This document shows, one piece after another, positions 1 to 64,000 of a stretch of DNA of 64,000 nt. Below the pieces are notes generated by a model. The model saw only the letters and a list, made by a program, of their open reading frames with translations. It made no database searches and was not told where the DNA came from. This DNA is from an uncultured delta proteobacterium. Its GTDB lineage: Bacteria > Desulfobacterota > Desulfobacteria > Desulfobacterales > Desulfosalsimonadaceae. The stretch lies in NCBI GenBank assembly GCA_963826785.1, contig CAWGYD010000002.1:22102-86101 (forward strand). The letters are read 5' to 3'. A program made the translations under genes and the position numbers. The stretch's first letter is position 1, and every line of letters begins with the position of its first letter.

Positions 1-2
1 AC

Positions 3-1271
3 GTGGTTTCGCCCGCTGATTTCTACCGAACCGCCCATCAGAAGATTTTTGAAGGGATCACCGAACTGTTTCAGCGGGGAGACCCGGTGGACCTGGTGAC
101 GCTGGCGGATTTCCTCCAAGGCAAAAAACTGATAGAAGAAATCGGCGGCGCGGTTTACCTGGCCAAACTGGTGGATACCGCTCCGGTGCCCTCCAATGCC
201 CGCTTTTATGCCCGGATCATCCGGGACAAGGCTTCGCTGCGGCGGTTGATTGCCGCGGCCAATCAGATCACCACCCGCTGTTTCGACCATTCCGCGCAAG
301 TGGATGATATCATCGATTATGCGGAGAAAACCATCTTCGAAGTCGCCGAAAACAAGACGCGCAATACGATCTCACCCATCAGTGAATTGATCGACAGCAA
401 TATCGACACACTCATCGAGCGGCAGGGAAATAAGACACTGATCAGCGGTGTGCCCACCGGTTTCACCAAGGTCGATACCATGACATCGGGATTTCAGGGG
501 TCGGACCTGATCATCCTGGCAGCCCGCCCGGGTATGGGCAAAACCGCTTTTTCCCTGAATGTCGCACGAAACGCCGCAGTAAATGCCGGCGTACCGGTGG
601 TCTTTTTTTCCCTGGAAATGTCCAAGGAACAGCTATCCATGCGTCTGCTGTGCGCCGATGCCCGCCTGGATTTCTCCAAGCTGCGGGACGGAAGATTCGA
701 TGAAGAACAATGGGAAAAGCTGACCCAGGCGGCCAGCACGTTGTCCAATGCCCCTATTTTTATCGATGATTCTGCAGAACTGACGTCGCTCGACATCAAA
801 ACCAAATGCCGGCGTCTTAAAATGGAAAAGGATATCGGCCTGGTGATCATCGACTATATTCAGCTGATGAAACCCCGGATTCACATGGAGCGGCGCGATC
901 TGGAAATTTCCGAAATTTCAAGATCGCTCAAATCCCTGGCCAAGGAACTCCATATTCCGATTATCGGACTTTCCCAGCTCAACCGGATGCTCGAATCCAG
1001 AAGCGATAAACGCCCGCAGTTGTCCGATCTCCGGGAATCGGGTGCTCTTGAACAGGACGCGGATCTGGTTATGTTTATATACAGGGACGAAATCTACAAC
1101 AAAGAGGAGAACAACCCCAAAAAAGGGATCGCGGAAATCCATCTGGCCAAACAGCGTAATGGTCCCGTGGGCATGCAGGAACTGATGTTTTTAAACCAGT
1201 ACACCCGATTCGAGAATATGGCTTTTGGCTTCGATACCTTTCCCGCTGAGCCTGAAGGCAGCATTCACTGA
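3..1271 (+). CDS. dnaB: Replicative DNA helicase (5' end probably truncated by window edge)
   Basis: Walker A AARPGMGKT, FFSLEMS, IIDYIQLM, LSQLNR, SDLRESGALEQDAD, KQRNGP motifs. Confidence 0.97.
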   Translation: MVSPADFYRTAHQKIFEGITELFQRGDPVDLVTLADFLQGKKLIEEIGGAVYLAKLVDTAPVPSNARFYARIIRDKASLRRLIAAANQITTRCFDHSAQVDDIIDYAEKTIFEVAENKTRNTISPISELIDSNIDTLIERQGNKTLISGVPTGFTKVDTMTSGFQGSDLIILAARPGMGKTAFSLNVARNAAVNAGVPVVFFSLEMSKEQLSMRLLCADARLDFSKLRDGRFDEEQWEKLTQAASTLSNAPIFIDDSAELTSLDIKTKCRRLKMEKDIGLVIIDYIQLMKPRIHMERRDLEISEISRSLKSLAKELHIPIIGLSQLNRMLESRSDKRPQLSDLRESGALEQDADLVMFIYRDEIYNKEENNPKKGIAEIHLAKQRNGPVGMQELMFLNQYTRFENMAFGFDTFPAEPEGSIH

Positions 1272-1418
1272 TCGGGGATAAAGCCCCCATCGACTGCGTT
1301 GGGGGCATGAAAACCTTTGGGGTCTTTTTGCAGCTAAAGAAGCGCGCTTAACCTGTCCTTGCTTCCTTTAAATTTTGCGATCCATTATTTTGTGATCCTT
1401 TGGGGATCTTAGACATAA

Positions 1419-3110
1419 ATGAAAAAAATCTACGGCAACCTGATCGGGCTCAAAGCCGGCCAGGTTAAACATCTTGAAAATCTGAGCAACCACCGCGTTC
1501 CGCCGGAGCGCATCATCTCGCCCCGGCTGATCGGACAGATGAGCGAACTTTCGCATGAAATCCGGCGGCAGGTCGGACTGCTGATCAACCGCTCGGGGAA
1601 AGTCGTTTCCGTCCTGGTGGGGGATCCCAACGGCATTCTGCTTCCGGATACCAGCGAATACAAAACCCCGCCTGGCCGGCTCAAAGGGTTGCGGTATATC
1701 CACACCCATCTAAAAGACGAAAAGCTCTCCCGTGAAGACCTGACCGACCTGACCCTGCTTCGTCTGGACCTGATCGCCGCGGTAACCCTGACATCTGCGG
1801 GTCTGCCTTTTCAGGTCCACGTGGGCAGCATTTTGCCCAATCCGACGGATAAAACGCCTTATCAACTTCATCCTCCCGAAGATCCCGAGAGGCTGGATAT
1901 CAACTGTATAGAACTCATCCGGGCAATTGAATCCGAAATGTCGAGGATCAGTGCCGCCCATGAAGTCGCCTCGGGTGTGGAAAAGGCGATCCTCATCAGC
2001 GTGACCGCACTGGCCCGTCACAAGGCGGAAGCCTCCCTGGAAGAACTGAAGGAACTGGCCCGCTCCTGCGGCATCTATGTTCTGGATTCTGTTATCCAGC
2101 ATCGCCGCCAGTCAGACTCGCGGTTCCTCATGGGCCGCGGCAAGGTGGAAGAGCTTTCCATCATGGCCATGCAGGAAGGGGCCTCCCTGATTATCTTCGA
2201 CCAGGAGCTCAACCCGTCACAGATTCGCTCCATCACCGACACCATCGACCTGAAGGTGATCGACCGGACCCAGCTGATTTTAGACATCTTTGCCCAGCGC
2301 GCCCAGACCCGGGAAGGAAAGCTGCAGGTGGAATTTGCACAGCTAAAATACATGCTTCCGCGACTGGTCACCAAAAACACGGCCATGTCCCGGCTGACCG
2401 GCGGTATTGGTGGGCGCGGCCCCGGGGAAACCAAGCTTGAGATCAACCGCCGCCGCATCCGGGACCGGATCACCCGCATTGAAAAGGAACTCAAAAGCGT
2501 TCGAAAACAGCGCCAGCTCCAAAAATCAAGGCGGGAAAAGAAGGGGCTGCCGGTGATTTCCATTATCGGCTATACCAATGCCGGCAAATCCACCCTGCTC
2601 AACACTTTGACGAAAAGCGATGTTCTTGCGGAAAACCGGCTTTTCGCCACCCTGGATCCATCCAGCAAGCGCATGCGGTTTCCCCGGGACACCGAGGTGA
2701 TCATCACCGACACCGTGGGGTTTATCAAGGATCTGCCCAGGGAACTCCGGGTGGCCTTTCAGGCGACACTGGAGGAGCTGGAAAGTGCCGATCTCCTGAT
2801 CCATGTCATCGATGCGGCCAATCCCGACTGCCGGGCGCACATGGAATCGGTGGACCGGATTCTGGAAGACCTCAGCCTCAATCGGATTTCACGCTTGAAT
2901 GTGCTGAACAAGCAGGACCTGACCGATCCGGATACCCTGGCTGCCCTGATCAGAGAAACCGGCGGCATCCCTGTTTCCGCAAGACGGGCGGATACCATTG
3001 CGCCGCTCATCGATGCCATGGAGCAGATGATCGGCCAGCCGTTTGCAGATCCCGCCGGATCATTTTCACCCCGGCCCGAAACTGCCTCCGGTCCGGCAAT
3101 AATCTGTTGA
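1419..3110 (+). CDS. hflX: Ribosome-splitting GTPase HflX, long N-terminal form
   Basis: DRTQLILDIFAQRA, GGIGGRGPGETKLE, GYTNAGKSTL, LFATLD, DTVGF, NKQD. Confidence 0.96.
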   Translation: MKKIYGNLIGLKAGQVKHLENLSNHRVPPERIISPRLIGQMSELSHEIRRQVGLLINRSGKVVSVLVGDPNGILLPDTSEYKTPPGRLKGLRYIHTHLKDEKLSREDLTDLTLLRLDLIAAVTLTSAGLPFQVHVGSILPNPTDKTPYQLHPPEDPERLDINCIELIRAIESEMSRISAAHEVASGVEKAILISVTALARHKAEASLEELKELARSCGIYVLDSVIQHRRQSDSRFLMGRGKVEELSIMAMQEGASLIIFDQELNPSQIRSITDTIDLKVIDRTQLILDIFAQRAQTREGKLQVEFAQLKYMLPRLVTKNTAMSRLTGGIGGRGPGETKLEINRRRIRDRITRIEKELKSVRKQRQLQKSRREKKGLPVISIIGYTNAGKSTLLNTLTKSDVLAENRLFATLDPSSKRMRFPRDTEVIITDTVGFIKDLPRELRVAFQATLEELESADLLIHVIDAANPDCRAHMESVDRILEDLSLNRISRLNVLNKQDLTDPDTLAALIRETGGIPVSARRADTIAPLIDAMEQMIGQPFADPAGSFSPRPETASGPAIIC

Positions 3111-3143
3111 CGTGAACAGATCATTTGGGTACGGTGCTGGCAT

Positions 3144-3932
3144 ATGGATTTAAATCACGTGAAAAACGTCGGGATTGGTGCGGCATACAAAGGCGCAAAA
3201 ATCCTGACTCATTATTTCGGGAACCTGCCAGAAATCCGGAAAAAAGGCCCCGATGACCTGGTTACCCGGGCCGATATCGAATCCGAAAAAATGATCATCG
3301 ATACCATTCGCGCTGCCTACCCCGAACACGCCTTCATGGCCGAGGAAAGCGGGAACAGCAGTGCGGTATCCTCATGCCGCTGGATTATCGATCCTTTGGA
3401 CGGCACCACCAACTTTGCGCACGAGATTCCGATTTTTGCCGTTTCCATCGCGTTTGCCATAGACGATGTGCTGACCGTGGGCATTGTCTTAAACCCGGTT
3501 TCCGGCGAACTGTTCACCGCGGTCCGGGAAAAGGGAGCCGAACTAAATGGCCATCCCATCCGGGTTTCCGCACAGACCCGATTATCCGACAGCCTTCTGG
3601 TCACCGGCTTTCCCTATGATGCCAAAGCCTGCACCGATCCGCTGATGACCCGATTCGAAAGGTGCCTTTCCGCGGCCCAGGGGGTGCGGCGGCTGGGCTC
3701 TGCGGCCATTGATCTGTGCTATGTGGCCTGCGGGCGGTTTGAAGGCTTCTGGGAGGAAGGATTAAAGCCCTGGGACACGGCGGCCGGTGCGCTTATTGCG
3801 CGGGAAGCCGGGGGATCGGTAACCAATTTTTCGGGAAGCCATTACGGAATCATGGACAAGGAACTGCTGGCCACCAACGGTCACATTCATAAAGACGTCT
3901 TATCATTACTGGAGATTGAGAATTTATTATGA
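3144..3932 (+). CDS. suhB: Inositol monophosphatase family protein
   Basis: WIIDPLDGTTNFAH, RRLGSAAIDLCYVACG, WDTAAG. Confidence 0.92.
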   Translation: MDLNHVKNVGIGAAYKGAKILTHYFGNLPEIRKKGPDDLVTRADIESEKMIIDTIRAAYPEHAFMAEESGNSSAVSSCRWIIDPLDGTTNFAHEIPIFAVSIAFAIDDVLTVGIVLNPVSGELFTAVREKGAELNGHPIRVSAQTRLSDSLLVTGFPYDAKACTDPLMTRFERCLSAAQGVRRLGSAAIDLCYVACGRFEGFWEEGLKPWDTAAGALIAREAGGSVTNFSGSHYGIMDKELLATNGHIHKDVLSLLEIENLL

Positions 3933-4132
3933 AGGACCTGCTGCTGAGAGTCAAAAACCGGTTTGCGACCAAGTACGTGGAATGCTTCGGCGATTTCTGC
4001 CTTTCGGATACCGTTTGCCGAAAACATTGCGCCCTGCGCCTGCAGTGTGCCATCGAGCAAAATGAGCAAGTCGGAATTGAGCAGCTTGAAGACCTGTTTA
4101 CTTTCCAGGAGATGTCCTTAAAAATCCAATAA
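3929..4132 (+). CDS. Small Cys-rich hypothetical protein (67 aa)
   Basis: ATGA overlap with suhB stop; GGAG upstream; CFGDFC-x5-C-x3-C-x5-C. Confidence 0.7.
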   Translation: MKDLLLRVKNRFATKYVECFGDFCLSDTVCRKHCALRLQCAIEQNEQVGIEQLEDLFTFQEMSLKIQ

Positions 4133-4136
4133 TGAA

Positions 4137-5513
4137 TTACAACCGCATCTTACCCGGGTTTAAAATCCCGGCGGGATCAAACGCCTTCTTGATGCGCTTC
4201 ATCAGATCAAGCGCATCTTTATGGATTTCCCTGGACATGTAGTCGGATTTGCTGATGCCCACGCCGTGCTCCCCGGAGATCGTCCCGCCCAGTTCAAGGG
4301 TATAATCGAATATATCCGACACCGCCCGGTCCGCCTTTTCTTTCTGGGCAGCCTCTTTTTTATCCAGCATGATGTTGAAATGAATGTTGCCGTCGCCGGC
4401 ATGGCCGAAACTCACCATGGTCAGCCCGGTCTCGGCGCTTAACCGCCGGATCCTTTTTACCATGTCCGGTATACGGCTTCGGGGGACCACGATGTCCTCA
4501 TTGATCTTGTCCGGCCCGTACTTGAACAAAGCCGGGGACACCGCCTTTCTGGCTTTCCAGATCAGGGCCGCTTCCTGCTCGGTTTTGGCGATGCGAAATT
4601 CCCGGGCGCCAGAATCCCGGCAAAGCGCTTCGATGCGCTCAAGGGAATGGCGCACTTCCTGTTCGCCGCCATCCACCTCGATGATAAGCATGGCTTGTGC
4701 TGAAACAGGCAGCCCGGCTTTAAGATATTCTTCCACGCAGATAATAGAGGCCTGATCCATGAACTCAATGGTGGCGGGAATGATTCCCTGGCGCACGATT
4801 TCCGATACGGTGGATGCGGCGGCTTCCATCTGGTCATAGATCACCGTCAGTGTACGGGTAAGGGCGGGCTTTGGCAGCAGACGCACGGTAAGACGGGTGA
4901 TGACCCCCAGCGTCCCTTCCGAACCGACCATCAGCCGGGTCAGGTCATATCCGACGACGCCCTTTACGGTCTGTGTCCCCGTTTTGATGATCTCACCGGC
5001 GGGAAGCACGATCTCCAGGCCCAGCACGTAATCCCGGGTGACTCCGTACTTGACCGCCCGGGGGCCTCCTGCGCACTCCGCGGCATTTCCCCCCAGGGTC
5101 GAAAATTCGGCGGAGGATGGATCCGGCGGATAAAACAGGCCCTCGTGTTCCACCGCCCGGGCAAATGCACCCGTGGTCACCCCTGGCTCCACATGGGCCA
5201 CCAGGTTATCCCTGTCGATTTGAATGATTTGGTTAAACCGCGTCATGACCATGACCACCCCGCCGCTGACGGGCACGGAACCGCCCGTCATGCCCGACCC
5301 TGCACCCCGGGGGGTCACATAAAATCCTTCCTGGGTGGCCAGTTTCAAAATGGCGGCGACTTCTTCACGGTTGGCCGGGAATACCACGGCGTCGGGCAAA
5401 AACCGGTGGGCGGTGGCATCATAGGCATAGCAGACCCGATCTTCCATTGCGTAAAGACAGTGGTCTTTTCCCACGATCTGCCGAAGCTTTTTGTAGATGT
5501 CCGGTTTCAGCAT
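4137..5513 (-). CDS. glcD: FAD-linked oxidase, glycolate oxidase GlcD / D-lactate dehydrogenase family
   Basis: PRGAGSGMTGG, YPPDPSS, GSEGTLG, GHAGDGNIH, SGEHGVG, DPAGILNPGK. Confidence 0.88.
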   Translation of the reverse strand: MLKPDIYKKLRQIVGKDHCLYAMEDRVCYAYDATAHRFLPDAVVFPANREEVAAILKLATQEGFYVTPRGAGSGMTGGSVPVSGGVVMVMTRFNQIIQIDRDNLVAHVEPGVTTGAFARAVEHEGLFYPPDPSSAEFSTLGGNAAECAGGPRAVKYGVTRDYVLGLEIVLPAGEIIKTGTQTVKGVVGYDLTRLMVGSEGTLGVITRLTVRLLPKPALTRTLTVIYDQMEAAASTVSEIVRQGIIPATIEFMDQASIICVEEYLKAGLPVSAQAMLIIEVDGGEQEVRHSLERIEALCRDSGAREFRIAKTEQEAALIWKARKAVSPALFKYGPDKINEDIVVPRSRIPDMVKRIRRLSAETGLTMVSFGHAGDGNIHFNIMLDKKEAAQKEKADRAVSDIFDYTLELGGTISGEHGVGISKSDYMSREIHKDALDLMKRIKKAFDPAGILNPGKMRL

Positions 5514-5531
5514 GCACCTGCCTACGGATTA

Positions 5532-6896
5532 TCAATTTTTGGGTGCGTTGAGTTTTTTCTCTATCAGGTCCACCTGCCGCGACACATCGCTTTTGAGCTT
5601 CATCTCCTTTTGCACCACATTGATGGAATGAATGACCGTGGCGTGATAGCGGTTGAAACTCCGCCCGATGGCTTCGATGGGATGGTCGGTATGCCTGCGC
5701 GCCAGAAAAATAGCAATCTGACGGGGCCTGACAATGGACTGTTTCCGGGACTTGGAAACCATGTCTTTTATGGAAATGCCGAATTCATTGCATACCGTCT
5801 TTTTGATATCCTCCACGGTTATTTTATAATGCTTCAGCACAATATTCTTGGCCACGCTTTCAGCCAGTGACAAATCTATGGGATGACCCATCAGGGAGGA
5901 TTTCATGATGACCCCGGTTAATCCGCTTTCCAGCTGCCGGACGCTCTGGGTCAATTCACCGGCCAGATATTCGATCACCTCGACGGGGATGGCCATGGCT
6001 TTTTCCCGGGCCTTGTTCTGCAGAATCTTGACGCGCGTCTTGAAATCCGGGGCATCGATTTCGGAAACCAGGCTGAGCGAAATACGGGATTTTAGCTGTT
6101 CGCTCAGCTTGGGAATTTCACCTAAAGGCATACAGCTGGAGTAAATGATTTTCTTTCCGGAATCATAGAGGTAGTCGAGTGTGAGGGCCAGTTCTTCCTG
6201 GGTCCGGGTCTTGCCGGACAGCATATGGATATCCTCCATGAGCAGTACGTCGCAAAACCGGCGATATTTGCTTTTGAAGGAGTCAATGGCATTTTTCTTA
6301 TACGCCTCCACCATTTCATTGGTGAAATCCTCTGCAGTGACATAAAAAACCTGCTGGCCCGGGTATGAGGCCAGTATCTGGTGACCGGCCGCCTGGGAGA
6401 GATGGCTTTTCCCCATTCCCGCAGGGGAGAGCAGAAACAGCGCGTTCTGCGACGGTTTTTTCTGAGAGGCGAGTGAAAGCGCGGCCATGTAGGCAAAATC
6501 GCAATTCTTGCCCACCACGAAACGGTCGAAGGTGAAATCCCGGCGCAGCACCCGACCGTACTTAGGCCGGTTGCCCATATTGGGCAACGGGAGCTGACGG
6601 GGCTTCTGCCGCTCACAAGATAATGGTTCCGCCCCCGCATGTTGGCTGTTTTCGGCTTTTACAGGCACTTCCAGTATGAAATTCAATTTTGAATTTGCCG
6701 CCTGGCAAAGTTCGGACCTGATCAGTATTCCGAAATTTTCGATGATCCGCTTCTTTAAGAAATGATTCGGACAGACCAGCACGATGTTTTCTCCCGCCGG
6801 TTTCAAGAACTGGATCGGCTCGATCCATCTTTGAAACATGTGCGCGGGGATCCGTTCCTTGAGAGTTTCTTTTACGCGGTGCCATACGTTTTCCAT
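5532..6896 (-). CDS. dnaA: Chromosomal replication initiator DnaA family protein (divergent, possibly a second paralog)
   Basis: Domain I W..V...LK, FTFDRFVVG, Walker A SPAGMGKSHL, YVTAEDF, VRQLESG, domain IV PRQIAIFLAR...IGRSFNRYHATVIHS. Confidence 0.88.
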   Translation of the reverse strand: MENVWHRVKETLKERIPAHMFQRWIEPIQFLKPAGENIVLVCPNHFLKKRIIENFGILIRSELCQAANSKLNFILEVPVKAENSQHAGAEPLSCERQKPRQLPLPNMGNRPKYGRVLRRDFTFDRFVVGKNCDFAYMAALSLASQKKPSQNALFLLSPAGMGKSHLSQAAGHQILASYPGQQVFYVTAEDFTNEMVEAYKKNAIDSFKSKYRRFCDVLLMEDIHMLSGKTRTQEELALTLDYLYDSGKKIIYSSCMPLGEIPKLSEQLKSRISLSLVSEIDAPDFKTRVKILQNKAREKAMAIPVEVIEYLAGELTQSVRQLESGLTGVIMKSSLMGHPIDLSLAESVAKNIVLKHYKITVEDIKKTVCNEFGISIKDMVSKSRKQSIVRPRQIAIFLARRHTDHPIEAIGRSFNRYHATVIHSINVVQKEMKLKSDVSRQVDLIEKKLNAPKN

Positions 6897-7090
6897 AGTG
6901 AATCAGTTCCTTGTCATCAAAAAAAGGTCAACCACGGGCCGTTCAAAATATCCAAATACTACTTGTTGCTGTATATAAAATCAGTTAAAAAGATGCGGAG
7001 GATCAAAGAATCCGAAAACGGAAGGGTGTTACATCGGGTGTAAAAGAACGTTGTTTCCTGCTGATAACTCTCAGCCGTCAATTGACTCCT

Positions 7091-7119
7091 CTTATAAGGG
7101 ATATACCGCGCTCCGTCAA
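7091..7119 (-). promoter_or_regulatory. Putative sigma-70 promoter for dnaA
   Basis: Minus strand TTGACG-N17-TATAAG about 195 bp upstream of the start. Confidence 0.45.
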
Positions 7120-7392
7120 CTCTGATCACAAGCGCTCGCATCCCCTTGAGCGGCAAATTATAAACATTGTATATTCATATGATTCTAAACATGTTAGACA
7201 TCGGGTTAGTACAACTATTCAGAACTTCAGACAATTTATCAAAATCCGCTTTTATGTAGAAAAAATGAGCCGCTTGAGTTGAATTGACGGTTTCACTGGC
7301 CGGTCCGCCAAACTTTCGATCTTTCATTTGCTCTTTTTTTTGTCAATTTTTAAAAAAAATTGCGGATAAAGCGACAATTCGGTGACGCTCCT

Positions 7393-7420
7393 TTGACGGC
7401 ATGATTTTATTTGTTACCAT
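7393..7420 (+). promoter_or_regulatory. Putative sigma-70 promoter for namZ
   Basis: TTGACG-N16-TACCAT; GGAGGT RBS at about 7491. Confidence 0.4.
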
Positions 7421-7508
7421 TTCAGTTGATTGCGGTTTACACCGGTGAAAGCCGTTCATCTGCTCGGTTAAATTCACACCCACGCCTTCTGGAGGTAAAT
7501 ATTATCGT

Positions 7509-8684
7509 ATGACACACGTGATCACGGGACTTGAGCAATTGATCCGGATGCGCCCCGGGCGCCTGTCCGGCAAACGACTGGGCCTTCTGTGCAACCCGGC
7601 TTCCGTTGACCGAACCTTTCGGCATGCGAAAGAACTCATCAGCGAACATTTTCCGGGGCAGCTTTGCGCCCTGTATTCCCCGCAGCACGGATTTTTCGCC
7701 GAAAAGCAGGATAACATGGTCGAATCGGACGATTTTATGGATCCGCGCCTGAAAATCCCCATTTTCAGCCTGTACGGAACGTCACGCGTACCCACGCAAA
7801 AAATGCTGGACCCCATTGACGTGCTGCTCATTGATCTCCAGGATGCCGGAACCCGGGTATACACCTTCACCTCAACGGTTTCATACTGCATGGAAGCCGC
7901 CGCACAAGCAGGAATTGCCGTCATCATCCTGGACCGTCCCAATCCGGTCAGCGGGCATCAGGCGGAAGGCAACCTGCTCAACCCCGATTTTGCATCCTTT
8001 GTGGGCCGCTATCCCATACCCATGCGCCACGGCTTGACCATGGGTGAGTTCGCCCTGTATATCAACCAAACCCATAATATCGGCTGCGACCTGGAGGTAG
8101 TGCCCATGGCGGGATGGGAACGGAAGATGTATTTCAACCATACCGGCCTGCCCTGGGTGCCGCCGTCGCCCAACCTGCCCGCAGTATCTTCGGCCGTGGT
8201 CTATCCCGGCCAGGTCATCTGGGAAGGGACCTGCATTTCAGAAGGGAGGGGAACGACGCTTCCCTTCGAGATGTTCGGCGCCCCATTTATGGATATTGAA
8301 AAGATCCTGACCTCCTTCGGCGGCACCCGTTTTCCAGGCGGGGTGCTGCGGCCCATCATTTTCGAACCCACCTTCCACAAATACGCAGGGCAGTCGTGCC
8401 ATGGATTTCAGCTGCATATCACCGACGTGTACCAGTTCTCGCCCTATGCGACATCCCTTCGGCTGCTTGAGGCCATTTTCAAACACCATCCAGACCGTTT
8501 TGAATGGAAATCGCCGCCCTATGAATATGAATGGGATAAAAATCCATTTGACCTGATCACCGGCGATGACCGGATCCGGATCCGCATGGAAGACGGAGAA
8601 CCCTTCGAATCCATTGAAGCGGACTGGCGCGGACCACTAAATGATTATATCCAGATGAGTCAGAAATTTTATCTTTATTCATAG
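7509..8684 (+). CDS. namZ: Exo-beta-N-acetylmuramidase NamZ / YbbC (DUF1343) family
   Basis: GLLCNPAS, SPQHG, SLYG, DLQDAGTRVYT, LDRPNP, RHGLTMGE, WVPPSPN, SEGRGT. Confidence 0.88.
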   Translation: MTHVITGLEQLIRMRPGRLSGKRLGLLCNPASVDRTFRHAKELISEHFPGQLCALYSPQHGFFAEKQDNMVESDDFMDPRLKIPIFSLYGTSRVPTQKMLDPIDVLLIDLQDAGTRVYTFTSTVSYCMEAAAQAGIAVIILDRPNPVSGHQAEGNLLNPDFASFVGRYPIPMRHGLTMGEFALYINQTHNIGCDLEVVPMAGWERKMYFNHTGLPWVPPSPNLPAVSSAVVYPGQVIWEGTCISEGRGTTLPFEMFGAPFMDIEKILTSFGGTRFPGGVLRPIIFEPTFHKYAGQSCHGFQLHITDVYQFSPYATSLRLLEAIFKHHPDRFEWKSPPYEYEWDKNPFDLITGDDRIRIRMEDGEPFESIEADWRGPLNDYIQMSQKFYLYS

Positions 8685-8702
8685 AAGGCCGGGGGAAACG
8701 AT

Positions 8703-9383
8703 TTGAACCCAGAAGCCCGCGACTGGATCCGGAAGATGTTTAAGAAAAACAAGGTGTGGATGGCTGTAGACGAACAGGGGCAACCGCTGGTCCGCAGCGG
8801 GCGGGTGCTGATCAAATACCAGCGGGATCAGGATTACGAATACTGGATCGATCCCGCGCAAATTAAGGAGATTCCCGCCGGGAGCGAAACGTCTGTTCAA
8901 AAACCGCGTAAAAGGAAAGCGGCCGGGGAAAAAACGGTGGAGCCGCGGCTGGAGCCGGATCATCCCGAAAACACCATCATCATTTATACAGATGGCGCTT
9001 CCTCCGGAAATCCCGGGCCTGCCGGCATTGGCATCGTAATGCGCTACGGGGCGCATGAACGCGAAATCTCAAAGTATATCGGGGAAGCCACAAATAACGT
9101 GGCTGAACTGGAAGCGGTGAGAACCGCTCTTGCCGAACTCAAGCGGACCGATCTGCCGGTGTGGATTTATACCGATTCCACCTATGTTCAGGGACTGCTG
9201 ATTTCCGGATGGAAAGCACAAAAAAACAAACCCCTGATCGATTCGATCCGCAAATTATGTGCGGCCTTCAGCGATCTTCACATCATCAAGGTCAAGGGGC
9301 ACAGCGGCGTTTCGGAAAATGAGCGGGCGGACGAACTGGCCACTTCCGCCATTGATACGCACCTGAAGGGAGAAGGCCGATAA
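8703..9383 (+). CDS. rnhA: Ribonuclease HI with about 85-aa N-terminal extension
   Basis: YTDGASSGNPGPAG, TNNVAEL, TDSTYV, VKGHSG..NERADELA. Confidence 0.92.
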   Translation: MNPEARDWIRKMFKKNKVWMAVDEQGQPLVRSGRVLIKYQRDQDYEYWIDPAQIKEIPAGSETSVQKPRKRKAAGEKTVEPRLEPDHPENTIIIYTDGASSGNPGPAGIGIVMRYGAHEREISKYIGEATNNVAELEAVRTALAELKRTDLPVWIYTDSTYVQGLLISGWKAQKNKPLIDSIRKLCAAFSDLHIIKVKGHSGVSENERADELATSAIDTHLKGEGR

Positions 9384-9384
9384 A

Positions 9385-9423
9385 ACGAACACCCCCGTGA
9401 ATCATCTCCACGGGGGTGTTCGT
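9385..9423. terminator. Hairpin between convergent genes (likely bidirectional terminator)
   Basis: 15-bp perfect inverted repeat acgaacacccccgtg / cacgggggtgttcgt just after the rnhA stop. Confidence 0.65.
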
Positions 9424-9517
9424 ATATTTACAAAATCAAGAAAATCAATTCACATGCGGGATGCCCCGGCCCGGCACATTTCGACGAAGCAGGCGCAGCG
9501 ATCCCGCAGATGTTGAT

Positions 9518-9796
9518 TTATTTCTTTTCTTTGAGCGTTTCAATCTCTTTTTTCAGCTCATCATTTTCCCGCTTAAAACGATCCAAGTCGGTTTCCACGT
9601 CTCCTTCGGCAATGCCGCCTTCTTTCTGCCAGGTATCCTTGAGTTCGTCAAATCCCAGATAGAGCGCCAGGCAACCGCCGAGCAAAAGCATGATGGGGAG
9701 TGCACCCGCCAGAAGATGTAAAAACGCTTCAAACCAAATCGCCAATCCGATGACTCCGATAACCGCCGCTATTGCACCACCTATCAATGTCTTCAT
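9518..9796 (-). CDS. Small membrane protein with C-terminal coiled coil
   Basis: Two hydrophobic segments then a charged heptad tail; strong AGGAGGA RBS. Confidence 0.8.
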   Translation of the reverse strand: MKTLIGGAIAAVIGVIGLAIWFEAFLHLLAGALPIMLLLGGCLALYLGFDELKDTWQKEGGIAEGDVETDLDRFKRENDELKKEIETLKEKK

Positions 9797-10223
9797 AAAT
9801 CCGACTCCTCCTTTGAAATTAACAGTGAATATCTTCTATATTTTGATGTGTTTCTCTTTAATTCAGCCTGATGAATAATATTATTTTCTACCATAATCCT
9901 TTTAGTAAAGCAAGGCAAAATTTTTCCATTCCTATCCTTCAAGCGCATCTTTGCTGGCCTCGTAAAAGGGCATCCGCATTCTCGATACACATTTTTTGGG
10001 CAAAGAAATTTTTGCCAGTCGATTCCGGATCAGGCGATGCCGGATCAGGATGATCAAGGCGCCGGAGTTCACCGCAATTGCGCTTGCAAACATAGCGGCA
10101 AATTGATAATATTTTCGGATTGCCATCGCCGCCCTGATCCAAAGAGGGGGGACCGATCCGGTTTTTTAAGGATTTTGCCGGGAAAGCGGCGGCAAAAAGT
10201 GATGAACATGCGCACCATCGTGA

Positions 10224-12866
10224 GTGAACCGGATGAAAATGAATCGGATGATAAAAAGCAGTCATTCCGGCCGTAAAAAATGGTTCGGCCGCAAAACGTC
10301 CAAGCCCGGCCGCCATTTCGGCTGTTATCTGCCGCCTTACACCGGGTTTTTATCCCAGCTGATATTCAAGCTCCTTTTTTCGGGAATCAAAATCCCGCCG
10401 ACGGAAACCCAGTCCATTTCGAATGCGAAAGACCGGGGCATTATCATTTTGGTGAACAAGTACAAAAGCCCGTTCGAATTTTATTTTTATCATACCCGGT
10501 TTCAGCAGGAAAACATCCCCCATCCCAGCATCGGCCTGGATTACACCCTGATGCTCTGGCAGCCGTGGCGGTTTTTCGCCATTGCCTGGACCCACATCCG
10601 GTATTTTGCCAAGCATCTGTCATTTCCCAATCCTTACAACAGCGGCTTTATATATGATAAACTGTGCGGCGGGGAAACGGGCCTGATTTCACTGGTGGAA
10701 GAAAAAGGATTTTACCGCCGGTTCGTCAAGTCAAAAACAGACCCCTTTCACTTTCTCATCGGGATGCAGAAATCCGCGGACCGGCCCATCATCTTTTTTC
10801 CTCAGCTGATGCTGTTCAGCAAGGCGCCGGAAACCACCAAACTCTCATTTATCGACATGATCTTCGGTACCGCCGAAAACCCCGGGCGTCTCCGGCGCCT
10901 GGTGGCCCTGATCAAAAGTCCCAAAAAAATCATCATCGAAACAGGCGATCCCGTTTATCTGACTGATTTTCTAAACCGCCCTGAAATCGCCACTATGGGC
11001 GCGGCCAACCAGGCGGTCGCCCTCCGGCGATTTCTGCTGCTCCAATTGAACCGGCACCGTCAGACCATCACCGGACCGCGGCTCAAATCCCGTCTGGAAA
11101 TCATGGAGGAACTGCTCACCAATCAAAAAGTCCAGAAAACAATCGTCGATTACGGCGAAAGCGAGCACGTCTCCATACACCAGGCCCACAAACGCGCCGT
11201 TCAGCATCTGGATGAAATCGCGTCCAATTACAATTTGAAAATGATCCGGGTATTCGATGTGGTGCTCCGGTGGGTGTTCAAGCATATCTTCGAAGGGATG
11301 GTCGTCGATACCGGGGGACTGGACCGGATCAAGCGGATCTCCAAAAAAGGCCCGCTGGTCCTGGTTCCCTGCCATAAGAGCCATCTGGACTACCTGATCC
11401 TCTCTTACGTATTTTTCAACAACAACATGCCCTGCCCCCTGATCGCGGCGGGCAAAAATTTATCTTTCTGGCCCCTCGGCCCCATTTTCAGGGGCGGCGG
11501 TGCTTTTTTTCTCCGCCGGACCTTCAAGGGCGATCCCCTGTATCCCAAAATATTCGCCGCCTATATCCAGAAAATCCTGGCAGAGGGTTTTAACGTCGAA
11601 TTTTTCGTCGAAGGGGGAAGAAGCCGCACCGGAAAGCTGCTGGCGCCCAAGGTGGGGCTGTTGTCCCTGCTCATCGAAGCATTTCTCGATAACAACTGGC
11701 AGGACATGTATTTTGTTCCCATTTACATCGGATATGATCGTGTGCTCGAGGAAAGCGCATACATTCATGAAATCGAGGGCGGCAAAAAAACGCCTGAAAA
11801 TTTTAAAAACGTCATCAAGGCACGAAAATTCCTGAAAAAAAAATATGGCAAGATCTACCTGAATTTTCACGAACCCTTTTCCCTTCGTGAATACCTGGAT
11901 CTGCTCGACCCGGCTTCAACGGAGACGGGAAAATCCAGGGGCATGTTCATGGAATTCGGCAGAAAGATGGTGGGCGCCATCAACCGGGTGTCTGTGGTTA
12001 CCCCCCACGGGGTGGTGGCCGCAGCCATACTCAACAGCCAGCAGAAGCGCTTCTATTACAATCAACTCATGGACCAGGTGGAAACCTACATGTCGTATCT
12101 CATGTCACAGAACGTCAATCTGGCCGACACCCTCATGATCGATCGGGCCAGCGCGTTCAACCACGTGCTCGAATCCTTTGCCCAGAACAAGCTGCTTGAA
12201 AAAGGCGCATCCGAATTTTCAAATGTGCCCGATGCCAACCCGATGTTTAAGGTCATAGAGGCCAAACGGCCGGCGCTGGATTATTACAAGAACAACGGCA
12301 TCATTCATTTCATTCCGGCCGCGTTCACGGCACTGGGCATTCTCAAGAAGGATGCGTTTCAGTTCTCGGCCACGGACCTGCATGCCAGCTACAAATTCCT
12401 GCAGGAATTTTTCGAAAACGAGTTTATCTTCGATCCGGAGCAGCCGGTGGAGATCATCGTCCGCAAAAACCTCAAATCCTTTATTGACGATGCCATTATC
12501 ATGCCCCACCCCGCCCTTCCGGACACGTATAATCTCACCTCCGCCGGATTCAGGAAACTCAACCTGTTTGCCGGTTTCCTCGCCCCCTACTTCGAGGCAT
12601 ACTGGGTGGTGCTCAATTTCATCCGGCGATATACCAAGCAGTCCATTTTCGATGTCAAGGATTACATTAAAAAAATCGAATCCATGGGCACCCGGATGTA
12701 CAAGCGAAATGAAATCCAGCGGCGCGAATCGCTGTCGAGAATCAATTACAAGAATGCCGTCACTTTCTTTACCAGCCACGGCCTGATCAATCCGGAATCC
12801 GACCGGGATAAGATCGAATTTTACAAGAAGGTCATCCAGGAGTACCGGCGCTATCTGCCCGGCTGA
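10224..12866 (+). CDS. plsB: Glycerol-3-phosphate O-acyltransferase PlsB family
   Basis: HKSHLDY (HxxxxD), GAFFLRR, FVEGGRSRTG motifs; exact start uncertain. Confidence 0.88.
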   Translation: MNRMKMNRMIKSSHSGRKKWFGRKTSKPGRHFGCYLPPYTGFLSQLIFKLLFSGIKIPPTETQSISNAKDRGIIILVNKYKSPFEFYFYHTRFQQENIPHPSIGLDYTLMLWQPWRFFAIAWTHIRYFAKHLSFPNPYNSGFIYDKLCGGETGLISLVEEKGFYRRFVKSKTDPFHFLIGMQKSADRPIIFFPQLMLFSKAPETTKLSFIDMIFGTAENPGRLRRLVALIKSPKKIIIETGDPVYLTDFLNRPEIATMGAANQAVALRRFLLLQLNRHRQTITGPRLKSRLEIMEELLTNQKVQKTIVDYGESEHVSIHQAHKRAVQHLDEIASNYNLKMIRVFDVVLRWVFKHIFEGMVVDTGGLDRIKRISKKGPLVLVPCHKSHLDYLILSYVFFNNNMPCPLIAAGKNLSFWPLGPIFRGGGAFFLRRTFKGDPLYPKIFAAYIQKILAEGFNVEFFVEGGRSRTGKLLAPKVGLLSLLIEAFLDNNWQDMYFVPIYIGYDRVLEESAYIHEIEGGKKTPENFKNVIKARKFLKKKYGKIYLNFHEPFSLREYLDLLDPASTETGKSRGMFMEFGRKMVGAINRVSVVTPHGVVAAAILNSQQKRFYYNQLMDQVETYMSYLMSQNVNLADTLMIDRASAFNHVLESFAQNKLLEKGASEFSNVPDANPMFKVIEAKRPALDYYKNNGIIHFIPAAFTALGILKKDAFQFSATDLHASYKFLQEFFENEFIFDPEQPVEIIVRKNLKSFIDDAIIMPHPALPDTYNLTSAGFRKLNLFAGFLAPYFEAYWVVLNFIRRYTKQSIFDVKDYIKKIESMGTRMYKRNEIQRRESLSRINYKNAVTFFTSHGLINPESDRDKIEFYKKVIQEYRRYLPG

Positions 12867-12931
12867 TCCGCGGTTTTGCGCCGAGCGCGTTCTTTCGAAA
12901 ACCTTTTCGTCAATTACAGCTGAATTTTTCT

Positions 12932-14656
12932 ATGAAAGCACTGATTCTGTCGGCCGGATACGGGACCCGGCTCCTGCCGCATACCCAAATCCTTCCCAAG
13001 CCGCTCTTTCCCATCAACGGCCGCCCGCTGGTGGATCGGATCATCGGACGGCTCATCGAATCGGGATGCACCGGCATTATCCTCAATATTCACCACCTGC
13101 ACCGGCAGATCGCCGAATTTGTCCGCGCCCGGTCCTATCCCGTGCCGGTTGAAACCGCCTTTGAAGCGCAAATCCTGGGAACCGGCGGCGCCATCCGCAA
13201 TGTTTCGGCCTTTTTGAAGGACCAGCCTTTTCTGGTCATCAACAGCGACATCGTCACCGACCTCGATTTTGCCGCCATTTACCGGTTTCACCTGGGACAT
13301 CCCCATCCCGCCACCCTGGTCATGCATGATTATCAGCAATTCAACAAGGTCTGGGTGGACGAGTGCCACCGCATCGCAAGCTTTCGTGAAGATCCACCGG
13401 CGGATCCGGCCGTCAAACTGGCTTTTACCGGCATACAGGTTTTAGACCCGCAGGTGATTGACTGGATCCCGGAAAACCGGTCCGTCGGCAGCATCGGTAT
13501 TTTTCAGCACATGATCGACAGCGGCTGCACCCTGGCGGCGTATATGGCCAAAAACCATTACTGGCGCGATGTGGGCACGCCGGAAAGTTATTTCGAGGCG
13601 GTGTATGAACAGACAATGCCGGCCGCCTTTCAACGGGCCTTCGGAGTGCCGCCCGAAGCGCCGGTTACCCGCGTGCTGCTTGCCGGCGACGGCTCGGACA
13701 GGAAGTGGTACCGGATCACATCTGCAGGCCGCTCCCTGATCATGGCCGACCACGGCATCACCGCAGGATCGGAAACATCCGAGATCGACGCCTTCGTAAA
13801 CATCGGAAGCCACCTGCTCAAAACCGGGGTCCCCGTGCCGGAAATTTACTTTTCCGACCGGTTCTCGGGCATCGCCTACATGGCGGATCTGGGCGATATT
13901 CACCTGCAGTCGGCTGTTTTGGCCCGCCACCGGCCGGAACAGGTGATCGATCTGTATAAACAGGTGATCGATCATCTGGCCCATATGTCCCTTGCCGGGG
14001 CAGACGGGTTCGATCCGGACTGGCCGTATCAGACCCCCCGCTATGACCGGGAGCTGATCCTGGAGCGGGAATGCCGGTACTTTGTGGAAGCCCTGCTCAA
14101 CCAATACCTGGGAATCGGCCTTTCCTATGAGGCCATGGAATCCGAGTTTGAGTGGATCGCCGCAAATCTGCTTGAAAACGCGGTTTCCGGATTCATGCAC
14201 CGGGATCTTCAATCGCGCAATATCATGGTGAAAGACGGCCGCATCGGATTCATCGATTTTCAGGGTGGGCGCCTGGGGCCGGTGCAGTACGACCTGGCCG
14301 CGCTGCTATGCGACCCTTATGTTCATCTGTCCCCTTCGATTAAGGAGCGGCTGCTGGAATATGCCTTAAGCGCATTTAAAAAGCAGGCCCGCCTGGATGC
14401 GGAAAAATTCATCAAAGGATACCGCTTCTGCGCGGTCACCCGCCTGCTCCAGGCTTTGGGTGCCTTCGGGTTCCTGGCCGGCCGGAAAAAAAAGGCGTTC
14501 TTTGCCGACTATATCCCCATCGCCCTGGAGACGCTTACGGCACAGCTTCAGCACCTGGATTCCCGTCACATCAAAAAACTTCAAAACACCGTTTCAGAAG
14601 CCCGAAAAGCAGCAAAGGTTAAAGCCCGGGCGCAAATGCCGAAACCTGCAGGCTGA
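12932..14656 (+). CDS. Fused sugar-1-P nucleotidyltransferase (MurU-like) and anomeric kinase (AmgK-like)
   Basis: N-term LSAGYGTRLLPHT..PKPL, GTGG; C-term LAGDGSDRKWYR, HRDLQSRNIM, IDFQG..GP.QYDLA. Confidence 0.85.
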   Translation: MKALILSAGYGTRLLPHTQILPKPLFPINGRPLVDRIIGRLIESGCTGIILNIHHLHRQIAEFVRARSYPVPVETAFEAQILGTGGAIRNVSAFLKDQPFLVINSDIVTDLDFAAIYRFHLGHPHPATLVMHDYQQFNKVWVDECHRIASFREDPPADPAVKLAFTGIQVLDPQVIDWIPENRSVGSIGIFQHMIDSGCTLAAYMAKNHYWRDVGTPESYFEAVYEQTMPAAFQRAFGVPPEAPVTRVLLAGDGSDRKWYRITSAGRSLIMADHGITAGSETSEIDAFVNIGSHLLKTGVPVPEIYFSDRFSGIAYMADLGDIHLQSAVLARHRPEQVIDLYKQVIDHLAHMSLAGADGFDPDWPYQTPRYDRELILERECRYFVEALLNQYLGIGLSYEAMESEFEWIAANLLENAVSGFMHRDLQSRNIMVKDGRIGFIDFQGGRLGPVQYDLAALLCDPYVHLSPSIKERLLEYALSAFKKQARLDAEKFIKGYRFCAVTRLLQALGAFGFLAGRKKKAFFADYIPIALETLTAQLQHLDSRHIKKLQNTVSEARKAAKVKARAQMPKPAG

Positions 14657-14739
14657 AACAAACCGGTCAATATTTGAAACCTTGTTCCTGCTGTGTTATC
14701 TTGATTTTTCAATTATCCTGATGAATTTGCGAGGTCGAT

Positions 14740-15579
14740 ATGCAACCAGTCAATGTCATGATCAATGGGATTCCCGGAAAAGTAGCCATCAATATCGCCG
14801 AACACGTGCTGAGCGACAGCCGATTTAAGCTGATCCCCTGGTCGTTGACCGGGCCGGATATCGGGGAGAACTCCTGTATGGTAAAAGACGTATCCGTGCG
14901 CCTGGTAACACCGGCGGACCGGTCCGCTGAAATTAAAAAGATCCTTTCCGCGCATGGCTCTTTTATCACCATTGATTTCACCCTGCCGGCAGCCGTAAAC
15001 GATAATGCGCGCTTTTACTGTAAAAACGATCTTCCCTTTGTCATGGGAACCACCGGCGGGGATCGGGCCGCCCTTGAAGAGACGGTCCGCGCCTCATCCA
15101 TCTCGGCCGTGATCGCGCCCAACATGGTCAAGCAGATCGTGGGATTCCAGGCCATGATGGAATACGCCGCCGAAAATTTTCCGGGACTGTTCGCCGGCTA
15201 TCACTTGAATATTACGGAAAGCCACCAGCAGACCAAGGTGGATACCAGCGGCACGGCCAAAGCCATGGTAACCTATTTCAATGCACTGGGAGTGCCTTTT
15301 AAAAACGACGATATCGTCCAGATCCGGGACCCGGAAATACAGAAAAACCAGATGGGCATACCGGAAGCCTATTTGACGGGACACGGGTGGCACACCTACA
15401 GCCTGACCTCGCCGGACGATACCGTAAAATTCAGCTTCACCCATAACATCAACGGACGGGACATCTATGCCGGGGGGACCCTGGATGCGGTCATGTTTCT
15501 TTGCCGCAAAATGGAGGCCGGAAGCAAAGGCCGTGTCTTTACCATGATCGATGTCCTTAAAGGAAACCAATCCTCATGA
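14740..15579 (+). CDS. dapB: 4-hydroxy-tetrahydrodipicolinate reductase
   Basis: INGIPGKV, IDFT, MGTTGG, APNM, ESHQQTKVDTSGTA. Confidence 0.92.
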   Translation: MQPVNVMINGIPGKVAINIAEHVLSDSRFKLIPWSLTGPDIGENSCMVKDVSVRLVTPADRSAEIKKILSAHGSFITIDFTLPAAVNDNARFYCKNDLPFVMGTTGGDRAALEETVRASSISAVIAPNMVKQIVGFQAMMEYAAENFPGLFAGYHLNITESHQQTKVDTSGTAKAMVTYFNALGVPFKNDDIVQIRDPEIQKNQMGIPEAYLTGHGWHTYSLTSPDDTVKFSFTHNINGRDIYAGGTLDAVMFLCRKMEAGSKGRVFTMIDVLKGNQSS

Positions 15580-17351
15580 AAAAATTCGCCCTCATCCTTT
15601 GCCTGCTGATCGGTTTGCCTTCAGGGGCATCCCTCTGGGCCGCAGGCGGCAAGACTTTTCCGGGGCCGGACTGGAAGGACCGGATCGACCCCATCGCCTC
15701 CCCCGATGCCATTGTCGGGGGTGAAGTCTCTGTTTTCGGCGGACAATATCCCAAGAGCCTCAACTACTACCTGGACAACAACGTCCTTTCCGCGGAAGTG
15801 TTTGGCTCCATGTTCGAAACACTCCTGTCCATGAACCCCATCACCCTGGATTACGAGCCGGGGCTGGCGGATTCCTGGACCATTTCGGAAGACAAAAAAA
15901 CCTTCACCTTCCACATCGATAAAACCGCCCGCTGGAGCGACGGCCAGCCGGTGACGGCAAAGGACGTGAGATGGACCTATGATGCCATCATGGATCCCAA
16001 GAACCTCACCGGCCCCAACAAGATCGCCATGGAGCGCTTTGAACCGCCGGTGGTGGTGGATGATCAGACCATCCGGTTTACCGCCAAAGAAATCCACTGG
16101 AAAAACCTTCAGGCGGCCGGCGGCTTCCAGATCATGCCGGAGCATGCCTACAAAAAACTGGATTTCAACACCATCAATTTCGAATTTCCGGTGGTTTCCG
16201 GCCCCTACCGCCTCGGCCCCATCAACGAGGGCACGTCGCTGCAGCTCAAGCGCCGGGATGACTGGTGGATGATCCATGCCAAACGGAATCAGTACAAGGG
16301 CAATTTCGGAACCCTCACCTACATGTTCTTCGCCGAGCGGACCAACGCCTTCGAGGCCTTCAAAAAGGGGCTTATCGACATATTCCCGGTGTACACTTCG
16401 CGCATCTGGATCAATGAGACCAACGGCGAACCCTTTTTCAAAAACCACATCATCAAGCAAAAGATCAAGAACCACAACCCGGTGGGGTTCCAGGGATTTG
16501 CCATGAACATGCGCAAGCCTCCATTTGACGATATCCGGGTCCGAAAGGCCATGGCTTATCTGCTCAACCGCCGGGAAATGAACCAGACCCTGATGTACAA
16601 CCAGTATTTCCTGCACCGGTCCTATTTCGAGGACCTCTATTCAAAAGACCACCCCTGCCCCAACCCGGTCATCGAAATGGACAAGAAAAAGGCGCGGGAA
16701 CTGCTGGCCGAAGCGGGCTGGAAAGTCAATCCCCAGACCGGCTACCTGGAAAAGAACGGCCAGCGGTTTTCTTTCAACTTCCTCTCCCGGGATGCCTCCT
16801 CGGACAAATTTCTGGCCATTTATGCCGAGGATTTAAAGGATGTGGGCATCGAGATGAACATCGACAAGAAGGACTGGGCCGCCTGGGCCCGGGACATGGA
16901 GGAGTACAATTACCAGATGACCTGGGCGGCCTGGAGTTCGGGCGTGTTTAAAGACCCGGAAAGCATGTGGCTGTCCACTGAAGCGGACCGGAAGGGCGGA
17001 AACAACATCACCGGGTTTAAGAACAAGACCGTGGATGCACTCATCGAGAAGCAGCGGACCCTCTTCGATATCAATGAACGAAATCAGATTTACCGGCAAA
17101 TCGACCAGATTCTTTATAACGATTTTCCCTATGTCCTGCTGTGGAACATCGATTACACGCGGCTGTTGTACTGGAACAAATTCGGCACCCCGCCCACGGT
17201 GCTCTCCAAGTACGGCGATGAGAGCAGCGCCCTGTCCTACTGGTGGGTGGACCCGGATTCACAGGCGGCGCTGACCGATGCCGTCCGCATGAATGCCATG
17301 CTGCCCCCCAAGCCGCCCACCGTCTCTTTTGACGAGGCCTTCGGCAAATAA
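15576..17351 (+). CDS. ABC transporter substrate-binding protein, family 5 (YejA-like)
   Basis: Signal peptide; PGLADSW, ARWSDGQPVTAKDV, SGPY, FDDIRVRKAM. Confidence 0.9.
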   Translation: MKKFALILCLLIGLPSGASLWAAGGKTFPGPDWKDRIDPIASPDAIVGGEVSVFGGQYPKSLNYYLDNNVLSAEVFGSMFETLLSMNPITLDYEPGLADSWTISEDKKTFTFHIDKTARWSDGQPVTAKDVRWTYDAIMDPKNLTGPNKIAMERFEPPVVVDDQTIRFTAKEIHWKNLQAAGGFQIMPEHAYKKLDFNTINFEFPVVSGPYRLGPINEGTSLQLKRRDDWWMIHAKRNQYKGNFGTLTYMFFAERTNAFEAFKKGLIDIFPVYTSRIWINETNGEPFFKNHIIKQKIKNHNPVGFQGFAMNMRKPPFDDIRVRKAMAYLLNRREMNQTLMYNQYFLHRSYFEDLYSKDHPCPNPVIEMDKKKARELLAEAGWKVNPQTGYLEKNGQRFSFNFLSRDASSDKFLAIYAEDLKDVGIEMNIDKKDWAAWARDMEEYNYQMTWAAWSSGVFKDPESMWLSTEADRKGGNNITGFKNKTVDALIEKQRTLFDINERNQIYRQIDQILYNDFPYVLLWNIDYTRLLYWNKFGTPPTVLSKYGDESSALSYWWVDPDSQAALTDAVRMNAMLPPKPPTVSFDEAFGK

Positions 17352-17352
17352 T

Positions 17353-17389
17353 AAAAAAAGCCGGGTCGTAAACGGCCCGGCTTTTTTTA
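17353..17389 (+). terminator. Rho-independent terminator (bidirectional)
   Basis: aaaaaaagccgggtcg-taaa-cggcccggcttttttt. Confidence 0.85.
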
Positions 17390-17453
17390 TGTGTGGCATT
17401 GATGCTTCATTAAGCGATTTACGGATAGAAAGAAATGCCCTTTTTCCGATAAG

Positions 17454-17633
17454 CGCGGCACCCCCCAAGCCCCCCTCAAGGGGGGATTAAGAAGTATCCT
17501 CTCTTCATGTGGTTTATTCCCCGATTGAGAGGTGGTCTTTACCCGCACAAGACACCGGGAGAAATGATAAATGGCCAAATAAAAACCCCAAAACGAAAAT
17601 TCCCCCCTTGAGGGGGGCTTGGGGGGTGTCGCG
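17454..17633. repeat. 33-bp inverted repeat pair (REP/MITE-like)
   Basis: 17454-17486 cgcggcaccccccaagcccccctcaagggggga and its reverse complement at 17601-17633 (1 mismatch); each arm has an internal CCCCCC-tcaa-GGGGGG hairpin. Confidence 0.8.
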
Positions 17634-17665
17634 GACAGAAAAAACGCCAGACCCATTACGCCCCG

Positions 17666-20287
17666 TCAGATCAAATCGAACACCTTCTCCAGGGCCTTGT
17701 CGAGATTTTCCGGCTTTGATCCGCCGGCCTGGGCCATGTCCGGCCGGCCGCCGCCGCCGCCGCCCACTTCGGCCGCCACCGACTTGATGATCTTGCCGGC
17801 ATGGTATTTCTCCAGCAGGTCTTTGGTCACAATGACGATCAGCATCACCTTGTCGCCGGCTGCCGCCCCCAGGACTACGATCCCGGAGCCGATTTTATCC
17901 TTGAACCGATCGGCCAGATCCCGCAATGCAGCCGGCGAATCCGCTTCCACTTTTTTGGCAATCACCGAAATGCCGTTTACCGATCGGATCTCATCTTCCA
18001 CCCGGCCGGCCGACAAGGCGGCCATCTTGAGTTTCAGCCGGTCAAGTTCCTTCTCCAGTCCGCGCTGATGGGAAATCTGCGCCTCCACCCGTTTGCAAAC
18101 CGACTCGGGCCGGTCCTTCACCAGCGCGGCTGTTTCTTTTAGTATCCGGATCAACTGCTGGACATAAGCCAGAGCCTGCGCACCGGTGACCGCCTCGATC
18201 CGGCGCACCCCTGAGGCCACGCTCGATTCGGAAACGATCTTGAAAAGGCCGATGTCGCCGCTGCGCCCGGTATGGGTCCCCCCGCACAGTTCACGGCTGA
18301 CGCTGCCCAATTCCACCACCCGGACCCGGTCCCCGTACTTTTCCTCGAACAGAGCCATGGCGCCGCTGCCCAGGGCCTCTTCTGCGGACATCTCCGTCAC
18401 CGCCACGGGCATGTTGTCCCGGATGCGTTCATTCACGATGGTTTCGATTTGGCCGAGATCGTCTTCCGTCACCTGGGAAAAATGCGTGAAGTCAAAACGA
18501 AGGCGATCGGGGGCCACATAGGAGCCGGACTGGCGGACATGATCGCCCAGCACGGATCTCAGGGCCGCATGCAGCAGATGCGTGGCCGTGTGATTCAAGG
18601 CCGTGGCCCTGCGCTTTTGACCGTCCACAGCCAGCACGGCCGGTTCCCCCGGGCGCACCGTCCCGGAAACCACTTTCCCCTTATGTATAATCAACCCGGT
18701 GGGATCCTTTACTGTCTCTTCGATCCGGATTTCAAAACCGGTTCCGGAAATGACGCCCGCATCCCCCACCTGTCCGCCGGACTCGCCGTAAAAGGGGGTG
18801 AGCGGAGTAATCACTTCCACTTCCTGGCCTTCGGCAGCACTGTCAACACTGCGGTTTTCCGTTACGATGAGATCGATGGTCGATTCGGCGCTCAGCCGGT
18901 CATAGCCCACAAACTCGGGAAGCTTCGAAACAGAGGCGGTGTAGTTGCGGTAGGCATCGCTCATGCCCGAAAACGAAATCACGGAGCGCGACATTTCCCG
19001 CCGCTCGTCCATGGCGGCATTGAACCCCTCCATGTCCAGGGACAGGTCCTGGTCCCGCACCACATCCCGGACGATATCCACCGGAAACCCGTAGGTGTCG
19101 TAAAGTTTGAAAATCACGTCGCCGGGGATGGTGGTCTGGCTTTTTCGTTCCAGTCCGGCAATGGTTTCGTTGAGCAGCTTCAATCCGTTGTCCAGTGTTT
19201 CGGAGAACCGCACTTCTTCGTTTTTGATGACATTGGTGATAAAGGCGCTGGCATCCTGAAGTTCGGGATAGCCCGATTTCATCACCTCAAACACCGTCTG
19301 AACGGTTTCGTGCAGAAAAGGGGCGGTCAGCGAGATATTTCGGCCGTAGCGGATCGCCCGGCGCAGGATGCGCCGCAGCACGTATCCCCGGCCCTCGTTT
19401 GAAGGCAGCACCCCGTCGCCCACCAGGAACGCCGCCGCCCGGCTGTGGTCCGCAATGACCTTCATGGCGATATCCGCATCGGGATTCTCGCCCTTTTTGT
19501 GGCCGGACAGCGCCTCGATTCTGGCGATGACGGGGACAAACAGATCGGTGTCATAATTGGTGGGCACATCCTGGAGGACGGCTGCAATGCGTTCCAGTCC
19601 CATACCGGTATCGATGCTGGGCCGGGGCAGCGGGTTCAAATTACCGGCCTCGTCCCGGTTGTACTGCATGAACACCAGATTCCAGATTTCCAGATACCGG
19701 TCGCAGTCGCACCCCGGGGCGCAATCGGGCCGTTCGCAGCCGTACGCGGCCCCCCGGTCGATGAGGATTTCGGAACAGGGGCCGCAGGGGCCGGTATCCC
19801 CCATGGACCAGAAGTTGTCTTTCTCTCCCAGCCGGACGATCCGCTCGGCCGGCATGCCGATGTGATCCTTCCAGAGGTTGTAGGCGTCATCGTCATCCAG
19901 ATATACCGAAACCCACAGTTCTTTAGCCGGCAGCCCGAAATGGTTGACCAGCAGATCCCAGGAGTAGGAGATGGCTTCCTTCTTGAAATAATCGCCGAAG
20001 GAAAAATTCCCCAGCATTTCGAAGAAGGTATGGTGCCGGGCGGTATAGCCCACATTCTCCAGATCGTTGTGCTTGCCCCCGGCCCGCAGGCATTTCTGGC
20101 TTGTGGCGGCCCGGGTGTATTCTCGCTTTTCCTCCCCCAGGAAAACCCGCTTGAACTGGACCATTCCCGCATTGGTAAACAAAAGGGTCGGGTCATCATG
20201 CGGGATCAGCGACGAACTCCTGGCAATCTGGTGGCCATTTTGCTTAAAATAATCGAAAAATTTCTTCCGTATCTCGTCTCCGGTCAT
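17666..20287 (-). CDS. alaS: Alanine-tRNA ligase
   Basis: DPTLLFTNAGMVQFK, RHHTFFEMLGNFSFGDYFK, NHTATHLL, ELCGGTH, GGGGGGRPDMAQAGG. Confidence 0.99.
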   Translation of the reverse strand: MTGDEIRKKFFDYFKQNGHQIARSSSLIPHDDPTLLFTNAGMVQFKRVFLGEEKREYTRAATSQKCLRAGGKHNDLENVGYTARHHTFFEMLGNFSFGDYFKKEAISYSWDLLVNHFGLPAKELWVSVYLDDDDAYNLWKDHIGMPAERIVRLGEKDNFWSMGDTGPCGPCSEILIDRGAAYGCERPDCAPGCDCDRYLEIWNLVFMQYNRDEAGNLNPLPRPSIDTGMGLERIAAVLQDVPTNYDTDLFVPVIARIEALSGHKKGENPDADIAMKVIADHSRAAAFLVGDGVLPSNEGRGYVLRRILRRAIRYGRNISLTAPFLHETVQTVFEVMKSGYPELQDASAFITNVIKNEEVRFSETLDNGLKLLNETIAGLERKSQTTIPGDVIFKLYDTYGFPVDIVRDVVRDQDLSLDMEGFNAAMDERREMSRSVISFSGMSDAYRNYTASVSKLPEFVGYDRLSAESTIDLIVTENRSVDSAAEGQEVEVITPLTPFYGESGGQVGDAGVISGTGFEIRIEETVKDPTGLIIHKGKVVSGTVRPGEPAVLAVDGQKRRATALNHTATHLLHAALRSVLGDHVRQSGSYVAPDRLRFDFTHFSQVTEDDLGQIETIVNERIRDNMPVAVTEMSAEEALGSGAMALFEEKYGDRVRVVELGSVSRELCGGTHTGRSGDIGLFKIVSESSVASGVRRIEAVTGAQALAYVQQLIRILKETAALVKDRPESVCKRVEAQISHQRGLEKELDRLKLKMAALSAGRVEDEIRSVNGISVIAKKVEADSPAALRDLADRFKDKIGSGIVVLGAAAGDKVMLIVIVTKDLLEKYHAGKIIKSVAAEVGGGGGGRPDMAQAGGSKPENLDKALEKVFDLI

Positions 20288-20300
20288 CCATCCTCCGTCC

Positions 20301-21356
20301 TTAATTCTTCTCCGCTTTCTTTCCCGGAGCCGTCTCCGTTTTTTCGGCGGGGACTTCTTTTACCGACAATCCCACCGCCGCCCGGACCTTATCGCGCACC
20401 TGGGCGTACAAGTCCGCGTGGTCTTTGAAGAAGGATTTGACATTCTCCCGACCCTGTCCAATCCGTTCGCCTTCATAGGAGTACCAGGATCCGCTCTTTT
20501 CGATAACGCCGGCCTCCACCCCCAGGTCCAGCAGATCGCCCTCGGCGGAAATGCCGTCGCCGTACATAATGTCAAATTCCGCCTCTTTGAACGGCGGAGC
20601 CATTTTATTTTTTACCACCTTGGCCCGGGTGCGGTTTCCGGTGATCTCCTGGCCATCCTTGATGGCCCCGGTACGGCGGATTTCCAACCGGACCGAAGCG
20701 TAAAATTTCAGTGCATTGCCGCCGGTGGTGGTTTCGGGATTGCCGAACACTACGCCGATCTTCATGCGGATCTGGTTGATAAATATGACCGAGGTCATGG
20801 TCTTGCTGATGGTGGCGGTGAGTTTCCGCAGGGCCTGGGACATGAGCCGGGCCTGCAGGCCCATGTGGGAGTCGCCCATTTCCCCTTCGATTTCAGCCCG
20901 GGGAACCAGCGCCGCCACGGAGTCGATTACCAGCACGTCGATGGCGCCGGATCTCACCAGCATATCCGCAATTTCCAGTGCCTGCTCACCGGTATCCGGC
21001 TGGGAAACCAGCAGTTCGTCACAGTTGACCCCCAGCCTTCGCGCATAGGAGGTGTCCAGGGCATGCTCGGCATCGATAAAGGCGGCAATGCCGCCCTGTT
21101 TCTGGGCTTCGGCCACCACATGCAGGGCAAGCGTTGTTTTCCCGGAAGATTCCGGCCCGTAGATTTCCGTCACCCGTCCCCGGGGAATGCCGCCGATGCC
21201 CAGCGCCTTGTCCAGGGCAATGGAACCCGTGGGAATCACCGGCACGCTCACGACCACATTCGCGCCCAGTTTCATGATGGATCCCTTGCCGAACTGTCTT
21301 TCGATCTGGGTGATGGCGGACTCGACCGCCTTTTCCTTTTCAGCGGTTCTGCTCAT
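20301..21356 (-). CDS. recA: Recombinase RecA
   Basis: [37 protein letters not shown]. Confidence 0.99.
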
Positions 21357-21439
21357 TTTGGGCCTCCTGGAAAATTAAACATTAATATCTGCCTGCCCGC
21401 ACATACGTATACGGCCATGCACCCATCCGCGCGCTGTCT

Positions 21440-22024
21440 TCACCTCTTCAGGGGCGCGGTAAACAATCGGGAGTGGACCGCACCGGAAGGCAGAAGATCG
21501 CTCTTATACAAGTGGACGGCTTCGACGACAAATGGATCGGATGCAAGCCCCGCATAGGCTTGAATCAGTTCGATGCACTGATCCGGACGGACTCTATCCT
21601 TGAAACGGCCCAGGGTCAGATGCCCGGTAAATTTCCGGTTTTCCCGCAAAAAACCCAGTTCGGCCAGACGGCTGTCCAGATCGGCATGAAAATCGGCCAG
21701 CTCGTCGGTCTGTCCATGGATACCGGTCCAGATCACGTTTGGCCGCCGCACGCCCGGAAATACGCCGACGCCTTTGACGGCCAGGGTCATCGGGGCGGCT
21801 GCCTCCGCGGCTGCCGTCATGGCCCGGCGGATCATCTCGACATCGGAGAGCGCCGCATCTCCTAAAAATTTCAGTGTCAGGTGCATGCTTTCGGGAAGCA
21901 CCCACCGGGCCCGGATTCGCCGGCGCTTGAGATCCTCCTGTATCCCGCACAGGATGCTTTTTAACGCATCGGGAACGGCAACGGCGATAAAGGCTCGAAT
22001 ATGATCCGAATTGGGTGCGGCCAT
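21440..22024 (-). CDS. thpR: RNA 2',3'-cyclic phosphodiesterase (2'-5' RNA ligase)
   Basis: RAFIA, two 2H motifs HLTLKFLG and HLTLGR; usual position upstream of recA. Confidence 0.92.
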   Translation of the reverse strand: MAAPNSDHIRAFIAVAVPDALKSILCGIQEDLKRRRIRARWVLPESMHLTLKFLGDAALSDVEMIRRAMTAAAEAAAPMTLAVKGVGVFPGVRRPNVIWTGIHGQTDELADFHADLDSRLAELGFLRENRKFTGHLTLGRFKDRVRPDQCIELIQAYAGLASDPFVVEAVHLYKSDLLPSGAVHSRLFTAPLKR

Positions 22025-22111
22025 GACAATTCCAACCCGTGTGCTGCGTCGTAGTTGGTTTTATATTCAGACAGCAGTTTGTGTCAAGGTAAACGTAAGG
22101 ATATTTGGCGG

Positions 22112-23272
22112 CTATTTCCGCCCGGATTCCGCCTGACGGCTGACCCGCTCATAGATTTGGCGGATAGGCAGATTCTGCTGCCGTGCGATTTCAGCGCAGG
22201 TTTCGTATTCCGGCACCAGGCGCCAGCCGCCGCCGGGACCACGGATTTTTTTGACTGAAACGATTCCCCACTCGGTTTCAACAGTGATGATTTCCCGCTC
22301 CAGAATGCGCCGGTTCACTTCATGATGCCGGACCCCCAGGGTCGTGGTTTCGGAAAGTATCCGCCGGATCAGGGCTTCCTTCAGGTGCAGGGGAGAGAGG
22401 ACCTGCACCAGGGTGGCGGGCCGGTTTTTCTTCATGAACACCGGCATGTAGCAGACATCCAACGCCCCATCCTCGAACAGGCGCTCCATCAGGAAACCAA
22501 AAATCTCCGGGTTCATGTCATCGATGCAGGTCTCGATCACGGACACCGTGTCCGCCGACAGCAGGGGCTCACCCAGGACGATGCGGAGCAGATTGGGCCG
22601 CTCTTTAAAATCTGCACTGCCCGACCCGTATCCGGTGTTCCGGATGACCATATCCGGCATGGGGCCGAAGTGGTCCGCCAGCGTTTTGATAATGGCCGCA
22701 CCCGTGGGGGTGACCATTTCACCGGCCACACCCGGATCGTATACCGGTACATCCTTGAGGATGGCCAGCGTGGCCGGCGCCGGCACGGGCAGACACCCGT
22801 GGGCGCATTGAACAAACCCGCTGCCCAGGGGGAGGCGCGAGGCGGATACGGATTCAATATTCAGGTGGTCCACGCACAGAGCAGTTCCCACGATGTCGAT
22901 GATGGCATCGATCCCCCCCAGTTCATGGAAATGGACCGTTTCTCTGGGGCGGTTATGGATGGCCCCTTCGGCTTCGGCCACCTTGTCGAACATGGAAAGG
23001 CTAAGAATTTTAGCCCTTTCCGGCAATGAAGAGGCCTCGATGAGCCGGACAATGTCGGCATAATTGCGCTCCGATTTGTCCAGCGATACCACCTCCACCT
23101 TTTTGGCGGAGATGCCATGCCGGGAAGTCTGCGAGACGGTCAGGTCGAAACCTTCCAGCAGATGGACCTTGAGTGTGCGGCGCAGCCAGTCCGGATCGAC
23201 GCCCGCATCGATGAACGCCCCCAGGGTCATGTCCCCGCTGATGCCGGAAAAACAGTCGAAATAGGCGATCAT
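22112..23272 (-). CDS. larC: Nickel pincer cofactor nickel insertase LarC
   Basis: DCFSGISGDM, HFHE, CAHG.LPVPAPAT, TPTGAA, MKKNRP, ETTTLGVR, PEYE. Confidence 0.93.
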   Translation of the reverse strand: MIAYFDCFSGISGDMTLGAFIDAGVDPDWLRRTLKVHLLEGFDLTVSQTSRHGISAKKVEVVSLDKSERNYADIVRLIEASSLPERAKILSLSMFDKVAEAEGAIHNRPRETVHFHELGGIDAIIDIVGTALCVDHLNIESVSASRLPLGSGFVQCAHGCLPVPAPATLAILKDVPVYDPGVAGEMVTPTGAAIIKTLADHFGPMPDMVIRNTGYGSGSADFKERPNLLRIVLGEPLLSADTVSVIETCIDDMNPEIFGFLMERLFEDGALDVCYMPVFMKKNRPATLVQVLSPLHLKEALIRRILSETTTLGVRHHEVNRRILEREIITVETEWGIVSVKKIRGPGGGWRLVPEYETCAEIARQQNLPIRQIYERVSRQAESGRK

Positions 23273-24420
23273 ATGGCGCCGCCGGCTTTGTGGTGCATGG
23301 AAATGATCTCCAGCAGGAGATGGACTGTTTTTTCCATGTCCGCCAGGCGGATCGATTCACGGACGCTGTGGATGTCCTTCATGCCGGTTCCGATGACGCC
23401 GGTGATGATCCCCTTGCCGAAAAAGATGTTGGCATCCGCCCCCCCGCCGGTCTTCCGGGGAGTGATGGTTCTGCCCAGATTTTTCGCCGCTGACCGGGCC
23501 AACGAAACCACCGGATGGTCCTCCGGGATAAAAGTCCTGGGAAATTCGTGTTCGATGTCGGCTTCCACCCGGGGCAGATCCTCCGTGTGGTGCGCCCGCC
23601 TGAATTCCGCCGCCGCCTCTTCAAACGCGGACACGATGCCGGTGACTTCCTGCTCCAGTTTTTTATCGTTATGGCTGCGGGCCTCGCCCTGGATGCGGAC
23701 CAGATTGGGGACGATATTGGTGGCCCCGCGGGCCTCGATGACGCCGATATTGCTGGTGGTTTCATGGTCCACACGCCCCAGCCGCAACCCGGAGATGGCT
23801 TTTCCCGCCAGCCAGATGGCATTGATCCCTTTTTCCGGGTCTGCGCCCGCATGGGCGTCCTTGCCGTACATCCGGATTTCAAACCGCTTCGCCGATGGCG
23901 CCTGGACGATGATGCTTTCCGTATCCGCCGTATCCAGGGCATAGCCGTATTCAGCGGAAATCAGATCGAAATCCAGGTTTTTGGCACCCATCAAACCGAT
24001 TTCTTCGGCAACGGTAAACACGATTTCAAGCGGGCCGTGGGGAATGTTATTTTCATGGAGAATTCGCAGCGTCTCGACGATGATGGCAATTGCGCCCTTA
24101 TCATCGGCTCCCAGGACCGTGGTTCCGTCACTGGTGAATACGCCGTCTGCAAACACCGGTGTCACCCCCCTGCCCGGCTCAACCGTATCCATGTGGGCAT
24201 TGATGAGAAGCGGCTTGACCTTCGGGTCCCCCTTGATTTTTATGATCAGGTTGCCGGTATTCCCGTTGATCATAGACCCTGCCTGATCGATGAGGATGCG
24301 GTGGGCCATGGGCGCTGCCATCTGCTGAATTTCCCGTGAAATCTGGGCCTCTTCCCTGGAAACGCTGTCAATGGAGGCCAGCCGTTTAAACGTATCGATG
24401 AGCCGTTGTTGGTTTAACAT
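23269..24420 (-). CDS. M20 family metallopeptidase (peptidase T-like)
   Basis: AHMDTV, LGADDKGA, EEIGL, GGGADAN, HSVRE; start moved to MLNQQRL. Confidence 0.9.
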   Translation of the reverse strand: MLNQQRLIDTFKRLASIDSVSREEAQISREIQQMAAPMAHRILIDQAGSMINGNTGNLIIKIKGDPKVKPLLINAHMDTVEPGRGVTPVFADGVFTSDGTTVLGADDKGAIAIIVETLRILHENNIPHGPLEIVFTVAEEIGLMGAKNLDFDLISAEYGYALDTADTESIIVQAPSAKRFEIRMYGKDAHAGADPEKGINAIWLAGKAISGLRLGRVDHETTSNIGVIEARGATNIVPNLVRIQGEARSHNDKKLEQEVTGIVSAFEEAAAEFRRAHHTEDLPRVEADIEHEFPRTFIPEDHPVVSLARSAAKNLGRTITPRKTGGGADANIFFGKGIITGVIGTGMKDIHSVRESIRLADMEKTVHLLLEIISMHHKAGGAI

Positions 24421-24503
24421 ATCTTTACCGCCTGTGAGCCTGCTAAAAATCTGTTGACAAGAATCGAGCCGATTCATTACTTTAATAAATTAAGAATGCA
24501 AAT

Positions 24504-24601
24504 GGAAGTGCCAAGCTCACTGGTGGGGCTCCCGGACTTCAAATCCGGTGTAGGGCGTTAATACCGTCCTAGGTGGGTTCGATTCCCATGCACTTCCGCC
24601 A
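24504..24601 (+). tRNA. selC: tRNA-Sec (anticodon UCA)
   Basis: 8-bp acceptor stem GGAAGTGC/GCACTTCC, anticodon arm CCGGA-CTTCAAA-TCCGG, long variable arm TAGGGCG/CGTCCTA, T-loop TTCGATT, 3' GCCA; TTGACA about 50 bp upstream. Confidence 0.97.
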
Positions 24602-24977
24602 CTCTTTTCTAATAAAATCGATTGCTTACCTTTTTCAAAATCCCCAAAATAGGTTGACAAGACGTTGACAAGGTTTTTTTCTTATAAGCCCTCCCTTAAC
24701 TAAAAGCAAGGGGAGAACAATAAGCTTTTTCTTTATCATTTAATATATATCCCCTATTCCGGTTCAAGCCATTATGGAAGTCGCAGAAGAGATCATGTGC
24801 TCCGACGAGCTTCTGGGGACCCATTCTCGCACATGATGTCGTCCTGCTCAAGCTGTGCCGGATTTTAAATGATCATCTTTCCACATCCCTTCTCCCTTAA
24901 ACCATTTTTATCTTGATTTTTTTTGATTTTTGGATAAAAATACCTATATTCAATAAAAACTATATGTATAATTATCC

Positions 24978-25598
24978 ATGAGAAAAAAGATCAGCAGTAA
25001 ATCTCCCCAGGAAAAAGCACAACAGATCATCAAAAAAAGGGGGGGAATAATCCGGACAGCAGAGGCCATTAAATCCGGAATTCACCCGCGAACTCTCTAT
25101 GCGCTCCGCGATAATGGTATTCTGGATCAAATTTCGCGCGGGGTTTACCATCTTTCGGAACAGGCTCCGATATCCGATCCAGATCTTGTTACAGTGGCCT
25201 TGAGAATCCCCAGAGCGGTTATTTGTCTTGTTTCCGCACTGGCTTTCCATGGCATCACGACTCAGGTTCCGCACAAGGTTTACATTGCGCTTGAAAAAGG
25301 CGCTGAGTCACCGCGGATAGACCACCCGCCTCTGTCCATTCACCGATTTTCCAGGGAAAGTCTTTCTACAGGAATAGAAAAACATGAAATTAATGGCGTT
25401 GCGATCCGTGTCTACAGTCCTGAAAAAACACTGGCGGATTGTTTCAAATTCAGAAACAAAATCGGCATGGATATCGTTCTTGAAGCTCTGAAACTTTATA
25501 AGGCAAGGAAGGAATTCAATATTGGAGAGATTTTACAGAATGCGCGTGTTTGCAAAGTAGAAAGGGTGATGAAACCTTATTTGGAGATGGTAATATAA
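24978..25598 (+). CDS. Type IV toxin-antitoxin AbiEi family antitoxin
   Basis: GIIRTAEA..GIHPRTLY, RGVY, ICLVSALAFHGIT, YSPEKTLADCFKFRNKIG. Confidence 0.85.
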   Translation: MRKKISSKSPQEKAQQIIKKRGGIIRTAEAIKSGIHPRTLYALRDNGILDQISRGVYHLSEQAPISDPDLVTVALRIPRAVICLVSALAFHGITTQVPHKVYIALEKGAESPRIDHPPLSIHRFSRESLSTGIEKHEINGVAIRVYSPEKTLADCFKFRNKIGMDIVLEALKLYKARKEFNIGEILQNARVCKVERVMKPYLEMVI

Positions 25599-25638
25599 AC
25601 CAAAAAATCCGTTTGTAATGGAAATAAATTCCGGCCAC

Positions 25639-25878
25639 TTAAGCTTCAGCAAATGGGTAGCCACCGGTCCCTGGGTTTAATTTAACAGGCCGTTTGAGCC
25701 GCCAGTCCGGGCCGAGGACCCGGATCACCTGGCCCATCCCGGCAATCCTTGAGGATATGCGTTTGTCGACGCGTTCCGCGATCTCGTCAAGGGAGAGGTT
25801 GGAGGTGAATATGATGGGCTTAAAGGCGTTGTCTCGTTCGTAAATGATGTAATTGAGGGTCTTTTTCACCCAATCCGT
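25639..25878 (-). pseudogene. C-terminal fragment of an IstB/DnaC-like AAA+ helicase loader
   Basis: DWVKKTLNYIIYER...PIIFTSNL...RISSRIAGM...GPDWR; no Walker A region present. Confidence 0.7.
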
Positions 25879-25887
25879 GTGTTTTTC

Positions 25888-26565
25888 TCATTTCAGAAAG
25901 GACGATTGCCCGCTCCATTTCAGTTTTTCTGGCGGCAAAGCATCCGCCTTCAATATTTTGGCCTCATCGGTCCTGGGGTGATTACCGGAAAATGTGCGGA
26001 TAGCGGTGATAATGTCCTGCTTGTAGGGAAGATCATCAATCAGCGGATCAAGGACAATAAGCGTCTTTGCCCCTACCCCGCCGATAACCTCCGCGGTGGA
26101 CAACATCCCCAGGCAATGTCCCAGGCAGATAATGAGGACCTTGCCGACGATCATCTCATAGTCGCGGTGCGACTTTTTAATCATATCCATCGCGATCCGC
26201 GCCGCGCGGATTGAGTGCTCCCGCAAAGAAATCCCGGATAAAGCCTCTTCTTCATCCGAATTATCACAACAGGAGGGGCAATCCCCTCGTTCATCCAGCA
26301 GGGTCGTTATCTGATCAATGACCGGTTTTACCGGACCGAGTGCGCCAATGTGAGGCGCCACACATTGGGCATAAAACCGGCGGATCTCTTCATGCAAGTT
26401 ATGTAGCGACTCAGGCAAGCCCCGATTGATCCGAGGATAACTGAATTGCCATAAAGAAGAATTCGTCGGTTTGCTTTGGCCATAAGTCAAAAAGCTTTTT
26501 TGATCTGGCGCCAGCATGTATTTTGGGCCGTTCAGCAAGTGAACGCACCTGCCTGATTCTTTCAA
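25888..26565 (-). pseudogene. Degenerate HD-domain protein of the type found in integrative elements
   Basis: SLREHSIRAA...CLGHCLG (HD motif eroded)...LKAD; no clear start. Confidence 0.45.
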
Positions 26566-26646
26566 TACTTCATAATGGGATATAACGGTGGCGACAGAAG
26601 AATAATTCCTTTATATATTTAGAGGAGTGGAAAGATTGGAGGGATT

Positions 26647-26808
26647 ATGATCAAGGTTCATATAGACGCGACCATTAGTCGGCCGATTGAAGTGGTTTTT
26701 GAGCAATTAATCGATATTTCGCGATATCCTGAGTGGATGCCGGATAATGGTCTGTTCGTCTCATGTACCAAGGTTTCACAATCCGCTATTTTAAACATTT
26801 ACTATTGA
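26647..26808 (+). pseudogene. Truncated SRPBCC/START family gene
   Basis: GGAGG RBS then MIKVHIDATISRPIEVVFEQLIDISRYPEWMP..., stops after about 53 codons. Confidence 0.55.
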
Positions 26809-27026
26809 ATGCTTTCTTGATATTTTTTTTAAACATCCGGAAACTTCCCGCTTAAGCGCGTATACACTAAAATTTAAAAATAGATATTCTGAAACTGTCT
26901 GCGGGATTATTAATTTTTGTCGATTACAAATCGTTAAATTATTTTTCATGACTATTTCAAATGTCCGGGAAATTTTATTTTTTCCACGAAAGTATTGCGG
27001 ATTATTTATCATGAAGGTGGCCGTAT

Positions 27027-29123
27027 ATGGATAAGGACAATCCAAAACCACGAACGCGCATGCCGGAAAAATCCGAGAGTCAAAATGCCCTGCTAAAGCA
27101 GGAGATTAACCGTCGCAAGCGGGCTGAAAAACAATTGACGGTCGTAACCGAAGAATTAGAAGCTATTAAATCGGAGAGGGCTTCTTACAAGCAGAATACG
27201 GAGGAGGGATCTCGCTTTGATAAGCTGCTGTTGGATATCTCCGCACATTTTATTAATTTGCCGTCCGAACAGATAGATAATGAGATTATGGACGTCCAGC
27301 GCCAGGTTTGCAAATTACTGGGACTGGATCTGAGCACACTCTGGCAATGGTCGGATGATGATCCGGAAACGTATATTCTGACCCATTATTATCGCCCTTT
27401 GGGAGGGCCGCCGGTGCCTGAGAAGATGAGAGCAATCGATTTTTTCCCATGGAGCCAGCAAAGAATAAGGGAGGGCAGGAGAGCTACAGTTTCGTCCATG
27501 GATAATCTCCCTCCCGAAGCCGCCCGTGATAAGGAAACGTGGCGTCATTACGGCGTCAAGGCAAATGTGACAATACCGCTACAGCTATCCGGCGAGCAGG
27601 TTATCGGCGCTATCTCGTTTAACGACATGCAGTCCGAGCGCACATGGTCGGAAACGATTTTGCAGCGGCTCCATTTGGTTGCGACAATATTTGCCAATGC
27701 AATTGCCCGGAAATTCAAAGACCAGGACTTACGCGAGGCAGAGAGGCGTTTAAGAATGGCCACGGATGCCGCCAGGGCGGGTCTGTGGGGCATGGATATG
27801 GACACCGAAAAGGTCTGGGTGTCGTCGTCATTAAAAGAATTATTTTATTTTGCGCCGGAAGAAGAAGTGACTTATCAGAGTTTTTTGGGAAAAATTCATC
27901 CCGACGATCATGATCGGGTTCGTCAATCGGTAGAGCAGTTGGTTCATTCAAAGGAAAACCTGCACAGCGATTACCGGATTGTTCTTCCTGACGGACAAAT
28001 CCGGTGGATATGCGCGCGGGGAAAACTGCAACTTAAGCCGGATGGGAAATCGAGCCGGCTGATGGGTATTTCAGTCGATATTACCGACCGCGTGAAGATC
28101 GAAAACCAGCTAAAAGACCGTATCCAGGAGATTGCAAAACTGAAGAAACAGGTTGAAAATGAGAACCTCTATCTTAAACAAGAGATCAAGTTTATCGGTG
28201 AACATAGTAAGATTGTGGGTCAAAGCCTTGCCATGAAACGGATTCTGGCGGAAGCCGAGCAGGTCGCTTCCACGGATTCAACCATCCTTCTCCTTGGTGA
28301 GACAGGGACCGGCAAGGAGATGCTGGCCCGGTTCATTCATCAGGTGAGCAAACGAAAAAGCCGTCCGATGGTGACCATCAATTGTGCGTCTCTTCCCCCA
28401 ACTTTGATTGAAAGCGAGTTGTTCGGCCGGGAAAAAGGCGCTTATACCGGCGCTTTAACCCAGATGATCGGTCGTTTCGAAATCGCGGACGGGTCGACGC
28501 TTTTTCTTGATGAAATCGGCGAAATCCCGCTGGAGCTTCAAAGCAAACTGCTTCGGGTTCTTGAAGAAGGTGTTTTTGAGCGGCTGGGTTCCACAAAGCC
28601 TATCCACACCAATGCCCGAATCATCGCCGCCACCAACCGCGACTTGGAGAAGGAAGTGGCTGAGGGCCGCTTTCGAAAGGATCTTTTCTATCGGTTGAGT
28701 GTTTTCCCTATTTTGATGCCCCCACTTCGTGATCGTCCTGAAGATATCCCGCTGTTGGTGTGGTCCTTTGTCGAGGAATTTAAAATGCGGATGGGAAAGG
28801 AAGTCAACGCCATTCCATCAAAAAGCATGGAATCCCTTCGTTCGTATTCCTGGCCGGGCAACGTTCGAGAACTGAGAAATGTCGTCGAACATGCCATGAT
28901 CCTGTGCACCAATGCGAATCTGAGCATTCGGCCCCCGCAGTCTGGATTGGAGCAGCAAAACAGTTTGGATAAGCTGGTGGATATTGAGCGGCAGCATATT
29001 TTGTCCGCATTGGAGCGAAGCAACTGGCGGGTCAGCGCCACCGCCGGAATCCTTGGCCTGAAACGGTCGACCCTTCATTCCAAAATGAAGAAATTGAGTA
29101 TTTCCCGCCCCAACAACCCATAA
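27027..29123 (+). CDS. Sigma-54-dependent enhancer-binding protein (GAF-PAS-AAA+-Fis HTH)
   Basis: GAF-like region, PAS/PAC (IHPDD...DYRI..PDGQIRW), GETGTGKE, ESELFG..KGAYTGA, FLDEIGE, WPGNVREL, C-terminal HTH; no receiver domain. Confidence 0.95.
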   Translation: MDKDNPKPRTRMPEKSESQNALLKQEINRRKRAEKQLTVVTEELEAIKSERASYKQNTEEGSRFDKLLLDISAHFINLPSEQIDNEIMDVQRQVCKLLGLDLSTLWQWSDDDPETYILTHYYRPLGGPPVPEKMRAIDFFPWSQQRIREGRRATVSSMDNLPPEAARDKETWRHYGVKANVTIPLQLSGEQVIGAISFNDMQSERTWSETILQRLHLVATIFANAIARKFKDQDLREAERRLRMATDAARAGLWGMDMDTEKVWVSSSLKELFYFAPEEEVTYQSFLGKIHPDDHDRVRQSVEQLVHSKENLHSDYRIVLPDGQIRWICARGKLQLKPDGKSSRLMGISVDITDRVKIENQLKDRIQEIAKLKKQVENENLYLKQEIKFIGEHSKIVGQSLAMKRILAEAEQVASTDSTILLLGETGTGKEMLARFIHQVSKRKSRPMVTINCASLPPTLIESELFGREKGAYTGALTQMIGRFEIADGSTLFLDEIGEIPLELQSKLLRVLEEGVFERLGSTKPIHTNARIIAATNRDLEKEVAEGRFRKDLFYRLSVFPILMPPLRDRPEDIPLLVWSFVEEFKMRMGKEVNAIPSKSMESLRSYSWPGNVRELRNVVEHAMILCTNANLSIRPPQSGLEQQNSLDKLVDIERQHILSALERSNWRVSATAGILGLKRSTLHSKMKKLSISRPNNP

Positions 29124-29158
29124 TGCCGATATTAAGGCTTTTTGACGAAATATCGGCA
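29124..29158. promoter_or_regulatory. Tandem 16-bp imperfect palindromes (candidate EBP binding sites)
   Basis: TGCCGATATTAAGGCT-N3-TGACGAAATATCGGCA directly after the EBP stop codon. Confidence 0.6.
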
Positions 29159-29524
29159 AAAAGCTATTTCCCTCCAATTTTTAAAAACCTTTCATTTCTC
29201 AAAAAATCTTATTTAACGCAATCTGTTTATCTATGAAACTCCAGCAGCGCGTTTGGGGATCACTTTCTCCCCCCATTCGCAAAGGGGGGGCTCCGGGAGA
29301 GATTTGAATTCCGGCACGTCAAAATTCCTTGAAAACCCCCTTTCAAACTTTCAAAGGGGAACTTTTGTGCCCCATTTCAAAGAGAGTAAAATTACAAATT
29401 TATTGGAGTTATCCAGATAACCAGGTAACGCAATATCATTATAAATAAATGCCCCAGTTGGTTTCCGTCGGGTGTGCCTTTCGCTTAATATTTTCCATAT
29501 GGCAACAAACAGAGCCATATTAAA

Positions 29525-29559
29525 TGGCGATATTAAGCCATCTTGCTTAAATATCGCTA
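29525..29559. promoter_or_regulatory. Tandem 16-bp sites (candidate UAS of the left operon)
   Basis: TGGCGATATTAAGCCA-N3-TGCTTAAATATCGCTA, about 99 bp upstream of the -24 element. Confidence 0.65.
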
Positions 29560-29657
29560 CCCAATTGCTTTTTTTGCCTCTCCCAAGAATTCCATTCAAC
29601 TGAATATTTCAAGTAATTCAAGCGCATTATCAAATAATTTGGTTTTTATTTCCAAAC

Positions 29658-29673
29658 TGGCACATGTTTCGCA
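29658..29673 (+). promoter_or_regulatory. Sigma-54 -24/-12 promoter
   Basis: TGGCACATGTTTCGCA: GG-N10-GC with exact spacing, 112 bp before the first gene. Confidence 0.75.
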
Positions 29674-29784
29674 CCACATTTATCATATTCATGAATGCCA
29701 AATGATATTCGTCGGAAAACCGATAACATAGCTATTTTTTGACGACTTACGCATGATGTCAATCAAGCCAGAAAAAGGGCACCA

Positions 29785-30132
29785 ATGATCCATTCAAGCA
29801 TCAGAATGACAATATCCCCAAGAAAACGAACCGAAGCATTAAAAATCCTCAGAATGGCCGCAGAGTATTGTAAAATTCGGCCTGAGTGCCTCAGTTGTCA
29901 TATTTATGAGGATCTGGATGGAAAAAATACCATTCTGTTCACTGGAAAATGGCGGTGCGGAGAGGATTTTGAGCAATATCTCCGGTCGGATGAATACCGG
30001 AATGTCCTTCTCGTGATGGAGATGGCGGAAAATGAACCGGAGGTCCGGTTTGATGAGGTAGGCAGATCGACAGGGATCGAGACTATTGAAAAAGCAAGGA
30101 GATACAATCGAATTCAAAATGGGTCAGATTAG
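29785..30132 (+). CDS. Antibiotic-biosynthesis-monooxygenase (ABM) fold protein with CxxC
   Basis: ECLSCHIYED...W...YLRSDEY; paralog of 61208-61552. Confidence 0.8.
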   Translation: MIHSSIRMTISPRKRTEALKILRMAAEYCKIRPECLSCHIYEDLDGKNTILFTGKWRCGEDFEQYLRSDEYRNVLLVMEMAENEPEVRFDEVGRSTGIETIEKARRYNRIQNGSD

Positions 30133-30246
30133 TGGTCGCAATGATAAGTGCTGAACATAAAAATCATATGAAAACCCAAACCCGGATGCATTTGGAAAAC
30201 GCTATATTTTTTTACCTGAAAAAACCAGCAAAACAAGGAGAACGTC

Positions 30247-30924
30247 ATGAACAAAAAACAAACAACACTGATTAAAATGGTTATCGCGCTGGCCCTAACC
30301 TGGACCTTAATTGGCTGTTCATCCCTGCAATCCAAGCCGGAAGGATCAGGTTTTTTGAAAGATTATTACCCCAAAATGGGACCGGGACCTGAAGGCGGCG
30401 CTAAGATGCGCTGGCTTGAGCCTGGCGTTGATTTTGGGAAATACAACAAGGTGATGCTTGACAGTGTTGTGTTCTATCTATCAGACGATTCCGAATACAA
30501 AGGCATTGACCCTGCAGTTTTAAAAGATTTGGCAGATAAATGCAATCTGGCGATTGTAAATGCGCTTAAAGACAAATACCCGATCGTGGCTGAACCGGGA
30601 CCCGATGTGATTCGACTCAAAGTCGCATTAACCGGCATCAAACAAAGCCGGCCGGTTCTCAGCGGGGTAACCTCGATTGTTCCTGTTGGTCTGGGAATCA
30701 GTATTATTAAAAGAGGGGCCACGGGATCATGGACCGGATCCGGGGCCACCAGCGCGGAGTTAATGGCGTTGGATTCGGCCAGCAATGAAGTGATCGCAGT
30801 CGCACATGATGATCAGACCGCCGGGTTTACGGAAAGATTTTCCAAGTACGGATCAGCTGATGATGCTTTTAAATTCTGGGCGGAAAGGATCCGGTATTTT
30901 TTAGATAATGCGCACCGCATGTAA
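30247..30924 (+). CDS. DUF3313 family lipoprotein
   Basis: Lipobox LIGC, SGFLKDY, PGPDVIRLKVALT, FWAERIR. Confidence 0.85.
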   Translation: MNKKQTTLIKMVIALALTWTLIGCSSLQSKPEGSGFLKDYYPKMGPGPEGGAKMRWLEPGVDFGKYNKVMLDSVVFYLSDDSEYKGIDPAVLKDLADKCNLAIVNALKDKYPIVAEPGPDVIRLKVALTGIKQSRPVLSGVTSIVPVGLGISIIKRGATGSWTGSGATSAELMALDSASNEVIAVAHDDQTAGFTERFSKYGSADDAFKFWAERIRYFLDNAHRM

Positions 30925-31054
30925 TTGAATGCTCAATGCAGATAAGAGAGATGAGTCAATTTAGAAAAATTTGATGGTATTTTTTATGGTGGTGGTTGCG
31001 GCCGGATATGCAGTCACGCATCAAATCCAACCAATAAGGAGATGATAGATAATT

Positions 31055-32464
31055 ATGAAAACTAAAACGCTTAAAGCGATCACCTGGTCACTTGCATTGC
31101 TGCTGTCAACGACTTTGACAGTGAATGCCCGGATGCCCGAAAAAATTTCAGTACAGGAAGCGCAGCAGATTGCAGAGGAAGCCTACATCTACGGCTATCC
31201 CATGGTGGACAGCTACCGCATCGAATACGGCTACTTCGTTGATAAGACCGACCCCGAATACAAGGGGGCGTGGAACGAGATACACAACATCCCGCGCGTC
31301 TACACCCCGGAGGACAAGGCCATTCAGACGCCCAATTCCGACACGCCCTATTCCTTTATCGGCGCGGATCTCCGGACCGAACCGCTCGTTCTGACGGTCC
31401 CGGAAATTCCCAAGGATCGCTATTATTCGATACAGTTCATCGACGCCTATACATTCAACTTTGCCTATGCCGGCAGCCGAACCACCGGTAACGAAGCGGC
31501 TAGCATCATGCTGGCTGGCCCGAATTGGAAGGGCGAGAAACCGCAGGGAATCAAGGAGGTCATCCAGTCCGAGACCGAGATAAACGTCCTTCTCTACCGC
31601 ACCCAGCTTTTCAATCCGGCCGACCTCGACAATGTGAAGAAAATCCAGTCGGAGTACAAGGTGCAGCCCTTGAGCCAGTTCCTCGGCCAGCCCGCGCCCA
31701 CCCCCGCCCCGGCCATCGACTACATCAAGCCGCTCAGCCAGGAAGAGCAGAAAAGCTCTCTCGAGGTGTTCAGTATCCTGAATTTCGTCCTGCAATTCTG
31801 CCCGACCGATCCGTCCGAGAAGGAACTCATGGAGAGGTTCGCCAAGATTGGCATCGGTGCCGGAAAGACCTTTGATCCCGCTGCGCTTTCTCCTGAGATG
31901 AAAAAAGCCTTCGAGGACGGTATTGGCGACGCCTGGAAAGAATTTGCGGACGGCGCGAAGTTATTGGGGGAAGGTAAAATTACCGCCGGCGATGTCTTCG
32001 GCACGCGCGCATCCATGAAAAACAATTATCTCTATCGCTGGCTCGCAACCATGGGCATCTGGGGAAATTCAAAACAGGAGGCGATATACCCTATTTATTG
32101 GACTGACGCCAGCGGCCAAAAGCTCAACGGCGCCAACCGTTATACGCTGCATTTCCCGAAGGGCCAACTGCCGCCCGCGCATGCGTTCTGGTCGCTCACC
32201 ATGTATCAGCTGCCGGAGAGCTTGCTGGTGGACAATCCCATCAACCGCTACCTCATCAACTCGCCAATGCTGCCGAAGCTGAAAATGGATACCGATGGCG
32301 GCCTCACGCTCTACATCCAGAACGAGTCACCCGGCAAGGAGCTGGAGTCCAACTGGCTTCCTGCACCCAAGGGACCATTCTCAGCTTATCTGCGCATCTA
32401 TTGGCCGGAAGCAGCTGCTCTGGATGGTACGTGGACCGCTCCGAAACTGGAGATGGTGAAATAA
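31055..32464 (+). CDS. DUF1254/DUF1214 exported protein (copy 1)
   Basis: Signal peptide; EAYIYGYP, TPNSDTPYS, FWSLTMY, NWLPAP, RIYWP. Confidence 0.92.
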   Translation: MKTKTLKAITWSLALLLSTTLTVNARMPEKISVQEAQQIAEEAYIYGYPMVDSYRIEYGYFVDKTDPEYKGAWNEIHNIPRVYTPEDKAIQTPNSDTPYSFIGADLRTEPLVLTVPEIPKDRYYSIQFIDAYTFNFAYAGSRTTGNEAASIMLAGPNWKGEKPQGIKEVIQSETEINVLLYRTQLFNPADLDNVKKIQSEYKVQPLSQFLGQPAPTPAPAIDYIKPLSQEEQKSSLEVFSILNFVLQFCPTDPSEKELMERFAKIGIGAGKTFDPAALSPEMKKAFEDGIGDAWKEFADGAKLLGEGKITAGDVFGTRASMKNNYLYRWLATMGIWGNSKQEAIYPIYWTDASGQKLNGANRYTLHFPKGQLPPAHAFWSLTMYQLPESLLVDNPINRYLINSPMLPKLKMDTDGGLTLYIQNESPGKELESNWLPAPKGPFSAYLRIYWPEAAALDGTWTAPKLEMVK

Positions 32465-32518
32465 TGGATTAGCGGATTGTTGTTCGGCATTTTTTATGAA
32501 CCGCCAAAAGGAGAAACT

Positions 32519-33943
32519 ATGAAACGAAATTTTCTCAAATCGGCGTTGGCGGTGGCCGTCATCGCCACCTCACTTACCGTCGGCATGCCCGTATCAGCGC
32601 AAGAAACGCAAAAGAAAACCGACTGGCGCGAGGATTACGCTTACACGCTCGGCGTGCAGGCTTACATCTTCAGCTTCCCGTGGGACTTTCTTTCGAAGAT
32701 TCAGTACCAATGGGTGGTCGTACCGGCCAAGAATCCCGCGCTGACCCCCAACATGCCGCTCAATCAGTGGTGGCACGCCCGCAACATCATCACTTCCGAC
32801 TACCGGGACGGTGGTGCGCCGAATAACGACACCCTCTACTCGGCAACGTGGCTGGATGTGGGCAAAGAACCCATCATCTTGAGCCATGGAGACATGGGCG
32901 ACCGTTACTTCACCTTTGAGATCGCCTCCATGAACTCCGACAACTTCGCTTATGTGGGCGCAAGCTCAACCGGATCCAAGGCGGGCCATTTTGCCATCAC
33001 GGGCCGGGACTGGAAGGGAACGCTGCCCGAAGGCGTGACGCAGTTGCCCCCGTCGCCTACCGACTCCGTCCTCATCCTCGGCCGCACCGCAGTCAGGGGG
33101 GCAGACGATGTCCCCGCGGTCAACAAGGCCCAGGACACCTATAAGCTGACGCCGTTGAGCCTCTGGGGCAAGGAGGGTGCCGTTGTTTCGGAGAATCGCG
33201 ACGTTCCCAAACCGTTCGATCCAAAAGCGGATCCACTTGCGGACTGGAAGACCATCAATCGGGCGATGGTAAAAAACCCTCCCCTCAAGCAACATGCGGT
33301 CCTTCTCGACATGTTCAAGCAGGTCGGGGTCGGACCCGGTCTGGATGTTGAGGCCATGGACGATGCGACCAAGCGTGGTCTGGCGCGTGCCGCCACAGAC
33401 GGCATGCAGATGCTTCAGTCCATGCTCGCAACCGGCCTTGATTTGCCCAAGGTCAATGGTTGGAGCGTTCCCCCGGCGACAATGGGCCGCGCCATGATTC
33501 ACAATGATTTCAATACACTGGCCCTCCAGTGTCTCGGCGGAATCATTTCCAACGATCCAAGTGAGGCGATTTATTTTAACACCCACGCGGATGCCGACGG
33601 CAATACTCTAAACGGGGCGAACAAATACACGCTCCGTTTTGCACCGAACCAGTTGCCCGACGTGAAGTATTTCTGGTCACTAACCATGTATGACCTGACC
33701 AATAACCTTGTGCCCAATCCCATTGACCGGTGGGCGATTGGTTCATTGGCCGGGGGATATCAGAAGGCGGCGGACGGCAGCCTGACGCTTTACCTGCAGA
33801 AGGATTCTCCGGGAAAAGACAAGGAGGCCAACTGGCTGCCTGCTCCAGAGGGGGAATTTTGGGTCGTGTTTCGCACCTACGGCCCCAGCAAGGAGATAGT
33901 CGATCAGACCTGGAAGCTGCCACCGCTGGAGGTAACGAATTGA
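32519..33943 (+). CDS. DUF1254/DUF1214 exported protein (copy 2)
   Basis: Signal peptide; PNNDTLYS, FWSLTMY, NWLPAP, RTYGP; start after AGGAGA. Confidence 0.92.
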   Translation: MKRNFLKSALAVAVIATSLTVGMPVSAQETQKKTDWREDYAYTLGVQAYIFSFPWDFLSKIQYQWVVVPAKNPALTPNMPLNQWWHARNIITSDYRDGGAPNNDTLYSATWLDVGKEPIILSHGDMGDRYFTFEIASMNSDNFAYVGASSTGSKAGHFAITGRDWKGTLPEGVTQLPPSPTDSVLILGRTAVRGADDVPAVNKAQDTYKLTPLSLWGKEGAVVSENRDVPKPFDPKADPLADWKTINRAMVKNPPLKQHAVLLDMFKQVGVGPGLDVEAMDDATKRGLARAATDGMQMLQSMLATGLDLPKVNGWSVPPATMGRAMIHNDFNTLALQCLGGIISNDPSEAIYFNTHADADGNTLNGANKYTLRFAPNQLPDVKYFWSLTMYDLTNNLVPNPIDRWAIGSLAGGYQKAADGSLTLYLQKDSPGKDKEANWLPAPEGEFWVVFRTYGPSKEIVDQTWKLPPLEVTN

Positions 33944-33981
33944 ATTCATTGTCAATGCAAGTAAACCTAATGGAGAGACAA

Positions 33982-34101
33982 ATGAACAAATTAAGACACG
34001 TACTTCTATGTGGCGCTTTATGCAGCGGCCTCGCTGCAGGGCTGCTAAGCGGCTGCGGGACGAATGGCGCCCCATCCGGGCTGCAGAACAAGACCGCGTG
34101 A
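33982..34101 (+). pseudogene. Orphan lipoprotein signal peptide (39 aa), a copy of the 5' end of the 36084 gene
   Basis: MNKLRHVLLCGALCSGLAAGLLSGCGTNG vs MNKSKPIFLFCALCCVFTVALSAGCATNG; upstream DNA also duplicated. Confidence 0.6.
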
Positions 34102-34120
34102 CGCGAGAAGGAGGTGGACA

Positions 34121-35128
34121 ATGGCGTTAAGTCTCAGAAGTTTGCTCGTTGTTGGTGCTCTGCTCGTTCATTCGGCAGGCTACGCTGCGGAGCTCGTCAC
34201 GGTCGACAACTTTGTTCGTGCAGAGACCGACAAAACCCTCGGCCGTTACGCAAAACAGGGAGCATTCGGTAAATTCCTACACATTCGTCAGCCGACGCCC
34301 ATCGACAAGCAGGATGTCGTCCGCATGAATCTGGATACGCTGTACTCGGTTGGCGTGTTCGATCTCACCACGCCGGTCACCATCGTGAAGCCGGAATCCG
34401 CAGGGCGTTTTCAGTCGATGATGGTCATCAATCAGGACCACTCGATGCTACCCATCGAGCATGGCGCGGGCGAGTTCACCTTCACGAAGGAACAAATCGG
34501 GTCGCGCTACATGATTGTCCTCTTCCGCACATTCATCGATGCAAACGATCCGGCTGACATCAAGGCCGCCAACGCCCTGCAGGACGAGATCGCTGTCCGG
34601 CAGGAGACCCCAGGAGCGTTTGAGATTCCGGAGTGGGATGATGCATCGTTAGCGAAAGTCCGGGATGCCATTAAGGTTCTTGCGGCGACCCGAACCGATG
34701 CCAAGGGCATGTTTGGTGACAAAGCAAAGCTTGATCCGATCAGTCACCTGCTGGGCACGGCCTACGGCTGGGGCGGAAATCCCGAAGAAGCCGCTATGTA
34801 CGACAACGCTGTGCCGGAAAAGAACGACGGCAAGACACCCTATGTGGTCACCGTCAAGGACGTGCCTGTCAACGGCTTCTGGTCTATTACCGTCTACAAC
34901 AAGGATGGGTATATGGAGAAGAACGACCAGAACGTCAATTCCTACAACAACGTGACCGCCAAAAAGAACGCGGACGGAAGCATCACGATCAATTTCGGTG
35001 GTGGCCCGGACGCCATCAACAACCTGCCGATCACTCCCGGATGGAACTACATCGTGCGGATGTATCAGCCGAAGAAGGAGATCATCAACGGTTCGTGGAG
35101 CTTTCCCAAGGCGCAATCGTTGGAGTAG
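34121..35128 (+). CDS. DUF1254/DUF1214 exported protein (short type, copy 3)
   Basis: VTVDNFVRAETD, RMNLDTLYS, GWGGNP, FWSITVY, RMYQP; AGGAGGT RBS. Confidence 0.9.
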   Translation: MALSLRSLLVVGALLVHSAGYAAELVTVDNFVRAETDKTLGRYAKQGAFGKFLHIRQPTPIDKQDVVRMNLDTLYSVGVFDLTTPVTIVKPESAGRFQSMMVINQDHSMLPIEHGAGEFTFTKEQIGSRYMIVLFRTFIDANDPADIKAANALQDEIAVRQETPGAFEIPEWDDASLAKVRDAIKVLAATRTDAKGMFGDKAKLDPISHLLGTAYGWGGNPEEAAMYDNAVPEKNDGKTPYVVTVKDVPVNGFWSITVYNKDGYMEKNDQNVNSYNNVTAKKNADGSITINFGGGPDAINNLPITPGWNYIVRMYQPKKEIINGSWSFPKAQSLE

Positions 35129-35197
35129 TGGATAGAGTGCGTGAACATTAGTAAAAAAACCACCGTCACAAGGCGGTAAACCAAAAGGAAAAGAATA

Positions 35198-36010
35198 ATG
35201 AAAACAATGACAACCATATCCGTGAAGACAATAGCACTGGCGCTTGCGCTTCTGGGTGCCATGACGCCGGCCTTTGCCGAACAGAAAGTTACCCTGAAGG
35301 ATCCCGTCAAGGTCGAGATCGAAAACTGGCGCGGCAAAGCCTTCTACGAAATTCTGTTCATGAACCGCCAGGCCGACGGCAGCGGGGTCGGTTTCTACCA
35401 CAATTCTCTTGGCTTAGACCTTGAAGCGTCGAACGAAGAGATGGACGCGCGCTTCCGCGCGCTGGATGCCGATACCTTGATGAAGGAATACGGCGGTGAT
35501 GGTGTCATCTTCAATGGTCCGCGTCGCCTCGTGGCGAACAGCATCACTGGGATAATCGCCTGGGATGGCGGCAAGAAGACGGTGATCGGAACGATCCCCT
35601 ATCGCGTGTTAGGCCTCTTCGAAACCCCTGACCTCGATAAGGCCGCTACCGGAGAAATGCCTGCTTATCATGTGCTGACCTCTAAACGCACCAATTCCTT
35701 TAAGTTCAATGCCGGCGAAACGGTGTATGAGCTGATCACCCCCGAGGGCACCGTCTACACCATGTTCAGTCTGTCCCTGAGGATCGACCCCAACAACACC
35801 ATCGAAAACCTGCCCACCCTTGGCGAGCGCCTGAAGAAATTACCGGAGGGTTGGAAATTCAGATCACGCAAGCTGGACAAGGAAATGATTCTGTCGTGCA
35901 CCGCCGATTCCAACCCGCCTAACACCATCGTTCTCGACGAGCTTGTGGGCAACTATCAGTACAACGCTGAAGCCAGCCAACAGACTATGAATCGGCCAGA
36001 TCACCCATGA
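35198..36010 (+). CDS. Exported hypothetical protein
   Basis: Signal peptide ending AFA; YEIL, NGPR, LPEGWKFRSR. Confidence 0.8.
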   Translation: MKTMTTISVKTIALALALLGAMTPAFAEQKVTLKDPVKVEIENWRGKAFYEILFMNRQADGSGVGFYHNSLGLDLEASNEEMDARFRALDADTLMKEYGGDGVIFNGPRRLVANSITGIIAWDGGKKTVIGTIPYRVLGLFETPDLDKAATGEMPAYHVLTSKRTNSFKFNAGETVYELITPEGTVYTMFSLSLRIDPNNTIENLPTLGERLKKLPEGWKFRSRKLDKEMILSCTADSNPPNTIVLDELVGNYQYNAEASQQTMNRPDHP

Positions 36011-36083
36011 TCGCTCCAGGCACGAGAGTTTTATTAACGAATTTAATTTATTGTAAATGCAAGTAAACCTCAAGGAGAGACAA

Positions 36084-37562
36084 ATGAACAAATCAAAACC
36101 CATATTTTTATTCTGTGCTTTATGTTGCGTTTTCACTGTTGCGCTTTCAGCAGGCTGCGCTACGAATGGCGACCCTATTACTGCGGCAGGTCAAGCCGAT
36201 AAAAAAGCAGGCGTCGCTACGCCTGGCATCGCCGAGACCAAGGCTATCGCCGAGGAGGCGTTCATCTACGGCCTGCCGATCGTGATGAACTATGCAGTGA
36301 TGCAGGAGTTCTCGGTTGACAAAAACTCGGGGCAGTTCAAGGCGCCGTTCAACACCATGTGGAACGATGCCGCTACGCTCACTTACAAAGACACTGCCGT
36401 CGTCACACCCAATGCCGACACGCCGTACTCAATGGTCTGGCTTGACCTGCGGGCGGAGCCAATGGTGATTTCGGTGCCGGCAGTGCCAAAAGAGCGCTAC
36501 TACTCTGTCATGCTATGCGATGGCAATGCCTACAACTATGGCTATATCGGCACCCGTTCGACGGGTCCGGATGCCGGTCACTATCTCGTAGTTGGCCCTG
36601 ACTGGAAAGGTGAGAAGCCCGCGGGTATCAGGGAGGTATTTACATCAACGACGCCCTTCGCGCTGACTATTTTCCGCACCCAGTTGTTCAACGCCGACGA
36701 CATGCCGAACGTGGTTAATATCCAGGCCGGTTATAAAGTCGAGCCGCTCTCTGCCTTCCTCAATCAGCCCGCGTCCGCCGCAGCACCGAAGATCGACTTT
36801 CTGCCGGCCACGACGGCGGGGATCAAGGCGAATTTCTATGCGTATCTCGACGCCGCTCTCGAGTTCGTGCCCGTCACCCCAGAGACCAAGGAGCTTCGCG
36901 GCCGGCTTGCCAGTATCGGCATCGGCCCGGGCAAGATGTTCGACTTCAAAGATCTCTCGCTGGAACACAAAGCCGCTGTCCTGTTAGCGATGAAGGAAGG
37001 CGACGACAAGGTGAAGAAGTATCTCGCCACCGGACAGAAGAATATCAACGGATGGGGTGTCGGTTCGCTGTTTGGCGACAGCGCGTTCTATAACGGCGAT
37101 TGGCTGAAGCGTGCGGCCGCCGCCATGGGAGGGATCTACGGCAATGACGCGAGCGAGGCCATGTATCCGATGGCCCGTACGGACGCCACGGGCGAAACGC
37201 TTGATGGCAGCAAGCACAATTACACACTCACCTTCCCGGCAGGACAGCTTCCTCCGGTGAATTCCTTTTGGTCGGTCACCATGTATGACGGTAAGAGCCA
37301 GCTGCTGATCAAGAACCCGATCAACCGCTACCTCATCAATTCACCGATGATGCCGGACATGAAGAAAAACGATGACGGATCGCTGACCATCTATATTCAG
37401 AAGGATTCGCCCGGTGCCGACAAGGAAGCAAACTGGTTGCCCGCGCCGGACGGTCCGATCTACCTCGTCATGCGCCTCTATTGGCCGAAGACGGAAGCAC
37501 CTTCCATCCTTCCAGCCGGCTCAGGCAGCTGGAATCCACCGGGCGTCGTGCCGGCGAAGTGA
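36084..37562 (+). CDS. DUF1254/DUF1214 lipoprotein (copy 4)
   Basis: Lipobox SAGC; EAFIYGLP, TPNADTPYS, FWSVTMY, NWLPAP, RLYWP. Confidence 0.92.
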   Translation: MNKSKPIFLFCALCCVFTVALSAGCATNGDPITAAGQADKKAGVATPGIAETKAIAEEAFIYGLPIVMNYAVMQEFSVDKNSGQFKAPFNTMWNDAATLTYKDTAVVTPNADTPYSMVWLDLRAEPMVISVPAVPKERYYSVMLCDGNAYNYGYIGTRSTGPDAGHYLVVGPDWKGEKPAGIREVFTSTTPFALTIFRTQLFNADDMPNVVNIQAGYKVEPLSAFLNQPASAAAPKIDFLPATTAGIKANFYAYLDAALEFVPVTPETKELRGRLASIGIGPGKMFDFKDLSLEHKAAVLLAMKEGDDKVKKYLATGQKNINGWGVGSLFGDSAFYNGDWLKRAAAAMGGIYGNDASEAMYPMARTDATGETLDGSKHNYTLTFPAGQLPPVNSFWSVTMYDGKSQLLIKNPINRYLINSPMMPDMKKNDDGSLTIYIQKDSPGADKEANWLPAPDGPIYLVMRLYWPKTEAPSILPAGSGSWNPPGVVPAK

Positions 37563-37650
37563 GCCATAAAAGAACCGGTTGTAGCGGATGGCGCGGATGA
37601 GCCGCCGCTGCAACCTTGTTTATTCCTAAAGTAAATTTCGAGGAAATTTT

Positions 37651-38457
37651 ATGAAATCGATGATTTTATCATTCTGGGTGTTATTTATTGTTGCCGTTCC
37701 GTTGTGTCACACAGCAATTGCTAAAAATGAAGAAGATCTGGCTAAAAAACTGGCCAACCCCATATCATCGCTCGTGAGCGTGCCGTTTCAGCTCAACTAT
37801 GATGAGAATATCGGTCCCAATGAGGACGGGAAAGTTTACAAACTCAACATTCAGCCGGTTATACCCGTTTCCTTGAATGAAGACTGGAACCTGATATCGC
37901 GAACCATCTTGCCGGTAGTATGGCAAAAAGACATCGCACCCGGTGTAAGTGATGAATCCGGTTTGAGTGATACGGTGCAGAGCCTGTTTTTTTCACCGAA
38001 ATCACCGACGAGAAGCGGATTGATCTGGGGCGTTGGGCCTGTTTTTTTGATTCCGACAGCCACCGATGAAGTCCTGGGCAGTCGAAAATGGGGGGCCGGT
38101 CCGACGGCGGTGGCGTTGATGCAAGAAGGCCCCTGGACCATCGGATTTTTAGGTAATCATATCTGGTCTTTTACGGGCGATGACGACCGGGCGAATGTCA
38201 GTAAGACGTTCGTCCAGCCCTTTCTTGCTTATGTCACAAAGACCAAAACCACAATAGGGATAAATACGGAGTCCACTTACGACTGGGAAGCGGATCAGTG
38301 GTCTGTGCCGGTGATCGCATCGGTGTCTCAAATGCTGAAAATCGGTCCGCAAATCTTTCAAATTCAGCTGGGTGCGCGTTACTGGGCCGAATCACCCGAC
38401 AACGGACCGGATGGATGGGGCGCTCGTTTTGCATTAACCTTTCTCTTTCCCAAATGA
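37651..38457 (+). CDS. Outer-membrane beta-barrel transporter (family often mislabelled 'neuromedin U')
   Basis: Signal peptide, LAKKLANP, LNIQPVIP, WGVGPV..PTA, terminal FLFPK. Confidence 0.75.
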   Translation: MKSMILSFWVLFIVAVPLCHTAIAKNEEDLAKKLANPISSLVSVPFQLNYDENIGPNEDGKVYKLNIQPVIPVSLNEDWNLISRTILPVVWQKDIAPGVSDESGLSDTVQSLFFSPKSPTRSGLIWGVGPVFLIPTATDEVLGSRKWGAGPTAVALMQEGPWTIGFLGNHIWSFTGDDDRANVSKTFVQPFLAYVTKTKTTIGINTESTYDWEADQWSVPVIASVSQMLKIGPQIFQIQLGARYWAESPDNGPDGWGARFALTFLFPK

Positions 38458-38521
38458 GTTTGTGTCAAATTTCAGATGTATTCATTTAGTACCATTTTTC
38501 TTTAGACGGAGATTGAGTGAA

Positions 38522-39361
38522 ATGAAAAACAAACGGATGCATCACACAATTAAAACAAGAAATAAAGTTACCTTTTTTCATAGGATGATGAGCAAAATTG
38601 TTTTTTTTATGGCAATTTCCTTGATGCTCGCGGCGTCACTTCCCGGCGCTGCGGCATCAGAAGAGACCGTTCAGCCGGAGGGGTGGCAATTCGGCGCAGA
38701 TGTTTATTTCTGGATCAGCGAGATTGGCGGCGATACTGCTGAAGGGGATTCGATTGATGTTCCCTTTGACACCATCGTGGATAACCTTGACTTTGCCTAT
38801 ATGGGCGCCTTCCACGCCCGCAACGGCAGGTGGCATCTTAGCACCGATGTTATCTACATGAACCTGGAGGATGACAACAGCAGCCGGGTGACGCTGCCCG
38901 GCGAAAACGAAATCAGGGCGGATGCCACTTTTAAGATGGAATCCTGGATCGTAACCCCGGTGGTCGGCTTCGGTGTGATCGATACGGAAAGGATCAGGCT
39001 GGAGGTGCTCGCCGGTGCGCGATATCTCTATCTTAAGCCGGAGCTGAAGTTCGATATCACCGGCCCGCTGGATTCTCGGGGCCGCAGGGTCTCTGATTCG
39101 GATAGTTTCTGGGACGGCATTATCGGCATAAGGGGCGATGTGAACCTGGCCCGAAGCTGGTATGTTCCGTTTTACGCGGATATCGGTACCGGTGACAGTG
39201 ATTATACGTGGCAGATCATGGCTGGTGTTGGCTACAGGATAAACAAGGCATTGGATGTGGTCGGGGCCTATCGCTATCTGGAGTGGAAGTTTGATGATAA
39301 CAAAGTGCTCGATAATCTGGACATCAGCGGTCCCTTGCTGGGGCTGAGGTTCCGGTTCTAG
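38522..39361 (+). CDS. Outer-membrane beta-barrel protein
   Basis: Signal peptide, alternating strands, terminal GPLLGLRFRF; start uncertain. Confidence 0.75.
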   Translation: MKNKRMHHTIKTRNKVTFFHRMMSKIVFFMAISLMLAASLPGAAASEETVQPEGWQFGADVYFWISEIGGDTAEGDSIDVPFDTIVDNLDFAYMGAFHARNGRWHLSTDVIYMNLEDDNSSRVTLPGENEIRADATFKMESWIVTPVVGFGVIDTERIRLEVLAGARYLYLKPELKFDITGPLDSRGRRVSDSDSFWDGIIGIRGDVNLARSWYVPFYADIGTGDSDYTWQIMAGVGYRINKALDVVGAYRYLEWKFDDNKVLDNLDISGPLLGLRFRF

Positions 39362-39371
39362 GGCGGACGGA

Positions 39372-40319
39372 ATGATTCTGTTAAGATCATGCTTTAAAAG
39401 AATGTTCTACAAACAGTCAATAATAGCTCTCCTTGTGATTGTGTTCCCGTTGGCTGCGATGCCGGCATATGCCGGTGAAATCGAACCAAGGGCCTATGTC
39501 AACACACCGGTCGGGATCAATTTTCTGCTTGCGGGTTATCTCTATTCTGACGGTGGCTTGTCCACAACCGGTTCATCGCCGCTCAAAGACGCCCGGCTTA
39601 CGATAAATACCGGTGTTTTGGCGTATGCCCGGGCACTGGATGTGTGGGGCAAATCAGGGAAGATGGATATCATCATGCCATACTCCGGACTTTCCGGGAG
39701 TGCCATGGTTGCCGGCCAACTTAGAGAGCGTAACGTTTCCGGGCTCAATGACCCGCTTTTTCGATTTACGGTCAATTTCTATGGCGCTCCGGCGGTATCT
39801 CTTCAAAAATTCGCGGACTACCAGCAGGATCTGATCATCGGGGCAAGCGTTCAGGTTTCTGCACCCTTAGGACAATATGATCCGGATAAACTGGTAAACC
39901 TTGGCAATAACCGATGGTTTGTAAAACCTGACATCGGTATTTCCAAGGCGTGGGGACCGCTCGCGCTGGAGCTTTCCGCCGGTGTATTTTTTTTCAGCAA
40001 TAATGATGATTTTTTCGGCGGGCAGAAGCTTGAGCAGAATCCTTTATACACTACACAGGCACACCTCACGTACAATTTCGGGAAGGGGGTTTGGACGGCT
40101 TTGAGCGTAACCAATGATTACGGCGGCCGCACAACAGTAGACGATGTCCGTAAAGATGACCGGGAGGATAATTCACGTTTGGGCGGCACATTTGCGTTGC
40201 CAATAAACCGGAACACCTCGGTCAAGTTTTTCGCCAGCACCGGCGTCCATACCAGAGTCGGTACGGATTTCGATCTGGCCGGGATTGTCTGGCAATATCG
40301 GTGGGGCAAGGGGTTGTAA
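39372..40319 (+). CDS. Outer-membrane transporter, phenol-degradation MetA (SphA-like) family
   Basis: EPRAY.NTPVG.N, APLGQYD..KLVNLG.NRW, terminal WQYRW. Confidence 0.8.
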   Translation: MILLRSCFKRMFYKQSIIALLVIVFPLAAMPAYAGEIEPRAYVNTPVGINFLLAGYLYSDGGLSTTGSSPLKDARLTINTGVLAYARALDVWGKSGKMDIIMPYSGLSGSAMVAGQLRERNVSGLNDPLFRFTVNFYGAPAVSLQKFADYQQDLIIGASVQVSAPLGQYDPDKLVNLGNNRWFVKPDIGISKAWGPLALELSAGVFFFSNNDDFFGGQKLEQNPLYTTQAHLTYNFGKGVWTALSVTNDYGGRTTVDDVRKDDREDNSRLGGTFALPINRNTSVKFFASTGVHTRVGTDFDLAGIVWQYRWGKGL

Positions 40320-40351
40320 AAAAATTCATCGGCCAATAAAAAAGGAATATT

Positions 40352-40864
40352 TTGGTGAATAAAGCATCTGATTTCATAAGAAAAGAATTTTGGGAGATGC
40401 TCCCCCCAACCCTGTTTTTTCTTGTTGTGTTCTGCCTGATTGTGTTCACCCATGACCTAATGTATGCACAGAGCGATGTAGATATGCTTTCCTATGCCGC
40501 GGCTCTAATTGGCGCACTGGTAATTGGCAAGTCTGTGCTCGTCGCGGATGCCCTGCCGGTGTGGAACATCTTTGATAGACAACCCAAATTGGCACTTATA
40601 ATCGGGCGAACCTTTACTTATGCGATAGTTGCTTTGCTTTTCCAGTTCTTAGAGGAATTCATTCCCCTTGCAAGAGGAGGAGGGTCCATTGCTGCCGGGC
40701 TAAATGAGCTGCCTGAAAAAATACACTGGCCGAGATTCTGGGGTGTTCATATGCAGCTTATTGTTTTCCTACTTTTATATAACATTATTGCCGTACTATC
40801 AGAGGAAATCGGTCGGGAGCGTCTTATGCGGTTGTTGTTGGGTAAGGCCGGGCGTGTAACCTGA
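40352..40864 (+). CDS. Membrane protein (about 4 TM)
   Basis: Hydrophobic segments; ALVIGKSVL, FLEE. Confidence 0.75.
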   Translation: MVNKASDFIRKEFWEMLPPTLFFLVVFCLIVFTHDLMYAQSDVDMLSYAAALIGALVIGKSVLVADALPVWNIFDRQPKLALIIGRTFTYAIVALLFQFLEEFIPLARGGGSIAAGLNELPEKIHWPRFWGVHMQLIVFLLLYNIIAVLSEEIGRERLMRLLLGKAGRVT

Positions 40865-41028
40865 AACGATTTCTCAGAAACTTGAGCGAAATTGATAACC
40901 AGGAAAAATATTTTTCACCGTTAAATGCCCCATCTATTAACGCGAAAATTTTGACCCAGGAAATTGGGGATATTGTTAGAGACGCCGGAGAACGGTAGCT
41001 CATTGTTCTTATAAAAAGGTAAAAGCCA

Positions 41029-41634
41029 ATGCAAGATGAACTACTCATCGCCTGCCATGACTGTGATTTGCTGCATCTTATCGGATCAGTCCCGGAAGGA
41101 GACTCTGCTATATGCCGCCGGTGCGGCGCTGTTTTGTTCAGTCATAAAATTGACAGCCTGAACAGGAGCCTGGCAATGACCTTTGCGGCGTTGGTCTTTT
41201 TTATTATTTCAAATGCCTATCCGTTTCTTGAAATAAAAGCCGAAGGCATTTTCCGGTCAACCACTTTGATGGGCGGCGTTAATGCGCTTTTTTCTCAGGG
41301 GCTTTGGGAGGTCGGTGTTCTTGTGCTGCTCACTGCGATACTGTTCCCTTTTTTAGATATTTTAGCACGGCTTTACGTTCTGGTGCCCTTAAAACTGAAT
41401 AAAAGCCCATGGAGGTTAAAATTCCTATTAAAATTTACCCGGACAATAAAACCATGGGTAATGATGGAGGTATTCTTGCTTGGCATTCTGGTTTCCATGA
41501 TCAAACTGGCCAAGATGGTCACCGTGATAACAGGCCCGTCTTTGTATTCTTTTCTGGCATTGATTTTTGTGCTGGCGGCAGCCTCCGCATTTACAGATGT
41601 TCATGCCCTCTGGGAAAAAGCAGGTGATCAATAA
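41029..41634 (+). CDS. pqiA: PqiA family protein (first half-type gene)
   Basis: CHDCD...CRRCG zinc ribbon, ISNAYP, WVMMEVFLLG. Confidence 0.9.
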   Translation: MQDELLIACHDCDLLHLIGSVPEGDSAICRRCGAVLFSHKIDSLNRSLAMTFAALVFFIISNAYPFLEIKAEGIFRSTTLMGGVNALFSQGLWEVGVLVLLTAILFPFLDILARLYVLVPLKLNKSPWRLKFLLKFTRTIKPWVMMEVFLLGILVSMIKLAKMVTVITGPSLYSFLALIFVLAAASAFTDVHALWEKAGDQ

Positions 41635-42290
41635 TGGCATCTGAATTCCTGACTGCTAAGCAGGCGTCAATGATCAGCTGTCAAAGCTGCCATCTGGTGA
41701 GCCAAATTCCTGAAATGGCAAAGGGCGCTGAACTATCGTGCCCCCGATGCAGCACCCGGATGCACCAGAGAAAGCCCAACAGCCTTTCCCGGTCGTGGGC
41801 GTTGGTTATTGCCGCTATTGTTTTTTATATTCCGGCCAATGTGCTGCCAATATCGGTTACCACAGCGCTGGGCAGTGCAGAGGGGGATACAATTTTGAGC
41901 GGTGTGATCTATTTTATCCAATCCGGGTCATGGCCCATTGCACTGGTTATTTTTGTGGCAAGCATTTTTGTGCCGGTGCTCAAGATTATAATTTTAATTT
42001 TTTTGCTTGTTTCCGTACAGATGAAATCAACGTGGCGACCTTTGGATCGGACCCGGCTGTATCGCATTATCGAAGTGATAGGCAAATGGTCCATGGTGGA
42101 TATCTTTGTCATCACGATTATGGCGGCATTGATCAAGCTCGGGGCCCTGGCAGATTTTAAAGCCGGTCCAGGCGCATTGTTTTTTGCGGCAGTGGTTGTA
42201 CTTACTATTTTTGCTGCGATGAGTTTTGACCCAAGACTTATATGGGATGATGTGGAGGAAGAGGATGACACCAGAACAGAATATATCTGA
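41634..42290 (+). CDS. pqiA: PqiA family protein (second half-type gene)
   Basis: CQSC...CPRC, YIPANVLP, GKWSMVDIF, FDPRLIWD. Confidence 0.9.
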   Translation: MASEFLTAKQASMISCQSCHLVSQIPEMAKGAELSCPRCSTRMHQRKPNSLSRSWALVIAAIVFYIPANVLPISVTTALGSAEGDTILSGVIYFIQSGSWPIALVIFVASIFVPVLKIIILIFLLVSVQMKSTWRPLDRTRLYRIIEVIGKWSMVDIFVITIMAALIKLGALADFKAGPGALFFAAVVVLTIFAAMSFDPRLIWDDVEEEDDTRTEYI

Positions 42291-43884
42291 AATGAAGTCA
42301 AATGCCAATGAGGCAGTTATCCGGGAAAAGAGTTCTTTTTCCATTGTCTGGGTTGTGCCGATTGTTGCGCTTCTGATTGGCGGATGGCTTATATATAAGG
42401 CCATATCAGAAAAAGGGCCGACCATTACCATTTCTTTCAAGACCGCAGAAGGCCTGGAAGCCGGTAAAACGAAAATCAGATTCAAGGATGTGGAAGTCGG
42501 AAAAGTGACCGATATTGTTTTGGACAAAGATCTTGCCAATGTGATTGTGACGGCCGAATTAAGCAAGGGAACAGAAGCGTATCTGACTGATCGGACACGC
42601 TTCTGGGTGGTACGGGCGCGTCTGAGAGCCGGAGAAATTTCCGGACTCGGTACGCTTATGGGCGGTGCCTATATTGCCATTGACCCGGTTCAAAAAGGGA
42701 AACCGTCATCTTCGTTTACCGGTTTGGATACCCCTCCTGTGGTGACCACGGATGCGGCAGGACGACATTTTATACTCAAAGCCGAAAAGCTCGATTCCTT
42801 AGACGTCGGTTCACCGGTTTATTTCCGCCAGATTGAAGTCGGACAGGTCGAGAGTTATAAACTCGATGATGACGGTAAAAAAGTTTCCATCAGTATTTTC
42901 GTTAATGACCCCCACCATACTTATGTCAGAAAAAATACGCAGTTCTGGAATGCCGGCGGTATTGATTTTTCGGCAGATGCCAATGGCCTTCGCGTGAATA
43001 CCCAATCTATCGTCAGCATGATGATCGGCGGTCTGGCTTTTGACAATCCAAAACGCATCGGCAATGGTGATCTGGCGGAAAATGGCGATATATTCAAGCT
43101 TTATAATAGCAAAGAGGAAGCGGCTGAAGATGAATATAAAATAAAGAATGATTGGCTGCTTGTGTTTGAGGGGTCTGTCCGCGGACTGTCAGAGGATGCA
43201 CCGGTGGAGTTTAAGGGGATTAAAATCGGAAAAGTTTTGGATATCAATGTCAAGGTTGACATAGACTCTGGGCAAATCCCGATTTCAGTTCTCATCGAAA
43301 TTGAACCTGAACGGATTATGCCTGCAATGACCTCATATAATGAATCAGAGCGAAAAGAATTCCTGAATTCACTCATAGCAAAGGGCCTCAGGGCCCAACT
43401 GAAATCCGGCAGTTTTTTGACGGGTCAGTTGTTCGTTGATCTGGATTTCCATCCGGATGAACCGGTGCAGCAAATTGACTGGAAAGACAAATATCCAAAA
43501 TTTCCGACCATTCAGGCACCGTTGGATGAAGCATTCGCAGACATTAAGAAGCTGATCAACAAGATAGATCAAATACCTTTTCAGCAGATCGGCGCGGACC
43601 TGTACGCTGCAATCAAGAATCTGAATACAATGATTCAGCAGACGGAATCATTATTTGCGAATTTAAATACAACGGTTGCACCTGAAATGACCGCTACACT
43701 TGAACAGGCAAAAAAATCTCTGTCAGCCATGGAAAAAGTTCTGAGTTCAGATTCACCGATCAACCAGGACATACTGCGGGCATTGGATGAATTTTCCAAG
43801 GCTTCCCGTTCCATGAGGGTGCTGGCGGATTACCTGGAACAGCATCCGGACGTTTTAATCTACGGAAAAGGAGGAAATCAATGA
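42265..43884 (+). CDS. pqiB: Intermembrane transport protein PqiB (3 MCE domains plus helical tail)
   Basis: VWVVPIVA, AEGLEAGKT, GSPVYFR, SVRGL...APVEFKGI, GLRAQL. Confidence 0.93.
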   Translation: MTPEQNISEMKSNANEAVIREKSSFSIVWVVPIVALLIGGWLIYKAISEKGPTITISFKTAEGLEAGKTKIRFKDVEVGKVTDIVLDKDLANVIVTAELSKGTEAYLTDRTRFWVVRARLRAGEISGLGTLMGGAYIAIDPVQKGKPSSSFTGLDTPPVVTTDAAGRHFILKAEKLDSLDVGSPVYFRQIEVGQVESYKLDDDGKKVSISIFVNDPHHTYVRKNTQFWNAGGIDFSADANGLRVNTQSIVSMMIGGLAFDNPKRIGNGDLAENGDIFKLYNSKEEAAEDEYKIKNDWLLVFEGSVRGLSEDAPVEFKGIKIGKVLDINVKVDIDSGQIPISVLIEIEPERIMPAMTSYNESERKEFLNSLIAKGLRAQLKSGSFLTGQLFVDLDFHPDEPVQQIDWKDKYPKFPTIQAPLDEAFADIKKLINKIDQIPFQQIGADLYAAIKNLNTMIQQTESLFANLNTTVAPEMTATLEQAKKSLSAMEKVLSSDSPINQDILRALDEFSKASRSMRVLADYLEQHPDVLIYGKGGNQ

Positions 43885-44504
43885 GAAATACCATAAAACG
43901 CTCCATTCCTGTGGCTCTTGTTTTTGTCTGTATATCCGTCATCGGGTGCAGAAGCGCGTCACCGCCGGTTGCCTTTTACTCGCTTACATCCCTTGACGCC
44001 GAAAATATGAAAGATAATGATCAAGCAGCGTCAAAAAACATGTCAATCGGTATCGGGCCGGTCAACTTTCCGGAAGTGCTTGATCGACCGCAAATCGTCA
44101 CCCGACTGTCTCCGAGCAGAATCGAATTTTCGGAATTTAATCGATGGGGCGGTGATCTCAGGTTGGATTTTTTAGATGTACTGGCGCAAAATATTTCTAT
44201 CATTACCGGTTCTGACCAAATATTCAAATACCCGGTTTCAGGTAATCTGGAACCTGCTTATCACGTAGTCCTGGATGTACATCAGTTTGATGGTCGGCTT
44301 GGAGAATCCGTTGTGCTTAGGGTGTCCTGGGCATTGAAAAAAAATCAGGCAACTCCGGCTCAGCAGATTTTAATAAAAACGGTCATCAACCAGCCGGTCA
44401 GTGGAAATGGTTATGAAGCACTGGTGAATGCACAGAGCGAAGCAATAAATATATTAAGCCGCGAAATAGCCAGTGCAATTAAGAAAGACTCTGATCCGCA
44501 ATAG
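43881..44504 (+). CDS. pqiC: PqiC family lipoprotein
   Basis: Lipobox VIGC, IGPV.FPEVLDRPQIV, RWG; follows pqiB. Confidence 0.88.
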   Translation: MRNTIKRSIPVALVFVCISVIGCRSASPPVAFYSLTSLDAENMKDNDQAASKNMSIGIGPVNFPEVLDRPQIVTRLSPSRIEFSEFNRWGGDLRLDFLDVLAQNISIITGSDQIFKYPVSGNLEPAYHVVLDVHQFDGRLGESVVLRVSWALKKNQATPAQQILIKTVINQPVSGNGYEALVNAQSEAINILSREIASAIKKDSDPQ

Positions 44505-44549
44505 ATTTGTACGAGATATGATTCAACTAATTCTCAAAGGAGGAAAAGG

Positions 44550-45041
44550 ATGAAACTTTTTAAAAAAATTCTGATTCTGGTGGCTTTGGTCCTGGTAATG
44601 GTAGGATATGCGGCGGCGGACGATTTTATCATATTCCCAAACAAAGGGCAGAGCGATGAGCAGTTGGAAAAAGATAAATATGCCTGCTATGAGTGGGCCA
44701 AAAAACAAAGCGGGTTTGATCCCATGGCGCAGCCGAAAGTATCCGCCCCGGCACCGGAACAGGAAGCACCGCAGGGTGGGCTTGTAAAAGGCGCTGCACG
44801 GGGTGCATTGCTTGGTGTGGCAATCGGAGCTATTGCGGGTGATGCCGGAAAAGGGGCAGCCATCGGAGCGGCGGGCGGCGGACTGGTCGGCGGCATGCGG
44901 CGTCATGATCAGGAAACACAACAAGAGCAAAAAGAACAGCAATGGGCAAACCAGCAGGCAAATGAATATCAGAAAAATCGTTCGGAATATAACAGAGCTT
45001 ATTCAGCGTGTCTGGAAGGCAAGGATTATACGGTTAAATAG
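44550..45041 (+). CDS. Glycine-zipper exported protein
   Basis: P.KGQS.EQ..KD.YAC, GAARGALLGVAIGAIAGDAGKGAAIGAAGG, ACLEG. Confidence 0.85.
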   Translation: MKLFKKILILVALVLVMVGYAAADDFIIFPNKGQSDEQLEKDKYACYEWAKKQSGFDPMAQPKVSAPAPEQEAPQGGLVKGAARGALLGVAIGAIAGDAGKGAAIGAAGGGLVGGMRRHDQETQQEQKEQQWANQQANEYQKNRSEYNRAYSACLEGKDYTVK

Positions 45042-45057
45042 TTGAAAAGGAGACGGT

Positions 45058-45471
45058 ATGTTTAAATTAAAGCTTTTTATTATAGTGCTGATTTTGGGAT
45101 GCTTCTTTCCGCTGTCGGGATTTGCAGCGGAGTTTGACGGGGCCAAGCCGATTCTCTGCACGGTAACCGATGTTTATGAATGCACGGTTGAAAATGCGTG
45201 TCAGCAACTCAGGCCCAGCGACCTCCTGATTCCGAGGTTTTTAAGTATTGATGTGAAAAACAAAGTTATTACCGGCAAACTTGAAGACGGTACTCCCCGG
45301 ACGGTTGATATTCTGGAAATCGCTCATGATTCCGGCAACCTCATTCTTCAGGGGCACCAGAAAGGAAGGGCCTGGAGCATGGTTATCCGGGAAGAGACAG
45401 GTAAAGCGACCTTCAGTATTTCAGAAAAAGGGATGAGTGTTGTCTGTTTTGGGGAGAGTATCCTTCCCTGA
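45058..45471 (+). CDS. Exported hypothetical protein
   Basis: Signal peptide, several Cys, AGGAG RBS. Confidence 0.75.
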   Translation: MFKLKLFIIVLILGCFFPLSGFAAEFDGAKPILCTVTDVYECTVENACQQLRPSDLLIPRFLSIDVKNKVITGKLEDGTPRTVDILEIAHDSGNLILQGHQKGRAWSMVIREETGKATFSISEKGMSVVCFGESILP

Positions 45472-45503
45472 CCCTTGCTTTATTTATCGACGGTTTTCAT
45501 TAA

Positions 45504-46598
45504 GTGAAATCAAATCAGAGGAATTGCAAAAGGAACCTCATAATGCAAATGCCGCATTCATATGACAGATTAAAAACAACTAATAATAAAAATTGTATCC
45601 TGACTTATTTTATGTGGGGCATTATATTTTTATTTTTTTCAGGATGCGGGCTATGTCAGACGAAGCAAAGATCACCGGGTGATGCCGCAGTCATCGAAAG
45701 TGGGACACCGAATTATTTAGTCTGGGAGAATGGTCGCAAAGTGGCCTGGCTGGCATGCGGCGATCCTGATGGCTTCCCGGTTTTCTATGCGCACGGGAAT
45801 CCGGGTTCCCGTTTAGAAATTCTGTTTATGGATGAAAAAGCCCGAGAGTATGGTTTGCGGCTGATCGTATTTGAGCGGCCGGGCATTGGAAAATCGGATT
45901 ATGTGGAGCCCTACCCTTTGCTGGCGTTTGCTAAAGACCTTGAGAGATTTGCAGATGAGCAGGGAATTGATAAGTTCGGATTAGTGGGGTGGTCCAGCGG
46001 CGGGCCGCCGGTTCTTGCGGCTGCCTACTACATGCCGGAAAGAGTCCGGTTTGCGTTTTCACTTTCCGGTTATACGAATTTTGGTGAATACGCGCCTGCG
46101 CGAAAGCTGATGGAGGAAAAAGGTCTTTATGGTCCGATGCTATCTGAAGACATGCCGATTCTGTTTAAAATTGTTATCAGGAATTTGCGCAAAATCGACC
46201 TGTTTTTGCCGGACGTCTATTCCAAATTATCCGAAGACGAAATGTGTGATGCTGATCGCGAGATTTTAAAAAATCAAGCGATTGCCGATCTCTTTTCACT
46301 CGACCAGCAGGAGGCGCTGTTGTCAGGTACCCAAGGCGCGATTCAGGATCTTGAAACACAATGGGCGCCGTGGGAATTCGCGCTTGAAGAGATCAACGTT
46401 CCGGTTCACATCTTCCAGGGAAAACAGGATACCTTTGTTCCCTGGCAGTTTGGCGAACATCTGGCCGGTAATATTCCGAATGCAACATTGCACTTATACG
46501 AGGACCGGGGACATCTGTATCCATTGTGGCCGGAATATCAGGATGAAATATTTGAACTGGCCCTCACTTACATTGTGATGGCAGCCGAAAATCAGTAA
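45504..46598 (+). CDS. Alpha/beta fold hydrolase
   Basis: HGNPGSR, ERPGIGKS, GWSSGG nucleophile elbow, QGKQD..VP, GH; start uncertain. Confidence 0.88.
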   Translation: MKSNQRNCKRNLIMQMPHSYDRLKTTNNKNCILTYFMWGIIFLFFSGCGLCQTKQRSPGDAAVIESGTPNYLVWENGRKVAWLACGDPDGFPVFYAHGNPGSRLEILFMDEKAREYGLRLIVFERPGIGKSDYVEPYPLLAFAKDLERFADEQGIDKFGLVGWSSGGPPVLAAAYYMPERVRFAFSLSGYTNFGEYAPARKLMEEKGLYGPMLSEDMPILFKIVIRNLRKIDLFLPDVYSKLSEDEMCDADREILKNQAIADLFSLDQQEALLSGTQGAIQDLETQWAPWEFALEEINVPVHIFQGKQDTFVPWQFGEHLAGNIPNATLHLYEDRGHLYPLWPEYQDEIFELALTYIVMAAENQ

Positions 46599-46639
46599 AT
46601 ATGTCGCGAGCTTTTGATCCATACTTTAAAAAAACGTAA

Positions 46640-47260
46640 GTTTAAATCAATTTTTCAGGCCTGTTAAGCCAGCGATGATAGATATGAGCCCACTACAATC
46701 CCCATCTAATCGGCTGCTTCAAATGACCTTTGAGGATCATCTCAAAGCGCTGGTATTTTCCCATCTCGAAGAGCACCAATCTGCAAGGCATCTACTGCAA
46801 GTACTCGAACAGAACGATTTTGCCATTAGTTACATTGCTCCGGAAAACGGCATCAAAAAAAAGCAGTTTATAGGAAGCCACTAACGAAAGAAGCCTCGAA
46901 CAGTTCATGCATGTTTTTCAACGATTGCAGCAACAGGCCAAAAATATTTTGCCTGACCACCACCCGGATCCTGACAAGCTTGTCGGCATTGATGGTTCGT
47001 TGGTTGATGCCACCCTGTCCATGAATTGGGCCGATTACCGCAAAGGGGCAAAAAAAGGCCAAGGTTCATGTCGGCTTTGATCTCAATCGCGGCATCCATC
47101 AAAAAGTGTTTCTCGCCGATGGAAAAGGTGCTGAGCCTCCTCTGGTAAGCCATATTCTTTCACCCGGTGAAACCGGCGGGATGGATTGAGGCCACCAGGG
47201 GAACCAGGCATTTGATCTATTGCAGACGCAGAACCTAACCCTTATTCCTGAATGAAAAAT
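46640..47260 (+). mobile_element. Degraded IS4-family transposase remnant
   Basis: Frameshifted pieces LQMTFEDHLKALV..HLEEH, LVGIDGSLVDATLSMNWADYRKG, AKVHVGFDLNRGI; internal stops; boundaries approximate. Confidence 0.7.
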
Positions 47261-47320
47261 CCGGAACCGGCACATCATATGATCACGACACATATCCATT
47301 GCTGAATTTGGCATTATGAA

Positions 47321-49888
47321 ATGAGGATCGAAATCATGCGGTTTTTGTATAGAAAAATTTTTGGGCTGACAACATTGATTATTATTTTGCTGTCAGGTTT
47401 TGTGATGGCCAATGAGCCGCCCAAGAAAAATCCAGTCTTACCTGCCGGAAACTCGTCTGTCGAACAAGAGCCTGATATTGCGAATATTATTCCCTTATCC
47501 GGCAATCTATCCGGCCGCCTGACGATCTTAAAAAAACAGATTTCAACTCTGCCGGAGACATCTGTAACAGAAATAAAATATGATGAAATCGATCCGGAAC
47601 TTAAAAAACTATCTGGTCAACTTGAAGGAATAAAGGAATCAACTGAGAACCGATTTAGCAAGCTTGAAACACTCAAGGACCAAATTAAACATCAGGATGA
47701 AATATTTACTATCTTTAGCGTACCCTTAAATCAGGCCATCAGTCAGGTTTCTATCTGGAAAAAGGAGTGGGTAAAAGAGAAAAATCAATGGCAGTACTGG
47801 CAGACCGCGCTGGAAACAGAAGATGCCCCGGAGCAACTGAAATCAGCGTTTAAAAAAACAAATGCCACCATTGACACAGCTTTAAATCTTATCCGTTCAA
47901 AAATGGACAAGATGATGTCCTTGCAGGAAAAAGCGTCCGCGATACAGCAGCAGTTCATTGAAATTAACTCAGTAATAGATGCGCTGATGCGTGGCGCATT
48001 AATCAATGCGTCACCCCCCATGTTTTCTTCCCAATATTTTTCTCAACTTGGTAGCGGTTTATGGTTTGCCGTAAAACAAGGCATAAATAGCATCGCATGG
48101 ACGGACAACAGCTTATTTGCCCATCAGGGATGGACGCTTTTTACTCAGGTCTTCTTATCTCTAATGCTTGGTCTACTTTTCTATCGAAAACAGCAGGAGT
48201 TAGATAAACTTGAGCACTGGCGTTTTCTTGCGGGTCGACCTTTTGCTGCCGGATTTTTCATGATCAGCATGGTGGCAATGATTACTTATTCATATTATGG
48301 TTTAAGCGATATATGGAGAACATCAAATATCATCGTTGCCGTCCTTTCCTTCATGCTTATTTCAAAAAAGTTGATTGCCGTTTCGTGGAGAAGACAGCTT
48401 GTTTTCGGACTGATGATCATTATTATCGTCAACCGTATAATGAATGTCATTAATTTACCGCTGTCGCTTGTCAGACTTGTCACGCTCTTCGAAGCAATGG
48501 CCGGCTTTATATTTTGCCTGCGGTGGGCAAGAGAGAGCACTGAAAATAAAGAATGGGCTTTTTATACTACATTGATACGATTGGGGGCATTCTTCTTTGT
48601 CATCATAATTATTGCTGAGATTGGCGGGGTTCAGGTACTGCCGTTAGAGCTGGCCATACCCGTTATGAATTCAATCGCAATGGCACTTGTTCTTATACCG
48701 TTTTTGTACTGCATCCATGGCGGAGTTCAATGGTTGACGCACAATCTCCCTTTCAGTCAGTCAGGCTTCCTGGAAAAAGAAGAAATTGATTCCATTATAA
48801 CCCAGACAAACCAATTTCTTGATTATACGATATGGGGCCTGATCTTTTTGCCCGCCACCCTGAAAGAATTGGGGTTTTTCGACAACCTGCATGATGCGAT
48901 CAAATGGATGCTGTCAACAGGTTTTCAGGCAGGAAGCCAGAGAATTACGCTCGGATTGCTGCTTGTTGCTGCAGGCACTCTTTATTTATCCTTTCTTATT
49001 TCCTGGATAATACAAAAATTGCTCATGCATATTGTTCTTGTAAAAAAAGTAGCGGAACAGGGTATCCGTTATTCTATTACCCGACTGGTCAACTACATCA
49101 TTGTATTTATCGGTTTTTTAATCGCCATTTCAGTGATCGGACTGGATGTTACAAAACTTACCATCATGATCAGTGCTTTGGGTGTGGGTATCGGTTTTGG
49201 CATGCAGGGAATTGTGAATAATTTTATCAGCGGTCTTATCCTGCTGTATGAACGTCCGGTCAGGGTGGGGGATTTGATTGAAATCAACGAGAAGTGGTCT
49301 CAGATAAAAAGAATCGGTCTTCGGGCCACAACTGTCCAGACGTTTGACGAGGCAGATGTGATCATTCCCAATGCAGACCTAATCGCAAATAATGTTACAA
49401 ATTGGACCCTTACCAATCGGTTGATCCGGTCGTCGATCCGGGTGGGGGTTGCTTATGGTTCAGACGTTGCCCTGGTGATGGAAACGCTCATTGCCAGTGC
49501 CGGTTCAAATCCTAAAGTAGCTCAACGGACCCCGCCTCAGGTATTATTTCGGAGTTTTGGGGATAGTACCCTTGATTTTGAACTTCTTGTCTGGGTGATT
49601 GATGTAGACTACTATCGGCAGGTAGTTAGCGAACTGAATCAGGAAATTGACCGAAGATTTCGGGAAGCAAACATCGAGATCTCATTTCCCCAGCGTGATC
49701 TTCATTTGCGCAGTGTGGATGAATCGATTAAATTAGGACCGAATCCCGATGCACCAAACTTAGGAAATCGGGACACTGGAGAACGGGCAACGATCAACGA
49801 CGACCCGGCAATTGTTATTGAGGAACAGGCAACTGGCGCTGAAAACAAGCCAGCGGACACTTATGCGGACATGCTCGAGAAAAACTGA
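47321..49888 (+). CDS. Large MscS-family mechanosensitive channel (MscK-like architecture)
   Basis: Periplasmic coiled coil, many TMs, ALGVGIGFGMQ.IVNNFISG, ERPVRVGD, IGLRAT, PNA, FPQRD. Confidence 0.92.
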   Translation: MRIEIMRFLYRKIFGLTTLIIILLSGFVMANEPPKKNPVLPAGNSSVEQEPDIANIIPLSGNLSGRLTILKKQISTLPETSVTEIKYDEIDPELKKLSGQLEGIKESTENRFSKLETLKDQIKHQDEIFTIFSVPLNQAISQVSIWKKEWVKEKNQWQYWQTALETEDAPEQLKSAFKKTNATIDTALNLIRSKMDKMMSLQEKASAIQQQFIEINSVIDALMRGALINASPPMFSSQYFSQLGSGLWFAVKQGINSIAWTDNSLFAHQGWTLFTQVFLSLMLGLLFYRKQQELDKLEHWRFLAGRPFAAGFFMISMVAMITYSYYGLSDIWRTSNIIVAVLSFMLISKKLIAVSWRRQLVFGLMIIIIVNRIMNVINLPLSLVRLVTLFEAMAGFIFCLRWARESTENKEWAFYTTLIRLGAFFFVIIIIAEIGGVQVLPLELAIPVMNSIAMALVLIPFLYCIHGGVQWLTHNLPFSQSGFLEKEEIDSIITQTNQFLDYTIWGLIFLPATLKELGFFDNLHDAIKWMLSTGFQAGSQRITLGLLLVAAGTLYLSFLISWIIQKLLMHIVLVKKVAEQGIRYSITRLVNYIIVFIGFLIAISVIGLDVTKLTIMISALGVGIGFGMQGIVNNFISGLILLYERPVRVGDLIEINEKWSQIKRIGLRATTVQTFDEADVIIPNADLIANNVTNWTLTNRLIRSSIRVGVAYGSDVALVMETLIASAGSNPKVAQRTPPQVLFRSFGDSTLDFELLVWVIDVDYYRQVVSELNQEIDRRFREANIEISFPQRDLHLRSVDESIKLGPNPDAPNLGNRDTGERATINDDPAIVIEEQATGAENKPADTYADMLEKN

Positions 49889-49949
49889 GTAACCACAGGG
49901 GGCCTCTTTATCCCTTTCAAACAGTTGCATCCTTTGGTCCAACGGTTAG

Positions 49950-50777
49950 CTACTCCGGGGGAGTGGTTGACGGCGGGGCGCCGATCTGCTCCTGGAGGTC
50001 AATGAGCGGCTGCTGGCTCACCGTTAGGAATCCCTCACGCGGCCGATCGAGATCGACCACGAGGGTGATGACCGCACCAAGGAAGATAATTAGCACGATG
50101 GCGGTGAGGGGGCTGCGATGACGGGTGAGGCCCGCGCCATAGCCCACCATCCCCAGCGTCAGGGCCGAGCCGAGAAGAAGGAGGATGAGGATCGTCTCGG
50201 GAACTCGCGCATACAGGCCCGCAATGGCCCGCGTCTCGTGCAGGTCGATCGTCTCGTTCAGTGAATCGATGAAGAGGGCCAGAACGTCCGAGTCGGGCAT
50301 GGCGCGGGCCAATCCTTCTGCAATAGACCAGAGCTTGGTTTGGATCTCGACCGAGCGGGCCATCCTCGCCCGGATGTCTGCCAGATCATTGTGGACGATG
50401 CGCAGGGGCCCATACTCGCGGATCAGATCCCGGATTTCGCTCGAAGCCGGCTCCGGCAGATAGCCGGCTCGGAGATACGTGGTGCCCACCGAGTTTGCCT
50501 CGGCGAGTATGAGCCCGCGGCGTGTGTCGAAGCGATCGGATGCCATTCCCATTGTGATCGCGAGCAGGAATGCCATGAGAGCCAGAAGCGAGCCCACAAT
50601 CATATTTGCGGGCCCCTCCTTCTCATCGGGTGTTCGCTCCTGCCACCAGCGCCCGAGGCGGTAGCCGAGCTCGGCTATGATCAGCGTGATGATCGTGAAC
50701 GCCACGAAGACATCGACTATCGGCAGTGAATCGATTAACTGTTGGAAACGCATCATCTCCCTCATGGTTGGAATCAA
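49950..50777 (-). CDS. DUF4239-like membrane protein
   Basis: RFDTRR..ILAEANSVGTTYLRA, FIDSLNE, DLDRPREG; noticeably GC-rich. Confidence 0.75.
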   Translation of the reverse strand: MIPTMREMMRFQQLIDSLPIVDVFVAFTIITLIIAELGYRLGRWWQERTPDEKEGPANMIVGSLLALMAFLLAITMGMASDRFDTRRGLILAEANSVGTTYLRAGYLPEPASSEIRDLIREYGPLRIVHNDLADIRARMARSVEIQTKLWSIAEGLARAMPDSDVLALFIDSLNETIDLHETRAIAGLYARVPETILILLLLGSALTLGMVGYGAGLTRHRSPLTAIVLIIFLGAVITLVVDLDRPREGFLTVSQQPLIDLQEQIGAPPSTTPPE

Positions 50778-50786
50778 TGATAAATT

Positions 50787-51854
50787 TTATCGTTCGCCCT
50801 GATTTAACATGGCATCACCTGTTTCAATATAGGTGCCGTCAGGCTGCCGGCAGAGGACGGTGTTGAAATCATGCGTTTTGGATTTCCTGAACCAGCTTTT
50901 TTTGATCCAGATTTCAATTCGGATCTCACTGCATTTAAAATCGCTGCCCGCTTTCTTTTCCAGCAGGGTGGTTTCTCCGAAATTATTGGAAGCCGGGTTT
51001 TCCCATGGGATAAATTCGCCCGGTGTCGCATTTTCAATGGCTTGAATGGTCGTTTCCCGGATGTAGGCGATATCAGCATTCGTCAATGCAGGATTTTCCT
51101 TCCCCGGTAGCACCAGGCTCTTTAATCGGGCGCTAAGATTAAACGGGTCTACAACGCCCATGACCAGTCCGGTAACAGCACCCTTGCTCGCCTCTGAACC
51201 AAACTGTTGCCCCTGAGTGACAATCTTTTCCGCCCTGTCCAATATCCCCGGCATGGCTTCCCGTGTTTTCTGCGTCTCTTCCAGAATCGCCGGAATGGAT
51301 TTATTGATTTCGGTGATCTCGGCCGTGAAAGAAAGCATGGCTCCCGATGCAGTATCGACGGTCTGAATCATTTGCGGAATTTGTTCACGGATACCATCAG
51401 CGGTCTTGATCATGTGGGGAATCTGGACGTTGATATCATGTATTTCCTTGACAATCCCGGGAACCGTTTCACGAATTTTCTCTGCTTCTGCAAGTACCTG
51501 CGGCAGGTTCCGGGTCGTAGCATTTGTTTTATCCAAAATCACAGAGATCTGGGTTAGGATATCCGGCAGGCTTTCCCGGGTCGCCTTGACCTCGGCAAGA
51601 ACATCCGGCAGGCTTTTACGCACTTCTTCGATTTCACCGGCAATCGGGGAAATGTTTCTGCTGATTTCGGCGATGCCGTTCACCGTCGGGAAAATGACTT
51701 CCGATGTCTTTTCCATTTTCACAAGTATCTTCGGAAAATCCGTGCGGAATTGATAGAGTTCGAAGGCAAAATATGCGATGGCCAGCGCCAGACAGAAGAT
51801 GCTCAGCGGAAATATGAGATGGGTTCCTTTTTTGCTGTTTTCGGCAGTGTTCAT
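50787..51854 (-). CDS. Membrane-anchored protein with 14-residue amphipathic repeats and 17-kDa surface-antigen-like C-terminus
   Basis: N-terminal TM; LPDVLAEVKATRES-type repeats; WENP.S.N.G...C...CRQPDG. Confidence 0.75.
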   Translation of the reverse strand: MNTAENSKKGTHLIFPLSIFCLALAIAYFAFELYQFRTDFPKILVKMEKTSEVIFPTVNGIAEISRNISPIAGEIEEVRKSLPDVLAEVKATRESLPDILTQISVILDKTNATTRNLPQVLAEAEKIRETVPGIVKEIHDINVQIPHMIKTADGIREQIPQMIQTVDTASGAMLSFTAEITEINKSIPAILEETQKTREAMPGILDRAEKIVTQGQQFGSEASKGAVTGLVMGVVDPFNLSARLKSLVLPGKENPALTNADIAYIRETTIQAIENATPGEFIPWENPASNNFGETTLLEKKAGSDFKCSEIRIEIWIKKSWFRKSKTHDFNTVLCRQPDGTYIETGDAMLNQGER

Positions 51855-51864
51855 AATATTTCGC

Positions 51865-52560
51865 TTATTTTGGTGGGAAACAGAATGCAGGGCCGGATTT
51901 GACGCGAAGCCTGCTAAATGCGATAATGAGAACGTTTGATACCGGCTTTCCGATAAATTCTTCATCAATGTGCTTCTGGGTCAGCCGGGTCCCGGAACTT
52001 GAAGCAGCGACCAAAATTAAAGTAATCGTACCAATCCATTTCAAAATATTCTTCATCATTTAACTTCTCCAATCCGTGAAAGATCATCGTCTAAAAAATT
52101 TGCCTGTTCACCAAGCAAAGGCCAGGTTTCCGTAAGTTCATCCCCTTTTAAAATGAAATACCTGGAAACGCCGATGGAAGGTTGAGCGCTCATCTCTTCA
52201 TCAATTTCCCGGTCAACATAATTTACGATGATGGTTTTATCTTGAATGATCATGTTTTGAGGGCTGATCCGGTCACCGATCAATATCGCATGGGTTCCCT
52301 CAAAGGTTCCGTTGCGGGCAAGGGCGGCGGCCGCATAAAAGAATGTGCCGCTGCCGCCGGTATTTTGGACCAGAAAAAGCGCCGCATCTCGATGAAAGGC
52401 CTCATCACCGTACCATGCGGTGTTGCGATATAGTCCACACCGGTCACGAAAGACGACGTTATCAACGGATTTAAGATCGCTCGCCGTATCGGAGCGTCTC
52501 CATCACCGAAGAAAAGTATTTTTCCACCACTGCGGCGAGCTTCCTGCCGCAGGTACTCCC
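51865..52560 (-). pseudogene. Fragments of two decayed lipoprotein/exported-protein genes
   Basis: Frameshifted DAALFLVQNTGGSGTFFY / IGDRISPQ..IIVNY pieces, then a short signal-peptide ORF with the lipobox Cys lost. Confidence 0.5.
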
Positions 52561-52583
52561 CATCGTGGCCGGCATATCGGCTT

Positions 52584-54545
52584 TTACTTCTGCTCGAAAT
52601 TCATGTCATTTAAATGTTCGATGAGAATCCGCCGGACTTCTTCTATCACCACCGGTTCCATCTGGCAGCTGTGACCGTACGGCACCACCAGCTCGGATTC
52701 CACGCCCGCGATGTGGGCGCTTTTATAAGCGACCACACCGTCGTCCCCTTCGGGGGGTTTCTCATCCCCTTTAATTGCAATGATGGAATTGGCCTTGACA
52801 CCCGGTGGAAACGGGAGATCCGCCACGGCGAGAAGCGCCGGATTATCGGGCGACATGCTGTCGATGCTTGTCCTGGCCATGCTCCACTTCAGCTTGCCCA
52901 TGACCGAAAATCTTTGGGTAATATCTAAAAGGGCGGTACCGGTTTCGATAAATTCCCTCGGCAGCGCAATGAATCGCGTCGCCATCCGCCGGGCGAAGGA
53001 ACCCGCCAGGATGCTTCCCCGGTGGGGCGTGGAAATGAATATGACCCGCCGGACTTCTGGCAAGGGATGAATTACCGCATATTTGTCGACAAGCGCCAAC
53101 TCCTTTGGAGAGAGATTCAATTCACTGAGCGGCTTTCCCATAACCGCCTTGATAATTGCATCGCCCGTCTCGACGACGGTGTATCTGGCCAGCAGGCCAC
53201 CCTGGCTGTGCCCGATCACCACGATGTCTTTTAATGCCGGATCCTTCCCTTCAGGATCACATTGCCTGATTTTATTTTCAATGGATTCCCGCAGATCAAT
53301 TGCGGAGAACACAACCGGTTTGCCGCTGTCATAGAGATAGAGCCATATCTGAAAATGTTTGCGGACCTTCGGGTCGCTTCGCAGGGTGTTGAGCATTTCC
53401 GCCCACCAGACCGGACTGCTCATCGTCCCGTGCACCAGCACAACCGGAATCATGCCCGGCTCATAGGGTTGAATTGGATATATGCCGGGTTCGAACATGG
53501 ATCGCCCCATCCGGAATAAATTGCGTCCCAGGCTCCATAAAACCGGATCATTCAATGAGTATGCGATGGGCGTTGTCAAATCGGCTTCAAGAGGGATTCC
53601 CTTTTCACCGATTTTGATTTCGCTCTCGTGCATGGTCGAGTGGATGCTGAGTTCCGCCCGGCAGTTCCCATTTTCGATGCCGGCAAGGCATCCCTTGATT
53701 TCTGCAAAAACCGTCGCCGGGACAGCTTCGGCAACCGGCATCCCCGGCTTCTTTTTCCGAAGCGCAATGATCGGGGCGCCCATCCCGGGCAGTCGATTGC
53801 GAACGCTTAATCCATGGATTTCAAATTCGTCTGCCGGAAGGACCGTCTGGAGTTCTTCCGGGTTCCATGGTACGCCTATGCTTTTGACGGTCAGATGGAT
53901 ATTTCCCACGGGCAGCGGCAGAATTTTGTCTCCCAGTTCGATCCTGCCGTCGATGAATGTCAGCAGCTTGGCAAGGCCCCGGTTATATAGATCACAGGCA
54001 AGGCGGAACCGGCGATCATACGGCCCGGGAGGCGTGTCGCTGCCCGGCTCCAGCAGGAACAAATAGGCATAAACCATTGCGCCCCGGTAAAATGTCCGGG
54101 GATCGGACGGCTCAGAGGTGAACTTGATCGCTTCCGATTCAGGGGGCAATTGAAGAAACGCTTGTTCATAATTCATTACCTGACGCTTGCCTTGAGCAGA
54201 CTGCGCCCTTTTTCCTGCCAGAAAACATAATTCAGACAGGGACAGCACCAGGTCCCGGCGGGGATCCTTGGCGGCAATTTCATGAAGGTTTTGAATAAAT
54301 TTTAACGGATCATCCGCAAAATCCGATTCATTCAGCCCATGCCGATGAAGGACTGCAGCGGTATAGCTGCTGTATGAATTTCCCGTCAGCGCACTGCTGT
54401 CGATCTGATTATATACGATCTTTTCATTTACCCGTGAGACGCCCACGGGTGTGGCACATCCGGCCATCCACACGAGGGCGGACAGCAGAACCACCGGCCA
54501 GACTAACCCCGGCATCATTTTGATGCCAAAGATCATTGTTTTCAT
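52584..54545 (-). CDS. Lipase/esterase-like alpha/beta hydrolase lipoprotein
   Basis: Lipobox MAGC, VLVHG, GHSQGG, STPHRGS, DGVV, HS. Confidence 0.88.
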   Translation of the reverse strand: MKTMIFGIKMMPGLVWPVVLLSALVWMAGCATPVGVSRVNEKIVYNQIDSSALTGNSYSSYTAAVLHRHGLNESDFADDPLKFIQNLHEIAAKDPRRDLVLSLSELCFLAGKRAQSAQGKRQVMNYEQAFLQLPPESEAIKFTSEPSDPRTFYRGAMVYAYLFLLEPGSDTPPGPYDRRFRLACDLYNRGLAKLLTFIDGRIELGDKILPLPVGNIHLTVKSIGVPWNPEELQTVLPADEFEIHGLSVRNRLPGMGAPIIALRKKKPGMPVAEAVPATVFAEIKGCLAGIENGNCRAELSIHSTMHESEIKIGEKGIPLEADLTTPIAYSLNDPVLWSLGRNLFRMGRSMFEPGIYPIQPYEPGMIPVVLVHGTMSSPVWWAEMLNTLRSDPKVRKHFQIWLYLYDSGKPVVFSAIDLRESIENKIRQCDPEGKDPALKDIVVIGHSQGGLLARYTVVETGDAIIKAVMGKPLSELNLSPKELALVDKYAVIHPLPEVRRVIFISTPHRGSILAGSFARRMATRFIALPREFIETGTALLDITQRFSVMGKLKWSMARTSIDSMSPDNPALLAVADLPFPPGVKANSIIAIKGDEKPPEGDDGVVAYKSAHIAGVESELVVPYGHSCQMEPVVIEEVRRILIEHLNDMNFEQK

Positions 54546-55624
54546 TTTATCCCTCCTCTTTTTCCGGGCATCCTTTCCATTCCCGGAACCCCCATGCGGA
54601 TCATTTTTGAAAAATCAGGCGCATTGTCTGCCGCCACCGCCTGTGGATTGATGCGGCTTTTTTGCTTGAGTTCAGCAAAAGGCAAAGAGGTGTCGATGAC
54701 TTTGTTCTCATACAGATGGCGGTCCGCAAATCCATTGACAATGATGGACCAGTGCCACTTTCCGCGGCCGGGCGCCGCATGCTGCCGGGCGAGACGAAAG
54801 GCGCTGGTCATGCAGTTCTGGGTGAGCGCATTATACCACTCCGGCTTTTCATGAAGCTGATTGATCCGGCTCAGATAGTCCATCAGGAAGCCACGGACAT
54901 TTTCCATGGATGCGGTCCGCAACCGATACAGGTATACGTCCTCCCCTTTCCGGAAATTGGTCCGGAGCCGGACCAGGTCCTTCTCATCACCGGCGATATA
55001 GATCAATTCATACTGCCGGAAAAACCCTTTCAGAGCGGAATACGATTCCCCGGCGTCCTTTCGCGTCTCAATGGAAAAGCAAAGGTAACGGTCATCCGCG
55101 AACCCGAAACTGACCATGGTGTGCGCGATATATTTCAATCCCCAGTCGGTCAGCATCAAATCGACACTCTTCAGCTTGGACAGGTCATATGTCCGCGTCT
55201 CAAAATGGGGGACGAAGTCTGTTTCGGTGACGTAATCGCAATTTCGGACATTGTGAACAACCACCCGGTCGCCTTCTATCTCGGCAAATGGCGTGGCGGC
55301 GACATCCGGCTGCCAGTTCCGGTCATTGGACGGCTGCATCAGAAAAAATGAAGCCAGCGGTATCAGAAATATCAGAAAGCCGAATAAAAGAATCCTTCTC
55401 CGGGGGGCGGCAAGAATGATGGCAAAATGAAGAAACGCATACAGGGCCGCCATGGACAGACAAACCCGGTAAGGCCAGCTGCCCCACCAGAGCGCCAAAA
55501 AGCCCCACAAAAAAAACGGCAGCAGTAGAACCGTATAAAAGATTCGGAACAGCCAATCCCTGCCATTTGAATGGGATGGCGTTTCGATGCGTCTGCCGGT
55601 TGTGGATTTTTTAGCGGTCTTCAT
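54542..55624 (-). CDS. DUF4105 (Lnb N-terminal-like) membrane protein
   Basis: 3 TMs, PSNDRNW, AHTMVSFGF, FFRQYEL, WYNALTQNCMT. Confidence 0.85.
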   Translation of the reverse strand: MKTAKKSTTGRRIETPSHSNGRDWLFRIFYTVLLLPFFLWGFLALWWGSWPYRVCLSMAALYAFLHFAIILAAPRRRILLFGFLIFLIPLASFFLMQPSNDRNWQPDVAATPFAEIEGDRVVVHNVRNCDYVTETDFVPHFETRTYDLSKLKSVDLMLTDWGLKYIAHTMVSFGFADDRYLCFSIETRKDAGESYSALKGFFRQYELIYIAGDEKDLVRLRTNFRKGEDVYLYRLRTASMENVRGFLMDYLSRINQLHEKPEWYNALTQNCMTSAFRLARQHAAPGRGKWHWSIIVNGFADRHLYENKVIDTSLPFAELKQKSRINPQAVAADNAPDFSKMIRMGVPGMERMPGKRGGIK

Positions 55625-55968
55625 AGCTCGTTTCCCTTCATGGAAAATCCGACGCCTTCAGCGCCTGGGTTGCGATTTCTTCCACAGGGATCGATTCTGC
55701 AACCAGGGGCGCCTCCGGCGTGTTTTGCCCCATTGCAAGACCTGCAAAGGCTGTCAGCAACACGAAGATGCCAAAAACGGCGCGTAACAGGGTCCCGGCA
55801 TCGTTCATGTTTAATCGCTGTGCATTTACAGATCTGTTTGAGTGGATAATATTCAATTATTTTTCATTTTAGATTCATATTCAATTATGCGGTCGTCTTT
55901 TCCAGCATGTCATCGATTTGAAAACCGCTCACGCCAGTTGGCATTGGTTCCGCAAATTCTCCCCCGGC

Positions 55969-56003
55969 AAGCCGGATATGACGAAATCATATCCGGCTTT
56001 TTT
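55969..56003. terminator. Strong hairpin / terminator
   Basis: aagccggatatga-cgaaa-tcatatccggctt followed by a T run on the + strand. Confidence 0.65.
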
Positions 56004-56015
56004 CAGTCCCGAGTT

Positions 56016-56366
56016 TCAGGGCTTATCAAATTTGATGACGTCCCCCTGGACTTCGGTTACCGCTCTGCTGAAAAGAATCCAGAATTCGGTATAATATTCG
56101 ACCGTCACATTGATCAGCGCGTCTCCACCCTTTTTACCGATGGCGGTCTCCATGGCATCACGGGTCGAATTTCCAGTGCTGATGGGGAAAATGCCCAGCA
56201 GGCGGATGGCGCTGTCCGTTCCCGCTGAAGGCCCCAGATTCGTGTAGCTGCGCCCCTCGATCGGAACCGTTGAAGGGGCGATGCCGCCGGGTACGGTCGC
56301 GCATCCGGCTATCATTGACACTAAAAACAAGAATAAGACGATACGGCCTGCCGATCTCAAAACCAT
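56016..56366 (-). CDS. Small lipoprotein (TRL-like)
   Basis: Lipobox IAGC, GGDALINVTVE, GAGGA RBS. Confidence 0.75.
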   Translation of the reverse strand: MVLRSAGRIVLFLFLVSMIAGCATVPGGIAPSTVPIEGRSYTNLGPSAGTDSAIRLLGIFPISTGNSTRDAMETAIGKKGGDALINVTVEYYTEFWILFSRAVTEVQGDVIKFDKP

Positions 56367-56403
56367 AATGCTTTTTCCTCCACTTTTAGATTTTTAGTCT
56401 TAA

Positions 56404-57624
56404 CTACCATTGGGTCCCGATGCCGAAAACAATCGCGTAATTTGTGGTATACTCTCCCTGGATTTCGCCCCCAGTCGGGATATCCTGGGTGAATTTGCCG
56501 TCACCGAATTGCAGATAGGTCAGGTCAAAGGAGATGCTTCGTCCTTTTCGAATTTGATATTCCAACCCCAGTCCGGTTCCCCACATGGCATCAAATCTTG
56601 AAAAAGCGGTGCGGTCCTCATCGTCCAGCGCCGAGGAGAGATAGAATACACCGCTCCTGGCGGTCCATACCGGCGTAAACGCGAAGTTGATGCCGAGCGA
56701 CGAACCCCAAATGTCCTGATAGTTGCCGGGGCGGCTGGAAATTTCAGAATCACCGATTTCAACATTTTCAAGACCCCACTCGGAAAAATCCACCCAGAGG
56801 AGATCAACTGAAAAGGACCATCCGCAGCCGATCTCGTGAAAAACTCCCGCGTTAACCATCTGGGGAGTGCTGGTGTCAAAGGAGATCGTCTGGTCGAGCG
56901 CACCGAACTGATTGAGAAGTTGTTTCCGTTCTTCGGTAAGCCCTGAAAAATCGGGATTTCCCTCATCTGTAATCGATATCTTTGACCGGTAGACCAGGCC
57001 GAAACGACTGTGCTCCGTCAATTCATAGAGCACCCCGAATGTAAACCCAGCCCCCCAGCCATCCGCATCCAGCTCCATGGAACCATCATTTGCCGCCGGA
57101 TCGAGATTGTAGACGGCTTTTTCAAATGTGTATTGCGAATAAGTGATCGGCACGGATGCGCCAATCGAGACTTTGTCATTGAACCGATAGGCGACCGATG
57201 GCGCAAGTCCGACAAAATTCAGGGACCATTCCTTTAAGAGATAGCGCCCCGCCCATTCGTCATCATAGGTTGATCCAAGCCCCGTGAATGCGGTCGGACC
57301 GATACCGATCGCCCAGCGTTCGCTCAGTGGACGAACGTAATAAAGCCCGGGCATGGCGACAAACGAATCATTGTCGATTTTCTCCTTCTGATCCGTGCCG
57401 CTGGCGCTAATCTCGGTGCTGCTTTTGGTGTATATGACCATTGGATTTCCATATATCGCCGGCTCATTGAAACGGGTCATGCCGGCGGGATTTCTGACCA
57501 CAGTTTCCGCAGAGTCTGCATTTGCCGCAATGCCCGAAAATGCAGGTCCCAATGCCAAAACAGTTGAAACCGGCGCCAGGAGCATGGAAACCGCACAGGC
57601 AATTACGGTCAGAATCTTCATCAA
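56404..57624 (-). CDS. OmpP1/FadL family outer-membrane hydrophobic-substrate channel
   Basis: Signal peptide, ADSAETVVRNPAGM hatch motif, PSVAYR, GLVYRS, terminal W. Confidence 0.88.
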   Translation of the reverse strand: MMKILTVIACAVSMLLAPVSTVLALGPAFSGIAANADSAETVVRNPAGMTRFNEPAIYGNPMVIYTKSSTEISASGTDQKEKIDNDSFVAMPGLYYVRPLSERWAIGIGPTAFTGLGSTYDDEWAGRYLLKEWSLNFVGLAPSVAYRFNDKVSIGASVPITYSQYTFEKAVYNLDPAANDGSMELDADGWGAGFTFGVLYELTEHSRFGLVYRSKISITDEGNPDFSGLTEERKQLLNQFGALDQTISFDTSTPQMVNAGVFHEIGCGWSFSVDLLWVDFSEWGLENVEIGDSEISSRPGNYQDIWGSSLGINFAFTPVWTARSGVFYLSSALDDEDRTAFSRFDAMWGTGLGLEYQIRKGRSISFDLTYLQFGDGKFTQDIPTGGEIQGEYTTNYAIVFGIGTQW

Positions 57625-57665
57625 TTTTCTCCTTTTCGCATTTATGGAGACCCCTTTCTGCGACT

Positions 57666-58148
57666 CTACATGAGTGGTATATGCGCTGCGGCATCAAATC
57701 GCACCACCGCCTGTATCTTATTTTCAAGCTGATAGTATCGGGCGACTTTCGTGTCCGGCAGGATCTCTCTGAACCTGGGCAGATAGGCCCTTCGAACATC
57801 GAGCATGTCGGCATCGATGGCGAGAAGATCGTTTAACAGGCTTCCGGCCTTTTCATCCGGAACTTCCGGGTAGCTGGCCGCATAATCGTCAATCAATTTG
57901 ACGTACCGGACGGCAACCGCACCCAGCGCTTCCTGGTAATCTTCGTATAACGGCCAGAATTTTTCAGCTTCCGCTTCCGTAAGACCCATGTTCACCGCAA
58001 TCAGCAGCTTCTTGTCCGCATTGATTTTTTCCCGGACGATCTGCATCGTATCGGCGGAGGCTTCATCTGCCGAGAATGCGGGAACGATCGAGAACACACA
58101 AGTTGCGATTAAAGTTGCCATGAGAATACTGATTAACCGGATTTTCAT
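57666..58148 (-). CDS. Exported helical hypothetical protein
   Basis: Signal peptide, LTEAEAEKFWPLYEDY, YYQLENK. Confidence 0.8.
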   Translation of the reverse strand: MKIRLISILMATLIATCVFSIVPAFSADEASADTMQIVREKINADKKLLIAVNMGLTEAEAEKFWPLYEDYQEALGAVAVRYVKLIDDYAASYPEVPDEKAGSLLNDLLAIDADMLDVRRAYLPRFREILPDTKVARYYQLENKIQAVVRFDAAAHIPLM

Positions 58149-58250
58149 CTTCCATCTCCTTTTTCATTTTCATTGGGGGTATTTCCAAATACACCCGCAC
58201 GCCAACCGTTCGGGCATTTTCAGATCGTTGTGATAAAACATCTTTTTTTA

Positions 58251-59528
58251 TCATTTCAGCCTAGCTCCGCCTAACCCCTTATAATCACCGGACAGGGCAA
58301 GTTCCTTTTCATCGGGGTCTGTAAAATTCTGTCCCACAAAACGACCCAGAAGTTTTAGATGTGCATTGATTTCAGGAAGCCGGATTTCCGGAAGCTGCAT
58401 CAACAAATCATCGAGCATGGCCCGGAGACGACGGACCACCTGGATACTTCCGGCGCCATAGTGAAGAATCTCACTCACAGCAAGCTGTACATAATCCTCC
58501 CAGTCCGGTGTCGGAAAGACACATCGAAGTTTGCCGTGCCGGTCCCGGAGCTCGCCATCCCCCAGATCGCGCTGCCCAATTTCGCGGAGCAGACGGTGCA
58601 ACTGATCAATGCAGGAAATCGCCGTGGTCGGATCATTTATCGCAGGCGAAAGGGCTTTAATGGCGATATCAACGATGATCCTTAATACAAAGCCCGGGTC
58701 CTGTTCGATCGTGCGTTCAATACTAAACGCCACACTATGGCGAAGATCGTTAAAACCTAAACATTGACCGCCCTTGTAAATGCTGAAAATCGGGTCACCT
58801 TTGGTGACGAAGTCTCCCATTTGTGGAATCAATCGGACCACGCAATTGTTTCGGGAGGCGATTTTAACCAATCCTTCCGGATCGAAAGCCATGATAATTC
58901 CGGATCCACCCTCATGATTGATCGTGCAGGAAGCCTTTCCCAAAAGGGTTTCAGATGAACGGGATACATCGGATTTTTCAGGTGACAACATCGCCGGATA
59001 AATCGTTTCGATAATTTTTGAGCAGGAATCCGCCAGTTCTTCGCAAATGCTGATGGGGCGAAGCGACTTGCCCATGTAATCCACAAATAAAAGAAAAGCA
59101 GCGATACTGGCCAGAGTAGAGACAATCATCACGAAGATTACCAGCTGCGGGACCGGATCTCCAAGTCGGCTGAGGGCAGCGATGGAGAACATATAGGTGA
59201 ACGTAAAGATGCCAAGTGTTATCTTTATACTCCGCCTGCTGAAGGCAAAGGCCATGATCCGTGGCGTAAGCTGGCCCACCGCAAGCTGGAGGGCGATAAA
59301 AAGCATGGACATTAAAAATACGATAAAGGTCAGCATCGCTACACTGATGGCGCTGGCAAGGGAGCGGGCGCTTTCAAGTGAAAAGTCGAGTAATTGCCAA
59401 TGCGCCCAGATGTCCAGTTCCCGTGCCAGTCTATGGAAGATTAACGCTATCACCACGCAAAGCATCGGCACCATCCAGAGGGAAGACTTTATTGAAGCTC
59501 TTAATTTATGCCGCTGCAGCCACGTCAT
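58251..59528 (-). CDS. DUF2254 family membrane protein
   Basis: QLTPR, ERTIEQDP, DIAIKALSPAINDPTTA. Confidence 0.88.
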   Translation of the reverse strand: MTWLQRHKLRASIKSSLWMVPMLCVVIALIFHRLARELDIWAHWQLLDFSLESARSLASAISVAMLTFIVFLMSMLFIALQLAVGQLTPRIMAFAFSRRSIKITLGIFTFTYMFSIAALSRLGDPVPQLVIFVMIVSTLASIAAFLLFVDYMGKSLRPISICEELADSCSKIIETIYPAMLSPEKSDVSRSSETLLGKASCTINHEGGSGIIMAFDPEGLVKIASRNNCVVRLIPQMGDFVTKGDPIFSIYKGGQCLGFNDLRHSVAFSIERTIEQDPGFVLRIIVDIAIKALSPAINDPTTAISCIDQLHRLLREIGQRDLGDGELRDRHGKLRCVFPTPDWEDYVQLAVSEILHYGAGSIQVVRRLRAMLDDLLMQLPEIRLPEINAHLKLLGRFVGQNFTDPDEKELALSGDYKGLGGARLK

Positions 59529-59553
59529 TGACCGTTCCTTTAAATTTATTTGT

Positions 59554-59892
59554 TTATTCGGCCTTAACCTGCCACGGCCATCGGCCATCGATTTCGACCA
59601 CCAGGGACCAGCTCAAAAAGGTCCGGATGATCACCAGAACCCCCAATACAGCGACACTCTCCAGAGTAGGCACCAATACGACCGTTCGAATGATATCGGC
59701 GGCCACCAGAAACTCCAGCCCGAGCAGAAGAGATTTGCCGATCATATCTTTAAAGCGTTTGTATGCTTCTTCGCCGTGCCGGCGGTATCGAAAAAAGTAG
59801 CGACCGATGCCGTAGATAATACCCCCTACAATAATCAATACTGCCAGGACCTCGATCCCCTGAGACATTCGCTCGACCAGCTCTCGAATCAT
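59554..59892 (-). CDS. DUF1622 family membrane protein
   Basis: LLLGLEFLVAADIIRT, IRTFLSWSL.VEI.GRWPWQ. Confidence 0.9.
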   Translation of the reverse strand: MIRELVERMSQGIEVLAVLIIVGGIIYGIGRYFFRYRRHGEEAYKRFKDMIGKSLLLGLEFLVAADIIRTVVLVPTLESVAVLGVLVIIRTFLSWSLVVEIDGRWPWQVKAE

Positions 59893-59903
59893 TTCAGGTC
59901 CCC

Positions 59904-60269
59904 TTATTTGAACTGGGTATTGAGGGCACGATGGTCAAGGGTCGATGCCACTGGGAAGTGGTTGAACGGCAGGGACGCGCGCATGATCCGCAGAGAATCG
60001 CAGATGGAAAAGGGCTTTGCAAAACGGACCCATGCCTGATCGGCATCCTCGTCATCCAAATCGGTGAGTTCGCCGATGTCGTAGTTGTGAACATTGAAAG
60101 CGGTGAGATTCGCAAGCGGATTGTTTGCCCGGGCTTCAGCGCTCACCGCAGGTCCTTCCTGGGCACTTGCAGCGCCAGTCAGGCATAGAAATACAGCCAA
60201 AACAAGGGCGACGACACGCGCTGTGCTATCCACATGGTTCATCAGCATTTTTTGAATTCCCGTTTTCAC
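59904..60269 (-). pseudogene. Truncated outer-membrane barrel gene (related to 37651-38457)
   Basis: Signal peptide then ANNPLA...RFAKPF...RASLP; ends at 121 aa without a barrel C-terminus. Confidence 0.55.
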
Positions 60270-60426
60270 TCTTTAAAATGTTTGCGCCCTTTTCCCGGAT
60301 AATGATCTTCGCTGCTTCTTCAGTGACCCATCCGGCGCGGTGAACAACCTGGTTGGATTCCGATCTCGCCGAATGACGAAAGCGAAAAAGTCTGCTTTTA
60401 CGGATTCATCATTGATGCCTGTTTTT

Positions 60427-61098
60427 CTATTTTGCGCCATGCGCCTGGTCTAAAAAAACCCTGATCCGCTCCGCCCAGAGCTGAAACGCCGCTTCGGCAG
60501 ACCCATACCTGGAAAATCTATCCGTAAACCCGGCGGTCTGCTCATCACGCGCGACCATGATCACGTCGTTGCTCATGGAGTCGATTGCCATGAGTTCGGC
60601 ACTGGTTGCGCCCGAACCGGTCCAGGCGCCGGTTGCCCCTTTTTTAATGATGCTGATGCCCAGCCCGATGGGCACAATCGAAGTCACCGCACTCAGAACC
60701 GGTCTGCTCTGCTTGATGCCGGTCAAGGCAACTCTCAACCGGACCACATCCGGTCCCGGTTCAGCCACCACCGGATACTTGTCTTTGAGTGCATTGACGA
60801 TGGCCAGGTTGCATGCGTCGGACAACTCTTTCAACTGCACAGGATCAATGCCGTTATATTCCGAATCCTCTGCCAAATAAAAAACTACGCTGTCGAGCAT
60901 CACCTTGTTGTACTTCGAAAAATCGACCCCCTGTTCGATCCATCGCATATCCGCGCCGCCCGAGGGTCCCGGCTGCATGTTTTTGGCATAACCATTCAGA
61001 AATCCGGTGGGCTTTCCAGCCGATGCACAGGAAATCAACGTCAGCGCCAGAACGACACTGATGATGGCTTTTATGTGATGTCTTTGTATTGCTTTCAT
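60427..61098 (-). CDS. DUF3313 family lipoprotein (paralog of 30247-30924)
   Basis: Lipobox LISC; about 40 differences over about 190 aligned residues by hand count. Confidence 0.88.
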   Translation of the reverse strand: MKAIQRHHIKAIISVVLALTLISCASAGKPTGFLNGYAKNMQPGPSGGADMRWIEQGVDFSKYNKVMLDSVVFYLAEDSEYNGIDPVQLKELSDACNLAIVNALKDKYPVVAEPGPDVVRLRVALTGIKQSRPVLSAVTSIVPIGLGISIIKKGATGAWTGSGATSAELMAIDSMSNDVIMVARDEQTAGFTDRFSRYGSAEAAFQLWAERIRVFLDQAHGAK

Positions 61099-61207
61099 GA
61101 CGGCTCTCCTTGATTTCGTTTGTCGATTAATTCATTCCAATGATAAGAGACTCACCATTGGGTTGTATTGCGGGGTGGAGATGTCTGACAGGACGCCGCC
61201 GGGATGT

Positions 61208-61552
61208 TTATGTGGGATTCAGCCTGTTGGAATATCCTCTTGCCCTTTCAATGGTTTCAATCCCGGTGGTGTTCGAAATGATGTCAAATCGGATTTCCGG
61301 TTCCTTCAGGGCCATCTCCAGAACGATCAGTAAATTTCGGTACACTTCAGAGCGCAGATGCTGATCCATTTCTTCCCAGCTTCGCCAGGTCTCTCTATAC
61401 ATAAACAGGCCGTTTTCCTCTATATCCCCGTAGATATTGCAATTCAGGCAACCGCTCCGTATCCTGGACTGAACTGCTGTCGATTTTAGAATTTTCAATG
61501 CGGCATCGCACTTGTTCGGCGGTAACTCCATCATAAAGGTTGCAATGATCAT
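61208..61552 (-). CDS. ABM-fold protein with CxxC (paralog of 29785-30132)
   Basis: GCLNCNIY...W...HLRSEVYRN...EPEIRFD...TGIETIERAR; GGAGGTGA RBS supports the start. Confidence 0.82.
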   Translation of the reverse strand: MIIATFMMELPPNKCDAALKILKSTAVQSRIRSGCLNCNIYGDIEENGLFMYRETWRSWEEMDQHLRSEVYRNLLIVLEMALKEPEIRFDIISNTTGIETIERARGYSNRLNPT

Positions 61553-61666
61553 CAGTCGTATCACCTCCACTCGGGGTTGAAGTTTCACAATGCATTGAAA
61601 AAAAATATTTATCTTATCGAGGAAAGAGGGATCAGGCCCTTCTCGCCCATCTTACCAACACATAGA

Positions 61667-61681
61667 GCGAGAAACATGCCA
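61667..61681 (-). promoter_or_regulatory. Sigma-54 -24/-12 promoter
   Basis: Minus strand TGGCATGTTTCTCGC (GG-N10-GC), about 115 bp before the ABM start. Confidence 0.75.
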
Positions 61682-61776
61682 AGTCGGATGTTTAGGAATT
61701 TTAAAAATAATTGTCTGAATAATTGGATGATTCTGGAGGAGGGGGAAATATTCGGAGAATTGGCCATTGAACTTTG

Positions 61777-61812
61777 TGCTTATATATCGTCACGAGTGCC
61801 TTCATGTCGGCA
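61777..61812. promoter_or_regulatory. Tandem 16-bp sites (candidate UAS of the right operon)
   Basis: TGCTTATATATCGTCA-N4-TGCCTTCATGTCGGCA, about 96 bp upstream of the -24 element. Confidence 0.65.
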
Positions 61813-62049
61813 TTATGTGCCAGGTTTCTCAATGCCCAGTTTTTTTCCATCCGCCTAACATATACCATGGGATCATAAAATGATTCGATTTGAACAATGA
61901 GCACTACGGCTATGGCTTGGCAGTAATCCGGGGATTGTCCTGCTGAGGATTGCCGGATCAATGGTTTACTGGGCGGGATTTGCGGGATTGCTGAAAGCCC
62001 TGGCAAGGAGTGTTGTGCCCTCCGCTTATCCCTGATCCCGATTCCGAGG

Positions 62050-62955
62050 CTATCGGCTCCAGGCTGCCAGCTGCGAACCTTCAGCCCGCAACCGTCTTAA
62101 GGTTTCAGGGGAGTTGAACAGTTTTCGACACAGCTCGCATTTACTGTAGGTTATGATCTCGCTGGCCTTCATACCGGTAAATGATGCTATATTTGTTATC
62201 CCCATGGTTCTGATGAAGCTGTACAGCCGGTCAGTTTCGGTTTTAGTAAAAATCTGTTCCACTGTATTGTCGGTCAGGTTCCCAAGGTAAAAAAAATTTG
62301 TCTCCGAAAATTGGCTCCCTGCATCGCAACAGGCGTACATATCAAGATCCGGAGCCAGATAGGGGTTCATGTCACAGCAGTTTGCCTGATAATCGGTCAG
62401 AATATTTCTGCGTTTAAAAAACGCGGCACGACCTGCATATATGACGGGTTCCGGGAAAAACTTGAGGCCCTGATCCCGCAAAAACTGTTCATGTGGATCA
62501 TCCTCTATGGAAAAATCGGTGATAAATGAAATAAAATAATTTAACCCGTTCTTCTGGCAACTGCGTGCGGCATTCAACACATTGTTCCGGTCTATATTTT
62601 TCTGGTGCCACCTTGAGTAACTTAATCTCAATTGGCAAAGCCCGTTTTCTTTCAATTCTGAAACCAGACTTTCGGAAGCATCTGCTGTCTTTGCCCAATA
62701 ACTATTGGTAACAATTCTTGAATATATTCCGATTTGTTTGCACAGTTTCACAAGGTCTATAATTTCATTGAAATACAGAAACGGTTCACCTGCTGAAAAA
62801 CTTATTCCGACAACACCTGCCTGGGCCATTTCGACAATTATTTCTTTTGCCTTATCATGATCCATTTTCCTGCAATCAGGGATATCCTCTGCAGCCACAC
62901 AGTGTTCGCACTTGATATTACATCTGGTTGAGTATCCAAAAGCTAATTTGCGCAC
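62050..62955 (-). CDS. Radical SAM protein with Cys-rich C-terminus (SPASM/twitch-like)
   Basis: CNIKCEHC, AGEPF, VTN, ANCC..YACC..LGN, CELC; GTG start inferred. Confidence 0.85.
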   Translation of the reverse strand: MRKLAFGYSTRCNIKCEHCVAAEDIPDCRKMDHDKAKEIIVEMAQAGVVGISFSAGEPFLYFNEIIDLVKLCKQIGIYSRIVTNSYWAKTADASESLVSELKENGLCQLRLSYSRWHQKNIDRNNVLNAARSCQKNGLNYFISFITDFSIEDDPHEQFLRDQGLKFFPEPVIYAGRAAFFKRRNILTDYQANCCDMNPYLAPDLDMYACCDAGSQFSETNFFYLGNLTDNTVEQIFTKTETDRLYSFIRTMGITNIASFTGMKASEIITYSKCELCRKLFNSPETLRRLRAEGSQLAAWSR

Positions 62956-63121
62956 TCTCCAATATGACAATGACAATGGTGAAAAGGATGCTCCAGATCA
63001 GGACCACATCAAATGCTTTGCCAGCTGGCGTGTCTGTTCCAAATATTATTTCATACAAATTACGCCGCCAATTTTTATATACGTGCCCACTTGAAGAAGC
63101 ATCCCTGTATTTCAACCTCAA
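62956..63121 (-). pseudogene. N-terminal fragment of an ion transporter / K+ channel gene
   Basis: WRRNLYEIIFGTDTPAGKAFDVVLIWSILFTIVIVILES, then the frame is lost. Confidence 0.7.
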
Positions 63122-63395
63122 TATAATCTGTTAAATCAATACCCATTTTAAACATTCGATAATTTGCGAAATAGTACAATAGAACCTGTGATAATACAAA
63201 GTTTAGATAATTTTTTGAGCGCTGATTATACAGCAAGCGGGGTGTGACACGAGAGGACAAAAGCATAAAATAGATATTCCGATAATTAGAAAGGATTAGA
63301 CAAGTACAGGCGCGGTAGCTTTTTGCCGTCGCCTCTTAATGCCTTTTTTAAATTGCAGCATTCGCTTAGCCACTAAAGATCAAATGTTAGCCTGT

Positions 63396-63617
63396 TTATT
63401 CGGAATTAATACTGCTACTTTTTAATTCTATCAGGCTATCTTGTTTAACCATAATCAACCCTCTTTTGGGTCGGTCTAAATCAATAATGATAAACACTAC
63501 CAGAACTAATAATAAAGAAAATATTACTGTGGGGATATAGGCTCTTTTTAAACTCAATCCACTATTGTAGCCCATCAAAGCTCCACCAATTAAAAAAGCA
63601 AAAAACAGTAAAAATAA
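63396..63617 (-). pseudogene. C-terminal part of a second DUF4239-like gene (5' part missing at the junction)
   Basis: MGYNSG...IIDLDRPKRGLI.V.Q matches the end of 49950-50777. Confidence 0.7.
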
Positions 63618-63620
63618 ACG

Positions 63621-63999
63621 CGCGGGCTGGACCCCCACGAGACGCCGGAGGAGTACGAGGCGGCGTGGGACGAGGCGCTCGCCGCGGCGGAGAAGTCCGT
63701 GGCCGACGAGCACGACGAGGTCACCTCGCTCGGCGGCCTCTACGTCCTGGGCACCGAGCGGCACGAGTCGCGGCGCATCGACAACCAGCTGCGCGGCCGC
63801 TCCGGCCGACAGGGTGACCCGGGTGAGTCGCGGTTCTACCTTCTCGCCGAAGGACCACCTCATGCGGATGTTCAACGCCGGCCTGGTCGACCGGGTGATG
63901 ACCACGGCCAAGCCGAAGGACGACCAGCCGATCGAGTCCAAGATGGTCACCCGCTCCATCGCCTCGGCGCAGGCGCAGGTCGAGGCGCAGAACTTCGAG
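63621..63999 (+). CDS. secA: Internal fragment of SecA, actinobacterial type, with a frameshift near 63842 (probably foreign sequence)
   Basis: [37 protein letters not shown], then in the +1 frame LMRMFN...[23 protein letters not shown]; very high GC. Confidence 0.9.
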
Positions 64000-64000
64000 A

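Follow-up and report, generated by a model that had tools for sequence, protein, structure and literature searches.

Probable Remnant of a Genomic Island after tRNA-Sec Carrying Two Related Sigma-54 Switch Units in an Uncultured Delta Proteobacterium

Genes at the Locus

In the window, the whole 64,000-nucleotide stretch of DNA that was analysed, + genes (29785-49888) and - genes (49950-61552) run tail to tail with a 61-bp gap between them. Gene order and strands of these convergent arrays, meeting at ~49.9 kb, are as an earlier note had claimed from the letters. Its labels were confirmed by Pfam/NCBIfam for the sigma-54 enhancer-binding protein (EBP), two ABM, two DUF3313 and four DUF1254/1214 proteins, PqiA-A-B-C, two alpha/beta hydrolases, DUF4105, glycine zipper, MscS, DUF2254, DUF1622 and bestrophin-like proteins. 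The genes are the following:

24504-24597, +, tRNA-Sec (selC; Rfam RF01852, 75.4 bits); the island-like region begins directly after it
24978-26565, no strand assigned, mobile-element debris: an AbiEi-type antitoxin gene (Pfam AbiEi_4) and fragments without family match, which we take, from translations judged by eye, to be IstB-like and HD-domain-like
27027-29123, +, EBP with the order GAF-PAS-coiled coil-AAA+(GAYTGA)-HTH (Pfam)
29785-30132, +, ABM-fold leader protein 1 with an extra C-terminal helix (Pfam PF03992; model and fold search)
30247-30924, +, DUF3313 lipoprotein a (Pfam)
31055-37562, +, four DUF1254/DUF1214 proteins and a secreted protein without a family label (35198-36010), GC3 ~0.70
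37651-40864, +, three barrel-type genes and a small membrane protein (Pfam)
41029-44504, +, pqiA-pqiA-pqiB-pqiC (Pfam/NCBIfam)
44550-46598, +, glycine-zipper protein, small secreted protein and alpha/beta hydrolase (Pfam)
46600-47300, +, frameshifted transposase remnant, presumably IS4-type, splitting the left array (translations)
47321-49888, +, large MscS-family channel (Pfam/NCBIfam)
49950-51968, -, bestrophin-like (DUF4239) gene, GC3 0.76, and coiled-coil protein (Pfam)
51970-52560, - array, broken gene (pseudogene scar)
52584-55624, -, DUF4105 (Lnb_N) protein and lipoprotein alpha/beta hydrolase, overlapping (Pfam)
56016-59892, -, DUF1622, DUF2254, 160-aa secreted protein, FadL-type barrel and small lipoprotein (Pfam/NCBIfam)
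59904-60269, -, truncated barrel-type gene without family match, the resemblance judged by eye
60427-61098, -, DUF3313 lipoprotein b (Pfam)
61208-61552, -, ABM-fold leader protein 2 (Pfam)

The arrays had been taken for intact operons, which they are not: they bear the transposase remnant, the broken barrel and the broken gene. Four intact barrels had been counted. The FadL-type barrel of the right array and one MetA-type barrel of the left array stand by Pfam/NCBIfam, the gene at 38462 has a weak Pfam OMP match and that at 37651 no family match. An identity of about 80% for the leading pair of genes holds for the DUF3313 core (143/182, 79%) and falls to 73% over the full DUF3313 proteins (162/222) and to 45% for the ABM pair (51/114).

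Island Context

We read the region as what remains of a genomic island after tRNA-Sec, with two related copies of a switch unit in it. This reading fits the start at tRNA-Sec, the scars, the mosaic GC3 of the array genes (0.43-0.76) and the patchy spread of the unit, which was found in 8 of 400 phylum genomes. As in tRNA-anchored islands, the region starts at the 3′ end of a tRNA gene, is patchily distributed and retains mobility remnants. The alignment of the window with family-level relatives reaches approximately tRNA-Sec and does not extend into the arrays, and no match approaching the window's scores was obtained from the 24 family members searched. No integrase was seen among the window ORFs scanned and no tRNA-Sec repeat of >18 nt (att site) in the assembly (4.4 Mb, 88% complete), in which the contig stops before any far boundary; its end is the window end, 2.2 kb past the right head.

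The Activator and the Promoter Heads

The AAA+ domain of the EBP (PF00158, 234 bits) carries the loop GAYTGA, its C-terminus is HTH_8 (Fis-type HTH) and its GAF domain was modelled with pLDDT 93. F-to-Y variants of the GAFTGA loop are listed as functional (PMC4641369). One GAF cysteine, C95, is kept in 22/23 aligned rows. In a quick tree, a single clade (SH-aLRT 99) takes in all 59 ABM-linked EBP rows; of the 28 genome EBPs, the window EBP alone falls within it and the other 27 lie outside. With a GAFTGA-type AAA+ loop, an HTH and upstream palindromes, -24/-12 promoters and rpoN in the genome, the parts of a sigma-54 regulon are present, and the proposal of two heads with one cognate EBP was supported for this assembly. 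The features of the heads are:

29124-29158, +, third UAS pair, at the EBP stop codon (ancestral position); pair score 38.6, the genome's highest
29220-29426, no strand assigned, repeat of ~200 bp with copies on three other contigs (blastn 72-84% identity)
29525-29559, +, UAS pair, left head (site matrices)
29628-29640, +, IHF-like site, left head, 1 mismatch, 30 bp before the promoter
29658-29673, +, sigma-54 -24/-12 promoter, left head, score 20.6
61666-61681, -, sigma-54 -24/-12 promoter, right head, score 19.5
61708-61720, -, IHF-like site, right head, 1 mismatch, 39 bp before the promoter
61777-61812, -, UAS pair, right head, pair score 33.4
61813-61846, -, apparent stub of a lost activator, ten codons like the EBP C-terminus (nhmmer E 7.2, weak; exact register)

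The distance from UAS pair to promoter 16-mer is 98 bp (left) and 95 bp (right), and that from the 16-mer to the ABM ATG is 111-113 bp in the two heads. These recomputed gaps are within 1-2 bp of those given before, and the geometry recurs in other genomes. Tandem sites are found at each array start as described, together with the third, higher-scoring pair, which has no promoter at the usual 100 bp; the repeat at 29220-29426 is likely an insertion that moved the promoter away from the activator. The promoters and UAS pairs of both heads score inside the range of the relatives. In the 4.4-Mb genome, the complete units of UAS pair plus promoter are exactly the two window heads, as scanned with matrices trained on 86 site pairs, all non-window and from other genomes, although the pattern that picked these training sites was written after the window motifs were known and the scan is not fully blind.

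A reading of the mirror symmetry as a design was not supported. The stub at the right head has a stop-to-UAS register identical to that of the left EBP, and the compared 20-nt arms are 90% alike. In view of this in-register stub, the mirror layout is likely that of two cassettes in one island, with one surviving activator driving both. We infer that the activator once belonging to the right copy was lost and that this copy would now be activated in trans; that the window EBP drives both heads seems probable. A second activator may have escaped the assembly, which is 88% complete and whose contig runs on for 2.2 kb past the right head. The AU test did not reject an ancient duplication of the head in place (p 0.17).

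The Unit and Its Cargo in Other Genomes

The unit recurs in Thermodesulfobacteriota, Acidobacteriota, Aminicenantes, NC10 and one alphaproteobacterial genome. Comparison of these loci leaves little doubt that activator, UAS pair, IHF-like site, sigma-54 promoter and ABM gene form the conserved unit. An EBP gene ends <=800 bp upstream of ABM at 86 of the 103 ABM loci with enough sequence, a sigma-54 promoter was detected at 99/110 ABM loci and the UAS-promoter gap is 96-101 bp at 92 of 95 loci scored (allowed range 85-114). When loci were ascertained by the EBP, ABM was found within ~450 bp downstream in 13/29 (7 of the top 10) and was lacking in 16/29. The IHF-like site, with <=1 mismatch, occurs in 44/90 spacers vs 7.8 (max 15) in shuffles and sits at one position (-41) in 38/90 relatives. 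Searching the literature, we found no description of an EBP-UAS-promoter-ABM unit.

ABM and DUF3313 with the window's cargo had been expected to co-occur elsewhere, and the neighbourhood survey revealed no such conserved module: DUF3313 directly follows ABM at 1/81 loci, DUF1254 lies within 10 kb downstream in none of 32 dereplicated loci and, in the phylum sample, 40/42 DUF1254-bearing genomes have no close ABM match. The commonest first gene is of the CoADR-rhodanese type (28/81). In the dereplicated sample, in which loci are related and many habitats similar, this type is found within 10 kb in 17/32, window-type envelope genes in 17/32 and sulfur and envelope genes together in 13/32. Any sulfur-type label occurs in 24/32, a count of automatic labels in which L018 and L109 are weak matches, L008 is SsuA-like and far under the cut-off, and a sulfatase in L020 was missed. 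The closest solved structures to the CoADR-type cargo are CoADR-RHD and CoA-persulfide reductase (E 6e-142 to 8A56), and for CoADR-RHD-type relatives a CoA-persulfide reductase function is described (PMC9405070). In L027, PhsA over the NCBIfam cut-off comes after ABM, and in L155 the array behind the head holds sulfatase, SulP, DUF1622, two barrels, glycine zipper and DUF3313. Cargo elsewhere also includes a glycyl radical enzyme with PFK, glycolysis and pentose-phosphate genes and efflux pumps. ABM is also retained downstream of a sister EBP clade whose sensor domains and palindrome are of other kinds and whose cargo is BON, CsbD, FtsH, band-7 and glycosyltransferase genes; sensor domains differ within the activator superfamily.

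Neither window array has a persulfide reductase, SulP or sulfatase gene, and a sulfur signal is therefore a reading borrowed from the relatives. CoADR-rhodanese and sulfatase genes are present elsewhere in the genome, on contigs that have no complete unit.

The ABM-Fold Leader Proteins

The ABM model (pLDDT 87) matches ABM structures with Foldseek TM 0.6-0.7 as a dimeric alpha/beta barrel, beyond which lies an extra, conserved C-terminal helix; the proteins have no NCBIfam match. The CxxC motif pointed out earlier is present in both window copies. Its second Cys is not conserved (34/51 close relatives) and its first also occurs in unrelated ABM structures.

The chance that ABM is an ordinary cofactor-free enzyme (YgiN/LsrG-like, e.g., a quinol oxidase), conserved as the regulon's core product and leaving the activator unaffected, is put at a little under even. 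It would agree with the clear dimeric fold (TM ~0.7 to many ABM structures), with W56 and H65 conserved in 49/51 relatives and with the JGI label YgiN, and the G-C, W and H-x-x-S positions are shared with YgiN, LsrG, MM_1583 and PA0709. However, the window ABMs are of the YgiN type in fold and not in close sequence relationship: identity to the solved ABMs listed is 8-19% (YgiN 13%, rank 50), ABM1 has Tyr at the conserved His and the C-terminal helix is extra. Moreover, the gene is fixed behind a sigma-54 promoter and stays first across unrelated cargo and two activator clades.

Tentatively, ABM could instead be a regulatory partner of the activator. As the first product each time a switch fires, it would likely be a feedback partner or thiol sensor and not a pathway enzyme. 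Several bEBPs are tuned by co-encoded partners (PspF-PspA, NifA-NifL, DhaR-DhaKL, FhlA-HycA), and a similar feedback of the controlled operon's product on its activator is proposed here; none of these is known to use an ABM-fold protein. A wider and doubtful extension is that the family would comprise dedicated partners of the FhlA-like sigma-54 activator superfamily, forming a thiol/persulfide-sensing, self-limiting two-gene switch. Were this so, the enhancer carried at the activator's stop codon would let the unit front any cargo, clade-specific palindromes would let paralogous switches coexist, and bacteria of anaerobic sediments would have an undescribed means of control by sulfane sulfur or redox state.

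Proposed Explanation and Alternatives

The explanation to which we lean, by a modest preference, is an island remnant with two switch copies and one activator, likely serving a reactive-sulfur/thiol-redox response. By what is established for bEBPs, a signal received at the GAF/PAS region would cause the AAA+ domain to assemble into oligomers on the palindromes, and with the spacer bent by IHF the sigma-54 promoter would be opened at the cost of ATP hydrolysis; the single surviving activator would likely drive both convergent arrays. In most relatives the first genes are for persulfide reductase, SulP, sulfatase or thiosulfate reductase. The window cargo would be a subset, gathered by accretion, of accessory genes common to these loci (barrels, DUF lipoproteins, PqiABC, channels, lipid-acting enzymes), and would serve to adjust the envelope. 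Envelope remodelling by the window copy, as the earlier note had offered, is possible. That the signal itself is sulfur or redox, as gene content elsewhere hints, is plausible at somewhat less than even chance.

It is also conceivable, at rather less than an even chance, that the heads are real and the island is decaying, so that each promoter reaches only the first few genes and the distal ones are separately expressed or silent, which is compatible with the explanation above. The 20-kb left array with a 723-bp transposase scar ahead of MscS, the repeat insertion by the left promoter, the truncated right genes and the lost activator speak for such decay. Nevertheless, every intact gene keeps its head's orientation, promoters and UAS pairs still score in the relatives' range and no convincing sense-strand terminator was found above shuffle background.

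A general envelope or survival-stress switch with a non-sulfur signal (e.g., acid, osmotic, energy, oxygen), the sulfur enzymes being merely one part of a stress gene pool, is considered unlikely. MscS, the bestrophin-like channel, PqiABC, efflux pumps, glycogen, glycolysis and pentose-phosphate enzymes among the cargo would suit it, as would the genes fronted by the sister clade and the varied sensor domains, yet a persulfide-reductase-type gene is the commonest first cargo and SulP, sulfatase, rhodanese and PhsA recur.

A dedicated system in which one ligand-sensing activator induces genes to take up a lipophilic compound, handle it in the periplasm and hydrolyse it, as first proposed, is quite improbable: FadL and MetA-type barrels, PqiABC, two alpha/beta hydrolases and a DUF4105 protein, of a family described as lipoprotein acyltransferases (PMC12994826), are present, and relatives have PLA1, PLD, patatin and MlaA genes behind the head, but neither array has a catabolic core, the cargo varies in set and order with every relative examined, the genes are unlike in GC3 and broken up by scars, and unrelated cargo, most commonly sulfur/redox enzymes, stands behind the same activator clade and palindrome. 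The DUF4105 and alpha/beta hydrolase pair also adjoins the unit in L018 and L028.

Comparison with Known Systems

The best NCBIfam match of the window EBP is E. coli FhlA/HyfR, likewise a GAF-containing one-component sigma-54 activator with upstream palindromes. FhlA has a two-GAF layout and formate hydrogenlyase targets, whereas the window EBP is GAF-PAS with a UAS at its own stop codon and matches only over residues 351-694 (377 bits vs the 830 cut-off). An FhlA orthologue was ruled out by this sub-cut-off match and the lack of formate hydrogenlyase targets; no hydrogenase or formate genes are found in either array, and the relatives' first-gene tally has no such targets.

The coaP-rhd operon of Enterococcus faecalis is described as regulated by CstR, a CsoR-family repressor (PMC9405070). 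Its CoA-persulfide reductase with rhodanese domain resembles that in the unit's relatives; the enzyme is absent from the window arrays and control there is by repressor in place of a sigma-54 activator. FisR of Acinetobacter and Cupriavidus is reported as the sigma-54 activator of pdo-sqr-tauE (PMC7315123) and, compared by description only, induces reactive-sulfur clearance genes in a logic like that proposed for our signal. A pdo-sqr operon is absent from the window and from the scanned cargo proteins of relatives. FisR is divergently placed with oxidative PDO/SQR targets, whereas the window activator points the same way as the genes behind it, an ABM gene stands in the lead and the cargo of the unit usually opens with the reductive CoADR-rhodanese.

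Composition and recurrence of the unit

On sequence comparison, the conserved unit is composed of a sigma-54 activator (EBP), the palindromes at its stop codon, a sigma-54 promoter and an ABM gene. Relatives of ABM were collected from GTDB genomes (31 loci), metagenomes (the best 80 of 199) and a phylum sample, giving 119 loci in all, some duplicates and close kin included; the named genomes holding the closest relatives are mostly Thermodesulfobacteriota. An activator ends no more than 800 bp upstream of ABM in 86 of the 103 loci with at least 450 bp of upstream sequence, and a sigma-54 promoter is present in 99 of 110. The gap between palindrome pair and promoter is 96–101 bp in 92 of 95 loci (allowed range 85–114), and 44 of 90 spacers contain an IHF-like site with no more than one mismatch, at one shared position in 38 of them (shuffle mean 7.8). 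Matrices from 86 non-window pairs (consensus TGCCGATATATCGGCA), for which the site-picking pattern was composed after the window motifs had been seen, recovered no heads in the whole assembly other than the two of the window. Conversely, when loci were ascertained by the activator, ABM was directly downstream in 13 of 29. The earlier note expected ABM, DUF3313 and DUF1254 to accompany the activator across genomes; activator, palindromes, promoter and ABM do recur together, and DUF3313 and DUF1254 are not part of the conserved unit.

Every sequence feature tested places the window activator in the sigma-54 bEBP class. It is not an orthologue of FhlA (377 vs 830 bits), and the gene content of the window does not match the FisR-type locus as given in the available part of PMC7315123. 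Monooxygenase, FhlA, sulfatase and rhodanese are all unmentioned in the main text of the D. vulgaris regulome paper, and monooxygenase, YgiN and sulfatase are absent from the text of a cross-phylum sigma-54 survey (PMC12316311). No description of the EBP-UAS-ABM unit was found in the main texts of the full-text literature searched; motif tables may sit in supplements. The portable activator-enhancer-promoter-ABM unit is real and well defined, and it apparently represents an undescribed form of a regulatory class already known. Most sigma-54 activators of uncultured anaerobes have no known targets; here a precise regulon is defined by operator consensus, spacing, IHF site, promoter and activator clade, and one switch links many DUF envelope families, a persulfide-reductase-type enzyme and a glycyl radical enzyme.

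A sister clade (comparison loci L145-L149, L037, L042, L044-L046, L050, L052, L055) has activators that carry PAS or membrane-linked PAS and no GAF, and a palindrome pair of its own type, 98–100 bp ahead of the promoter where matched; ABM comes first, followed by FtsH, band-7, radical SAM and GT4/GH130 genes. A sister-type head with tandem GGTCA-N4-TGACC palindromes is present in the window's own genome at the end of contig C1 (L001:15500-20000), where a promoter-like site with GA replacing GC at -12 precedes BON, CsbD, a third ABM and a glycosyltransferase; the sister-clade activator was not found in this assembly. Many more distant activators (L183-L207) also carry tandem palindromes just past their own stop, all different in sequence, with or without ABM, which suggests a family-wide layout.

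The two heads and their probable activator

The activator and the two ABM genes are located as follows:
27027-29123, + strand, activator (GAF-PAS-AAA+-HTH)
29785-30132, + strand, ABM1 of the left head
61208-61552, - strand, ABM2 of the right head

ORF and family scans bear out the genes listed earlier and their convergent arrangement, and both arrays open in the same way, with two 16-bp palindromes, a 95–98-bp spacer, a GG-N10-GC promoter, ABM and a DUF3313 lipoprotein. The identity of about 80% claimed for the ABM/DUF3313 pair holds for the DUF3313 core (143/182), and neither for the ABMs (51/114) nor for the full DUF3313 (162/222). A third palindrome pair starts at the activator stop codon, and between it and the left head lies a 200-bp repeat with further copies on three other contigs.

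Identities of 45% for ABM and 74% for DUF3313 (nucleotide) rule out a recent duplication of the heads. ABM1 clusters with a metagenomic protein (66% identical) in activator-ABM-DUF3313-glycine zipper order, and the best trees do not place ABM1 and ABM2 as sisters; a topology that unites the two is nevertheless not rejected (p 0.17), with which an old duplication would still be compatible. Directly before the right palindromes stand ten codons like the activator C-terminus, a match weak alone (E 7.2), whose stop register is that of the left activator; therefore the right head is likely a whole cassette minus its lost activator. The mirror geometry, from which the earlier note took its title, is likely incidental.

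In a quick tree of AAA+-HTH regions, the 59 rows linked to ABM all fall together in a single clade that contains none of the genome's other 27 activators; the GAF type specific to this clade is found a single time in the genome. Thus, as had been proposed, a single cognate activator serves as candidate for both promoters, the window activator being the only one within the assembly, which also contains rpoN. It is probable that the right array is trans-activated by it.

Cargo behind the unit

The first gene after ABM, in 81 loci, is CoADR-rhodanese in 28, unlabelled in 18 and DUF3313 in 1. The wider tally covered 32 dereplicated loci (of 38), each with at least 2.5 kb of downstream sequence, to a reach of 10 kb: CoADR-rhodanese was found in 17, SulP in 10, a sulfatase label in 4, and any sulfur-type label in 24 (three labels weak, one sulfatase missed). 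Of the 32, 17 contain a gene related to window cargo, 2 contain DUF3313 and none contains DUF1254. The closest solved relatives of the cargo CoADR-rhodanese are CoADR-RHD and CoA-persulfide reductase. The E. faecalis CoA-persulfide reductase reduces CoA persulfide and is controlled by CstR, according to the available part of PMC9405070. A thiosulfate reductase operon follows ABM in locus L027, and locus L155 combines the window-type gene pool with sulfur genes in a single array. Cargo unrelated to sulfur is frequent too, and includes a glycyl radical enzyme with PFK, genes of glycolysis and the pentose-phosphate pathway, efflux pumps, porins and phospholipases. The protein scans of cargo (131 and 76 proteins) were made on subsets of unlabelled ORFs.

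Several associations were observed in passing. A glycyl radical enzyme (family not assigned) with PFK, activating enzyme and SAM synthetase stands behind the head in L008, L017, L030, L033, L065 and L094; every NCBIfam score of the set is below cut-off, the top activase match being the sulfopropanediol dehydratase activator (341 vs 430). The persulfide-reductase-type gene is adjoined by a protein of ~175 aa without Pfam match in 13 loci (e.g. L003:5059-5580 and relatives) and by a ~387-aa SsuA/NMT1-like protein in 15 (e.g. L008:10431-11627 and relatives).

DUF1254 is present in 42 of 400 phylum genomes, and just 2 of these belong to the 8 that have a close ABM. Both of the two place DUF1254 no more than 13 kb from the unit; despite this physical linkage, a genome-level association (2/8 vs 40/392) is unconvincing, and 14 of 16 fetched DUF1254 neighbourhoods lack a complete unit. 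An 864-aa DUF1254/DUF1214 protein of the window's own genome (L001:1228-3822) lies beside a Fic gene and an RND pump gene that is broken; no unit stands upstream of it. L169:13100-13500 carries a palindrome pair of variant type and a promoter. Directly downstream of them are a gene that its motif marks as presumably anaerobic-sulfatase-maturase-like, two DUF1254 genes and a sulfatase; ABM is absent. No function for DUF1254/1214 or DUF3313 was found in the full-text literature covered, which takes in few subscription papers; DUF4105 is an acyltransferase family in the available part of PMC12994826.

Signal, mechanism and the ABM protein

In bEBP systems, a signal leads to oligomerisation on the enhancer, IHF-assisted looping and ATP-driven opening of the sigma-54 promoter. 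Accordingly arranged here, the activator would oligomerise on the palindromes upon its signal, IHF would aid looping of the spacer and the promoter would be opened; in the window genome, the output would consist of adjusting the envelope through a gene set that has been collected and has partly decayed.

Reactive sulfur or thiol-redox is the signal that we tentatively favour, in a cargo where sulfur-type labels stand beside much non-sulfur metabolism and efflux. General stress is a rather unlikely alternative. A lipophilic substrate, the pathway reading given earlier to the outer-membrane barrels and other envelope genes of the window, is quite improbable, and the object of interest is the portable unit instead. 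The GAF model is confident, with conserved residues lining a pocket; Foldseek returned only generic GAF matches (11–19% identity, mainly bilin-binding domains), and the position aligned to the bilin-Cys has no Cys.

ABM is modelled as a dimeric alpha/beta-barrel fold with a C-terminal helix that has no counterpart in the matched portion of solved ABM structures. C35 is present in 51/51 close relatives, as in unrelated ABM structures; C38 is found in 34/51, being Tyr or Phe in the sister clade, and CxxC as a defining redox switch is rejected in its strict form. ABM stays first in the sister clade, though the activators there are without GAF and the palindrome differs. Since ABM is kept across changes of cargo and sensor, a regulatory role is proposed; feedback on the activator is conceivable, at somewhat less than the sulfur signal, and if the ABM leader does control the activator, a very common fold would gain a new role. 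A structure prediction pairing EBP residues 58-698 with two copies of ABM scored 0.00 and carries no weight either way. The EBP/ABM mirror-tree correlation (rho 0.87–0.92) was discounted as contact evidence, as linkage alone predicts it.

Genomic setting

The window covers the final 64 kb of an 86-kb contig; the assembly is 4.43 Mb in size and 88% complete. Its landmarks ahead of the arrays are:
3-1271, dnaB
5532-6896, dnaA
24504-24597, tRNA-Sec

Housekeeping genes extend to ~24.5 kb, and the alignment of five family-level relatives reaches tRNA-Sec and stops before the arrays. On its 3′ side, an AbiEi-type gene and fragments resembling mobile-element debris precede the activator and the two arrays. 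Both arrays bear scars, and GC3 varies from 0.43 to 0.76. With dnaA and dnaB in the window, the island is therefore at most ~20 kb from dnaA. In 22000-64000, tRNA-Sec is the only structured RNA detected; between cargo genes, only paralogous-gene repeats and no integron-like ones were found, and ABM had 0 matches among 72,556 plasmids. Sigma-70 promoter scans were at shuffle level and terminator counts barely exceeded it.

Upstream of the right head, a radical SAM gene (62050-62976, -) of low GC3 (0.46) has a YydG-type epimerase as its top match, below threshold. At 63600-64000, GC rises from ~0.33 to 0.65–0.74, joined to a bestrophin-like fragment; the assembly may be chimeric at this end. A 13-bp hairpin at 55969-55999 with its T-run on the + strand, within the - array, could be an antisense transcription stop or act bidirectionally. 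A 141-nt direct repeat (77%; 33933-34073 and 36035-36175) spans the leaders of two DUF1254 genes and is a trace of local duplication.
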